A stretch of 36,660 bases of DNA from an uncultured archaeon (GTDB lineage Archaea > Altiarchaeota > Altiarchaeia > IMC4 > SCGC-AAA252-I15). Location of the stretch: positions 1 through 36,660 of the forward strand of contig CABMCB010000038.1 in the NCBI GenBank assembly GCA_902384455.1. The letters are read 5' to 3'. Positions 1 to 36,660 of this stretch are shown here, one piece after another (the first letter of the stretch is position 1; each line of letters starts with the position of its first letter). The notes under the pieces are model-generated. The model saw nothing but the letters and a program-made list of their open reading frames with translations. It ran no database searches and was not told the DNA's origin. The translations under genes were made by a program, and so were the position numbers.

Positions 1-2137
1 AGAGCCCGCTCTGGGAAAAACTAACGCTCGTGTTTTGCCCAAGTTGAGTCGGCGGAGTAGTGTTATTCGGAAGGTCCAAACTAAAAAGGCGACGACCTGT
101 GACGAGCGGCATACCGGACGCCGGTGTGGACGACCCATTGATAGTAACAGGGAAAAGCGCACTCGCGCAGTGATTGGCGAATACCGGGTGAGACATCGTG
201 TCCAAAATCGTATTCTTGATGTTAACCCAACCGCCTTCTCCGCCTCCCGTGTAAGACACGGTAATCATTGGCGTGATGCCGCCCTGTTCTTCTTGGCCTT
301 GATTGAAATCCAGAGAGAAGCCCGAAGGATTCGGGCCGAAAAACAATCCCCTGCGACTCATGGGGATGTATCGGAATAGCAACTCCGCATTGTTTTTGCA
401 GATATAGAGCGGGGTTGCCGTCGAACCGTCAACCTGATTGGGGCCGCTCGAAAACAGGGTGTTTGTCCAAGTCTCCCCGAATCCCCCCGCGATATATGGG
501 CTGAATCGGTAATAGCTAACGCCCATATAATCGCTGTTGTCTCCGCCCGTAAAATTGATGTCGGAATAAATAAAGGAACCCAGTCCAGCCACAAACACGC
601 AGAGATAAGCATTCCCGTTAGGGATGAACGTAACGCCACGAATGGGGCCGGTCCCGTACATTCCGGGATTAGCTGTATTCGTGAAAATCTGAGTATGCGA
701 CTCGGCACCAAACGACGGGATAGATTGCGTGGGGCTGTTTATCAGCATCTCCCCGTGCCATGACCCGAAGTTCGTCAGCGTGTCGCCAAGATACAGCGCA
801 CCGCACTGCAATACAGCCGCGCCTGAAAGGTCCAGATACGTCTGCGTTGCAAAAACCTCGGTTGCTCCGGGCGACTGTATGGCAGCGGGGATAAACAGCA
901 TCCCTCCACCACCGGAAGAGGACATTACCGCAGATGCTGCTTTCGCAATGGTCGGTGCGTTGTCGAGCTTTATGGTCGCGCTACCGCTAGCTCCGGCGGT
1001 TGCGGCCAGTACCAAAGATGTTGTCCCTGCACCGGAAACAATCGTGGTTGCAAGGTGATTGTTGGTAGCTGCGACAGGGGGCGTTGTCGGAACCCACGAC
1101 GGAAGAAAAATGTTATTCATCATGGGCGACCCAAAGTCGCACCACACCAAATAGGTGGCATCGTCCGAATTGGCTGCGATGATGGGAAGGCTAACGCCAA
1201 GCAGCGTCCAGCTTCCAGTGGTGCGCCCATAAATATACGCTTGCCATGCGCCCGCACTGGGGGTTGGCAGGGTGATTTTGTTGCAGTTGAACCAAACCGC
1301 CGTTCCCCCGGTCGCTGAAACTGCCCCACCCAATCGGGTATCCATGCCATTTGTGAATGTAAAATGCGTCGCGTCGGGAACAGTATCTACGATAGGCCAG
1401 CCGCCAAAGTTGGGGTTGTCCGAAGTCCCGTAAATGTAGACCATCGAGCCCGCAGAAAGGCCGTGAGCGCTAGACGTTGTAACCGTGACCACCTGCGTGG
1501 AAGTGTTGCGGGAAAAGCTGGTGATGGCAACAGACTGAGACCCGAGCGCCGCTGACCCCGTGACCGTGGTTCCCTCGGGTGAAGCCGCCGTCATTCCTCC
1601 GGCGGTATTACGCCAGATAATTTTGTATGAATACGCGGTAGCGCCAGCCGGGGCATTTACGACGTAGCCCGTTCCCGTCATTGTCGCGGCCACGGACGGC
1701 GTTACGGTGGGAGCAGCAGGCGTGGTCATGGCGTGAGCTGCACCCGCGCCAAATATCGCCACCCCGTCACCATTTTGGAATGTGCTCGCAACTGACAGTG
1801 AAACGTTGGCCGACCCGGAAGTGGTTGTAGCGGTTGCCGTGGGTACTAAAACGTGGGGGGTCGCACGAGCGCCAAAATAACGAACGTCCACAAACGGATT
1901 TGGGCCTTTAAACTGCGTGTCTCCACCAATTACTGCGCCGGAGTTGCCGGTGATGGTTCCTGCTGGCCCGGGTGCTCCGGGAGCACCGGGAGTTCCGGGG
2001 GTGAGAAGAGAACCAAAGGGCGTGCCGGTACTATCTATTCCGCCTAATCTCGCTCCCGATGAACTCTTAATCTGTAGAATGTCATCGCCTGCTTCAACTT
2101 GCCAATCGTTCGATGTTCTGTTTGTGGGTGATGTCAT
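1..2137 (-). CDS. Putative tail fibre/spike or large virion surface protein; 3' end runs off the window (>710 aa)
   Basis: Absent from the ORF track because it has no stop in the window. ATG at 2137 (MTSPTNRTSNDWQVEAGDDILQIK...), short GxP repeat, VDVRYFGA motif typical of tailspike necks, Thr/Ser/Gly/Ala-rich; frame read as open to position 2. Confidence 0.75.
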   Translation of the reverse strand, partial: MTSPTNRTSNDWQVEAGDDILQIKSSSGARLGGIDSTGTPFGSLLTPGTPGAPGAPGPAGTITGNSGAVIGGDTQFKGPNPFVDVRYFGARATPHVLVPTATATTTSGSANVSLSVASTFQNGDGVAIFGAGAAHAMTTPAAPTVTPSVAATMTGTGYVVNAPAGATAYSYKIIWRNTAGGMTAASPEGTTVTGSAALGSQSVAITSFSRNTSTQVVTVTTSSAHGLSAGSMVYIYGTSDNPNFGGWPIVDTVPDATHFTFTNGMDTRLGGAVSATGGTAVWFNCNKITLPTPSAGAWQAYIYGRTTGSWTLLGVSLPIIAANSDDATYLVWCDFGSPMMNNIFLPSWVPTTPPVAATNNHLATTIVSGAGTTSLVLAATAGASGSATIKLDNAPTIAKAASAVMSSSGGGGMLFIPAAIQSPGATEVFATQTYLDLSGAAVLQCGALYLGDTLTNFGSWHGEMLINSPTQSIPSFGAESHTQIFTNTANPGMYGTGPIRGVTFIPNGNAYLCVFVAGLGSFIYSDINFTGGDNSDYMGVSYYRFSPYIAGGFGETWTNTLFSSGPNQVDGSTATPLYICKNNAELLFRYIPMSRRGLFFGPNPSGFSLDFNQGQEEQGGITPMITVSYTGGGEGGWVNIKNTILDTMSHPVFANHCASALFPVTINGSSTPASGMPLVTGRRLFSLDLPNNTTPPTQLGQNTSVSFSQSGL

Positions 2138-2191
2138 TTAGGATTATTTCTCGCCGGGAAGGGAATGAACTATTGAACACAATGCTACAAC

Positions 2192-2222
2192 AAAAAGAGA
2201 AGGGGCCGGTTGCCCAGCCCCC
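2192..2222 (-). terminator. Rho-independent terminator
   Basis: GGGGCTGG-GCAA-CCGGCCCC hairpin followed by TTCTCTTTTT just after the 2229 stop. Confidence 0.75.
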
Positions 2223-2228
2223 GAATAA

Positions 2229-2816
2229 TTAAATCTGCATGTTGGGTACAGCAAGACCCTCTGCCGTCTTCGGCGTTACGCCAGCTACTACGCCGCCAAA
2301 ACGCTCTGATGACGAGGGCTTGTTCGACGAGTCTTCCGCCATCTCTAAAGCGCGACCCCAACCAATCTTTGTCCAGTTCGGAACTTTCATACCGTTAATG
2401 TCCAAATATTCGTCGGTGTCCTTCGGCTTCCACTTAGCACCGCACAACTGACACTTGATAACTTGTGCCCCATTTGTGAACGTGTGCAAGTAAACTGCTG
2501 GGTCCTTCTGTTGCCCGCGCTGACGACCGCGTCCGCCCTTCAAGTGTCGGCACGCCTTTTGCGTTTCTATCTTGGCGACGGTATAGTTGTCGGAGTCACG
2601 GCGGCGCTGTTCGTCGCGAGCCTTGAGCGACTCCTCAAGTGCGAGTTCCTTCGCGGCGATACGCGCTTCCTTGGCCATCATGACGGCGAACAGCGCGGTG
2701 AACTGCTCGCCGCTAATTGTTCCGGTCTTGGATGCGGCAACCAGCAACGAGTTCACGTCGCTTTCAGCCGATGCTGCGATGGCCTTTACAGCTTTCACTT
2801 CTTTTACTTCGCTCAT
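2229..2816 (-). CDS. Hypothetical protein (coiled coil plus Cys/His Zn-binding motif)
   Basis: ORF track 2229-2849; better start at ATG 2816 after AAGGTG; CRHLKGG...HTF...CQLCG. Confidence 0.7.
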   Translation of the reverse strand: MSEVKEVKAVKAIAASAESDVNSLLVAASKTGTISGEQFTALFAVMMAKEARIAAKELALEESLKARDEQRRRDSDNYTVAKIETQKACRHLKGGRGRQRGQQKDPAVYLHTFTNGAQVIKCQLCGAKWKPKDTDEYLDINGMKVPNWTKIGWGRALEMAEDSSNKPSSSERFGGVVAGVTPKTAEGLAVPNMQI

Positions 2817-2880
2817 AGTACACCTTAAAGGTTGGCAAGATTTCTTCAACCGCCCTGTTTTAGCCCGGGGTCAGGCGTAT

Positions 2881-3621
2881 TTAATCAGACAGACCACGCT
2901 CGTCCTCGTCTTCGTAGCGACGCCCGTTGCGCTTCTCCCACAAACTTCGGAAGTATCTAGCTGAAATCGTGTTTGGCGACGGCACGCCAAAAATCTGGTG
3001 GCATTGCTGCTCAGTAATGATTTCTTTCTCGACGAGCTGCACAGCGACCGTGCGCCAGCCTCGGAACTTCTCCCCGCTCGGAATGCCGTGGTCGTCGAGC
3101 CTTAAAATCGACCACTCGTACATCGCCGGAACTTGAATAAAACAAACATAGCGGAGTTTGTCCGTGCGATTCGGCGGCACACACCAAAGACCCAACGTGC
3201 CTTTCAAGCCGTTATCCATCACGGTACATTTAATGCCGTTTGTCTTCAATTTCTTTATGAACTCGATAGTGGAAACAGGATTGACCTTACGCGCCGCCTC
3301 GTTGGTCAGCATCTCTTGGTCATTCCACTTATACTGAGCCGCCATGCGGTCAGAATTTTCTTTTTCGGCGGCGAAACACTCCTTCGCGTACGCCTTATAT
3401 TCATGCGGCCACTTCACCCAGTTAGGTGTGCCGCCCGCCAGCATCTGTTGAATGGCCTCGCTGGTCGCTGCTACATCGTGGTGCTCGTTGAACGCGTTCT
3501 CTAGCGGTTTGTATTCCGGGTTGATACTCCAATCTGCGCCCGCTCCCGGCCCCGCAATAGCTGCTTCTCTGTCGGTGTGACTAGTTGTCGCCGTGCTGCC
3601 GGACGGCAGAATAATGCTCAT
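2881..3621 (-). CDS. Hypothetical phage protein (246 aa)
   Basis: AAGGA RBS; start overlaps the upstream stop (ATGA coupling). Confidence 0.75.
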   Translation of the reverse strand: MSIILPSGSTATTSHTDREAAIAGPGAGADWSINPEYKPLENAFNEHHDVAATSEAIQQMLAGGTPNWVKWPHEYKAYAKECFAAEKENSDRMAAQYKWNDQEMLTNEAARKVNPVSTIEFIKKLKTNGIKCTVMDNGLKGTLGLWCVPPNRTDKLRYVCFIQVPAMYEWSILRLDDHGIPSGEKFRGWRTVAVQLVEKEIITEQQCHQIFGVPSPNTISARYFRSLWEKRNGRRYEDEDERGLSD

Positions 3622-4205
3622 TGATATTGTCCTTTTTGGTATTCAGTAACTCTATTGCAATGCCTTAAAAAGATTTCTACATCAAACTTGTTTTTCATCC
3701 AGTTGCATAGCTTACAACAACTAACAGAGTTCTCATCTGTGTAGCCGAGTGAATTGTTCTTCCTATCCACGCCGCTGTAAGTATAGCCGTCTCTTAAGTT
3801 TTCTCTGTCGAACGCGGTCTTGTATGGCTGACTAGGACTCATGCCGCAATAAAAGCAGCAACCTTGAGTCAACTCGCGGAATTTTTCTTTCGTGATGTTA
3901 AATGCAATATTTCGCTTCTCGGAGGAGCATCTGTAGGAGGCAAAAAGAAGATTAAAGGCGGCCTCTCCGTCCGGGAGTAAACGGCTCTCTTGCATCCTCG
4001 CCGCTTTCAACTGGTTAGCTTCTCTCCGTAAACAACCACAACTTTGCTTCTTATGTCGCCGGAGGTCCTTGCCCATCGCCATACAAACGGTTCCGCAATC
4101 ACAAACGCATACCCAGTATGCTCTGCTATGCCGAGATTTTGCAGACGATAAAACCAACAAACGACCAAATTTTTGCCCGATTAAATCAACTTTATTGTAG
4201 CTCAT
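3618..4205 (-). CDS. Free-standing HNH-type homing endonuclease
   Basis: GQKFGRLLV...WVCVCDCG...SCGC N-terminal domain; CFYCG...GVDRKNNSLGYTDENSVSCCKLCN nuclease motif; start ATG 4205 after GGAGAG. Confidence 0.85.
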   Translation of the reverse strand: MSYNKVDLIGQKFGRLLVLSSAKSRHSRAYWVCVCDCGTVCMAMGKDLRRHKKQSCGCLRREANQLKAARMQESRLLPDGEAAFNLLFASYRCSSEKRNIAFNITKEKFRELTQGCCFYCGMSPSQPYKTAFDRENLRDGYTYSGVDRKNNSLGYTDENSVSCCKLCNWMKNKFDVEIFLRHCNRVTEYQKGQYQ

Positions 4206-4301
4206 CTTCTCTCCATGAAAGAGGGAGTAGAGGGTGTGTTCATGGCACACCCTCTCACTCTAAATCTTAACACGGGTTGCAACCCGTATCAAGAGATTTG
4301 T

Positions 4302-7273
4302 TTATTGAATTGCGGGAACTGAGTCGATATAGCGAATACGCTGAGTGTTCGTTCCGGTTGCAGGCGGAAGAGTTACCGTCTGGTGGAACTTGTAAGAACA
4401 CCAGCCGCCGATGGTCGAAACTGGGTCAAACGATGAAGCAGGCGCGTCTGTTACAACGCGGCAATCGCACTTTTGTTACTAGGGTAGGTCATTTCTGCCT
4501 ACCTCTTACGGTTTATTTCCCGTAAGGTCGGACTATCGCACGCCCCACAGGGGCTCGTTTCATTTAGTCTCTCACGGTCTCGTTATCGAGTTCCGCCTTG
4601 TTCCCGTCTCAGGGTTCAAGCCAATTAGAAACGATTTTCTAGCAAAATCTTTCGATTAAGCCGCCACCTTATTGATGGTCTTCCAGTCGCCCTCGTCGAG
4701 GTCGGTGTCTCCCGGCACTTGCAGCCACACACCAATCATGGCATAGTTGCCGAATACGTAGGTGCGGTATCCGATTTTGCCGGTCGATGCGTAGTTTGCC
4801 GTCGTGGTTACGAACGGGGTCTGCATGAAGCCGATGTTCGTGCCCGGTAGCATGATGACCTTGTTCTGGTCAGAGCCTGCCATCGCGTCGAACTTCTCCA
4901 TGTTCTCGTTCTTCCACAAGTCAACGATGCTGTTGTTCACAGTCGTGGCGTTGTAGAGGTCGCCCAACACGTTCGGGCTGATTGCGCCCAAGAACATCCC
5001 GCGCTTACACGGCAACACGTTCTTTGAAACAAGCTGCTGCTTCAATTCACGGATGGTGCCGAGGTCAAGCGTGTACGGAGATGCCAGCAAGCTGCTCTGG
5101 TTAACCTGACCGTCAACGGTTGACGCGCTGTCGGCTACGGCACTGTACAGTTCTGAAATCGACTGGCCAGCCTGATAGCCTAGCTCAACTGCGCTGTTTC
5201 CCACCAATTCGTCAATAGCCGAAGCGATTGCGAAAGATGAGAAGTTCGCGTAATTGCTGTGTGTTTATGGATTTCTACGTCTTCGTAGAATCGCTCTTAC
5301 TGTCACCAGTAAGTTCAGACTGTGTCTTTACTCCGGGAGGAGTACTCAACATGTCAGTCGTTGCGGAACCTTTTTCGATGCTATTTAAAAGATTTTTTGC
5401 TTGCTCTTTTTTAAGAAGCAAGTGCGGTACCAAGTCGAGAAGAAATTCTTTCTTATTTTTCTTTCCTGATAGTCGCCATCTAAAGTATGTTTTTCCTCCG
5501 TTCATAGAACGTTGGTCGAACCGACCGCCAAAGCACATCAGAAACCAACGCATAAGAATAAGTCTCTTTTGCGTCAGTTCTACGCTTTGTCCGATTGAGC
5601 CGTCTCCATCAAATACGCCTGCTGCAAAAGCAGACATTTCCGAGGGAGTTAACTTTACTAGATTTTCTTTTCTATCTTTTTCTAAATCCCCAACTTTAGC
5701 GGCTTTCATTTCTTCCGCTATTTGAAGTTTTCTATCTTTGTTCCAGCCAGTCATCCTAACGAACTCAAGAGCCAAGACGGCCTCTTGTTTTTTCGCTACA
5801 ATGTGAGGCAGAACCCCAAGAAGAAAGGCTTCTTGATTCTGTTTACCGAACATGAACCAAAAGTAGATGTCTGGCGAGTCTTTGGTTGAAAAACCCCGCT
5901 GATTTTTTCTTCGGTAGAACTTCCCGCCGAAGTTAGACGACAGCCACTTCATTAGCCTGATGTCGGTATTGGAGATTGTGATTTGAAGGCTCATTCCGGT
6001 GATGCCGTTTGGGCGGCGGTCAACCGCTATTTGGAACGTACCTTCTGCATCGAGCATTCCGGCCACATACGGCCACGCTTTCTTTTCCATTAAGGTTTCC
6101 TCAAACTCGTCTTTAATGCTAGCACATCACGTGCCAGAAGTCAAGAGGTAATTTGATATAGTTGAGTTTTAAGTGGAACAATTAATTTTTCCACTCACCA
6201 ATCTGGGCCGGAGCCGAGATTTGGCTGATTGCTTCCGGGTTGCCCACGGTGCCGTCAGCGTTCTGTACAACGTCGCCCGAAAGCGTGTTGTACTGGAAGA
6301 ACGTGCGATTCACGCCCATGTGAAGGCCTTGAACGCGACGCTCTGCCGCACCAACGAATGCGTTGGTGTTGCCTTTAAGGTTCGTCTTGTTACCCTGACG
6401 CACTCAGGGGATTGCTCATTTCTGGCAATCTCTAACAGTTTAGTCTTTCTGTTAGACCGGACTATTACATCGCCTTTCGGCGTCCTCTCGGTTAGTCTCT
6501 CACGGCGCTTTTCGCTTCCGCCTCGTTGCCCCCGAATTGACTGGGTTTCGAGTCCATTAGAGAAGATTTTTCACTTATTTCAGTGCCCCTCATCATGTAT
6601 CCGATTATTTTTTGAAACTCCTCTGCTGTGCCGTTCATTTTCAAACGATTGGCTCGCCATGATATGAAACACAAATTCCCTTTGTACTTTCTTAGATAGG
6701 GGAGGTTTGGGTTCATTCTATCGATGGACGGGGCGTGGTCGTGTTTCCACAAACTGCCTTTTTGAAGTTTTTCAAATCTAGTTCCAAACACCGGACAAAA
6801 ATCTCCCACTGCTGGGAGGTCCGATAGTTCGAGGTCTGATTCATATCCTCGTTCTCGGCATCGATTTTGTATCGATTTCCATGCGCGGTATTTTACTAGA
6901 TGCTCGGTATCAGAACCTCTGGAATATCCTCCGTGAGTTCTGTTTGCTAAGCCTTTTTGTTTTGTGGTCTCTTTAAACAGGCATCCGCATGACTGCGTCT
7001 TACCTGCTTTAAGGTCTATGCCCAGAACTGATTTCTCATTTCCACACACACACCGACACAACCACTTTGAAAACACTGCGCCGCTAGGCATAACAGCATT
7101 TTCTAAACGCTTAACAACAAATAATCTTCCGAATATTTGACCCTCAAACTTATGGGCTTTCTTTTGCATGATGTTTTCCTTGGAAATTAAGGGATTAGTT
7201 CTTTGTCGAAGATAATCGCCTGTGCTGTAAGGACGTTTGATACGTTATTTCCTGATGGATTTGGTCCGCTCAT
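4302..7273 (-). CDS. Major capsid protein, spliced from exons 7273-7190, 6382-6189, 5256-4675, 4467-4302 (341 aa)
   Basis: Exon lengths 84+194+582+166=1026 nt keep one frame (junctions ELIP|NLKG, EW-N-NYANF, KT-I-DCRV). Lies after portal and scaffold; sequence pattern resembles N4-gp56-like HK97-fold capsids (inference). Confidence 0.85.
4468..4674 (-). ncRNA. Group I intron 3 of the capsid gene (207 nt, no ORF)
   Basis: 5' exon ends CCAU pairing with IGS GUGG (U.G at the splice site); P7 strands GAGACUA and UAGUCC; terminal G; removal restores the frame. Confidence 0.88.
5275..6090 (-). CDS. Double-motif LAGLIDADG homing endonuclease (intron-encoded)
   Basis: YVAGMLDAEGTF and FAAGVFDGDGSI motifs; C-terminus runs into the intron core. 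Confidence 0.92.
   Translation of the reverse strand: MEKKAWPYVAGMLDAEGTFQIAVDRRPNGITGMSLQITISNTDIRLMKWLSSNFGGKFYRRKNQRGFSTKDSPDIYFWFMFGKQNQEAFLLGVLPHIVAKKQEAVLALEFVRMTGWNKDRKLQIAEEMKAAKVGDLEKDRKENLVKLTPSEMSAFAAGVFDGDGSIGQSVELTQKRLILMRWFLMCFGGRFDQRSMNGGKTYFRWRLSGKKNKKEFLLDLVPHLLLKKEQAKNLLNSIEKGSATTDMLSTPPGVKTQSELTGDSKSDSTKT
6116..6144 (-). promoter_or_regulatory. Intron-internal sigma70-type promoter for the LAGLIDADG gene
   Basis: TTGACT-17 bp-TAGCAT about 26 nt upstream of ATG 6090. Confidence 0.6.
6383..7189 (-). mobile_element. Group I intron 1 of the capsid gene, carrying an HNH-type endonuclease
   Basis: CCCU|UAA 5' site, candidate IGS AGGGG near 6590, GAGACUA/UAGUCC P7, terminal G; core is clearly similar to intron 3 (CCGTGAGAGACTAA, ATAGTCCG, AGAAATGA, GTAACAA). 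Confidence 0.88.
6492..7169 (-). CDS. Intron-encoded HNH-type homing endonuclease
   Basis: GQIFGRLFV...WLCRCVCG...SCGC; CPVFG...PSIDRMNP...GNLCFISWRANRLK. Confidence 0.88.
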   Translation of the reverse strand: MQKKAHKFEGQIFGRLFVVKRLENAVMPSGAVFSKWLCRCVCGNEKSVLGIDLKAGKTQSCGCLFKETTKQKGLANRTHGGYSRGSDTEHLVKYRAWKSIQNRCRERGYESDLELSDLPAVGDFCPVFGTRFEKLQKGSLWKHDHAPSIDRMNPNLPYLRKYKGNLCFISWRANRLKMNGTAEEFQKIIGYMMRGTEISEKSSLMDSKPSQFGGNEAEAKSAVRD

Positions 7274-7326
7274 TGCGGTTACTCAAAAGTCGTAAACTCC
7301 CGCCGGAGGCGGGGTGCATAAAACTG

Positions 7327-8628
7327 CTACTGGACCTTGATGCCGTAGGCTACTAGTTGCTTAACGAACTGAGGGTCGTTCTTCAACTTAGCCTTCATTA
7401 CTTCCGGCGTCATGGCCTTCACAGTCTTTAGAAATGCCTTTCTATCAAGTGCTGGGTCAGGCGTTCCCGGACGTTGTGCGCTCAACGTACCCGGGGCGAT
7501 AGCCCCATTCACTCCCGGACGACGGGTACCCTGCGGATTTGCCGCTGGTACAGGCGTCGGAGCCGTTGCTACAGCCGCAGGCTGACTAATCGCTGCTGAC
7601 TGCGCGGGTGTTGCTGGTTCCAACACCACTTCTACCGCTGGCGGGAGTACCGCTGCGGAAGCCGCTGGTGCTGGTGCCGCCGCTGGCGTGATTGGCGCTG
7701 CGGCTGCTGGTACTGATGCCGTCGTTCCTTCGAACGGGGCAAGTTTATCTCCTTGTTCCAAGAGGTCGGTGAATGCCGCCTCCAAGTTATCCAAGGTAAA
7801 ATCCATTTGGTTCGTTGTCAAGTACTCAACCAACGCCTCGTAATTTGCTTGGCATGGGTTGTAGTCACGAACGTGACGGCGCAAAAACTTTGCGGTGATG
7901 ACTTGTCCTTCCGCATATTCCTTGCGCTGCTGAATGTCGAGTTCCTGCTGAGCAAAGTCGGTTTTAAGAATTGAGCGAACAATTTCTTCTGCGCTCTTCG
8001 CGTCCTTTGCTTCCAACGCTTTCGATGCCGCTTCCTGAATTTGCGCCGGAGTCAACAACATCTTCGGCTCCTCGTTCTTGAAGGTAAGCTTCTGCTTCTT
8101 CAAACGATGAAAAGCCTGCGTGGCAAACTTGTGTGCGTCTCGCTGCTTAATAATGAGTCCCGAAAGCGTCGGAGACTCAAGATGAGTTGGACGGCCAATG
8201 GGCTGATTGTTATCATCAGCCACTTGATAATCTTGAATGTAGCGGAGAATCTTCCCGCTCGGGTCCTTTACGAGCGCGATACCCGCTTCTGCGAGTTCCG
8301 CCTCATGCTGCGACACAACAGGCGCTGCCGGAGCCGCTGGCTCCGTAATTGGCGCGGATGACGCTGCAACCGGTGCAGTATCTGCCATATCTGCGGCTTG
8401 TCGTGCGAGTTCTTCTGTGGTCGGCGGGATGGTTGCCTCGCCAGCAGTTACTGCGGCCTCTCTGGCAACAATCTCGTTATTCGCCGCGAGCATCAACTCA
8501 GAGACATAAGACACGACTTGTCTGTCTCGAAGAAGATTCTGCATCTCTTGGCTCGTCGCCGGATTCTTGATGGCTTCCTTAATTGCTGAATAGTCCATTT
8601 GCAGGACTTGGTCTTTCGTGATTGCCAT
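7327..8628 (-). CDS. Probable capsid scaffolding protein
   Basis: 433 aa, helical with Ala/Pro-rich linkers, directly upstream of the capsid gene; call is positional. Confidence 0.6.
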   Translation of the reverse strand: MAITKDQVLQMDYSAIKEAIKNPATSQEMQNLLRDRQVVSYVSELMLAANNEIVAREAAVTAGEATIPPTTEELARQAADMADTAPVAASSAPITEPAAPAAPVVSQHEAELAEAGIALVKDPSGKILRYIQDYQVADDNNQPIGRPTHLESPTLSGLIIKQRDAHKFATQAFHRLKKQKLTFKNEEPKMLLTPAQIQEAASKALEAKDAKSAEEIVRSILKTDFAQQELDIQQRKEYAEGQVITAKFLRRHVRDYNPCQANYEALVEYLTTNQMDFTLDNLEAAFTDLLEQGDKLAPFEGTTASVPAAAAPITPAAAPAPAASAAVLPPAVEVVLEPATPAQSAAISQPAAVATAPTPVPAANPQGTRRPGVNGAIAPGTLSAQRPGTPDPALDRKAFLKTVKAMTPEVMKAKLKNDPQFVKQLVAYGIKVQ

Positions 8629-8650
8629 TGTTGTTGTCCTTATTTGATTC

Positions 8651-9019
8651 TTACTGCTGTTCCTTTTCAGGAATTGGATTGCCGGGTACTACCATCTGGA
8701 AACGCTTCGGCGGTTCGTAGACCAGAGAAGGATTTTCTTGTTCCTTCAATCGGTCCATCGCAATTTTGCGGTGGGCCTTAACAGACTGAATCAGGTCGTT
8801 GGAAAACTTATTGAGAGTACGAGCATGCGCTTGAAGGGCTGCAACCTTGCGCTCATATCCTTCCTCTACCGGGTCCAATCTAATACAAGCCTCTGTCGCA
8901 TTGCGGCATGACTCACTTAACAACCGAACGAGGATGTTCCACCCCGGCTGATTAGTAAGCTGCGCTAACTCCACTCGCTCGTCTACTGTCAATGTTTTTT
9001 CGCCTAGAAAATCTGCCAT
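8651..9019 (-). CDS. Hypothetical protein between portal and scaffold
   Basis: AAGGA RBS, 122 aa, helical. Confidence 0.7.
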   Translation of the reverse strand: MADFLGEKTLTVDERVELAQLTNQPGWNILVRLLSESCRNATEACIRLDPVEEGYERKVAALQAHARTLNKFSNDLIQSVKAHRKIAMDRLKEQENPSLVYEPPKRFQMVVPGNPIPEKEQQ

Positions 9020-9095
9020 TGAGTGTTCCTTTGTTTCGGTGGAAGGGCGGGTCTTTCATCCGTAGGATGTTTTTCCCGCCCACTCCGAAGATTGG

Positions 9096-11213
9096 TTATA
9101 GTGCCGTTGTTGCGGCAAAGCCCTGCGTTTGCTCCGGGCCGCCGCTTAACAGCGGACTCATAGATTTTTCGATAGAAGCACGGACAGCCTCGTTTCCGGC
9201 CTTGCCTAGCTGCTTCTGGTTTTCCAGTGTCTGCTCTTGGGCAAACTTCGCGGCTTGCGCCTTCTCCGCGCTCGCTGCTTGCGCTTGTTGAAGTGCCGCT
9301 GGGCTGTTTGCCTGATGACGCTGTCTCTCTTCGTCTGACATTGGGCGGAGAAATTTCTGACTGAACTTCCAGCCAGCCGCGTCCGTAAATGCTTGGAAGA
9401 TGGCAACTGCGTCGAATTGATAGCCCGCGTCATTAGCGTTTGTCACGAACGTCGGATTATTCAAAAGCTGAATCATGATTGGTAGCGCTTGGGCCATTTC
9501 CTTCTTTGCGCCCAAATTAGCACCGGCTAGGACCTCATACTCGAATTTTGCGTTGCGGTAGTCGATGTGGTCTAACTTGTACTCCGCCCCAATCTTCTCG
9601 CCCAGAATTTCTCTAAGCACCGTGGTCGGTAGCAGGTCGTTGTTCAATTCGTCCATGATAAGCAACCAAGGCTCGAAACACTGACGAACGAAACGACCCG
9701 TTGGGCCGTCAAGTCGGGATGCGTTGGCTTGAATAACAGCCGCTGCGCCGGTGCCCGACCTCATACCGGTGGTTGACACACCTGCGTGTCCAGCGCCCTG
9801 AATAACTTGCTCGTTCGCGCCAGACGTGGCCGCGCCCGCTGCTTGGGACTGCTGAATGAATTGAAATGCCTCGCTCGGGGGAGCGGGCATTTGTAAGAAC
9901 TTGAATGCTTTTTCAACGTCTTCTTCTACGTCGATAATGCCGCCCTGCTCCCAGCGCGTATTCTGAGTCGGCGCATTAAAGCCTTTCTTACGAAGCGCGA
10001 CCGGCTGTAAACAATAGGCTAAAAGGTCGAGTGCAAGGTTGGTTACCCCTTGCTCAACGATTTGTTCGCTTCCGATAAGTAGGCCGAGGCCCTGCCCATA
10101 AAAGCTGTCCGGGATATTACGCCAGTTAGCCGACAAGAACGGGATGCGCCCGTATGGGTTCGCTTCGTTGCGAATAAGGATGTTATGGCCGTTAAAACAC
10201 AGAACCACAATTACCTTCTCGTTGTCCCAACGCTCTAGAATTTCAATTGGTGCGCGGTTCGGGTCAGCCGTGGTCTTGTAGTTCCTCGGCTTACTGTGCT
10301 GCAAATAACCCATCATCCCTTCCGGGATGGTCATCGAAATGTTGTCGGGCCCAGAAGACGGCTTATCTGCACGCGCAAAAATAGCGCGAAGAACTTCTTC
10401 GTCTGGGATTTCATAGCCTTCGACACCGCGCAGGCGGTCTAGGTCTTGGTACGTCGCATAATCACGATAAACAACCCACGCCGCTCGGCGAATATCGCCG
10501 ACACGGCATCCGGGGTCAACCAACACAGTACGAATATCGCACCAGCGAAGCCACGGATGAGAGATTGTCTTATCGTAAAAAATTACTTCAAAGTCGTCTG
10601 ACTCAGGCGTATCAATGTGAACTACACCTTCGCCGTCCGGCACCTGTGTCTTCTCTGCGTAGCGCTTGTACTTCTTAATCTTTTTCTTGTACTCTGTGTA
10701 GCCCCACTTCCAAATTCCGGTGCCGAGAAGGGCCATCTGGTCTAAGCCGCGCTCGATTTCTTCCTCGAAGTGCATAGCTTTAAGTTCGAATGTGAAGACC
10801 GCAGTCTTCGCGTCCAAAAGCCCTTGGTCTGTCCCCGGGCTCGGGCGAAGCAGGAAGCACGGGTCTTCGTAGAAAATACCGCCCATCACTTTCGGGACGA
10901 TTGAGCTGATGTGGTTAGACACCATGAACTTCGGAACAGACGAAGACGCCACGCCCGCCGAGCCCCCACCGTCCATGTTATTCCCGGACATCGGCGACTG
11001 GTAAAGTAAGTCTGCCATTGTCCAGCCGGAGGCCCACTGGTTAATGTTGATGAAATTGTCCGCAGTCTCGGTGTCTGTTAGAACAAGCTTAATCGCAGCC
11101 GTGTCATTGAACTGAATGGTTCCTGTCTCAGCATCAATGTAAGTATTCTCGGTTGTAATCTCAGCGGCTGGCTCTTGGTACAACGCCTCGACCTTCTGGT
11201 CAATCTCGCTCAT
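9096..11213 (-). CDS. Portal protein
   Basis: ~705 aa after terminase; ALLGTGIWKWGY, VLVDP, NPYGRIPF...PDSFYGQG motifs typical of podovirus-like portals. Confidence 0.85.
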   Translation of the reverse strand: MSEIDQKVEALYQEPAAEITTENTYIDAETGTIQFNDTAAIKLVLTDTETADNFININQWASGWTMADLLYQSPMSGNNMDGGGSAGVASSSVPKFMVSNHISSIVPKVMGGIFYEDPCFLLRPSPGTDQGLLDAKTAVFTFELKAMHFEEEIERGLDQMALLGTGIWKWGYTEYKKKIKKYKRYAEKTQVPDGEGVVHIDTPESDDFEVIFYDKTISHPWLRWCDIRTVLVDPGCRVGDIRRAAWVVYRDYATYQDLDRLRGVEGYEIPDEEVLRAIFARADKPSSGPDNISMTIPEGMMGYLQHSKPRNYKTTADPNRAPIEILERWDNEKVIVVLCFNGHNILIRNEANPYGRIPFLSANWRNIPDSFYGQGLGLLIGSEQIVEQGVTNLALDLLAYCLQPVALRKKGFNAPTQNTRWEQGGIIDVEEDVEKAFKFLQMPAPPSEAFQFIQQSQAAGAATSGANEQVIQGAGHAGVSTTGMRSGTGAAAVIQANASRLDGPTGRFVRQCFEPWLLIMDELNNDLLPTTVLREILGEKIGAEYKLDHIDYRNAKFEYEVLAGANLGAKKEMAQALPIMIQLLNNPTFVTNANDAGYQFDAVAIFQAFTDAAGWKFSQKFLRPMSDEERQRHQANSPAALQQAQAASAEKAQAAKFAQEQTLENQKQLGKAGNEAVRASIEKSMSPLLSGGPEQTQGFAATTAL

Positions 11214-13498
11214 AATCTCCAAGGTCCTCTGTTACCAAAAACTCTCAATCTCGGGTCTTGCGGCTTCGGCGGGGTAATCTCTACGGCCACCGACGGCTTT
11301 TCTTTCATTGGAAGAAAATCAGAGCCGTGCATGGTGGTCAAACCGTAGCCGGAACCGAACATACGCTCGTGATTGTGTTTTTTAATGTAATCTTTTTCTT
11401 CCTTATCTAGGAGTGTCTTATACTCTTCCGAACCCATAGCATCCTTGATAAGAACCGAGGCCGGAAGACATGTCGCCGCTTGTGCAATGGCATCCGGGAT
11501 GTCGTCTTTACGACCCTTCTTCGTCTCGCCTGTGAAATTTTCAAATTGCTTATACGTCTCATCAATCCACGGGCCGGACACAATATGAAGACGGTCAGCC
11601 TTGAACAACAATTCCAAGGTCTTAACTCGGTTCGCTTTCGCGTTCGGCTCGTTCGACGGCGGTCTTAACTCAACTTTGCTGAGGTCAACGCCGTATCTAA
11701 TTGCGTGAGCGTTCATCGCGGTCTTCAACAAGTCTGCGCCGTTTATCTTCTCGATGATGATTCTCTTTGCTTGAGGATACTTACGAATGAAAAGAACAGC
11801 TTGCAACGCAAGTTCCGACGACCGCCACTTATCAAACTCAATCTCAATCACAACCATTTCAGACGTATTGTCTGGACGACGGTGAATGCGGGATGCCGCT
11901 AAAACAGAAAAATCAGATGTTCTTGAGTCGCTGAATGCAAAATCAAACGTCAGAACGACATCACCCTCTTTCGGGGCTGCGGTCGCCGCGTACGTGTGAG
12001 ATAACAAAAGCTGCCTGTTGAAGTGGCAGATAAAATCCGCCATCTGCTGGGGGTCGGTTGCGATGTTCAAGTACTGATTTTTAAAGCCGCGTTCCTTATA
12101 CTGTCTCAGCTTGGTCTGCAACGCCTTCCAGCCGAGTTTATATGGGAACCACAAATCCACCATGTCTTCGGTTATCTTAAACACGCCGTTCGGGGTATTA
12201 AGCAGCTTTTGAAACTCCGCCTCTCTCCCCGGCTTAGGTGTGTATGCCGAGACGCACACATACTTGAATGGCTCTGGCTCATTACCTTCCTCATCCTTCG
12301 ACATACGAAAGCCGTACCAGTCGTTGGTGAAGTAGCGAGTGCCAATTACGTCTGTGAAACCCCAAGGCTCCACCAACGCTTCCGTGGCCGCAATTTTGTT
12401 TTTCAACGTTTCTCGAAGCTCGTCATCCAATGAGTTCTTATCTTCAACAACGTCGTCCAGCTTACGGATGTCGCAACGAAGGCCAACGTAAGACGAGTCC
12501 ATCGAGGAAATCCACACGTGGTCTTCTTTGGTCTCGTACGTTTTCGCCGGACAAGTAATTGGGCCGGACGAGCGCCCCGCCACACCGGTGAGGATGTATT
12601 CAGGAAACAATTTTTGGAAAGCGGTTGCTTGGCCTCGGGACGGCAAATAGAACTTACGCTTAATCTCGCCCATGAACTTCGACGCAAGATTACGAACCGA
12701 TGTCATAATCATAATGCGAATGTCGGGGACGTTAAGCATCCACTGAATCGCATCCATTCCGTTTATCGTTGACTTAAAACCAGAGCGCGGTGCAAAAAGC
12801 ATCATCGTCTTGGTCGAGATAGTCTCAATTTTCCCGCCGACTTCGACGCGAGTTTCGCGCTTCTGTTCGTTGATAGCCTCTTCCACGTCGCTGCGTAACA
12901 TTCCCGGGAAGAATAGGCCGTCAAAATTCTTTTGCACAAACTGGTCGCAGAGCATCTGGTGTGTGTCGTGAAACATCTGCGTGTTTCCCAACAAGCGGCA
13001 TAACCAGAACAAATCCTTACGGGCTTTGTCGCGAAGGTCAAGCCAGCGGCGGAATGACACAACCTCGTTCACTTCGAACTCTTCGCGGTATTCCTTCTGG
13101 GTCGTTTCAATTTTGACCGGCTTCTCTCCGTCCCATCCGAAGATGGCCGGGATGGTAATCTTCTCAACCGACGGAATCGGCATACGCTGCTTTGGCTTCT
13201 TAGACGCCTCTGCTAGCTCATCCTCTTCGTCGCAGATGACATTAAGCGCACCGCCCTCGTAAATTCCTAACAGGGTAACGAGAGTACGGCACTCGCTCTT
13301 ATAGAACTTTCCGGTAGCGTCAAGCGCGACTGCCCACGACAAATCTTCCCTGTGGCGGGCGTCCCGTACTGCGGCTTGCTCTTCACTAGCGGCAACGGAT
13401 GCTAAACTCGGATAAGGTTCCGGCAAACCGTTATCGCGGGCGCGTTGATTCGCTTTACGACGACGGGCTCTTTCCTTTTGTGAGAGTTCTTTTGCCAT
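11210..13498 (-). CDS. terL: Terminase large subunit
   Basis: Walker A-like APRSGFKST, Walker B-like IRKLDDVVE, VIGTRY coupling motif, nuclease acidic motifs TFDFA/SDFS/KDDIPDA. Confidence 0.92.
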   Translation of the reverse strand: MAKELSQKERARRRKANQRARDNGLPEPYPSLASVAASEEQAAVRDARHREDLSWAVALDATGKFYKSECRTLVTLLGIYEGGALNVICDEEDELAEASKKPKQRMPIPSVEKITIPAIFGWDGEKPVKIETTQKEYREEFEVNEVVSFRRWLDLRDKARKDLFWLCRLLGNTQMFHDTHQMLCDQFVQKNFDGLFFPGMLRSDVEEAINEQKRETRVEVGGKIETISTKTMMLFAPRSGFKSTINGMDAIQWMLNVPDIRIMIMTSVRNLASKFMGEIKRKFYLPSRGQATAFQKLFPEYILTGVAGRSSGPITCPAKTYETKEDHVWISSMDSSYVGLRCDIRKLDDVVEDKNSLDDELRETLKNKIAATEALVEPWGFTDVIGTRYFTNDWYGFRMSKDEEGNEPEPFKYVCVSAYTPKPGREAEFQKLLNTPNGVFKITEDMVDLWFPYKLGWKALQTKLRQYKERGFKNQYLNIATDPQQMADFICHFNRQLLLSHTYAATAAPKEGDVVLTFDFAFSDSRTSDFSVLAASRIHRRPDNTSEMVVIEIEFDKWRSSELALQAVLFIRKYPQAKRIIIEKINGADLLKTAMNAHAIRYGVDLSKVELRPPSNEPNAKANRVKTLELLFKADRLHIVSGPWIDETYKQFENFTGETKKGRKDDIPDAIAQAATCLPASVLIKDAMGSEEYKTLLDKEEKDYIKKHNHERMFGSGYGLTTMHGSDFLPMKEKPSVAVEITPPKPQDPRLRVFGNRGPWRL

Positions 13499-13510
13499 GC
13501 CTTTCTCCGG

Positions 13511-13786
13511 TTATTGGGCCAGCGCCTTCTTCGCGTCCTCTCTCGTTTGGAGAGCGGTATTTAGCTCGGGCGCTTCGTTGTTGCGTATCCCCATGAACTC
13601 TTTTTCATCTGCTGGGGTGGTTCTTCGTGCTCCGGCTGGTGCTGCACCGGATGTTTGTCTTACTTGGTGGGCCTGTGTGTATGAGAAAGCGTTTGGTGCG
13701 CCTCCTGTTACACTGCTAGTAAATTTGTTTGCTGACTCTAAGGCCTTCTTCGCCCCCGCCAGCTTTTTATCTGTGTCGTTTGGCAT
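13511..13786 (-). CDS. Hypothetical protein
   Basis: Coupled to the upstream ORF (TAATG). Confidence 0.65.
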   Translation of the reverse strand: MPNDTDKKLAGAKKALESANKFTSSVTGGAPNAFSYTQAHQVRQTSGAAPAGARRTTPADEKEFMGIRNNEAPELNTALQTREDAKKALAQ

Positions 13787-14400
13787 TAGCTCCCCGCTGG
13801 GTCCATGTCCTCCTCAGCCTCATTCTCCTTCACCAATGCTTTAGCTGAGTAGCCGTTCTGGTCCTTAAAGACCCCGATTATTCCGCCGGGTTCAACCTTC
13901 AAACTGTCGTAGCTTTTATCAAACAAACGAGAAATTTCTCTGATAACCGAGCCGTGAACGCAAGCCGCTGACGGTGCGCCGCCTTCTTCCCCGACCTTGA
14001 TGATATTCATAAGAATGGGGTCTATGCGGTCACGAAACGACTGCACGCTTTCGCCTCCCGGTATGGTTTCTTCCGGGTTATCTCTGTAATATGCCAGCTT
14101 GTCGCGATTCTCTTCGTTCTTTGGTTTACCAGCAAAATCTCCGGTATCCAAGCTATTCAAGTTCTGCATCCCGACCGTGTTAAGGCCCTTCGCCTTCGCA
14201 AGCGGCTCAAGCGTTTGAGCGGTACGTTGCATTCCGCTGTGATAAAGTGCGCTTAGTTTATACGCAGACAGATAATGTGGGATTTCTTCCGCCTGTGTCT
14301 GTCCCTCTTCGTTCAACGGGATGTCAATATCCCCACGGAACGAGTCGGACTTATTCAGGTCAGTCTCTCCGTGCCTTATGAAGAACGCGACCAGCTTCAC
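13786..14400 (-). CDS. Histidine phosphatase (phosphoglycerate mutase-like) family protein
   Basis: RHGET catalytic motif, SGMQRTAQT, PGGES, VHG. Confidence 0.9.
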   Translation of the reverse strand: MKLVAFFIRHGETDLNKSDSFRGDIDIPLNEEGQTQAEEIPHYLSAYKLSALYHSGMQRTAQTLEPLAKAKGLNTVGMQNLNSLDTGDFAGKPKNEENRDKLAYYRDNPEETIPGGESVQSFRDRIDPILMNIIKVGEEGGAPSAACVHGSVIREISRLFDKSYDSLKVEPGGIIGVFKDQNGYSAKALVKENEAEEDMDPAGS

Positions 14401-15273
14401 TTAGTTTTCCTTCAACCAGTCCAAGATGTCTTGAAGCAGTTTGTCAATTCGTGACCCCAGCGTGTCCGGCGTCGGTGGTACCGACGGTTCTGGCGGCTTA
14501 CCTTGCGGCGGTCTAGGTTTTAAACCAGCAGAATCATCTTCCAAGAAATTATACAGCGTCTTACCTGTCGGCATTGCCGCTGTCGGCATCTGTGTCGCGG
14601 GAAATACTATCTCGACGATGCCCACAATCTTACCCGTAACCGGGTTAACCAGCGCGGAGCCGGACGCGCCGGGGCCGGTACCGACCGCTACCAAGTAACG
14701 ACCAACCAAAGGTTTCATGCGCTCAATAGGCTGAGTGATGATATTAGAAACCACCGGGCCCTCGACAACCTGCTTAGTGAGACCGAGAGCGAAGTTGACG
14801 TTCAAAAGTGTTGTACCCGACACCGGACTCGGGGAAGTTAAATCGACCTCAATCGGCTGAAATTCGGTGTGGCTGCGAAACGTAATGACCGCATAGTCAT
14901 AACGGTCGTCGTTCTCGGCCTTTATGATTTTAATTTCATGAAGAACCGGGTGGTCGGCTAACTCTTCCGCAACGTAATACGCGTGTTCGCCTTCCGGTTT
15001 AAAACAATGCCCCGCTGTGAGCGCAACGTAATCTGTCTCGCTGCCTCTGCCGATAACGGTCGCGGTACAAGTGAAGCGAGATTTAAACTCACAGCCCCAC
15101 TCCCAATCAGAATCGAAGAATCCCGGGTACTCGGTCCACTTACAAACCTGTTTACCCTCGTATACCACAAGCGTCGAGTGCGCCAGTTTTTCTCGAATAT
15201 TCAGAGTCTTGGCTGGCGCTGTCGGTGAGAATACCGCTGCCACTAAAAGGGCAAACGTGAGCAACATCTTCAT
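14401..15273 (-). CDS. Trypsin-like serine protease with signal peptide
   Basis: Hydrophobic N-terminus; TAGHC, DYAV, GPGASGS catalytic triad motifs. Confidence 0.85.
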   Translation of the reverse strand: MKMLLTFALLVAAVFSPTAPAKTLNIREKLAHSTLVVYEGKQVCKWTEYPGFFDSDWEWGCEFKSRFTCTATVIGRGSETDYVALTAGHCFKPEGEHAYYVAEELADHPVLHEIKIIKAENDDRYDYAVITFRSHTEFQPIEVDLTSPSPVSGTTLLNVNFALGLTKQVVEGPVVSNIITQPIERMKPLVGRYLVAVGTGPGASGSALVNPVTGKIVGIVEIVFPATQMPTAAMPTGKTLYNFLEDDSAGLKPRPPQGKPPEPSVPPTPDTLGSRIDKLLQDILDWLKEN

Positions 15274-15348
15274 TTACGTTCCAGAAGACGGCCCTTTGCA
15301 GAGCATCACCGTCTTAACGCGGTTCCCGAGGGACCCTCTGCTCCGCGT

Positions 15349-15618
15349 TTACAAATTCGTCTTGACAACGACGGTTGTGTCGGCGTCCTTGTCTTTGTCC
15401 TTCCCAAACATTTTAGAGGCGCGGTTGACCGCATACGGAGAGGACGCAAATGCGCCCAGCCCTGTCAACGCCATGCCGTCCGGCATTGCGTGGGTCTTCC
15501 ACACAACGAACAAAAGACTTGCGATTGACGCCAGTGTGCTCGCGGCGGTTAAGACGCGACTGCTGGACGGCTGGCCGTTATCAGAGAAGGCCAACCTTAC
15601 CCACTCTATAACGCCCAT
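15349..15618 (-). CDS. Small membrane protein, possible holin
   Basis: Two hydrophobic segments, SSSR motif, charged C-terminus. Confidence 0.55.
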   Translation of the reverse strand: MGVIEWVRLAFSDNGQPSSSRVLTAASTLASIASLLFVVWKTHAMPDGMALTGLGAFASSPYAVNRASKMFGKDKDKDADTTVVVKTNL

Positions 15619-15810
15619 TTACTTCTTAAACCCGCCCATCGTGTGAGCAAAATTTGCCATGTGCTGGACATGCTCATTCTTGGAGTTTCGGGCTGTGGCC
15701 AGACGGTCAGCCGGAATCGGCTGGTCTTCCGGGATATTCAGTGCCCGATGCAGTCCACCTTTGCGGAGATGGTGCATGGCGCGGTAAAGTGATGCGTTGT
15801 GCTTAGCCAT
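15619..15810 (-). CDS. Hypothetical phage protein
   Basis: KGGLHRALNIPEDQPIP motif; coupled to neighbours. Confidence 0.65.
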   Translation of the reverse strand: MAKHNASLYRAMHHLRKGGLHRALNIPEDQPIPADRLATARNSKNEHVQHMANFAHTMGGFKK

Positions 15811-16064
15811 TACGCCCCCTGCATTACTGGGTTTGGAATCGGGGTCGGCGTGCTTGCTGCCATCGGCTCACTATTCTCGTCGTGCTCCTCGCCGGGGTTC
15901 GGCGCAGAGGTGTGCTCCATCATGTGGTCAATCATCGCGTCGTGATTGGCAACCGCACCCTTCACGTCCTTGTGAGGACCGTCCTTGTGAACGTGGTGAA
16001 CGGTATGGCTTCCATCTTCGTGATGTTCGACGTGGGTATGGGTATATGGGTGCTTCTTCTTCAT
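15810..16064 (-). CDS. His-rich hypothetical protein
   Basis: HTHVEHHEDGSHTVHHVH; coupled to neighbours. Confidence 0.65.
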   Translation of the reverse strand: MKKKHPYTHTHVEHHEDGSHTVHHVHKDGPHKDVKGAVANHDAMIDHMMEHTSAPNPGEEHDENSEPMAASTPTPIPNPVMQGA

Positions 16065-16372
16065 GACTTTTCCTTCGGCGGTTCGACAAACTCACAACAG
16101 CCGTGCTGAATATTGACTATCGCTTTTCCTTCCGAATCGTGACGAACTTGTGGGTCCACCAGCATGACGGCTTGAGAACAACGGCCCGTTCCATCGAAAG
16201 CAACTACTGGCCCACCGCTGGCATCCTTTCTTAAGTAGATGCAGTCTTCACAGTGGTAAGGCCCATCTTCCGCGTAACCGGACAACTTGGTGCTAGGTGA
16301 CGGCCAGAGAGAACCAACCTCGCCGATAAGCCTTTTTAGACCCTCGATTTTTCTCGGCCAGTTTCCCGACAT
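16061..16372 (-). CDS. Cys-rich hypothetical protein (CxxC...C...CC)
   Basis: ORF track 16061-16444; probable start MSGNWPR after AAGGA. Confidence 0.6.
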   Translation of the reverse strand: MSGNWPRKIEGLKRLIGEVGSLWPSPSTKLSGYAEDGPYHCEDCIYLRKDASGGPVVAFDGTGRCSQAVMLVDPQVRHDSEGKAIVNIQHGCCEFVEPPKEKS

Positions 16373-16373
16373 G

Positions 16374-16547
16374 TTAATCCTTTTTACGAGACTCGTGCGC
16401 CGTCTTGTACGATGCGTTCTTATGGGCGTGCTCCGGGAGGTCATGCGACCCCTTGGAGGCTGCGTCCCACTCGGCTAGTGCCTTCTTCCCTAATACTTCC
16501 GGGTTCGCGTGCAGATAGCCTTGTTGCGATTTTGATACAAACGGCAT
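16374..16547 (-). CDS. Small hypothetical phage protein (MPFVSKSQQ...)
   Basis: GGAG RBS before ATG 16547. Confidence 0.6.
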   Translation of the reverse strand: MPFVSKSQQGYLHANPEVLGKKALAEWDAASKGSHDLPEHAHKNASYKTAHESRKKD

Positions 16548-16548
16548 G

Positions 16549-16824
16549 CTACTTCTCCGTCTCGTCCTGTGTTTCAACGAGGTCGGGCTGACGCCCTGAC
16601 AAAACTCTCAAATCTTGTTCGATGTGTTTCAAGTGGTTTCCGAGAAGCGTACTCATTCCGGTTTCCATCACATCCATGTGGATTGTCAGACGGTCGAAGA
16701 ATTTCTTAGCTGATTCATAAACGCCGCGTGACTTCCAAACCGTAGTAATTAAGAAAACCACAACGGTCAAGTCTCTGATTGCCGAGGACGCTTGGCCCAA
16801 AGTAATGCTGGCTGGGTCAAACAT
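16549..16824 (-). CDS. Small membrane protein
   Basis: Start MFDPAS after AAGGA; one hydrophobic helix. Confidence 0.6.
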   Translation of the reverse strand: MFDPASITLGQASSAIRDLTVVVFLITTVWKSRGVYESAKKFFDRLTIHMDVMETGMSTLLGNHLKHIEQDLRVLSGRQPDLVETQDETEK

Positions 16825-16959
16825 AGGGTCCTTAAAATGTGCCGGGACTATTACTCGGCGTGCCGTGGATTGCACACGTTGTTCTGCGGGGGCTGTCTTA
16901 GTAGCGACATGCCCGCCAGCGAGAATAAGGTCGGGGGTCCGCTAAGACCCCCGGAGGTT

Positions 16960-17565
16960 TTACGACTCGATTGTGAACTCAAACAACGAAGCGGTGTTCG
17001 TTGCGTCGGAGGTTCCGAAGGTAGCGCCTACGACAAAGCCCATCACTGCGCCCTGCCCCAAGCCAACGTTGCCTGTGTTGAAGTTCAAACCAGAAATTAC
17101 GGCGTCGGTAACCTTGTGCGACGAGTTAACGAGAATGCCGCGAGCGATGGCGTCATAGTAACCGCCCAAGACGCCGGAGTTGTTGTCGCCGACCAGAGTC
17201 ACGTCCAGTGCCCAGCCGTAAGCTGCGGCGTAAGTCGGGGTGATTGCGCCGGTCGAAGCCAGTGCGGTATATGTCGGAGATGCCAGAGTGCCGGTTACGG
17301 CAAACAACTGAATCGTCACGGTTCCCGACGGGTCGCCGGTGTCCGAACCGAAGCTGCCGCCTGCAAGGACGTTAAAAAGCTGTCCGTTGAAAACGTTAGC
17401 CGCAGGGAGAATAAGTGCGCCGACCGCCGATGTTGAGCTTGGAGTCAGAGGTGCTACGCCGATGCTCGGTCCTAGTGGGCGGGGGAAATACTTCACGGTA
17501 GTTCCGAGACCACCGACCTTCGACGGGAATGAACCATTCACGCCGTAATCAAGTACGTTGCTCAT
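16960..17565 (-). CDS. Putative virion structural/decoration protein
   Basis: Start MSNVLDY after AGGA; Gly/Thr/Ala-rich beta-type composition. Confidence 0.6.
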   Translation of the reverse strand: MSNVLDYGVNGSFPSKVGGLGTTVKYFPRPLGPSIGVAPLTPSSTSAVGALILPAANVFNGQLFNVLAGGSFGSDTGDPSGTVTIQLFAVTGTLASPTYTALASTGAITPTYAAAYGWALDVTLVGDNNSGVLGGYYDAIARGILVNSSHKVTDAVISGLNFNTGNVGLGQGAVMGFVVGATFGTSDATNTASLFEFTIES

Positions 17566-17678
17566 TGTGTTCCTATTGTACGCCGGGTTGACGGGAGCAC
17601 CGCCCACCAAACGCTGTTATGGAAGACGCTTTGAACGTGCTAGCGTTTGCCACATTCCCCGGTTGGACCGGGAGAAAA

Positions 17679-18290
17679 TTATAAATCTTCGACGCGGGCG
17701 TGGACCGAATATTGCATGGGGGTTGCGCCCACGCTTGTGTATCCGACGCCGAACAAGATGTTGCTTCCACTTGACGCATAGATAATCGTTTGTCCGCTAG
17801 CCACTGTTGTGGCTGGGTTATTATTAGCGTTGCCGGAAAAAGCCGTTCCGGGAGTCGTGACCACGACACCGTCATCTGCGGATGTGTAAGTTGCTTGAAA
17901 GCCCCCACTGCCGCCGAGAACACTGGATGTCGTGGCCGCTTGGGTGAGCTTAATTGTCCACGTAATACGAAAGAATCCAGATTTGATAGTTAATACGCCG
18001 TTCGGCTGCGTCGCATTTGTCGGGATCGTATACAGCAACTGGTTTGAGATGGCTGCCTGCTGTTGTGTTGCATCAAATGTTGCAACCTCACTAACTAGGC
18101 CATGCGAGACTAAGTTGTTGCCGTTCCACACATCGCACACACCCAGAGAGGCTATGTCACCTTCCGAGTCAACGCGCCAATTGATGCCGCCGCCTTGAGC
18201 GTTTCCAAACTGGATTGCGTCGTCGCCTTCGCTGAGATAAGTTCCAGCTACCGCGCTCTTTGTTACTGAAACTGGGTTTGCTAATGCCAT
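17679..18290 (-). CDS. Putative virion structural/fibre protein
   Basis: Shares an N-terminal DxxQ motif and a C-terminal pattern with 21108-22007. Confidence 0.6.
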   Translation of the reverse strand: MALANPVSVTKSAVAGTYLSEGDDAIQFGNAQGGGINWRVDSEGDIASLGVCDVWNGNNLVSHGLVSEVATFDATQQQAAISNQLLYTIPTNATQPNGVLTIKSGFFRITWTIKLTQAATTSSVLGGSGGFQATYTSADDGVVVTTPGTAFSGNANNNPATTVASGQTIIYASSGSNILFGVGYTSVGATPMQYSVHARVEDL

Positions 18291-18430
18291 CGTTAAACCT
18301 TGACCGAACTTACGGCCTTACACTCTCCAAATCCACCCACAAACACAAACGACCCTTTCCCAAGGGTCGTGTTTCGAGAGTAGACGATTACATCGTGGAC
18401 AACGACGCCGCCACACGGAGATTTAGCGCA

Positions 18431-18806
18431 TTAAGAACCGTGCGCTACTCCTAGATAGTCGAGATAGTAGGACACATTGCCGCCGAGGTTGACAGCTTGT
18501 AGAATGTCCAAATGGGAGGGATTTGCGAAGGCGCTTGCGAAGATTGCGGCGGTAGTGCCGCTTGCTAAAGAGGTAAAAAAACTGGCCGACGCGTGTTCCG
18601 TTGGTCGGGCTGACTGCTGGATTATGAACCGCGCCTGTATAATCGACGTTCAGCAACACCGTACCGGAGTCGCCGTCGCCCGGATTTACAATCTGAATGA
18701 GGTCTAATCTCTGATTCCCGACTGCGTTAGGCGTGACTTGAGGAAACGCAGCTTGAATAGACTGACCGGGCTGGGACGCAATGAGCGCCGTTAGCGTATT
18801 TGCCAT
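18431..18806 (-). CDS. Putative virion protein with a +1 frameshift at a T7 run (~18575-18581)
   Basis: Skipping one T gives ...GQFFTSLASGTTAAIFASAFANPSHLDILQAVNLGGNVSYYLDYLGVAHGS*, an internal repeat of the N-terminal half. Confidence 0.65.
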
Positions 18807-18855
18807 TTATTCTCCGTAAACACAAAACCTTCAAATGCGTGGTTTCGTTAAAACT

Positions 18856-18929
18856 TGGTTCCGGCGGCTCGACTCGAACGAACATGACGGGTTTCAGAGA
18901 CCCGCATCCTACCATTGGATGACATCGGA
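18856..18929 (-). tRNA. tRNA-Gln(CTG)
   Basis: CGGGT-CTCTGAA-ACCCG, TTCGAGT loop, CCA. Confidence 0.88.
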
Positions 18930-19047
18930 ACAGAAATGTTGGAAACGGTCATTCGACGAGGAGCGCGTCCGTGCTCCACTTTAGTGCTGGGCCGAACACC
19001 ATCGCCGTTTCCTGTCATGGTGTATGTACGGCATCGAATATGAAAAT

Positions 19048-19082
19048 TGGTTGGGGCGCGTGGACTCGAACCACGATTATCC
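19048..19082 (-). pseudogene. Orphan tRNA 3' half
   Basis: CGTGG-TTCGAGT-CCACG-CGCCCCA-ACCA directly after the HNH stop, with no 5' half. Confidence 0.7.
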
Positions 19083-19448
19083 CCTGCGACTGAATGTTCT
19101 CTCGCGATGACAGTTAGCGCAAACAACGTCGCACTTTTCTGATTCTTCTTTAATCGACTCAAAACTTCTCAGATGACAAGTCGAACAAGACAACTCAAAC
19201 TTTTTCTTTCCTCGGACATGGTCAAAGTCCATAACATACCAAGGATACTCCGCACCGCAATCAGCGCACGGTTTTGATTTCAAACTTTTAACAAAGTCTC
19301 TTATACCTTTTCTTCGGCGGTCTCTAGACTCGTTGGTGCTACTCGGGTGTGTCTTGTAATAACTTTTCTGATACTCGTTATGACACGACGCGCATTTACT
19401 GCTGTATGGAAGGCGCTCAGTCTCTTGACACGTGCTGCATGGTTTCAT
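19077..19448 (-). CDS. HNH endonuclease (family B)
   Basis: CADCG...MDFDHVRG...CDVVCANCH. Confidence 0.85.
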   Translation of the reverse strand: MKPCSTCQETERLPYSSKCASCHNEYQKSYYKTHPSSTNESRDRRRKGIRDFVKSLKSKPCADCGAEYPWYVMDFDHVRGKKKFELSCSTCHLRSFESIKEESEKCDVVCANCHRERTFSRRG

Positions 19449-19524
19449 TTTACTCTCCTATAAGGGCGGCAGGGAGAGTATAGGCTCTCCCCGCCTAGTT
19501 CGGGTTATAAAGCCGAACTTAAAC

Positions 19525-19599
19525 TGGTTGGGCAAGAACGATTCGAACGTTCATCGAGCGGATTCAAAGTCCGACGTGTTACCGTTACACTATCGCCCA
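19525..19599 (-). tRNA. tRNA-Gln(TTG)
   Basis: CGGA-CTTTGAA-TCCG, CCA. Confidence 0.88.
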
Positions 19600-19608
19600 A
19601 CAGAAAAT

Positions 19609-19721
19609 TGGTCCCCGCCGTCGAATCGAGTAATGTACGCCTGTCGTTTCAAGACAGCGCTCTACCGGCGAACTAGCGATGGATGGAGGAACGCCGCATC
19701 CTACCATTGGACGACATCCCA
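19609..19721 (-). pseudogene. Composite degenerate tRNA fragments (Gln-like 5' half, CCTCCA end, decayed GAA tRNA)
   Basis: TGGGATGTCGTCCAATGGTAGGATG, then CTGTC-TTGAAAC-GACAG and a terminal ACCA; T arm disrupted. Confidence 0.55.
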
Positions 19722-19730
19722 ACAGAAATT

Positions 19731-19949
19731 TTACTGCGGCAGAGGAGACTTTTGGAGATACCCGGCCACGAAAATTACGCCGGATGCCGCCGCCCCAACC
19801 GCCGTGATATATAATACGTGATGAAAACCCAATCCCGGCTTTAAGTTAAACGACTCAGGAGAAATTCCAATAGCCGCGAAAGCGTTTATCACACCACCGG
19901 CCATTCCTGAAATCGCGGAGGCTAGCAATCCCTTTGTCCACTTATTCAT
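19731..19949 (-). CDS. Small membrane protein, holin-like
   Basis: Two TM-like segments, C-terminal YLQKSPLP. Confidence 0.6.
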   Translation of the reverse strand: MNKWTKGLLASAISGMAGGVINAFAAIGISPESFNLKPGLGFHHVLYITAVGAAASGVIFVAGYLQKSPLPQ

Positions 19950-20302
19950 GATAGCAGATTCACCGGTGGCAAGCCTAAATCGGCTCGCTCTAAATTTACA
20001 ATCTTCATCGCCCGGGCTAGGTCACCTGCTTCCGCTTTCAGTCCGTGAAGAGACTGAACAGCGTCGAGCCACCAGCACATGAATTGAGCGAATTTACGCC
20101 ACGCAAACCACTCATATCCCTTGGAACGAAACCAGCGACTACTTCTCGCGGACATTGTCTCGTCGAGGTTGCCGTAAGTCAAGACGTTCAGAAACTGGTC
20201 AAGACCGCACAACACGCGCTGCACATAGTTATGTGTTAACGCCTTTTGTCCCCACGCAATCACTTGAGGTTGGTCAGGATTCGAGAGCGGTGTTAAGCCC
20301 AT
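19946..20302 (-). CDS. Hypothetical phage protein (DQxxN...DETxSAR motif)
   Basis: 118-aa ORF coupled to the downstream membrane protein. Confidence 0.65.
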   Translation of the reverse strand: MGLTPLSNPDQPQVIAWGQKALTHNYVQRVLCGLDQFLNVLTYGNLDETMSARSSRWFRSKGYEWFAWRKFAQFMCWWLDAVQSLHGLKAEAGDLARAMKIVNLERADLGLPPVNLLS

Positions 20303-20307
20303 AAAAT

Positions 20308-20381
20308 TGGTCCTTCCCCACCGAGTCGAGCGGTGACGGCCTGTGTTTCAAACAGGAATGCAACCCCTACATCAAAGAAGG
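20308..20381 (-). tRNA. tRNA-Phe(GAA), atypical
   Basis: CCTGT-TTGAAAC-ACAGG; T loop CTCGACT; CCA. Confidence 0.7.
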
Positions 20382-20382
20382 A

Positions 20383-20469
20383 TGGAGGAAGAGAACTGAG
20401 TTGAACAGTCACCCCTTTCAGGATGGCACGGTGTTCGAAACCGTTTGCAGACCGTCTGCGCTGTCTTCC
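20383..20469 (-). tRNA. tRNA-Ser(CGA), atypical (Sec/allo-tRNA-like fold)
   Basis: ACGGT-TTCGAAC-ACCGT, long variable arm, compact D arm GCAG-ACGGT-CTGC, CCA. Confidence 0.7.
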
Positions 20470-20933
20470 GAAACTTTACCTCTGATACGGTCTTTATATT
20501 CTTTCTCGTGTTCTTTACAATCGCGACGAAGACCGTTCCAGTTACTTGCGTTTTTAGAAAATTTCTCAGCGGGGAGAAACTTCTTATGCGAACGACACCG
20601 TGCCGCTCCTTGCGGCGGTGTGATGCGCTTAATATCAGGCTTGCCCGTTTGTGGGCGTCTGGCCGCCGCACAGTTACATGAAAGGTGCGAAAAAGCGACG
20701 TTGCTTAAATCCCAGAATAACGAAACATCCACATTTTCCCACGGCTCTTTGTGCTCGATGCTTAATTTGTCTGCTGATTCAATCTCTAACTCACAACGAT
20801 AGCAAACATTTTCATCGTGACGTTTAAGCACATCAAATAGAACCAGTTTTCTGAGTCTGTTTGCGGCGGTGCCTCTCGGCATACCGAGCTGGACGGACAT
20901 ATTTCTGTGTCTGTCTATTTCGTGTTTCTTCAT
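20418..20933 (-). CDS. HNH endonuclease (family A)
   Basis: LGMPRGTAANRLRK...CYRC...LSIEHKEPW...NVAFSHLSCN. Confidence 0.82.
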   Translation of the reverse strand: MKKHEIDRHRNMSVQLGMPRGTAANRLRKLVLFDVLKRHDENVCYRCELEIESADKLSIEHKEPWENVDVSLFWDLSNVAFSHLSCNCAAARRPQTGKPDIKRITPPQGAARCRSHKKFLPAEKFSKNASNWNGLRRDCKEHEKEYKDRIRGKVSEDSADGLQTVSNTVPS

Positions 20934-20975
20934 GAGCCGTCCTTTGGGCCTACAGCCTCTGACGCGCCTTAAAAT

Positions 20976-21063
20976 TGGAGGATAAAGTAGGATTCGAACC
21001 CACGAAACCTTTCGGTTTACTCGTTTTCAAGACGAGGGCAATAATCCGCTCTGCCATTTATCC
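20976..21063 (-). tRNA. tRNA-Ser(TGA)
   Basis: CTCGT-CTTGAAA-ACGAG, long variable arm, CCA. Confidence 0.92.
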
Positions 21064-21107
21064 TTTGAAGATTGGCGGAAGCTGCTGGGTGCCGCTGCCT
21101 TCCGTAA

Positions 21108-22007
21108 TTATATAACCGTTAAAGCGTACGTGACGCTGTATGTCGGCGAATTAGCAGTAGCAATCGTTATCGTTATCGCCGAGCTAGCGACCACGTTCAA
21201 AAGAAAATCAAAAGTCGATGCGGTTGCTGTCGTAGCTACTGAGAACGTAGCCGATGTCTGGGTCGTGGCTCCAACAGGGCTCGTATAACCAGCCGTCACC
21301 GTTACTGTTCCGCCAGCGTTCGCTTGCGTCGCTTTCACAGAACCTTCGAAGCGATAACGTCCCGCTCCCGCATAACCGGACGCATTGGTATTCAAAATTG
21401 TGATAGGACCCACATTACCGGTTATGGTGCTGCCACCGGCTACTATCGTCCCTTGAAGACCACCGACTGCGAACGTTTGCCCGCCGTATCTAGTTACTAG
21501 TCCGGTGTTGGGAGAAAATCTCGTGGAGATGGCCAGCGGGCGTCCGTTGACCGTACTCGGAGGAATGCAGGTTTCCCCTGTGGTGTAGTCTGTCGTGATG
21601 CCGCCACCCGCCGAGCCGTATATCGAAACATGACCGTCAACATCTAATGTCAAGCTAGACGACAAAACGCCGAGTGAGTATGTGTCCCAGTGAAACTCTC
21701 CGTCGGTATTTTCATAGCCCACGGTGTATGTGTTCGATGGAGCAGAAGCGTTTTGAAAATACAAACATCCGGCTGCTGTTCCGTCCGCACGAACGAATTT
21801 ATAAACGCCGTTCTGTGTGCCGGGTAAAAAATTAAACGTTGTGCCGGGACCGCCGGTTGGAATAATGCCTGCCGCAAGACCACCTTGTAGTTGGGCATTA
21901 GCGTCAATCCAACCTACTACTGCGCCGCCCTCGGCCTGAATTTGTAACACGTCTTGGCCTGTTGTTTGCCACACCGATGCCGGGTTCTTTGATGGCGCTG
22001 TAGTCAT
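21108..22007 (-). CDS. Putative fibre/virion surface protein inside the tRNA array
   Basis: Thr/Gly-rich; N-terminus similar to that of the 2137 ORF. Confidence 0.65.
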   Translation of the reverse strand: MTTAPSKNPASVWQTTGQDVLQIQAEGGAVVGWIDANAQLQGGLAAGIIPTGGPGTTFNFLPGTQNGVYKFVRADGTAAGCLYFQNASAPSNTYTVGYENTDGEFHWDTYSLGVLSSSLTLDVDGHVSIYGSAGGGITTDYTTGETCIPPSTVNGRPLAISTRFSPNTGLVTRYGGQTFAVGGLQGTIVAGGSTITGNVGPITILNTNASGYAGAGRYRFEGSVKATQANAGGTVTVTAGYTSPVGATTQTSATFSVATTATASTFDFLLNVVASSAITITIATANSPTYSVTYALTVI

Positions 22008-22094
22008 AAACCACACCTAATCTGTTCTTAACCGCTACTTAAGTCCGGCGGCTCGGACACTCTGTGTTACCTCTCAGGGCATTTGTATTAAACT

Positions 22095-22184
22095 TGGCGG
22101 AGGATGCAGGATTTGAACCTGCACAACCTTTCGGTTGGCTGCCGCTTAGCAAGCGGACACAATGCCGGGTTCTGTCAACCCTCC
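22095..22184 (-). tRNA. tRNA-Ser(GCT)
   Basis: CCGC-TTGCTAA-GCGG, long variable arm, GCCA. Confidence 0.9.
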
Positions 22185-22192
22185 GCATAAAT

Positions 22193-22266
22193 TGGCAGGA
22201 CGCGGAGGAATCGAACCCCCACCACTCGATTTGGAGGCGAGCAGACTACCACTATCCTAGCGACCT
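22193..22266 (-). tRNA. tRNA-Trp(CCA)
   Basis: Loop CTCCAAA, GCCA end. Confidence 0.88.
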
Positions 22267-22276
22267 GTAGAAACTT

Positions 22277-22408
22277 ATCGACCGCATTCACCGTGATGAC
22301 GCCCCCGAGTTTTCGAGACTCGGTGCGGGAGTCGAACCCGCTGTTGTCGATTTCGTCGGACGCGTGGCTAGCCGTGTCATAGCCCTTTGGACTCGCGTTG
22401 ACCGATGA
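22277..22408 (-). ncRNA. Circularly permuted tRNA-like RNA (YrlA-like topology)
   Basis: Order is T arm GCGGG-TTCGACT-CCCGC, loop-closed acceptor-like stem CCGAGT/ACTCGG, D-like arm; closed by ATCGAC/GTCGAT. Confidence 0.65.
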
Positions 22409-22412
22409 AGAT

Positions 22413-22500
22413 TGGTGCGTTGACAAGGACTCGAACCTTGGAAGTCCACAAGGGACAGTTGGTTTACAGCCAACGGCAATTGCCGCTATGCGACCAACGC
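22413..22500 (-). tRNA. tRNA-Tyr(GTA)
   Basis: GTTGG-CTGTAAA-CCAAC, long variable arm, CCA. Confidence 0.92.
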
Positions 22501-22509
22501 ACTGAAACT

Positions 22510-22583
22510 TGGAGCGGTGTGCGATAATCGAAATCGCGCCCGTGCCTTGGCAAGGCACCGTTCTACCACTAAACTAACGCCGC
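22510..22583 (-). tRNA. tRNA-Gly(GCC)
   Basis: GTGCC-TTGCCAA-GGCAC, TCCA. Confidence 0.9.
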
Positions 22584-22591
22584 TCAGAACT

Positions 22592-22665
22592 TGGAGCCAA
22601 ACGTGTAAATTGAACACGCCCTTGCGGTTTACGAAACCGCTGTCATACCACTAGACCATCAGGGC
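22592..22665 (-). tRNA. tRNA-Thr(CGT), mispaired acceptor and T stems (possible pseudogene)
   Basis: GCGGT-TTCGTAA-ACCGC; 3' part nearly identical to the 22887 copy. Confidence 0.6.
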
Positions 22666-22874
22666 TTATTAACGCCCGCCGGATTGACCGTGTGCTGCAA
22701 TCTTCCGATAACCTTGTTGAACATGGAGTCGCGCCTATCCTCGACGTCCGGGCTCGTATATCCTTCCGGCACCCGGCTGCCAAAACTTTTTGGCTCGTCG
22801 ATGCCCTCAATGACAATACGACTTTTATTCCTAGCATCGTATGCCTGTTTGTATGACGGCTTTTCGTTTGGCAT
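22659..22874 (-). CDS. Small hypothetical protein
   Basis: GAGG RBS; lies between the two Thr(CGT) copies. Confidence 0.55.
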   Translation of the reverse strand: MPNEKPSYKQAYDARNKSRIVIEGIDEPKSFGSRVPEGYTSPDVEDRRDSMFNKVIGRLQHTVNPAGVNKP

Positions 22875-22886
22875 ATAACCTCAAAA

Positions 22887-22960
22887 TGGAGCCAAACGCG
22901 TGAATTGAACACGCCCTTGCGGTTTACGAAACCGCCGTCCTACCGCTAGACGAGTAAGGC
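22887..22960 (-). tRNA. tRNA-Thr(CGT)
   Basis: Same anticodon arm; two U.U mismatches in the acceptor stem. Confidence 0.7.
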
Positions 22961-23394
22961 TTAGACTCAAAATATCTTTCTTTATAGAGTTTCATCTGTT
23001 GACGGCAAGACTTTCTTAGCCCATTCCATCTGGCTGCGTCTTTGCTAAAATCGCTTTCAGGATGAAACCTCTTACAAGAAGTACACCAAGACAGCCCCTG
23101 CTCTCCGATAATACGCTTGGGTTCGCCACCGCGTCTTATGTGGGGCACATTACACTTCGTGTGGGAAAATGCGATGTTCTCCAAATCCCAGAATAGTGAC
23201 GTCTCTCGATTCTCCCACGGCTGTTTATGCTCGATGCTCAAATCGTCGTCTGTTTCGACCGCGCTTCCACACTTAAAACAAACGTTTTCTTTTAATCGAA
23301 CAAGCAGACTAAACAGAATCTTCTTGCGAAGTTTTCCTGCTGCTGCTCCGTGGGACATACCTAGTTGTTGCGCGATTCGTTCACTTCTACTCAT
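22924..23394 (-). CDS. HNH endonuclease (family A)
   Basis: LGMSHGAAAGKLRK...CFKC...LSIEHKQPW...NIAFSHTKCN. Confidence 0.82.
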   Translation of the reverse strand: MSRSERIAQQLGMSHGAAAGKLRKKILFSLLVRLKENVCFKCGSAVETDDDLSIEHKQPWENRETSLFWDLENIAFSHTKCNVPHIRRGGEPKRIIGEQGLSWCTSCKRFHPESDFSKDAARWNGLRKSCRQQMKLYKERYFESKPYSSSGRTAVS

Positions 23395-23437
23395 AGCCGT
23401 TGTCTTCCTTGGACGTTAGCACATGAATTTGAAAAAT

Positions 23438-23511
23438 TGGAGCCGCGTGTCCGAATCGAGCGGACGCCCGAGAGGTACAAGCTCTCTGTTCTACCATTAA
23501 ACTAACCCGGC
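23438..23511 (-). tRNA. tRNA-Thr(TGT)
   Basis: GAGAG-CTTGTAC-CTCTC; T loop CTCGATT. Confidence 0.85.
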
Positions 23512-23520
23512 TAAAAGTAT

Positions 23521-23612
23521 TAGGCTCACTCACCCGCCGTTGCTAGCCGGGCGGGGCTTCGGTGAACATGCGCCCCAGCCTAGCCGCTGAGATGTTCTCT
23601 CCGTAGAGCCTA
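23521..23612 (-). ncRNA. Unassigned structured RNA
   Basis: Closing stem TAGGCTC/GAGCCTA, three internal hairpins, loop complementarity GAACAT/ATGTTC. Confidence 0.5.
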
Positions 23613-23616
23613 AAAT

Positions 23617-23691
23617 TGGTGGACAAGGGCGGTTATGCTCCGCCGACCTTCGGGTGCAGGCCGAAAATTTTCCTAATTAAACTACTCGCCC
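23617..23691 (-). tRNA. tRNA-Ala(TGC), atypical
   Basis: G3.U70 pair; TTCGG-CCTGCAC-CCGAA; T loop AGCATAA. Confidence 0.75.
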
Positions 23692-23988
23692 AAAATGAAA
23701 TTTACGATGACAGTTAGCACAAAGGATTTCGCACTTTGCTATTTCCTCTTTGATGCGCTCCAATCCAAAACCTCTGGCTGCCATTATACCCAACACTTCA
23801 AACTTCTGTGAAGGGTCTTTATGGTGAAAATCCAAACAGCAGGGTGTTGACTCTCCGCACTTACACGGGTGAGTAGCCTTGTATTCTTGCACAAATACTC
23901 GGTTCCTCAACTTACGGGATTTCTTATCTGCTATTCTTGCTACTCTATTCTTTATATAATGCTTTCTGCTGTTTTCCGATTGACTCAT
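23677..23988 (-). CDS. HNH endonuclease (family B)
   Basis: CKCGE...LDFHHKDP...CEILCANCH. Confidence 0.85.
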   Translation of the reverse strand: MSQSENSRKHYIKNRVARIADKKSRKLRNRVFVQEYKATHPCKCGESTPCCLDFHHKDPSQKFEVLGIMAARGFGLERIKEEIAKCEILCANCHRKFHFGRVV

Positions 23989-24064
23989 ATTCCCTCCAAG
24001 GAGGGCTATTAAGTAAAACGGGAGTGTGGTCCACCACTCGGTTTATGTCCGAGAACTCAAAATC

Positions 24065-24164
24065 TTTGAAGTCATTCACACGTTACCTTTCACGCTACGT
24101 GTGCTTGCCAGATGTCGGATGCGAAGGTGAAAGTGTTCGCGCTTCCGTGAATGGTGACTTCAAA
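24065..24164 (-). ncRNA. Unassigned rod-shaped RNA
   Basis: TTTGAAGT/ACTTCAAA, CATTCAC/GTGAATG, CTTTCAC/GTGAAAG nested helices. Confidence 0.5.
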
Positions 24165-24166
24165 CT

Positions 24167-24241
24167 TGGTAGCCAATCAGGGACTCGAACCCGTGATTTC
24201 ACGTTAATCAGACGTGCGTCCTGCCATTGGACGAATCGGCT
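24167..24241 (-). tRNA. tRNA-Ile(GAT)
   Basis: CACGT-CTGATTA-ACGTG (T37), CCA. Confidence 0.85.
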
Positions 24242-24308
24242 CTTGATAACACCGGAGTCCGCTTTACGAAAGCGGCATCATAACCACTAATTCAACAAGG
24301 CTTAAAAC

Positions 24309-24382
24309 TGGAGCGGCGTCACGGACTCGAACCGAGACGAAGAGTTTGGAAAACTCCAATGCTACCATTACATCAACACCGC
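24309..24382 (-). tRNA. tRNA-Gly(TCC)
   Basis: GGAGT-TTTCCAA-ACTCT, TCCA. Confidence 0.9.
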
Positions 24383-24389
24383 TCAAAAT

Positions 24390-24462
24390 TGGTTCAGGAG
24401 GTGCGAGTTGAGCGCACGGAGGTCGGCTTATGAGACCGACTTGAATACCCATTCTCCCCTGA
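24390..24462 (-). tRNA. tRNA with CAT anticodon (Met/fMet/Ile2 unresolved), atypical
   Basis: GTCGGT-CTCATAA-GCCGAC, very short D arm, T loop CTCAACT, CCA. Confidence 0.7.
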
Positions 24463-24934
24463 ATTGAAACTCAATAATTCGATGACAGTTCGAACAAAGC
24501 AAATCACACTTCGCTATCTCCTCCAAGAGACGCTCCCTTCCGAATCGAAAAGAGCCTTGTCCGATGTTGAATGTTTTCTCTTTTCTATCTCGATGATGCC
24601 AATCAAGAGCGAACGGCGGATAAACAATTCCACATCTCTTGCACGGCTTGCCCTCCTTAAAAGAGTTAAGCCACTGCCTGCGTCGTGCGACGCAAGCCTT
24701 CATGTGTGAAAATGCGATGTTATCCAAATCCCAAAACAGTTCAGCCGAGATACCTTCCCACGGCTTAATATGCTCAACACTGAGTTCTTCTACGGTTTCA
24801 ATTTCTAATCCGCATCGAACACAGATGTTTTCTTTATGTTTCTTTAATTGCTGAAACAACAATATCTTTCGTAATCTGTGTGACGCCGTGCCGATAGGCA
24901 TTCCTAACGTCTCTATGCCTTTTCTATTTGACAT
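24428..24934 (-). CDS. Chimeric double HNH endonuclease (family A N-half, family B C-half)
   Basis: LSVEHIKPW...NIAFSHMKAC followed by CKRCG...LDWHHRD...CSNCH. Confidence 0.8.
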   Translation of the reverse strand: MSNRKGIETLGMPIGTASHRLRKILLFQQLKKHKENICVRCGLEIETVEELSVEHIKPWEGISAELFWDLDNIAFSHMKACVARRRQWLNSFKEGKPCKRCGIVYPPFALDWHHRDRKEKTFNIGQGSFRFGRERLLEEIAKCDLLCSNCHRIIEFQFRGEWVFKSVS

Positions 24935-24971
24935 ACCCTTTGCTCCTTGAGCGTTGAGTAAGATTTAAACT

Positions 24972-25047
24972 TGGTACCCCGTAAGTGAATCGAACACTTC
25001 CTGTCTGGGTGTAGGCCAGATGCATACGACCAGTTTGCTAACAGGGT
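24972..25047 (-). tRNA. tRNA-Val(TAC)
   Basis: TCTGG-CCTACAC-CCAGA (C33), CCA. Confidence 0.82.
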
Positions 25048-25056
25048 ACAGAAAAT

Positions 25057-25131
25057 TGGTGGGCCGCCAGAGGCTCGAACTCTGACTAAAGGCTTAAAAG
25101 GCCCCGCTGCTGCCACTCGCATTCGCAGCCC
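25057..25131 (-). tRNA. tRNA-Lys(TTT)
   Basis: GGGGC-CTTTTAA-GCCTT, CCA. Confidence 0.85.
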
Positions 25132-25140
25132 ACATAAAAT

Positions 25141-25216
25141 TGGTCGTCCGCCTCGGGCTCGAACCGAGACCTTGTCCGTTAAGAGCGGAAAATTCTGCCT
25201 CTCGAAATCGCAGACG
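25141..25216 (-). tRNA. tRNA-Lys(CTT)
   Basis: TCCG-CTCTTAA-CGGA, CCA. Confidence 0.85.
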
Positions 25217-25224
25217 ACATAAAA

Positions 25225-25560
25225 TTTGCTTCGACTATAGCCCGGGTTTTGTCATACGCCTTGCGACGCGAGACAGTCATTCCTCTAAGCCCCCACCCGA
25301 CCTTCGACGTCTTCGACTTGACTCAGGTCCTACTTGGGGTTGCATCCATGTGGAGTTCGCTGACTCGAATGACGCAATCTACGTAAATGTTTACGCGAAT
25401 TGCGTATCAGCCCTTACCCGAACGGTTACCCGCCCCGCAACTTCCACGGCATGTTGTCGATGATGGCCGGAACTTCCTCCCTGCTCACGGCACAGGTTGA
25501 ACTCTTCCTCTCGGGGAGTCAACATACTCCGTGAACACAGCGACTGTCCGTCGAACCAAA
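25225..25560 (-). ncRNA. rnpB: RNase P RNA, divergent and reduced
   Basis: P1 TTTGGTTCGAC/GTCGAAGCAAA, P2 GACAGTC/GACTGTC, CR-I GAGGAAGTTCCGG (25479-25467), AACTCCAC...GCAA, CR-IV TAGAGGAATGACTGTC, CR-V ACAAAACCCGGGCTATA (25252-25236). Confidence 0.88.
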
Positions 25561-25649
25561 ATACGAAGAAGGCTTTCGTTGCCTTCATAAAACGCTAGGG
25601 ATTCTCGTTATGGCCTAGTCCGGTTCAGTTGGATGAACCGACAAGAACT

Positions 25650-25723
25650 TGGAGCACGCGGCTGGAATCGAACCAGCGATGACTGTTTTGCAGACAGTTA
25701 GCTTTCCACTTGCCTACACGCGC
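25650..25723 (-). tRNA. tRNA-Cys(GCA)
   Basis: ACTGT-CTGCAAA-ACAGT, U73, CCA. Confidence 0.92.
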
Positions 25724-25728
25724 AAACT

Positions 25729-25816
25729 TGGTGCGTCACCCCGGATTCGAACCGGGACGGGTTTTACCCCAGCCGGGTTTGAGCCGACCGCGTCTGCCAG
25801 TTCCAGCCAGCAACGC
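25729..25816 (-). tRNA. tRNA-Leu(CAA)
   Basis: GTCGG-CTCAAAC-CCGGC, long variable arm. Confidence 0.9.
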
Positions 25817-25824
25817 ACGAAACT

Positions 25825-25899
25825 TGGAACACCTCGTCGGACTCGAACCGACATGACGAGCTTAGGAAGCTCGCGTCCTCTCCATTGAACGAGAGGTGT
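25825..25899 (-). tRNA. tRNA-Arg(CCT)
   Basis: CGAGC-TTCCTAA-GCTCG. Confidence 0.92.
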
Positions 25900-25903
25900 A
25901 AAT

Positions 25904-25978
25904 TGGGGCACCCACTCGGACTCGAACCGAGATTGACGCGTTCGAAGCGCGTTGTCCTGTCCATTGAACGACAGGTGC
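25904..25978 (-). tRNA. tRNA-Arg(TCG)
   Basis: ACGCG-CTTCGAA-CGCGT. Confidence 0.92.
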
Positions 25979-25983
25979 AAAAC

Positions 25984-26058
25984 TGGTGTTCCATGTGGGA
26001 GTCGAACCCACATCCGAGGTTTCGTAGACCTCTATCCTATCCATTGAACGAACGGAAC
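25984..26058 (-). tRNA. tRNA-Arg(ACG)
   Basis: GAGGT-CTACGAA-ACCTC. Confidence 0.92.
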
Positions 26059-26143
26059 ACTAAAACCATCGACGCGCTCTTCGTGTTGCTGTTTCGCGCC
26101 GAACGACCCTCAAATGCAGCTCCAAAGAGGAGAGTCGTAAACT

Positions 26144-26234
26144 TGGATTCGTCTCAGGTTCGCTGGTTCAACGTGTTGGCCGCTAAGCCGAATACCCTGA
26201 TTCACGTTCCTACTTTCCAGCGGGAACGGACGAA
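26144..26234 (-). ncRNA. Unassigned pseudoknotted RNA ending in TCCA
   Basis: TTCGTC/GACGAA closing stem plus TCCA; CGTTCC/GGAACG; TCAGG/CCTGA; pseudoknot CGCTGG/CCAGCG. Confidence 0.55.
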
Positions 26235-26237
26235 GAT

Positions 26238-26312
26238 TGGAGGCCCCAGAGGGAATCGAACCCTCATTCTGCGCTTAGAAGGCGCGTGTCCTGTCCATTG
26301 AACGACAGAGCC
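26238..26312 (-). tRNA. tRNA-Arg(TCT)
   Basis: GCGC-CTTCTAA-GCGC. Confidence 0.92.
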
Positions 26313-26317
26313 AAGCT

Positions 26318-26404
26318 TGGTGCCCCGCGAGAGACTCGAACTCCCACGACCTTCCGGCCACCTGTTTCTAAGACAGGCATGTCTGCCAATTCCATCAGCA
26401 GGGC
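26318..26404 (-). tRNA. tRNA-Leu(TAG)
   Basis: CCTGT-CTTAGAA-ACAGG, long variable arm. Confidence 0.92.
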
Positions 26405-26412
26405 AAATAAAA

Positions 26413-26652
26413 TTATCTAATCGCGTGCCAAGCACGCTTAATATTTTTCACGGTCAATTCGAGTTTATAGTTTTCAAGATATTCCCGAACCCGCCGCCCA
26501 TTTGCTGTACTCGGGCGGTAGCATGGATTCAAAGCCATAAACTCTTCCGCTATTTTTATTCCTTCTCTAAACTCGGTGCCCTGTAAAAGACTCGAACTCC
26601 CCGCGTCTTCCGGCAATCTATTTCTAGAACTGGCGTTTGAGTTCAAAGTCAT
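26413..26652 (-). CDS. Small ORF or gene fragment similar to an internal segment of the scaffold protein
   Basis: EFREGIKIAEEF...YRPSTANGRRVREYLENYKLELTVKNIKRAW versus scaffold EYAEGQVITAKF...YNPCQANYEALVEYLTTNQMDFTLDNLEAAF; start uncertain. Confidence 0.5.
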   Translation of the reverse strand: MTLNSNASSRNRLPEDAGSSSLLQGTEFREGIKIAEEFMALNPCYRPSTANGRRVREYLENYKLELTVKNIKRAWHAIR

Positions 26653-26708
26653 AACCTCTTTCGGACGACGATTCTAAGGCAGTAGCGTATGCATTCTGCC
26701 GCTCGGGA
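26574..26708 (-). pseudogene. Degenerate tRNA-Leu(TAG) remnants
   Basis: GCCGGAAG...GGGAGTTCGAGTCT...GGGCACC resembles the 3' half of 26318-26404; a second decayed CTTAGAA arm lies upstream. Confidence 0.6.
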
Positions 26709-26717
26709 ATTTAAACT

Positions 26718-26803
26718 TGGTGCGCTAGGTCGGAGTCGAACCGACAATCACTTCCGGGCCGGGGGTTTTAAGTCCCCTGCGTATGCCATTCCGCCACACG
26801 CGC
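26718..26803 (-). tRNA. tRNA-Leu(TAA)
   Basis: GGGG-A-CTTAAAA-C-CCCC, long variable arm, CCA. Confidence 0.9.
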
Positions 26804-26815
26804 ACTGAATAACTT

Positions 26816-26923
26816 GACCGCCGTGCTACCGCTACACCACCGCTCGTCGCATCCTTGCCGTATACACGGCTGACTCAAGAATGCACTATAGAGCAACTGG
26901 GATTCGAACCCAGACTTGCAGTC
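26816..26923 (-). ncRNA. Circularly permuted tRNA-like RNA (YrlA-like topology)
   Basis: GACTGC, T arm CTGGG-TTCGAAT-CCCAG, TTGCTC-[hairpin insert]-GAGCGG, D arm TGGTGTAGCGGTAGCAC, GCGGTC. Confidence 0.72.
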
Positions 26924-26942
26924 CTACCTGCCCGCCGATGTT

Positions 26943-27299
26943 TCATGCGGGACTTAATCTTTCTTCTTCCTCTCTGTGGCAATTAGCACACAAGAGAATG
27001 CACTTCTTAGCTTCAAACCAAAAGGCTTCCCAGTTATAAAATCTAAAGTCGTGGACATCTCGAATTTTATTTTCTGGCTCTGTGTGATGAAATTCCAGAG
27101 CACCTAAACATCTCGAATATCCACATCGGGAGCATTTCCCGCCCAACAACTTCACTGCCTTTTTCTTCTGTTCTCTGGCTCTGTTTTTAACGTAAAGTTT
27201 CAAACAGCCCTTACACAGAGTCATCAGTTTAGAGCCGCGAGACGACTTATAAAAATCTTCTTCCAGCTTCTCTAAATCACATTTAATACACTTTCTCAT
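26943..27299 (-). CDS. HNH endonuclease (family B)
   Basis: GGKCSRCGY...LEFHHTEP...CILLCANCH. Confidence 0.87.
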   Translation of the reverse strand: MRKCIKCDLEKLEEDFYKSSRGSKLMTLCKGCLKLYVKNRAREQKKKAVKLLGGKCSRCGYSRCLGALEFHHTEPENKIRDVHDFRFYNWEAFWFEAKKCILLCANCHREEEERLSPA

Positions 27300-27361
27300 T
27301 TCACTCTCCCTAAAGAGTGGGAAGGGGTGTTAGGGCACCCCTTTCCTTGTAGCTACAATTT

Positions 27362-27620
27362 CCGGGCGGTATTTATCAACGCGCCCCGCCGTGGCGCTTA
27401 GAGCGTCTTAAAGACGCCGAGACGGCTTAGCCCTTACCAGCATGCGAGCCCGAAGTACGGGAGCTACCCGACGACGTTTGCGTCTCTGTTGCAACATCTT
27501 TGCTAAGAGCCAACCAACTTCAAGAACTTCTCAAGGCCCAGCTTCTCAAACAATACCTTCGCTGTTAGGACGACCCGCCAGGTCCTTTGTGGAGAACACC
27601 CGAACGGCTCCACGAACTTA
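27362..27620 (-). ncRNA. Unassigned pseudoknot-rich RNA
   Basis: Helices GTGGAG/CTCCAC, AGGAC/GTCCT, TTAGC/GCTAA crossing GAGACG/CGTCTC, and an H-type knot GCGCC/GGCGC with GGCGG/CCGCC. Confidence 0.5.
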
Positions 27621-27631
27621 TACTTAAAAAC

Positions 27632-27710
27632 TGGTCGGAGAACTCGGATTCGAACCGAGGTGCTTCCGCTTCCAAAGCGGACGAGATAAGCCAAACTCCT
27701 CTACTCTCCG
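27632..27710 (-). tRNA. tRNA-Pro(TGG)
   Basis: TCCGC-TTTGGAA-GCGGA. Confidence 0.92.
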
Positions 27711-27719
27711 AAGCAAACT

Positions 27720-27793
27720 TGGCTCACCCTGCTGGAATCGAACCAACATCATCCGGTTAACAGCCGGACGCTCTACCACTGAGCTAAAGGCGA
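27720..27793 (-). tRNA. tRNA-Asn(GTT)
   Basis: TCCGG-CTGTTAA-CCGGA, GCCA. Confidence 0.92.
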
Positions 27794-27802
27794 ACTGAAA
27801 AT

Positions 27803-27877
27803 TGGCTCCATCCCCACGATTCGAACGTGGACCTTACCGAGTAACAGTCGGGCGTCATACCGTTAGACCAGAATGGA
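27803..27877 (-). tRNA. tRNA-Asn(GTT), second divergent copy
   Basis: CCGA-CTGTTAC-TCGG, GCCA. Confidence 0.88.
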
Positions 27878-27884
27878 ACTGAAC

Positions 27885-28262
27885 TCAATGACCTGTGCGC
27901 TCATATTTTTCTCTTCGCTTATCAGCGGTGTATGCGTCTCGCATGTACTGAGCGGTTCGGTCTCTTCTAATCGTGACTGCTTGTTCAGGTGTGTACTTCC
28001 TAAACTGGCGGTCTGGCCTATTGCAGTTGAGGTGCGAGAACGCTATATTCTCGATGTCCCAAAACAATTCAGCCGAAATTCCTTCCCAAGGCTTTTTGTG
28101 TTCTATACTTAAATCTTCAACAGCCTCAATAATTCCTTGACACTTGAAGCAAGTGTTCTCATTTAACTTCTTCAATAAATGGAACAAAACAATCTTTCTT
28201 AATCTATTCGACGCCGTGCCGTGAGGCATACCAAGCGTAGCAGATTTCTTCTCATTACTCAT
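27885..28262 (-). CDS. HNH endonuclease (family A)
   Basis: LGMPHGTASNRLRK...CFKC...LSIEHKKPW...NIAFSHLNCN. Confidence 0.82.
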   Translation of the reverse strand: MSNEKKSATLGMPHGTASNRLRKIVLFHLLKKLNENTCFKCQGIIEAVEDLSIEHKKPWEGISAELFWDIENIAFSHLNCNRPDRQFRKYTPEQAVTIRRDRTAQYMRDAYTADKRREKYERTGH

Positions 28263-28301
28263 AAATCTCCCGACCCAGCGGGTCTTTGATTTATTTCAAA
28301 T

Positions 28302-28380
28302 TGGTCGAGGAAGCTGGATTTGAACCAGCGGTCTCTTCTTTCCGAAAGAAGCGGGGACAACCAAGCTCCCCTACTCCTCG
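28302..28380 (-). tRNA. tRNA-Pro(CGG)
   Basis: CTTCT-TTCGGAA-AGAAG. Confidence 0.92.
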
Positions 28381-28389
28381 ACTGAAAAA

Positions 28390-28467
28390 TGGCGGAATGG
28401 GCGGGATTCGAACCCACGGTGGTCTCCCGTGACAGGGGAGTGCGATTGGCCTCTACGCGACCACTCC
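28390..28467 (-). tRNA. tRNA-Asp(GTC)
   Basis: CTCCC-CTGTCAC-GGGAG, GCCA. Confidence 0.92.
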
Positions 28468-28494
28468 GTAAAACTCTTAAACTCTACTGAAACC

Positions 28495-28523
28495 AGTGTA
28501 CCAAAACTTCTAATCTTTGTCAA
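28495..28523 (-). promoter_or_regulatory. Sigma70-type promoter for the tRNA array
   Basis: TTGACA-17 bp-TACACT followed by GGTTTC. Confidence 0.8.
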
Positions 28524-28554
28524 GCACTATTTCAAACTTTCTTTCACGACTTTT

Positions 28555-28630
28555 TGGGGTAAGTGTCGGGACTCGAACCCGAACCCAGAGATTCACAGTC
28601 TCTGATGCTAGCCTTTACAACACAGATACC
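28555..28630 (-). tRNA. tRNA-His(GTG)
   Basis: CAGAGA-CTGTGAA-TCTCTG; G-1:C73; followed by a T run. Confidence 0.88.
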
Positions 28631-28645
28631 ATCGTGAACGAAACC

Positions 28646-28674
28646 AGAGTAACACGCTTGGTCTGCGATGTCAA
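28646..28674 (-). promoter_or_regulatory. Sigma70-type promoter for tRNA-His
   Basis: TTGACA-17 bp-TACTCT followed by GGTTTC. Confidence 0.78.
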
Positions 28675-28675
28675 G

Positions 28676-28712
28676 AGAAAAGAGGCGGCTGGGGGTTGGA
28701 CCCGCCGCCCCT
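28676..28712 (-). terminator. Probable terminator
   Basis: AGGGGCGG...CCGCCTCT hairpin followed by TTT, after the 28717 stop. Confidence 0.55.
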
Positions 28713-28716
28713 GATT

Positions 28717-28911
28717 TTACAAAAGAGATTTGAGACGGGCGACGACGGCCAAGACCTTGGACTTGTCCTCGTTCACCAGCGTTAGTGCTTCCTGCTCAAT
28801 CTTCCTCACTTCCGCCTTGACCTTCGACAGCGCCAAGTTGGATGGATGCTTCACACGCCCTGCGCCGAAGCCCAGAGCAAAGACTGCGAGAACTAAAATG
28901 ACGGTAAACAT
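28717..28911 (-). CDS. Small membrane-anchored protein
   Basis: AAGGA RBS, N-terminal hydrophobic helix. Confidence 0.65.
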   Translation of the reverse strand: MFTVILVLAVFALGFGAGRVKHPSNLALSKVKAEVRKIEQEALTLVNEDKSKVLAVVARLKSLL

Positions 28912-28920
28912 TGTTTTCCT

Positions 28921-29157
28921 TTAATTGTTTGGGCCGAATGACTTGTGGTCTTCGACGTGCGAATTGATTGGGTAGCGGTTTTCTCCGACCTGCTGCTTTG
29001 CACAACGAACCGCCGCGCCCTTCTCGGCCTCGGCTACCTTAACGGCTTCCGACGGGGGAAGAGATTCACGACACTCCGGCTGGGTCTTAATGACTCCGCT
29101 CGCAGCATCGCCTGCTTTCTCGTGATACACCTTGTATGACTCGCTACTCTTGTTCAT
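28921..29157 (-). CDS. Hypothetical protein
   Basis: Fits the operon packing. Confidence 0.55.
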   Translation of the reverse strand: MNKSSESYKVYHEKAGDAASGVIKTQPECRESLPPSEAVKVAEAEKGAAVRCAKQQVGENRYPINSHVEDHKSFGPNN

Positions 29158-29335
29158 GGCGCTTGTGCTCCACTAATCTTCCACCCACGAGGAGGGCCGG
29201 GTCCTTGCCGCGCATGATAGACCTCATCGCGGAGCCTCTGTATTCGTAAACTCGTTGTCCGTCTGGGTTATCGAACGTGACATGGATGGTGTTGTTGTCG
29301 ATTTTCTTTTTCGATAAGATGTTTTTCTTAGACAT
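29144..29335 (-). CDS. Small protein, weakly KTSC-like
   Basis: IHVTFDNPDGQRVYEYRG pattern; AGGA RBS. Confidence 0.45.
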   Translation of the reverse strand: MSKKNILSKKKIDNNTIHVTFDNPDGQRVYEYRGSAMRSIMRGKDPALLVGGRLVEHKRHEQE

Positions 29336-29460
29336 CAAATCCTATCTTCGAGGTCTCGTCGCAATAAACGAATCTCCCTTCTAAGTTCCGCTACGGTTTG
29401 TGCTAAACGTGAGACTGAATCATCGCATTGTGTTTGTGCAGAAAACATACACGGGTACAA

Positions 29461-29529
29461 ACACAACATATTGTGGTATTCAGAAAAATGGAAGGCACCC
29501 CTCTCACTCGACTATACCACATATTGTGG
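29461..29529. promoter_or_regulatory. Tandem NrdR-box-like operators overlapping an extended -10 promoter (minus strand)
   Basis: ACACAACATATTGTGG (29461) and ATACCACATATTGTGG (29514), 53 bp apart; TGgTATAGT on the minus strand at 29519-29511. Confidence 0.55.
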
Positions 29530-30295
29530 TAGGCAAACAAAAAGGACCCGAAAGTGGTCGGTACGACCCGGCACCTACCCCGGGTGTGACCGTGACAAAG
29601 AAGAGGCCAGATGCGACGAAATCGAGACCGGCGGGCGACGACCCCTTGGGGCGACCACCACCCTGCCACTCCCCCGGGCTCGTTGTTTGGCATGTCACGT
29701 GCTGGGGGAGCAATCTTAATTCCAAACTGTAAGTCCTTTGCTATCAATGCGTCGATTACTGGCCTCGGTGCCGTTGCAAGCGGTCTCCTCCGGTCACAAT
29801 GCGTTGCCGTTGCTTGCAGGTTAATGCTGTATTAACCCGCAGACCTACCCGCCGAGGCTAAATCCTTTAGAATCAAGCTGTTCGGCTTTGGCATGCGGCG
29901 TGCTGGGGGAGCAATTTCGATGCCAATCTGGGAAATCGCTGAAAACACGCGACTTGCTGGCAAATAATCGCGGGCAATGATTTGCCTCGCGGGTCGTGCA
30001 GCACTCGTGCCGACGACGCGTACAATTAAACCGCTTAGTTTGTTTGAGTTGGGAGTGGCTGTTGGTGCTGAATTTGGGTTGGTCTTATGAAGGCCGAGTC
30101 ACCTAGTGGTTGTCACTCCTCTCCCAAAGATGTTCAGACAACCTCACTAGCACAGGCCGTTAACACACTAGTGTCTCGGAGCAACTAAGCCGGTCGGCTT
30201 GACCTAGTCTCCTAAACTTCGTCCAGCCCGTCTGTTCTCCAAACGAGGATTAGACGAGCTGGACCTTGTTCGGGCGTCAACAAGCGCACATTGTA

Positions 30296-30831
30296 GGTCT
30301 GGCCCCACAATAAATAGCATCTGGGAGGAATTTGGCCCCAGAATATATTTCCTTTGTTTTCAACAAATTAACCAAAAAAGCATGCAAAAAGCCAACAAAA
30401 ACGCTGGCCCCACAATTAAGTCCTTTGTTTTCAATAAACGCGTTTTTTAGTTTTGTTGATAATAAAGGACTTACTAAAATGGTGGGGCCAAAAGTGCCAC
30501 ATGAGGGAGAGAGAGAGTGATTTCTGTTCTGCCAATGTCTCTGGGGGAGAAAGCATTAGGCGAACAAAAAGAGAAAACATAAAAAAGGTCATTCATAAGA
30601 GATAAGAAATACACTCAAAACCACTCTCTCTCCCTCATACGCCCTTTTTGGCCCCACCATTTGCTAAGTCCTTTGTTTTCAATACCCCCTTTACTGATTC
30701 TAAAGGACTTAATTGTGGGGCCAAGGGTTTCATTGGGTTTTTGAAGGTTTTTCCCAGATTGTGTTGATAACAAAGGAGATAAATTCCGGGGCCAAATGCT
30801 GTTTGGATTCCATTTATTCCGGGGCCAGACC
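30296..30831. repeat. Large imperfect inverted repeat (30296-30519 / 30622-30831) built from iterated motifs
   Basis: Arms match colinearly in reverse complement, from GGTCTGGCCCC to GAGGGAGAGAGAGTG; ~100 bp A-rich spacer. Confidence 0.85.
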
Positions 30832-31026
30832 CCGAATCCTACCGCTGACGCACAAAACACGGTGTTTTACCAGACCCGCCGACATCAGGCTTCGGCGTCG
30901 CTTGCTCGCTCACCTCATGGTTCGCTCGCGTATCGCGCCAACGCCGCCGTTCTCCCTTACTGGACCATCCTCGCCCGCGCCAGCGTTAACCCATCCTCCC
31001 CGCTTCGGCCTGCACCGCTGGCAGGG

Positions 31027-31663
31027 GGTACTATCAAAATCGGTACTAAAGTACTATTGTATTCTGCCGGTAAAGGCGTATCCTGCTCATGGAGGCTACA
31101 TGAGCTACTACTTCCCATCTTACGCGGACTTAAACGCTGGCAGGTCTTCCATGATTCGCTTGTTAAGCCACCTCAGTTAACTAAACGACGCAAAGTGGCA
31201 CAATGCATCCTTTGGCGAGGTGCGCCACCTAGAAATCTTTGTCGAGCGCGACGTGGAGGAACTCAAGACGCGTGTTATGGAAGCCGCGTTTGACGCCCTC
31301 GCCTATTTCGACTCCATTGGAAAATACAAGGAGTCGGTATGAACTGCCCATCTTGCGGAGCAGCATCGGAACACTGGAAGATAGCTTCGCTCGAAATGCG
31401 ACGCCGTATCAATGACGTAAACGAACAACTGTACTACCTCGGCAAAATGTACCACGACACGGCCATTTCTGCCCCTCCGCTTCCGGGAATGAACGGCTGG
31501 TCTAGTGTTATGAGCGGTAAACGGCGGGTGATAGATGATAATCCGCTCAATTCTTACGACGGGGGCCGCCCCGACGAATTGTAAACACCGGCATCCAAAA
31601 TTGGTGATGCGCCCGGTCTGAGGCACTGATGGTACTATCAAAATCGGTACTAAAGTACTATTG
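31027..31663 (+). repeat. Exact 33-bp direct repeat (31027-31059, 31631-31663) running into promoter -35 boxes
   Basis: GGTACTATCAAAATCGGTACTAAAGTACTATTG occurs twice. Confidence 0.9.
31339..31584 (+). CDS. Hypothetical protein
   Basis: AAGGAG RBS, N-terminal CPSCG. Confidence 0.65.
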   Translation: MNCPSCGAASEHWKIASLEMRRRINDVNEQLYYLGKMYHDTAISAPPLPGMNGWSSVMSGKRRVIDDNPLNSYDGGRPDEL

Positions 31664-31689
31664 CGTCCAAACCGCTAATTTCGTATACT
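31661..31689 (+). promoter_or_regulatory. Sigma70-type promoter
   Basis: TTGCGT-17 bp-TATACT. Confidence 0.65.
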
Positions 31690-31707
31690 TGCACCAGTGG
31701 AGGCAAT

Positions 31708-31914
31708 ATGACAATCTCACAAAAGCTGGAAGCGAAGAGGAAAGAGGCAGTTCGCACTTGGACTCTCGCATGTGAACACGATGGCGTTGACCAGAAAAAC
31801 GTCTTCGTCGTTTTCTCTGACGGTAATCCTTACGCCGCTGACGCAGGTAATGCCGCCGTTGCGTACCGGGAAGCTGCCGTCACCTACAATAAACTGATGT
31901 CGGTGAAATTCTAA
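31708..31914 (+). CDS. Hypothetical protein
   Basis: GGAGG RBS. Confidence 0.7.
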   Translation: MTISQKLEAKRKEAVRTWTLACEHDGVDQKNVFVVFSDGNPYAADAGNAAVAYREAAVTYNKLMSVKF

Positions 31915-32111
31915 TGAGCAACCAATTCTACATCGTGTATCCAGAGCAGCGCACCGTATCTGCTGAGACGATAGTCGTCTGGTACAACGATGCGGTGGCA
32001 AGCAACGAAATTGACGGCGATGTTATCGACGCCTTCTCGCGAGAGGATGCTACACTCGCCGCACTTGCTTTGGAAGATGCCGGACTTATTACTCTGGGAC
32101 ACGCGCTCTAA
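31914..32111 (+). CDS. Hypothetical protein
   Basis: TAATG coupling on both sides. Confidence 0.7.
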   Translation: MSNQFYIVYPEQRTVSAETIVVWYNDAVASNEIDGDVIDAFSREDATLAALALEDAGLITLGHAL

Positions 32112-32608
32112 TGCCAACGCTCAAGGATATTCTCGATAGCCCACTTCGTTCACGAGAGAACAACGACTGCGCGGTGGTCGCGACGGCTGTTGTTCTCAAC
32201 ATCACTTACGAGGATGCACATACTCTTCTTCGTAAAAATGGACGACGCACGCGTTGCGGGACCAGAGTAAGTATATCTCGTGCGGCGCTAGAATCGCGAG
32301 CGAAGGTTATAGAGCATGCAATCGGTTCACCGATGTCGTTCTTCTCTCACCCCAACCGGCCAACGGCGGCGCAGTATCTTCGAAAGCTTCCTAAGACCGG
32401 TCGATATTGGCTCGCAAGCACTACCCATGCATTCGCATACGTGGATGGAGAGTTGAGAGACAATATCACCGGCGGTAAAATGCGCGCCAGAATGCATCGG
32501 TGTTTTGAGATAGTTTTGCCGGACGCGGCGGTAAAACCTGCGCCGGTATCCGAGTTTGCCCCCGGAGAAATCGCTGCGCTGATGGCCCGGCTTGATAAAC
32601 TGGGGTAG
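32111..32608 (+). CDS. Hypothetical phage protein (NDC...H...D motif, possible peptidase-like fold)
   Basis: ENNDCAVVA...THAFAYVDGELRD. Confidence 0.7.
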   Translation: MPTLKDILDSPLRSRENNDCAVVATAVVLNITYEDAHTLLRKNGRRTRCGTRVSISRAALESRAKVIEHAIGSPMSFFSHPNRPTAAQYLRKLPKTGRYWLASTTHAFAYVDGELRDNITGGKMRARMHRCFEIVLPDAAVKPAPVSEFAPGEIAALMARLDKLG

Positions 32609-32621
32609 TACTTTGGTACTA

Positions 32622-32649
32622 TTGCAATCCTATCGGCTAGGAGTATACT
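32622..32649 (+). promoter_or_regulatory. Sigma70-type promoter
   Basis: TTGCAA-16 bp-TATACT preceded by GTAC motifs. Confidence 0.55.
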
Positions 32650-32734
32650 CAGTTCATGGAAAACGAACTCAACTACGAAGTACCAGAAGCTTACGAAGAC
32701 CCGTACTCCGATGAGGCATACGAGGTGGAAAACG

Positions 32735-32914
32735 ATGTCTAGTCTTCGCGCAGAGATTCGAGAGGAGCGCAAGCGCTTGCGCGTGGAATGTTCCATGCTA
32801 CACCGTGCCGCGAATCAGTTGCAGGATATGCCGGACGACCGCAGCAAGCTTAAGGCGCGTCAATATCGCATGGAGGCCGAACTGGTAGCCGAAATTCTAA
32901 GGAGGTCGAAATGA
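32735..32914 (+). CDS. Hypothetical protein
   Basis: GAGGTGG RBS before MSSLRAE. Confidence 0.55.
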   Translation: MSSLRAEIREERKRLRVECSMLHRAANQLQDMPDDRSKLKARQYRMEAELVAEILRRSK

Positions 32915-33309
32915 GCCGAAAACACTACAGCCAGTTCAACGTCACAGAAACCGCGTTCATTCACGGTTACATCCGCGCCAACGCCGCCAAGGTTACCGGA
33001 GCGGAGCATTTTTACGACCGCGCATCAGAGCGCACCTTTGACATATCCCAAGCGGTGGACACGCTGGCAAACGGGCGGGTTATAGAGGTTCACAACGACA
33101 GGTCACCCCGCATCCGCGCCTTGGTTCGCCGTCAGAGTGGCCCCAACTCCGGCACAAACGTGGTCGTAGATTTGATGGACTGGCACGTGGTTACGGTTTA
33201 CTACAACAGCCCATCGGACACCCATGACACGCTGAACTGGTCGCCGTACCGCTGGCAAGTTAACGTGGTTAATCTCGTGAAATCGCTTCGAGGTGAAAAG
33301 TGCAAATAA
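32911..33309 (+). CDS. Hypothetical protein
   Basis: AAGGAGG RBS, ATGA coupling. Confidence 0.72.
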   Translation: MSRKHYSQFNVTETAFIHGYIRANAAKVTGAEHFYDRASERTFDISQAVDTLANGRVIEVHNDRSPRIRALVRRQSGPNSGTNVVVDLMDWHVVTVYYNSPSDTHDTLNWSPYRWQVNVVNLVKSLRGEKCK

Positions 33310-33367
33310 CGCTCGCCGAGATTCGGAAATACGTACACACAAATCTGATTGTGGAGATGGAGACTTT

Positions 33368-33586
33368 ATGACGCGTGAAGAAGTTTTGAACAAGCTTTGC
33401 ACTCTTTGTACCGAGGTTTCTAAAAAACGTTTCGGTAACTCGGAGGCATCCGACTGTTTTTGCCCCCAAGGCGACATCAGCCGCTTAATTGCTATTCGAT
33501 ACGGTCTTAACTTTCAGTTTTCCGATAAGGTTATCGCCTTTATTGAGCAGGCAGTGAAGGAAAAACTATCAAAGGGAAAATCATGA
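33368..33586 (+). CDS. Hypothetical protein
   Basis: GGAG RBS before MTREEV. Confidence 0.6.
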   Translation: MTREEVLNKLCTLCTEVSKKRFGNSEASDCFCPQGDISRLIAIRYGLNFQFSDKVIAFIEQAVKEKLSKGKS

Positions 33587-33771
33587 TTACCGTTTACAGT
33601 GGAAAACCCGGAGATAACAAAATTTACGTTGACTACATCGACATCGGTAGCGAGGCACGACGCGCTGCCCGTAATAAGGCCGCTAAGGCACCAGCGACAC
33701 GTAAAATTGCGGATAAGCGCCGCAAGGAACAAGATAAATGGGCTGAAAAACTGGTGAAGGAGGTGGTGTAA
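33583..33771 (+). CDS. Hypothetical protein
   Basis: ATGA coupling. Confidence 0.6.
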   Translation: MITVYSGKPGDNKIYVDYIDIGSEARRAARNKAAKAPATRKIADKRRKEQDKWAEKLVKEVV

Positions 33772-33772
33772 A

Positions 33773-33913
33773 ATGGTTGTCTCTTTATTTATTTCCCTGT
33801 CTGTTATCGGATTGCTGCTGGGCGCGTATTGTCTTATTCTCGCGCTGTGCAAAGCGGCATGCAAGCCGACGCCGAAACCGGGAAAGGACTTCGACGAGCG
33901 CGGATTGTACTAG
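33773..33913 (+). CDS. Small membrane protein (46 aa)
   Basis: GGAGG RBS; MVVSLFISLSVIGLLLGAYCLILAL. Confidence 0.55.
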   Translation: MVVSLFISLSVIGLLLGAYCLILALCKAACKPTPKPGKDFDERGLY

Positions 33914-33997
33914 TACTTTTTAGGGGAGTTATATAGTTGACTTCCTTCGGTAAAATTTACATGCTTCGTACTAGTACGAAATAGTTTAAGAATGTAC

Positions 33998-34026
33998 TTG
34001 ACTACCGCAAGGGAGTTATGTACAAT
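33998..34026 (+). promoter_or_regulatory. Sigma70-type promoter
   Basis: TTGACT-17 bp-TACAAT followed by GGTTTC. Confidence 0.8.
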
Positions 34027-34050
34027 GGTTTCAGAAAGTGAGGAAGCCAA

Positions 34051-34260
34051 ATGACAAACGAAGCCATCCAAGCCTATCTAAATCGGAAACTGGAAGCCGC
34101 CTTGGACGAAGTTCACATGGAAGAATACGAAGCCGCGCATCCTACTCCGGCTCACATCCCTTACGGTCGCTGCCCTCGCCATCCGCACGTCGTTATCAGT
34201 AACGGAATGTTCGACGGGATGTGTAACCTTTGCGAACAGGTGGCTGAAAATGAAAACTAA
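34051..34260 (+). CDS. Hypothetical protein
   Basis: GAGG RBS; CPRH...CNLC. Confidence 0.65.
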   Translation: MTNEAIQAYLNRKLEAALDEVHMEEYEAAHPTPAHIPYGRCPRHPHVVISNGMFDGMCNLCEQVAENEN

Positions 34261-34447
34261 CTCCATCCAACTGACAGAAGAGGAAATTAAAATTATCCTG
34301 TCAATGTTCCACGAGAACATGTGTTTGCCGTCTCAGGCGGAGGACGCTTTGCAGAAGCGTTTCGAGCACATGTTGATGCAGGACGCCTACGAGTCCATTC
34401 AAAATGCACGCAATGAATTTTCGACGCCCCAGCGGAGGAAGTTGTGA
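34250..34447 (+). CDS. Hypothetical protein
   Basis: Overlaps the upstream stop. Confidence 0.6.
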   Translation: MKTNSIQLTEEEIKIILSMFHENMCLPSQAEDALQKRFEHMLMQDAYESIQNARNEFSTPQRRKL

Positions 34448-34563
34448 GTCGCTCAACTATCAGGACGTTCAAACTGTTCGAGATGTTCGGGAATTATATA
34501 GATGACTCCCTAGTGTAAATTCTACACGATTCGTACTAGTACAAAATAGGTTTAAGAATGTAC

Positions 34564-34592
34564 TTGACTCCCTTGAGGGAGTTATGTACAAT
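34564..34592 (+). promoter_or_regulatory. Sigma70-type promoter
   Basis: TTGACT-17 bp-TACAAT within a ~120 bp duplicate of the 33998 promoter region. Confidence 0.8.
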
Positions 34593-34618
34593 GTTCCTTA
34601 GAAAGCGAGGACAACGAA

Positions 34619-34765
34619 ATGAAAATCACTCATGCAATTTTCTGGAATGGAAAGCAAGTAAATACAGCAATCAGCCTTCAAATGGCGAAGCAAACCAAGG
34701 TGGGCATGGAACGTGACTATGGCCCGCTTCCGAAGGGTACGCTGACCATCAAGGCAGTGCGTTAA
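34619..34765 (+). CDS. Small hypothetical protein (48 aa)
   Basis: GAGGA RBS; MKITHAIFWNGK...; TAATG-coupled to the next ORF. Confidence 0.55.
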   Translation: MKITHAIFWNGKQVNTAISLQMAKQTKVGMERDYGPLPKGTLTIKAVR

Positions 34766-35367
34766 TGCCGCAAGCATCTCACGTTCAACTGCACAGTCCG
34801 AAATGGTCGCATCCGCTCGACCACGGCTTCATGTACGCCCTCTCCTCGTTAGGCGATTTGACGGAGTATTGGCTGGAAGTTCGTGGCGGTCACATTAGAG
34901 AGGGATTCGCAGACTACTTACAAAGCCGCGAGTGGGACCACGCCAATGGCGGGAGCGGCGTACAGTCTCACGTCCACACGCGAGAAGGTCGCGTTCTTTC
35001 GGTGCTTGTAGACGTGGAGCAAGGCAAAGAAGAACGCCGTTCGATGGTAAAGGTGTTCATAGACTTCCAAGATAAAGTGCATCAAGGAATGTTGGAAGCC
35101 ATCAATCGTAGCGGCACAATTTTCGTGAATGAAAACGGCGGCTACTTCGAGTTGTCAGAAAGTGTAAAAGTTCTTGCGACCGTTGAATTGAAGAATTGGA
35201 TTCTTCCCGGCGACCCCCGTGTTCGACTTCTCCAATGGCAAGATGGTGGTCACTACTATGCTAAGGTCGGTAACGAAGATGTGGTTCTTTACGGTAAGCA
35301 AAAGTGGGATACAAAAGAAGAGGCTCAGGACGCGGCTAAAAAGTGGCTTCTCAGGAACGCACAATGA
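34765..35367 (+). CDS. Hypothetical protein (200 aa)
   Basis: ORF track; coupled start. Confidence 0.65.
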   Translation: MPQASHVQLHSPKWSHPLDHGFMYALSSLGDLTEYWLEVRGGHIREGFADYLQSREWDHANGGSGVQSHVHTREGRVLSVLVDVEQGKEERRSMVKVFIDFQDKVHQGMLEAINRSGTIFVNENGGYFELSESVKVLATVELKNWILPGDPRVRLLQWQDGGHYYAKVGNEDVVLYGKQKWDTKEEAQDAAKKWLLRNAQ

Positions 35368-35417
35368 GCCGCCTTCAAAAGTGCGGGAGTCATCTATATA
35401 ATTCCCCTTTTTAGTCG

Positions 35418-35446
35418 TTGACAAAGCCGGGAGACCGGCGTACACT
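35418..35446 (+). promoter_or_regulatory. Sigma70-type promoter
   Basis: TTGACA-17 bp-TACACT followed by GGTTTC. Confidence 0.8.
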
Positions 35447-35497
35447 GGTTTCAGTCAGAACGGGCCAGACCCAACCTGACAGAAAAGAGAACACCGA

Positions 35498-36325
35498 ATG
35501 AGGCTTCAATCACGCAACCGCATCAACTATCAGAACCGCCCCCTATCAAACGAAGAATTGAACGAAATTGTGCCATCGGCGTTTGCCACTCAGCCGTGGT
35601 ACGCGCAGTCCTCTCGTTATGCCTTTGTGCCCACGTCGAATGTTATTGATGGGATGCGCTCCGCTGGTTTTCAGCCCTTCAATGCCATTCAGTCCGCCTC
35701 TCGGACTCTCGATAAGAAGTTTTTCACCAAGCACGAAATCCGCTTTCGCGCCAATGATGCCGTTGCCGTGGTCGGCGATACGTTTGTGGAAGCAATTCTG
35801 ATTAACTCTCACGACGGCACCTCGGCTTACGAACTGTCTTTAGGAGCGTGGCGTTTGACTTGCTTGAACGGCGCGAAGGTTTCCGAGGGTCTGGCCGAAA
35901 TCGTCAAAATCCGCCACACCGGAAACATTATTCAAAACGTTGTCGAAGCTACCCAGAATATTTTGCTCGCCGCCCCCAAGGTCGTCGAAGCTATCGCCAA
36001 GTGGAAGACAATCGACCTCTCCCCCGCCGAATCGCGCATACTGGCAGAGGAGGCGCACAGTATTCGCTTCGATGATGCCGCTATTGCCCCATAACCGGAA
36101 AAGCTGTTGCAGCCTCGCCGCTATCAGGACAACGGCACTGACTTGTGGTCTACGTTTAACCGCATTCAGGAAAATGCAGTCGAAGGCGGACTTAAGACCT
36201 TTAACCCGTCTACCTCTCGTCGAAACCGCACCCGCCCGGTCGTGGGTATTGCGGAGAATACCAAACTCAATCGAGCCCTCTGGTCTCTTATGGAGAAAAT
36301 GGCGGAGCTAAAGGGCGCGGCCTAA
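35498..36325 (+). pseudogene. DUF932-family protein interrupted by one in-frame TAA (36092-36094)
   Basis: SSRYAFVPT, TKHEIRFR, LINSHDGTSAY, RLTCLNG and, past the stop in the same frame, LLQPRR..D...LWSTFNRIQEN...LNRALW. Confidence 0.8.
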
Positions 36326-36381
36326 ATAACCGGCGCAGGGCGGAGCGCAAAATCCGCCCACCGAGTTCAGGAGAAGTAAAG

Positions 36382-36660
36382 ATGAAAATCATTAACAGAT
36401 TTACCGGGCTGATAATTTATAAAGACGAAGCAGCGTCTTTAAAAAATTCGGTAGAGCAGGCTGTTATAGCTGGAAAATCTCTCGTATGCTCCGACCTCGG
36501 AGGAGCCAACCTCAGAGGAGCCAACCTCGGAGGAGCCGACCTCGGAGGAGCCAACCTCGGAGGAGCCAACCTCGTAGGAGCCAACCTCGGAGGAGCCAAC
36601 CTCGTAGGAGCCAACCTCAGAGAAGCCAACCTCAGAGGAGCCAACCTCGGAGGAGCCCAC
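36382..36660 (+). CDS. Pentapeptide repeat protein (truncated by window end)
   Basis: AGGAG RBS; MKIINRFTG... followed by tandem A(N/D)LxG pentapeptides encoded by 15-bp repeats. Confidence 0.88.

Follow-up and report, generated by a model that had tools for sequence, protein, structure and literature searches.

Complementary loops in a small two-hairpin RNA leader of selfish nuclease genes in uncultured phages

In T4-type phages, the ribosome-binding sites of the I-TevI, I-TevII, I-TevIII, segB and mobE genes, which sit in long polycistronic units, are masked by hairpins, and one expects selfish nucleases to be restrained rather than boosted (PMC2988022). As described in that account, each leader is a single hairpin whose stem holds the whole Shine-Dalgarno site, the block being lifted by a late promoter that lies within the hairpin itself. 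Paired loops are known from other systems. The guanidine-II riboswitch (mini-ykkC) consists of two neighboring hairpins with fixed, ligand-binding ACGR tetraloops, which kiss through 2 pairs, for which a variable single-stranded linker has to stretch, and control translation start (PMC10351892, PMC7357161). In phi29 prohead RNA and in domain III of bicoid mRNA, two complementary, non-palindromic loop words on the same RNA pair intermolecularly, head to tail, into dimers or rings (PMC7357161); the former is a packaging-motor part with 4 pairs, the latter a eukaryotic localisation signal, and neither is a bacterial Shine-Dalgarno leader. In the repZ/repA leader pseudoknot of IncI-alpha and IncB plasmids, finally, an upstream hairpin loop pairs beside the ribosome-binding site (PMC8383071).

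The window analysed here, a phage contig of 36,660 nucleotides, carries 30 tRNA genes along with 10 nuclease genes. Three of these ten are preceded by a small, previously unnamed RNA leader, which, in uncultured phages, is found just 5′ of many genes for selfish nucleases; the other seven lack it. Each of the three sites has a strong hairpin (S1) directly followed by a short one (S2). The two loops are exact complements of each other, and the Shine-Dalgarno sequence GGAG is split evenly between the S2 loop and the S2 3′ arm. An earlier note had reported the three sites on the minus strand, and both coordinates and loop words were verified on the sequence. The features are as follows.

4206..4260, minus strand: leader element of site 1, from sequence, fold and the best match to model R1 (68.9 bits)
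5′ arm 4260-4246 and 3′ arm 4238-4225, minus strand: S1 of site 1, with one bulged G at 4256
CTCT 4223-4220 with AGAG 4212-4209, minus strand: S2 of site 1, then a 3-nt spacer and the ATG at 4205
4239..4245, minus strand: loop 1 of site 1, CCATGAA, exact complement of 4213-4219
4211..4219, minus strand: loop 2 of site 1, TTCATGG (4219-4213), and Shine-Dalgarno GGAG (4214-4211), spanning loop 2 and the S2 3′ arm, from sequence
3618..4205, minus strand: nuclease gene of site 1, 195 aa, matching PHROGs phrog_374 HNH endonuclease (E = 3.1e-15) and phrog_3322 endonuclease (1.3e-12)
4264..4292, minus strand: promoter-like site at site 1, TTGATA, 17 nt, TAAGAT preceded by TG, with a palindromic spacer
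19449..19495, minus strand: leader element of site 2, from sequence, fold and an R1 match of 17 bits (E = 0.0036)
19495-19485 with 19478-19468, minus strand: S1 of site 2, 11 bp including one G-U
GCCCT 19467-19463, loop-2 word, AGAG 19456-19453, spacer TAAA, ATG 19448, minus strand: order downstream of S1 at site 2
19479..19484, minus strand: loop 1 of site 2, CCTATA, exact complement of 19457-19462
19455..19462, minus strand: partner word of site 2, TATAGG (19462-19457), and Shine-Dalgarno GGAG (19458-19455); S2 imperfect, CCCT/AGAG
19077..19448, minus strand: HNH gene of site 2, 123 aa, phrog_2255 (PHROGs E = 3.3e-25)
27300..27346, minus strand: leader element of site 3, from sequence, fold and an R1 match of 30.9 bits
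27346-27336 with 27329-27320, minus strand: S1 of site 3
CACTCT 27319-27314 with AGAGTG 27307-27302, minus strand: S2 of site 3, zero nt from S1; ATG 27299
27330..27335, minus strand: loop 1 of site 3, CCCTAA, exact complement of 27308-27313
27306..27313, minus strand: loop 2 of site 3, TTAGGG (27313-27308), and Shine-Dalgarno GGAG (27309-27306), from sequence
26943..27299, minus strand: HNH gene of site 3, 118 aa, phrog_2255 (PHROGs E = 3.2e-30); Pfam HNH below cut-off

The ATG lies 3, 4 and 4 nt downstream of AGAG at sites 1, 2 and 3, respectively, as had been noted. Also as noted before, the partner word is itself a hairpin loop in two copies: S2 pairs well at sites 1 and 3 but has one mismatch at site 2; the relative L004 carries GCTCT/AGAGT at the corresponding place. 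Single-sequence folds recovered S1 in all three leaders, with z scores of −6.09, −3.99 and −2.14. By PHROGs, all three genes are of the HNH type; the 195-aa protein of site 1 has no match in Pfam.

The claim of a further hairpin just upstream of each copy holds insofar as every site has a hairpin or palindrome there, though these differ in kind from site to site. At site 1 it is the palindromic spacer of the sigma-70-like site, which has 9 of 12 consensus matches and ends 18 nt 5′ of loop 1; one such site was found in the consensus scan compared with 0.5 in shuffles, and the same scan found none at sites 2 and 3. A word akin to it, TGnTARGRY, occurs in 14 of 73 copies of the element, and in eight of these 14 the distance from its end to loop 1 is 18 nt. 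Palindromes occur just upstream of the element in 16 of the 73.

The three-site arrangement exceeds chance. Scanned strictly, the 2,411,449-base assembly contains 23 arrangements of this type, of which 3 fall within the 36.7-kb contig. A targeted descriptor yielded 11 matches in 246,335 bases from four related phage contigs, compared with a mean of 0.675 and a maximum of 3 in 40 dinucleotide shuffles. In the remaining 2,374,789 bases of the assembly it gave 11 weak matches with stems of 6-8 bp, all with 1-2 mismatches and none element-like. A descriptor tolerating one loop mismatch was dropped, its 152 matches being mostly spurious.

We then scanned public viral contigs with three sequence patterns, none of which demands loop complementarity. 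Perfectly complementary loops were found in 61 of 121, 13 of 119 and 21 of 119 of the pattern matches listed, whereas in prokaryote genomes the same pattern gave none among 120 listed matches. Among the matches listed, an ATG stood 3-9 nt after GGAG in 52 of 61 with complementary loops versus 14 of 60 without, and an open reading frame lay downstream in 50 of 61 versus 8 of 60. With a pattern fixing only S2, the Shine-Dalgarno site and the ATG, loop 1 begins with CC in all 21 stem-flanked cases listed. In total, at least 79 distinct copies with at least 44 different loop sequences were collected. Three additional R1 matches (L173:11470-11512, L170:18991-19033 and, in G000, contig C59:56305-56347) were discarded as the antisense of a tRNA gene. 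A match at positions 24650-24695 of the window (R1, E = 0.009), inside the open reading frame 24428-24934, was rejected as a decayed leader, since this stretch aligns with the middle of an HNH protein in BLASTP and is thus coding sequence matched by chance.

S1 is very stable (median −20 kcal/mol), and its loop of 6-7 nt consists of CC plus 4-5 variable bases. S2, directly 3′ of it, is weak (median −2.5 kcal/mol) and usually reads (A)CUCU/AGAG(U). Loop 2 ends with the GG of the Shine-Dalgarno GGAG, always opposite the CC of loop 1, and the AG of this motif lies in the S2 3′ arm; the start codon follows 7-8 nt downstream of loop 2 in 48 of 73 copies. The first base of loop 2 is U in 30 of 44 and A in 12 of 44, and the second is U in 39 of 44. 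The loop pairs of the three sites had been said to covary, and the enlarged copy set bears this out: among 46 distinct sequences, 100% of cells in the loop-loop helix are paired, with changes on both sides at five of seven pairs (24, 23, 25, 5 and 14 cells). The covariation score of this helix is 0.478, a value reached by none of 500 shuffles, against 0.028-0.078 for slid controls. In S1, 96.3% of cells are paired and seven of ten pairs covary; S2 covaries in copies found via their proteins (ATCC/GGAT, GCCT/AGGC and TGCTT/AGGCA). RNAalifold on A5 recovered S1 only, the weak S2 and the loop pairing being beyond its predictions. With at least 79 distinct copies and covariation in three helices, the element is, from comparison of sequences, a well-supported candidate for a new RNA family.

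The leader is not tied to one kind of nuclease. The 44 downstream proteins comprise 16 GIY-YIG, 10 endonuclease VII and 11 HNH proteins, seven without a family and none of any other; the association with endonuclease cassettes suggested by the earlier note is borne out, for several families, in 37 of 44. Two of the eight copies with six-nt loops precede replication-initiator genes instead of nucleases. A scan of 160 HNH-family loci (L009-L168) detected the element at L089 alone, so the leader does not belong to that protein family as such; L009 coincides with L001, where the stem carries mismatches. A search for loci related via the site 1 protein found no relative. In cultured phages, blastn with two leaders gave no credible match, and relatives found by tblastn reached at most 46% identity for the HNH protein and 37% for the GIY-YIG protein. 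The nearest terminase, at 26.6%, is that of Tunturiibacter phage Tunturi_3, whose first 50 kb, the half covered by the search, hold just one R1 match of 11.3 bits. The elements stand directly 3′ of tRNA ends in processed tRNA arrays; among the T4-type genes, segB is said to lie within a tRNA cluster as well.

The RNA had been put forward as unassignable, and Rfam agrees. All 26 matches of Rfam 15 at gathering score in the window are tRNAs, as are those in L171 and L174, which hold six copies. At E up to 10, nothing was found at the L171 copies, and site 1 gave only matches of 8-15.5 bits to unrelated families with cut-offs of 35.7-100 bits. In the Pistol ribozyme, a hairpin loop pairs with a downstream strand and the P3 stem lies between P2 and the pseudoknot strand. 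It was rejected here, with no Rfam match at E up to 10 and no extra stem beside loop 2, which is flanked directly by the S2 arms. The guanidine-II riboswitch was likewise rejected, as there are no ACGR tetraloops and no Rfam match; the element shares its two neighboring hairpins but has fully complementary loops of 6-7 nt in at least 44 sequences, a linker of 0-1 nt and no conserved pocket. The T4-type hairpins are similar in that a leader structure lies over the Shine-Dalgarno site of a selfish nuclease gene (PMC2988022), the element standing directly 5′ of nuclease genes in 37 of 44 cases. It differs from them in its two abutting hairpins with covarying complementary loops, and in a single design common to GIY-YIG, HNH and endonuclease VII genes. 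Nor is the whole Shine-Dalgarno site held in one stable stem: only AG is in the weak S2 stem, while GG is in a loop and needs loop 1. One candidate structure of Fremin et al. (2023), DNAVirus_7989, fits the element in size and gene context, the two features compared: it is 51 nt long, its 100 copies come from viral contigs of fresh water, Endonuclease_7 genes at most 25 bp downstream are recorded 59 times, and it is unnamed and absent from the main-text discussion of that paper (PMC10690425).

What these features suggest is a 5′ leader RNA of self-contained nuclease cassettes in a group of uncultured tailed phages, and its most likely role, which we rate somewhat better than an even bet, is that of a translational throttle. 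With loop 2 paired to loop 1 and S2 closed, all four Shine-Dalgarno bases would be buried, so that the 30S subunit would be excluded and nuclease synthesis would stay low. This would hold in whatever transcription unit hosts the cassette, here a tRNA array, and S1 probably also shields the 5′ end. Because S2 alone is weak, the Shine-Dalgarno site would be only lightly masked without the loop pairing. The nuclease genes of the window without the element and the copies before replication initiators speak against a throttle, and pairing beside a ribosome-binding site may also activate translation, as with repZ. A sensor of tRNA was considered, given that loop 1 resembles an anticodon loop (CCNNNAA versus CUNNNAA), but the idea was dropped, since several copies (loops CCTCAAA, CCCTAAA and CCTTAAT) have UGA, UAG or UAA in the middle of loop 2, as its central triplet.

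How the two loops would meet is constrained by geometry. S1 and S2 are 0-1 nt apart in 52 of 73 copies and S1 measures 11-16 bp in 57 of 73, so the intramolecular kissing complex as worded in the earlier note finds no support: with S1 and S2 abutting, the loop-loop helix cannot form within one molecule while both stems stand. Either the structure partly melts or two copies pair, two options that we consider about even. In the first, a two-state switch, an intramolecular pseudoknot would form at the cost of S2 and the lowest S1 pairs; crossing 11 bp takes about 8 nt, and only 5-6 nt are left for crossing S1. In the second, loop 1 of one copy would pair with loop 2 of another, head to tail.

From this geometry we tentatively propose, as a possibility on the unlikely side, that the loops are built for intermolecular pairing and that the leader makes its mRNA self-titrating. 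Stacked S1 and S2 would form a rigid dumbbell of 15-20 bp with sticky complementary loops at both ends, which above a threshold mRNA concentration would close head to tail into dimers or small rings with every Shine-Dalgarno site buried. In at least 79 distinct copies the loops are complementary at all 6-7 positions, on one protomer and non-palindromic, as are the loop words of prohead RNA and bicoid. Oligomer assembly is a property of those two RNAs; for the element the argument is a steric one, from the 0-1-nt linkers.

It is improbable that the element is chiefly an mRNA stabiliser or processing signal, in which the S1-S2 stack would block 5′-end-dependent decay, or cleavage would free the cassette mRNA from the tRNA precursor, with loop pairing merely compacting the RNA and translation control secondary. 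Hairpins at the 5′ end do stabilise bacterial mRNAs, S1 is very stable, the promoter-like site at site 1 would start an RNA about at the beginning of S1, and the elements follow tRNA 3′ ends directly. Such a role leaves unexplained, however, the CC that matches the Shine-Dalgarno GG of loop 2 in all 21 unbiased cases listed, and the perfect covariation over all 6-7 loop positions.

Pairing of the repZ type activates translation, requires a leader peptide to be translated and is prevented by antisense RNA. We regard as very improbable a corresponding activator here, in which upstream loop pairing would open or position the ribosome-binding site and switch translation on. Translation of repZ needs a pseudoknot upstream of its ribosome-binding site (PMC8383071), and loop pairing at the expense of S2 would free AGAG and the start codon; yet the pairing covers both G of GGAG, the Shine-Dalgarno core, none of the three sites showed a leader reading frame in the stretch from the upstream tRNA or hairpin to S1, and activation runs counter to the restraint expected of selfish nucleases (PMC2988022). 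No more credible is a leaky terminator or attenuator, in which S1 and the CUCUUU after it would halt part of the transcripts before the gene: U-rich bases usually follow CUCU after the GC-rich hairpin, as the first two bases of loop 2 illustrate, but the run of U is short, on the coding strand no terminator turned up in the consensus scan at any of the three sites, and neither loop complementarity nor S2 is given a role.

We disfavor, as the least probable of all, a DNA-level element, whose interleaved inverted repeats a protein would bind or cassette mobility would use, or RNA loops acting as nuclease guides: the reverse complement does keep the same architecture and the upstream palindromes would suit it, but G-U outnumbers A-C by 52 to 9 among 438 pairs (stem positions outside detection), favoring pairing in coding-strand RNA over DNA structure, the at least 44 loop words rule out one common binding protein, and, for a guide, the leader is common to nucleases of three unrelated folds and the loop word recurs within 700 nt four times against 5.5 ± 2.4 expected, without enrichment in the flanks. 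The structured DNA end and the nuclease-bound RNA that the earlier note had offered as readings thus find no support.

Expression control of homing endonuclease cassettes has so far been known from a few T4-type hairpins only. One RNA design common to three unrelated kinds of selfish nuclease in many uncultured phages looks like a portable expression-control module. Its loops are freely reprogrammable, with at least 44 natural variants, and could serve as orthogonal parts for translational control. Its geometry raises the testable question of whether the loops of abutting hairpins make a switch or pair one mRNA with another. If the intermolecular proposal is true, the leader would be a natural homo-oligomeric mRNA leader in bacteria, and the self-titrating mRNA would let protein output saturate at any transcription rate, a device suited to cassettes of selfish nucleases, whose landing places are unknown and in many cases under strong transcription.

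Sequence re-reading showed that the layout at sites 1, 2 and 3 (4206-4260, 19449-19495 and 27300-27346, all on the minus strand) matches the description in the earlier note exactly. At each site, a strong hairpin, S1, displays a 6-7 nt loop starting with CC (loop 1), and a few bases 3′ of S1 lies the exact reverse complement of loop 1 (loop 2), ending with GG and followed by AGAG, 3-4 nt and an ATG. As had also been described, loop 2 is itself a hairpin loop in two of the copies, with the stem S2 formed at sites 1 (CTCT/AGAG) and 3 (CACTCT/AGAGTG); S2 is imperfect at site 2. The GGAG of the ribosome-binding site is split, one part belonging to loop 2 and the other to the S2 3′ arm.

The DNA carrying these sites, contig C38, was taken in full from an assembly of 2.41 Mb in 103 contigs and is phage. 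Its features include:

11210-13498, minus strand, large terminase subunit
9096-11222, minus strand, portal protein

It also contains 10 small genes for nucleases of the HNH or endonuclease VII kind, just three of which have the leader, and 30 tRNA genes on one strand (minus) spanning 18856-28629, among which seven of the 10 nuclease genes are scattered. No close relative was found in the GenBank phage collection, where megablast returned only 50-nt tRNA-like matches, and the nearest terminase displays 26.6% identity. Because the related viral record G003 comprises 101,360 bases with direct terminal repeats, C38 probably represents one part of a phage genome of about 100 kb. A tRNA 3′ end lies within about 10-40 nt of the leader start at sites 2 and 3, and likewise in relatives. 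The tRNA-Val gene (anticodon TAC) at 24972-25047, minus strand, reads CCTACAC in its anticodon loop, where C replaces the nearly universal U33; the remaining 29 tRNAs have T at this position. CCTACAA is the loop of tRNA genes read from antisense matches to the covariance model of the element, in G002, in the viral record G003 and in C59, another contig of the assembly. An open reading frame of 168 residues (24428-24934, minus strand) is a composite nuclease gene: its N-terminal part resembles HNH enzymes of the phage protein family phrog_23251, and its C-terminal part resembles HNH enzymes of phrog_2255 in their second half.

A strict scan of the whole assembly yielded 23 such arrangements, three of them in C38. 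In four related phage contigs totalling 246,335 bases, a targeted descriptor matched 11 times, compared with a mean of 0.675 and a maximum of three in 40 shuffles; in the remaining 2.37 Mb of the assembly it gave 11 matches, all with 6-8 bp stems containing 1-2 mismatches and none element-like. Through proteins similar to the two phrog_2255 HNH enzymes, the same leader with different loop words was located in one contig from a metagenome and in four viral records, and scanning three of these records in full revealed eight additional copies.

Public viral contigs were scanned with three patterns, none of which required complementarity between the loops. The first fixed the top of S1, CTCT and GGAG, with 7-nt loops. 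Among the matches listed, all five free loop bases were complementary in 61 of 121, four in 3, and three or fewer in 57, where chance would give full complementarity in about 1 in 1024 matches. When the same pattern was run on one genome per prokaryote species, none of 120 matches had five complementary bases, and the spread was close to chance (24, 38, 37, 17, 4 and 0 matches, counted from zero to five complementary bases). The second pattern, identical except for 6-nt loops, gave four of four complementary free bases in 13 of the 119 matches listed. The third fixed only ACTCT, GGAGAG and ATG; an exact 7-nt complement lay at most 55 nt upstream in 21 of the 119 matches listed, each time in the loop of a hairpin whose stem has 6 bp or more. 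When only the five free bases were searched, all 21 stem-flanked cases had CC at the loop start, with 17 further matches lacking a stem. The collection comprises at least 79 distinct copies, which between them carry 44 different loop words.

The proposal that the loops covary was borne out by a covariance model built from ten gap-free copies and run on 100 of the 121 loci of the first pattern. The alignment has 53 rows, 46 of them distinct; two spurious rows, one antisense and one partial, count only as gaps. Over the distinct rows, every cell of the loop-loop helix is paired, and five of its seven pairs are changed on both sides (24, 23, 25, 5 and 14 cells), the two invariant pairs having been preset by the search pattern. 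In S1, 96.3% of cells are paired and seven of 10 pairs covary. The covariation score of the whole structure is 0.478, versus 0.120 in shuffles (none of 500 reached it) and 0.028-0.078 with slid partners. S2 was preset in the aligned set; among the protein-found copies it covaries, with ATCC/GGAT, GCCT/AGGC and TGCTT/AGGCA besides the usual CTCT/AGAG. The S1 tops likewise vary as pairs (GTG/CAC in 10 of 17, otherwise GAG/CTC, GCG/CGC, TTG/CAA, CTG/CAG or AGG/CCT). At S1 positions 6-11, which had no part in detection, 438 pairs include 52 G-U versus 9 A-C, which fits pairing in the coding-strand RNA. Comparison of the copies shows structure, covariation and strand.

The same comparison ties the element to gene starts. 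Among the listed matches of the first pattern, an ATG lies 3-9 nt past GGAG in 52 of 61 complementary versus 14 of 60 other matches, and an open reading frame follows in 50 of 61 versus 8 of 60. The 51 distinct copies with seven-nt loops lead to 44 distinct reading frames of at least 60 residues, 19 of them cut by the locus end. The suggested association with endonuclease genes holds for 37 of these 44, which the PHROGs families identify as 16 GIY-YIG homing endonucleases, 10 endonuclease VII and 11 HNH enzymes; seven have no family and none another function. Pfam placed four Endonuclease_7 proteins and one HNH protein above cut-off among nine downstream proteins of the three contigs scanned in full. 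The leader does not belong to any single protein family: only two of 160 HNH-family loci (L089 and L009) carry it. Behind the eight six-nt-loop copies with a readable frame are two endonuclease VII, one HNH, one GIY-YIG, two unknown and two replication-initiator O-like proteins. The leaders of the last two, on viral contigs L303 and L339, share the design, have TTG starts and differ by a compensated change (CCTACA/TGTAGG versus CCTGCA/TGCAGG); the module is therefore not strictly limited to nucleases.

Anatomy was compared over 73 copies. S1 has 11-16 pairs in 57 (median -20 kcal/mol), S2 has 4-6 pairs in 60 (median -2.5 kcal/mol), and the median for the duplex between the loops is -7.4 kcal/mol. 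The start codon lies 7 or 8 nt past loop 2 in 48. Between S1 and S2 there are 0 unpaired bases in 28 copies, 1 in 24, 2 in 9, 3 in 9, 4 in 1 and 9 in 1, with one copy not resolved. In a kiss between hairpins, the stems would stack on both sides of the loop helix, placing the stem bases at opposite ends of a rod. With a rise of about 2.8 Å per pair over the stacked stems and loop helix, the rod would measure about 60-70 Å, too long for one nucleotide to span. The kissing complex within one molecule, as first proposed, is therefore unsupported for the 52 of 73 copies with 0-1 nt between the stems. Crossing 11 pairs takes about 8 nt; if S2 were given up for a classical pseudoknot, 5-6 nt would be available to bridge the 11-16 pairs of S1. 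Selection keeps both stems and the loop pairing, yet by this geometry all three cannot coexist in one molecule, so either the RNA would switch between two states or the loops would pair between copies. The guanidine-II riboswitch is described as meeting the same span need by stretching its linker, and phi29 prohead RNA and bicoid mRNA as pairing two complementary non-palindromic loops between copies (PMC7357161).

Several candidate signals lie near the leader. Upstream of site 1 (4264-4292, minus strand) is a sigma-70-like promoter candidate, TTGATA, 17 nt and TAAGAT preceded by TG, whose spacer is a palindrome around GGTTGCAACC; a transcript initiated at this site would be missing the 5′ strand of the lowest S1 pairs, so that two forms of the RNA would exist. 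The module of TTGCAA and TGnTARGRY also stands in front of 10 of 73 copies elsewhere; 14 copies have the -10-like word, and in 8 of these it ends 18 nt upstream of loop 1. Just upstream of S1, a conserved perfect palindrome, TGTA(GC or CG)TACA and often TTTGTAGCTACA, is found in 16 of 73 copies at a distance of 12-16 nt from loop 1 (27347-27358, minus strand, in the window); it may be bound by a dimeric protein or serve as a promoter specific to the phage. Upstream of site 2 (19498-19518, minus strand), GTTCGG and CCGAAC enclose the loop CTTTATAAC. The same loop occurs in another contig, L268, on a different, still-paired stem (CCGTGG/CCACGG), and L754 and L758 have a similar CCGTGG/CCACGG hairpin with TATAAT within the loop; a -10-like TATAA word is in the loop of all these hairpins.

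The earlier note could not assign the RNA, and it has no Rfam family, with no match at the gathering score or at E values up to 10. A full-text literature search found no description of the element, and the main text of a paper on 224 motifs does not mention "endonuclease", "homing" or "kissing" (PMC5737381). Among the 10,006 viral candidate structures of a published catalogue is DNAVirus_7989, of 51 nt and 100 freshwater copies, with 59 records of Endonuclease_7 genes at most 25 bp downstream; the main text does not discuss it (PMC10690425). Judged by size and gene context, it may represent the nested portion of this motif, so a nameless catalogue entry for the element may already exist. The literature searched gave no sign that the loop complementarity, the association with three kinds of nuclease or the steric puzzle had been described before.

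T4-type phages are reported to use single hairpins, bypassed by late promoters, to cover the ribosome-binding site in several genes for homing endonucleases (PMC2988022). The HNH gene at 23677-23988 (minus strand) lacks the two-hairpin leader; upstream, at 23989-24010, a simple hairpin, CCCTCC-TTG-GAGGG, pairs its GGAGGG ribosome-binding site directly, T4 style. The present element would share purpose and gene class with such hairpins, but its architecture differs and is common to several nuclease folds. On balance we lean towards a translational throttle, inferring both how ribosome binding is affected and how the loops meet. Loop 1 would act as an anti-Shine-Dalgarno, always covering GG, and S2 would cover the AG; together they would hold a potentially harmful nuclease low, whatever transcription unit hosts the cassette. 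A 5′ stabiliser or processing signal is unlikely, a translational activator of the repZ kind very unlikely and a leaky terminator more so, and a DNA-level or guide role can be given least weight. The RNA motif is real, widespread, well supported and not assigned to any family; its function is probable, and it has an unusual feature that invites experiment.

What the first reader, a model, noticed from the sequence alone, without database searches (positions are those of the whole stretch)
25225..25560. Phage-encoded, minimised RNase P RNA embedded in a 33-tRNA array
Seen: P1, P2, P3, the P4 pseudoknot strands, P5 (CAUC/GAUG), a P6 candidate (UCGAC/GUCGA), P15/16 and P19 all occur in RNase P order, between tRNA-Cys and tRNA-Lys on the same strand. 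P18 is absent. I cannot find P8/P9, and the specificity domain appears cut to a few helices. The P4 strands (GAAGUUCCGG/CCGGGCUAUA) differ from the usual bacterial GAAAGUCC/GGCUUA and, from memory, resemble some archaeal RNAs. Established: RNase P RNA is the ribozyme that matures tRNA 5' ends, and its S-domain reads the T loop. Inference: the phage carries its own tRNA-maturing ribozyme, probably using host RnpA (none seen in this window). A reduced S-domain could suit the many array tRNAs with non-canonical T loops.
Basis: partly seen in the sequence, partly recalled or inferred. Interest (0 to 1): 0.92.

Follow-up and report, generated by a model that had tools for sequence, protein, structure and literature searches.

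The report
Phage-encoded minimal RNase P ribozyme
A roughly 100-kb bacteriophage carries, inside its own block of tRNA genes, a slimmed-down copy of the RNase P ribozyme that trims tRNA precursors, and dozens of related phages keep its folded core intact, so the phage most likely brings its own tRNA-maturing catalyst.

Summary
Window 25222-25559 (minus strand) matches Rfam bacterial type A RNase P RNA end to end (95 bits, E 1e-29; curated cut-off 100). It lies between tRNA-Cys and tRNA-Lys in a co-oriented array of 30 tRNA genes, on a contig with portal, large terminase and many HNH genes.

The same RNA sits inside tRNA arrays in 15 of 16 IMG/VR contigs and 37 of 80 fetched metagenome loci that share its P8 sequence. 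Three of these records are near-complete genomes of 100-105 kb.

On 14 distinct RNAs, 96.7% of 846 pair cells are paired, against 35-38% in slid controls. 32 of 61 pairs show double changes, including the P4 and P6 pseudoknots. The catalytic-core strands and the L15 GGU are invariant. P13/P14, the J11/12 module and usually P18 are missing; two members also lack P12.

- P8 and P9 are present.
- T loops are canonical in 28 of 30 tRNAs.
- The RNA is bacterial, not archaeal (32 bits on the archaeal model).
- The surrounding MAG is archaeal, so the phage contig is almost certainly mis-binned.

No rnpA was found in the phages. Catalysis and expression are untested. Seven literature searches found no report of a phage-encoded RNase P RNA.

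The parts
25226..25559 (-). RNase P RNA gene, from the P1 5' strand to the P1 3' strand (334 nt). The Rfam match spans 25222-25559.
   Evidence: RF00010 95 bits, E 1.1e-29, model 1-367; helix coordinates.
25550..25559 (-). P1 5' strand (UUGGUUCGAC). It pairs with 25226-25235 (GUCGAAGCAA); 9 of 10 pairs, one G-G mismatch.
25542..25548 (-). P2 5' strand (GACAGUC). It pairs with 25272-25278.
   Evidence: 7 pairs, 100% paired in 14 RNAs, 3 pairs with double changes; 266 of 266 cells in 38 RNAs.
25479..25540 (-). P3, enlarged to 62 nt in this phage (10-62 nt across the family).
   Evidence: Basal 5 pairs covary; per-sequence folds.
25466..25479 (-). J3/4 plus P4 5' strand, GAGGAAGUUCCGGC, with a bulged U.
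   Evidence: P4 pseudoknot: 8 pairs, 99.1% paired, 4 pairs with double changes; 302 of 304 cells in 38 RNAs.
25239..25252 (-). ACAAAA (ACAGAA in 13 of 14 family members) plus P4 3' strand CCCGGGCU.
25456..25460 (-). P6 5' strand UCGAC. It pairs with GUCGA at 25313-25317 in the P17 loop (pseudoknot).
   Evidence: 5 pairs, 95.7% paired, 4 with double changes.
25435..25449 (-). P8 hairpin CCGUGGAAGUUGCGG, invariant in the family. It is the signature used to find relatives.
25420..25434 (-). P9 hairpin with a GUAA (GNRA) loop.
   Evidence: 5 pairs, 100% paired, 3 with double changes.
25352..25419 (-). P10/P11 stem enclosing the P12 hairpin (25372-25405) and the conserved unpaired strand CAUUCGAG (25364-25371). 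There is no P13/P14.
25290..25339 (-). P15-P16-P17 arm with the L15 internal loop. The 3' side CGGGU (GGGUG at 25294-25298) is invariant and holds the GGU that pairs with tRNA 3'-CCA in type A RNAs.
   Evidence: P15: 4 pairs, 100% paired, 3 with double changes; invariant columns. The GGU-CCA role is established knowledge.
25278..25289 (-). Strand CUUAGAGGAAUG, which directly follows P15. The P18 slot is empty.
25256..25269 (-). P19-like hairpin with a GCAA loop (present in 8 of 14 family members).
25217..25225 (-). 9-nt spacer AUUUUAUGU between the RNase P RNA and tRNA-Lys(CTT). It is identical to the Lys-to-Lys spacer.
25141..25216 (-). tRNA-Lys(CTT), immediately downstream.
25650..25723 (-). 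tRNA-Cys(GCA), 90 nt upstream.
18856..28629 (-). Co-oriented array of 30 tRNA genes, all with encoded CCA, interrupted by HNH endonuclease ORFs.
9096..13498 (-). Portal (9096-11222) and large terminase (11210-13498): the phage hallmark genes of the contig.

Best explanation
The element is a genuine, selected RNase P RNA gene (rnpB-like) of a tailed bacteriophage with a genome of about 100 kb. It is a reduced derivative of bacterial type A.

Inferred mechanism:
1. The RNA is transcribed with the tRNA array. It sits in the array with the same spacer pattern as a tRNA.
2. It is released by processing of its tRNA neighbours.
3. It assembles with the host's RnpA protein.
4. It cleaves the 5' leaders of the phage's densely packed tRNA precursors. 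It docks their encoded 3'-CCA on the conserved L15 GGU, with the P4 core doing the catalysis.

The phage thereby supplies the catalytic subunit needed to cut up its own 30-tRNA transcripts.

Shown here: homology, phage context, conservation of position, and compensatory covariation of the core.

Inferred: co-transcription, the RnpA partnership, and catalysis on tRNA precursors.
For: 1. Homology. RF00010 full-length match, 95 bits, E 1.1e-29. The archaeal model gives only 32.3 bits.

2. Phage context.
- Portal and TerL are in the window.
- Eight of the ten array ORFs scanned are HNH endonucleases.
- The TerL relatives G001 and G003 (49% identity) carry the RNA about 11-12 kb from TerL, as the window does.
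- Among the records with the RNA are G018 (105,066 b, direct terminal repeats, CheckV 100%), G025 (100,420 b) and G026 (101,668 b).

3. Recurrence.
- Of the 16 IMG/VR contigs with the P8 18-mer, 15 have an RF00010 match: 3 of 15 records and 12 of 13.
- All lie in co-oriented tRNA arrays.
- 37 of 80 fetched metagenome loci have the RNA, each with all its tRNAs on the same strand. The other 43 have 0-1 tRNA.

4. Structure under selection.
- On 14 distinct RNAs (56-89% identical), 61 pairs give 96.7% paired cells, against 80.5% in shuffles (0 of 500 reach it) and 34.7-38.3% when partners are slid.
- 32 pairs have changes on both sides.
- P4 takes the forms AAAGUC/CUU, AAGUUC/GGCU and AACUUC/GGGU.
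- With 24 more distinct RNAs: P4 302 of 304, P2 266 of 266, P9 190 of 190, P15 149 of 149, P6 183 of 189.
- RNAalifold on its own recovers P2, P3, P9, P11, the P12 base, P15, P16 and P17.

5. Invariant core strands. GAGGAA, UC..GG of P4, GCAA (J5/15), AAUAGG and CGGGU (L15), AGA.GAAUG, and ACA.AA.

6. Substrate match. 30 of 30 tRNA genes encode CCA, 28 of 30 have canonical T loops, and 19 of 30 have U at -1. The spacer after the RNA is identical to a tRNA-tRNA spacer.

7. No phage rnpA. PF00825 was found in 0 of 5 records.
Against: - No expression or activity data.
- The window copy scores under Rfam's curated cut-off (95 against 100).
- The window copy has a C-C mismatch at the last P4 pair (1 of 38 RNAs), mismatches in P1 and P3, and ACAAAA where 31 of 38 have ACAGAA.
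- The parts that bacterial type A RNAs use to read the tRNA T loop and to stabilise the fold (the J11/12 module, P13/P14, P18) are missing. Efficient tRNA recognition is therefore not guaranteed.
- The host, and hence a compatible RnpA, is unknown.
- The promoter and terminator scan of the array is no richer than shuffles (11 against 9.0 and 15 against 14.3), so the transcription units are not defined.
- The shuffle control does not correct for relatedness. The slid-partner control does.
Confidence: 0.75

Rival explanations
1. Non-catalytic decoy or sponge. The RNA keeps the RnpA-binding core only to titrate the host RNase P protein (or another factor) away from host RNase P, as a takeover device, and does not itself process tRNA.
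For: No phage rnpA. The S-domain is strongly reduced, which could weaken substrate reading while protein binding to the C-domain is kept.
Against: Elements not needed for protein binding but needed for substrate docking and catalysis are invariant or covary. These are the L15 CGGGU with 30 of 30 CCA-encoding tRNAs, the bulged-U P4, J5/15 GCAA, and P8/P9/P10/P11. A phage that encodes 30 tRNAs needs more 5' processing, not less.
Confidence: 0.07
2. Decaying passenger. A host rnpB fragment was picked up with tRNA genes and is drifting without function.
For: The window copy is the most divergent of the set (55-69% identity to the others), sits below Rfam's cut-off, and has a few mismatches.
Against: 38 distinct copies keep 93-100% pairing in P2, P4, P5, P6, P7, P9, P11 and P15, with many double changes. 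The position in the array is conserved across phages whose TerL is only 49% identical. Three near-complete genomes keep it.
Confidence: 0.03
3. The contig belongs to the archaeal genome in which it was binned, or to a virus of that archaeon. The RNA would then serve in an archaeal cell.
For: G000 is an archaeal MAG: archaeal LSU rRNA and RNaseP_arch on C2. The contig's tetranucleotide profile is not an outlier in the bin (rank 69 of 103). Four other phage-like contigs are in the same bin.
Against: - The phage tRNA-Tyr has G1-C72 and a long variable arm in both C38 and C59. This is the bacterial identity set (established knowledge).
- All phage tRNAs encode CCA, whereas most of the MAG's own tRNA genes do not.
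- The RNA is bacterial type A.
- The inferred continuation contig C10 encodes Glyco_hydro_108 and a DPBB lytic-transglycosylase-type domain.
- The sibling contig C59 encodes PG_binding_3 and GroES/Cpn10.
- No spacer-like matches to the rest of the bin.
- None of 30 related archaeal genomes carries the phage-type RNA.
Confidence: 0.04
4. An active ribozyme whose main substrates are not tRNA 5' leaders, for example phage mRNAs or tRNA-like structures, or which regulates array expression.
For: Bacterial RNase P has non-tRNA substrates (established knowledge). The reduced S-domain could relax dependence on the T loop.
Against: In every one of 14 IMG/VR and MAG loci and 37 metagenome loci the gene lies inside a co-oriented tRNA array. 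The CCA-docking GGU is invariant, and the tRNAs all encode CCA.
Confidence: 0.08

Closest known systems
Bacterial type A RNase P RNA (Rfam RF00010; E. coli M1 RNA type)
   Same: The order and pairing of P1-P12 and P15-P17. The P4 and P6 pseudoknots with a bulged U. The conserved strands GAGGAA.., GCAA, AAUAGG/CGGGU, AGA.GAAUG and ACAGAA.
   Different: - Encoded by a phage, inside a tRNA array.
- No P13/P14 and no J11/12 ACAGARA strand.
- P18 is absent in 13 of 14; P12 is absent in 2 of 14.
- P4 is mostly AAGUUC/GGCU instead of AAAGUC/CUU.
- It has its own invariant P8 and a conserved CAUUCRAG strand.
- It scores 66-103 bits, against 157-252 for four bacterial genomes.
Diverged or reduced RNase P RNAs of Candidate Phyla Radiation bacteria (PMC8172020; passages read)
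   Same: They fall under Rfam thresholds and lack P13, P14 and P18. A few lack P12, which that paper calls highly unusual.
   Different: Those are chromosomal genes of cells, and about two thirds lack the CCA-binding motif. The phage RNAs keep it invariantly. In that paper the two megaphage genomes showed only tRNAs and a tmRNA in a full Rfam scan.
Organellar rnpB genes (mitochondrial and plastid RNase P RNAs). Recalled; PMC4264200 was seen only as a search listing and abstract.
   Same: A reduced bacterial-type RNA kept in a small non-cellular genome next to tRNA genes, while the protein partner is encoded elsewhere.
   Different: They descend from an endosymbiont, not from capture by a virus. 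The plastid RNAs are reported as functionally defective alone (abstract of PMC4264200).
Theta (HDV-like) ribozymes next to phage tRNAs (PMC10879173; passages read)
   Same: A phage-encoded ribozyme placed among phage tRNA genes and proposed to free the phage from host tRNA-processing enzymes.
   Different: Those are small self-cleaving ribozymes proposed for 3'-trailer removal in gut phages. This is a trans-acting RNase P homologue for 5' leaders.
Archaeal RNase P RNA (RF00373), including the minimal Thermoproteaceae type
   Same: Small size and loss of S-domain parts.
   Different: The archaeal model scores 32.3 bits (cut-off 84), against 95 for the bacterial model. L15 with GGU and P8 are present.

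Membership tests
Bacterial RNase P RNA type A (RF00010) | Score at or above Rfam's curated gathering threshold (100 bits) | tested here: not met
   The window scores 95.0 bits. Relatives score 65.9-102.6 bits, and 4 of the 15 IMG/VR records exceed 100. E 1.1e-29 leaves no doubt about homology.
Bacterial RNase P RNA type A (RF00010) | P4 long-range helix with a bulged U, flanked by the conserved GAGGAA and ACAGAA strands | tested here: met
   8 pairs, 99.1% paired, 4 with double changes; 302 of 304 cells in 38 RNAs. The window has ACAAAA (6 of 38 do).
Bacterial RNase P RNA type A (RF00010) | P1-P3, P5, P7-P11 core and cruciform helices | tested here: met
Bacterial RNase P RNA type A (RF00010) | P6 pseudoknot between J5/7 and the P17 loop | tested here: met
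   UCGAC/GUCGA in the window, UCAAC/GUUGA in most. 95.7% paired, 4 of 5 pairs with double changes.
Bacterial RNase P RNA type A (RF00010) | P15/L15 internal loop with GGU that binds the tRNA 3'-RCCA | tested here: met
   CGGGU is invariant in 14 RNAs. P15 covaries. 30 of 30 tRNA genes encode CCA.
Bacterial RNase P RNA type A (RF00010) | P13/P14 and the conserved J11/12 module of the specificity domain | tested here: not met
   Rfam's J11/12 columns are deleted, and the 77-nt P12-P14 slot holds 49 nt, which form only P12.
Bacterial RNase P RNA type A (RF00010) | P18 hairpin | tested here: not met
   Absent in the window and in 13 of 14 distinct RNAs. Only G003/G001 has a short hairpin there.
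Bacterial RNase P RNA type A (RF00010) | Cleaves pre-tRNA 5' leaders; works with the RnpA protein | not testable with these tools
PF00825 was not found in the phage records (0 of 5). The host is unknown.
Archaeal RNase P RNA (RF00373) | Score at or above the gathering threshold (84 bits) | tested here: not met
   32.3 bits for the window RNA. The MAG's own archaeal RNA on C2 scores 71.6.
Tailed phage (Caudoviricetes) genome | Portal and large terminase; complete relatives with terminal repeats | tested here: met
   SU10_portal and phrog_1216; Terminase_6C and phrog_38. G018 has direct terminal repeats and CheckV 100%.

The most novel reading that the evidence does not exclude
Virus-borne RNase P ribozymes are a widespread, overlooked class. 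This phage family carries a natural near-minimal bacterial RNase P RNA, down to about 265-300 nt, without P13/P14 or P18 and in some members without P12. It would capture the host's RnpA to build a chimeric holoenzyme tuned to the phage's CCA-encoding tRNA arrays. That would make phage tRNA supply independent of, and possibly competitive with, host RNase P during takeover.
Probability: 0.3. Interest if true: 0.9.

Novelty: new variant of a known kind. Interest (0 to 1): 0.8.

Why it matters
- **A new kind of phage cargo.** RNase P RNA is regarded as a hallmark of cellular and organellar genomes. A family of phages that keeps its own copy under clear structural selection extends the list of translation-related functions that viruses carry, from tRNAs and tmRNA to the ribozyme that matures tRNAs.
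- **A natural deletion series.** The family varies naturally in P3 and P19 and in whether P12 and P18 are present. It lacks P13/P14 and has a shifted P4 sequence with the same geometry. This speaks to a long-standing question: how small a bacterial RNase P RNA can be and still recognise tRNA.
- **Directly testable.** One 334-nt transcript and the phage's own pre-tRNAs are enough for a first assay.
- **A caution for genome catalogues.** An RNase P RNA hit and dozens of tRNAs in this archaeal MAG come from mis-binned phage DNA.

Tried and rejected
- **Cultured relatives.** blastn and megablast of the RNA region and of 20 kb of the window against INPHARED phages found no match. The nearest cultured relative by TerL is Tunturiibacter phage Tunturi_3 (26.6% identity). 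It has no RF00010 match.
- **C59 as the host rnpB.** I first read G000:C59:51264-51553 as the host's own rnpB. I rejected this: C59 is a second phage-like contig of 99,937 b with 34 tRNAs.
- **Chance hits.** The 16-mer from P4 gave mostly chance hits: 1 of 12 contigs had the RNA. The P8 18-mer in GTDB genomes gave 55 hits, none a phage-type RNA by nhmmer. No bacterial donor lineage was identified.
- **Candidate donors.** Four bacterial genomes (two Acidobacteriota, one Verrucomicrobia, one Paludibacteraceae) have canonical RNAs of 157-252 bits. A fifth genome (Planctomycetota) had no hit.
- **Promoters and terminators.** The scan was no better than shuffles. The hairpin at 25568-25586 upstream of the RNA is therefore left uninterpreted.
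- **A hidden protein gene.** The longest stop-free stretch in the 14 RNAs varies from 46 to 106 codons in differing frames. No conserved ORF.
- **CRISPR-type matches** of the phage contigs to the rest of the bin: none.
- **Viral nature of the other large IMG/VR contigs.** Terminase_6C and Terminase_6N Pfam searches found 1 weak match in 15 records and 0 in 5. Their viral nature therefore rests on IMG/VR's labels.
- **Covariance model.** I did not build one for the whole RNA, because the tool's size and time limit excludes about 300 positions.
- **Paper supplements** were not consulted. The supplementary figures of PMC8172020 could refine the comparison with the CPR RNAs.
- **Literature.** Seven searches found no report of a phage-encoded RNase P RNA in the held library. 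Papers from subscription journals are not covered.
Full report
**1. The observation**

- ARAGORN finds 30 tRNA genes, all on the minus strand, between 18856 and 28629.
- The default Rfam scan lists only tRNAs. An E-value scan of 25130-25730 gives RNaseP_bact_a (RF00010) at 25222-25559, minus strand. The score is 95.0 bits, E 1.1e-29, covering model positions 1-367 of 367. That is 5 bits under the curated cut-off of 100.
- The match lies between tRNA-Cys(GCA) 25650-25723 and tRNA-Lys(CTT) 25141-25216.
- The model alignment shows P1, P2, an enlarged P3, the P4 strands, P5, P7, P8, P9, P10/11, P15-P17 and the closing strands. The P18 slot holds 1 nt instead of 26. The J11/12 strand is deleted. 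The P12-P14 slot holds 49 nt instead of 77.

**2. The contig is a phage**

- The window encodes a portal (SU10_portal, phrog_1216) and a large terminase (Terminase_6C, phrog_38).
- It also encodes a trypsin-like protease and a LAGLIDADG ORF.
- Eight of the ten ORFs scanned inside the tRNA array are HNH endonucleases.

**3. The surrounding genome is archaeal, and the phage is not its virus**

The window is the whole contig C38 of a 2.41-Mb, 103-contig MAG.

The MAG is archaeal:
- Contig C2 carries the end of an archaeal LSU rRNA and an archaeal-type RNase P RNA (71.6 bits on RF00373).
- Of 30 related genomes, four had an RF00010 match at E <= 0.001. Three are weak matches (28-36 bits) that are in fact archaeal RNase P RNAs. 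The fourth is a 260-bit canonical bacterial RNA on a 2-kb contig.

A second RF00010 hit, on C59, which I first took for the host gene, lies in a 99,937-b phage-like contig with 34 tRNAs.

The phage tRNAs are bacterial in kind:
- All encode CCA. Most of the MAG's own tRNA genes do not.
- tRNA-Tyr has G1-C72 and a long variable arm in both C38 and C59. These are the bacterial identity elements (established knowledge).

The gene content points to a bacterial host with peptidoglycan:
- C38's 3' end overlaps the start of C10 in a 15-nt tandem repeat, so C38 + C10 would total 94.3 kb.
- C10 encodes Glyco_hydro_108 and a DPBB lytic-transglycosylase-type domain.
- C59 encodes PG_binding_3 and GroES.

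I conclude that the host is a bacterium with peptidoglycan and that the phage contigs were mis-binned. Their tetranucleotide profile is not an outlier in the bin, which explains the binning.

**4. Relatives**

- TerL relatives in IMG/VR (49% identity) carry the RNA at the same distance from TerL.
- The invariant P8 18-mer finds 16 IMG/VR contigs. 15 of them have an RF00010 match: 3 of the 15 records searched and 12 of the 13. The exception is a 6-kb fragment.
- Three records are near-complete genomes: 105,066 b with direct terminal repeats, 100,420 b and 101,668 b.
- In every case the RNA lies in a co-oriented tRNA array. The neighbours are mostly Cys-[P RNA]-Lys, but also Leu-[P]-Lys, Arg-[P]-Ser and Arg-[P]-Arg.
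Of the 80 loci fetched, 37 have the RNA by nhmmer, each with all its tRNAs on the RNA's strand. The other 43 have 0-1 tRNA and no RNA.
- The same 18-mer in 185,579 species genomes gave 55 hits, none a phage-type RNA.
- No match was found in cultured phages. The nearest isolate by TerL, Tunturiibacter phage Tunturi_3 (26.6% identity), has none.

**5. Structure under selection**

Fourteen distinct RNAs are 56-89% identical and were aligned as A3. I wrote the structure from the Rfam alignment of the window and from inspection. Because it derives from one member, the slid-partner control is the fairer test.

Results for 61 pairs and 846 cells:
- 96.7% of cells are paired. Shuffles give 80.5% (0 of 500 reach the observed value). 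Slides of -3 to +3 give 34.7-38.3%.
- 32 pairs have changes on both sides.

| Helix | Paired | Pairs with double changes |
|---|---|---|
| P2 | 100% | 3 |
| P4 | 99.1% | 4 |
| P6 | 95.7% | 4 |
| P9 | 100% | 3 |
| distal P11 | 100% | 5 |
| P15 | 100% | 3 |

The P4 helix is the clearest case:
- Two members (G024, G026) have the canonical bacterial AAAGUC/CUU.
- Most have AAGUUC/GGCU, and one has AACUUC/GGGU.
- The bulged U and the three-pair spacing before it are always kept.

Further support:
- Adding 24 more distinct metagenome RNAs gives P4 302 of 304, P2 266 of 266, P9 190 of 190, P15 149 of 149 and P6 183 of 189.
- RNAalifold, without my structure, recovers P2, P3, P9, P11, the base of P12, P15, P16 and P17. 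26 of its 59 pairs show double changes.
- P1 is under-counted (79.6%) because MAFFT shifts its 3' strand in some rows.

**6. What is kept and what is lost**

Invariant across the 14:
- GAGGAA and UC..GG of J3/4-P4
- P8
- the GGGUAAG side of P10/11
- GCAA (J5/15)
- AAUAGG and CGGGU (the two sides of L15, the latter holding the CCA-binding GGU)
- AGA.GAAUG
- ACA.AA

Lost or variable:
- P13/P14 and the J11/12 strand are lost.
- P18 is lost in 13 of 14.
- A P19-like hairpin is present in 8 of 14.
- P3 ranges from 10 to 62 nt.
- P12 ranges from absent (C59, G016) to about 85 nt.
- P11 encloses P12 plus a conserved unpaired CAUUCRAG strand.

P12 loss is described as highly unusual in PMC8172020 (passages read).

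The archaeal model scores 32.3 bits. Four bacterial genomes score 157-252 bits with the canonical P4 and a different P8. The family is therefore a derived, reduced branch of bacterial type A, not an archaeal form.

**7. Fit to the substrates**

- All 30 tRNA genes encode CCA. 28 of 30 T loops are UUCRANY. 19 of 30 have U at -1.
- Many tRNAs are 4-9 nt apart.
- The RNA's P1 is followed by AUUUUAUGU, the very spacer found between the two tRNA-Lys genes.
- In several relatives a tRNA abuts the RNA within 2-9 nt.

**8. Protein partner**

PF00825 (RnpA) was found in 0 of 5 records: G000 with all its phage contigs, and four near-complete relatives. The control rang in 10 of 14 named genomes. Pfam scans of 105 ORFs of C59 and 62 of C10 show no RNase P protein.

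**9. Mechanism (inferred)**

- The RNA is co-transcribed with the tRNAs and freed by cleavage at its tRNA neighbours.
- It pairs with host RnpA and dices the array at each tRNA +1 position.
- With 4-9-nt spacers, one RNase P cut also makes the short 3' trailer of the upstream tRNA.
- Rivals (decoy, relic, archaeal setting, other substrates) are scored in their own sections.

**10. A wider pattern, followed only in part**

- The canonical P4 18-mer finds 20 IMG/VR contigs. 16 of them carry RF00010 RNAs of 108-328 bits.
- In seven of these (contigs of 30.9 to 463 kb) the RNA sits inside a co-oriented tRNA array with gaps of 0-82 nt. An eighth has a single tRNA 65 nt away.
- No PF00825 was found in five of these records.
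- Their viral nature rests on IMG/VR's labels. Pfam terminase searches were negative or weak, and a few neighbouring ORFs look phage-like.
- Two of them, L248 and L254, are the closest to the window's family by nhmmer.

**11. Novelty**

Seven full-text searches and passages of four papers gave no report of a phage-encoded RNase P RNA. In the listing, four papers on tRNA clusters and arrays, one of them covering virus genomes, show zero occurrences of 'RNase P'. Subscription journals are not covered by the library.

**12. Verdict**

This is a real, conserved, phage-encoded, minimised RNase P RNA. Function in tRNA 5' maturation is likely but untested.

Noticed in passing
G000 contigs C38 (the window), C10, C59, C4, C68: The archaeal MAG holds about 323 kb of phage-like DNA:
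- C59: 99,937 b, 34 tRNAs, with its own RNase P RNA.
- C4: 69,214 b, 25 tRNAs, no RF00010 hit. Its start overlaps the end of C68 by 127 nt.
- C38: its end overlaps the start of C10 by 30 nt.

The bin's tRNA and RNase P content is therefore misleading.
   Followed up: partly
window 36530-36660: The contig ends in a 15-nt tandem repeat (GGAGCCAACCTCGGA-like), which is probably why the assembly broke. C10 starts in the same repeat. C10's last 8 nt equal C38's first 8 nt, hinting at a circular or terminally redundant genome of 94.3 kb.
   Followed up: partly
IMG/VR loci L248, L250, L252, L254, L256, L262, L263 (and L247): Other large IMG/VR contigs (30.9-463 kb) carry high-scoring canonical RNase P RNAs (108-300 bits) embedded in co-oriented tRNA arrays with gaps of 0-82 nt. 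L247 has a single tRNA 65 nt away. Virus-borne RNase P RNA may be more general than this family. The viral nature of these contigs was not verified here.
   Followed up: partly
window 19077-28262, minus strand: At least eight HNH homing-endonuclease ORFs are interspersed among the tRNA genes, for example 24428-24934, 23677-23988, 22924-23394 and 26943-27299. Compared with relatives, the window's array lacks Glu, Ala, Met and Ile(TAT) tRNAs. HNH ORFs occupy several of the large gaps in the array.
   Followed up: no
window tRNA array, trailers and spacers: Almost every tRNA's CCA is followed by A(G/U)UUU (AGTTT in 9, ATTTT in 6 and GTTTT in 3 of 30). Many spacers are exactly 9 nt and end in GT. 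A promoter-like TTGACA-17-TACACT with a TG extension lies inside the array at 28523-28495 (minus strand).
   Followed up: no
L043, L045, L046 at 1299-1596 (minus strand): ARAGORN calls a 'tmRNA' that overlaps two tRNA-Lys genes and the 3' part of the RNase P RNA. This is almost certainly a false call.
   Followed up: no
C59 54671-54758 and 58021-58109; relatives L020, L021, L041 and others: Relatives carry 88-91-nt tRNAs with long variable arms that ARAGORN reads as Asn(GTT), Ile(TAT) or Met(CAT). C59 also has a Phe(AAA). These are unusual class-II-like tRNAs whose identity is unclear.
   Followed up: no
window 9195-10937 and 11210-13498, compared with C59: The portal genes of C38 and C59 are 69% identical at the DNA level, but their large terminases are only 29% identical as proteins. 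This indicates mosaic exchange within the family.
   Followed up: no
G033:C270:674-1053: A related archaeal MAG (6% contamination) holds a canonical bacterial RNase P RNA (260.6 bits) on a 2-kb contig. This is probably bacterial contamination.
   Followed up: no
window 25560-25649, minus strand: The 90-nt spacer between tRNA-Cys and the RNase P RNA holds two hairpins: GGUUCAUCCAACUGAACC, and GAAGGC-loop-GCCUUC followed by a U-rich run. Their role (terminator, processing site or neither) is open. Spacer length in relatives varies from 2 to more than 1000 nt.
   Followed up: partly
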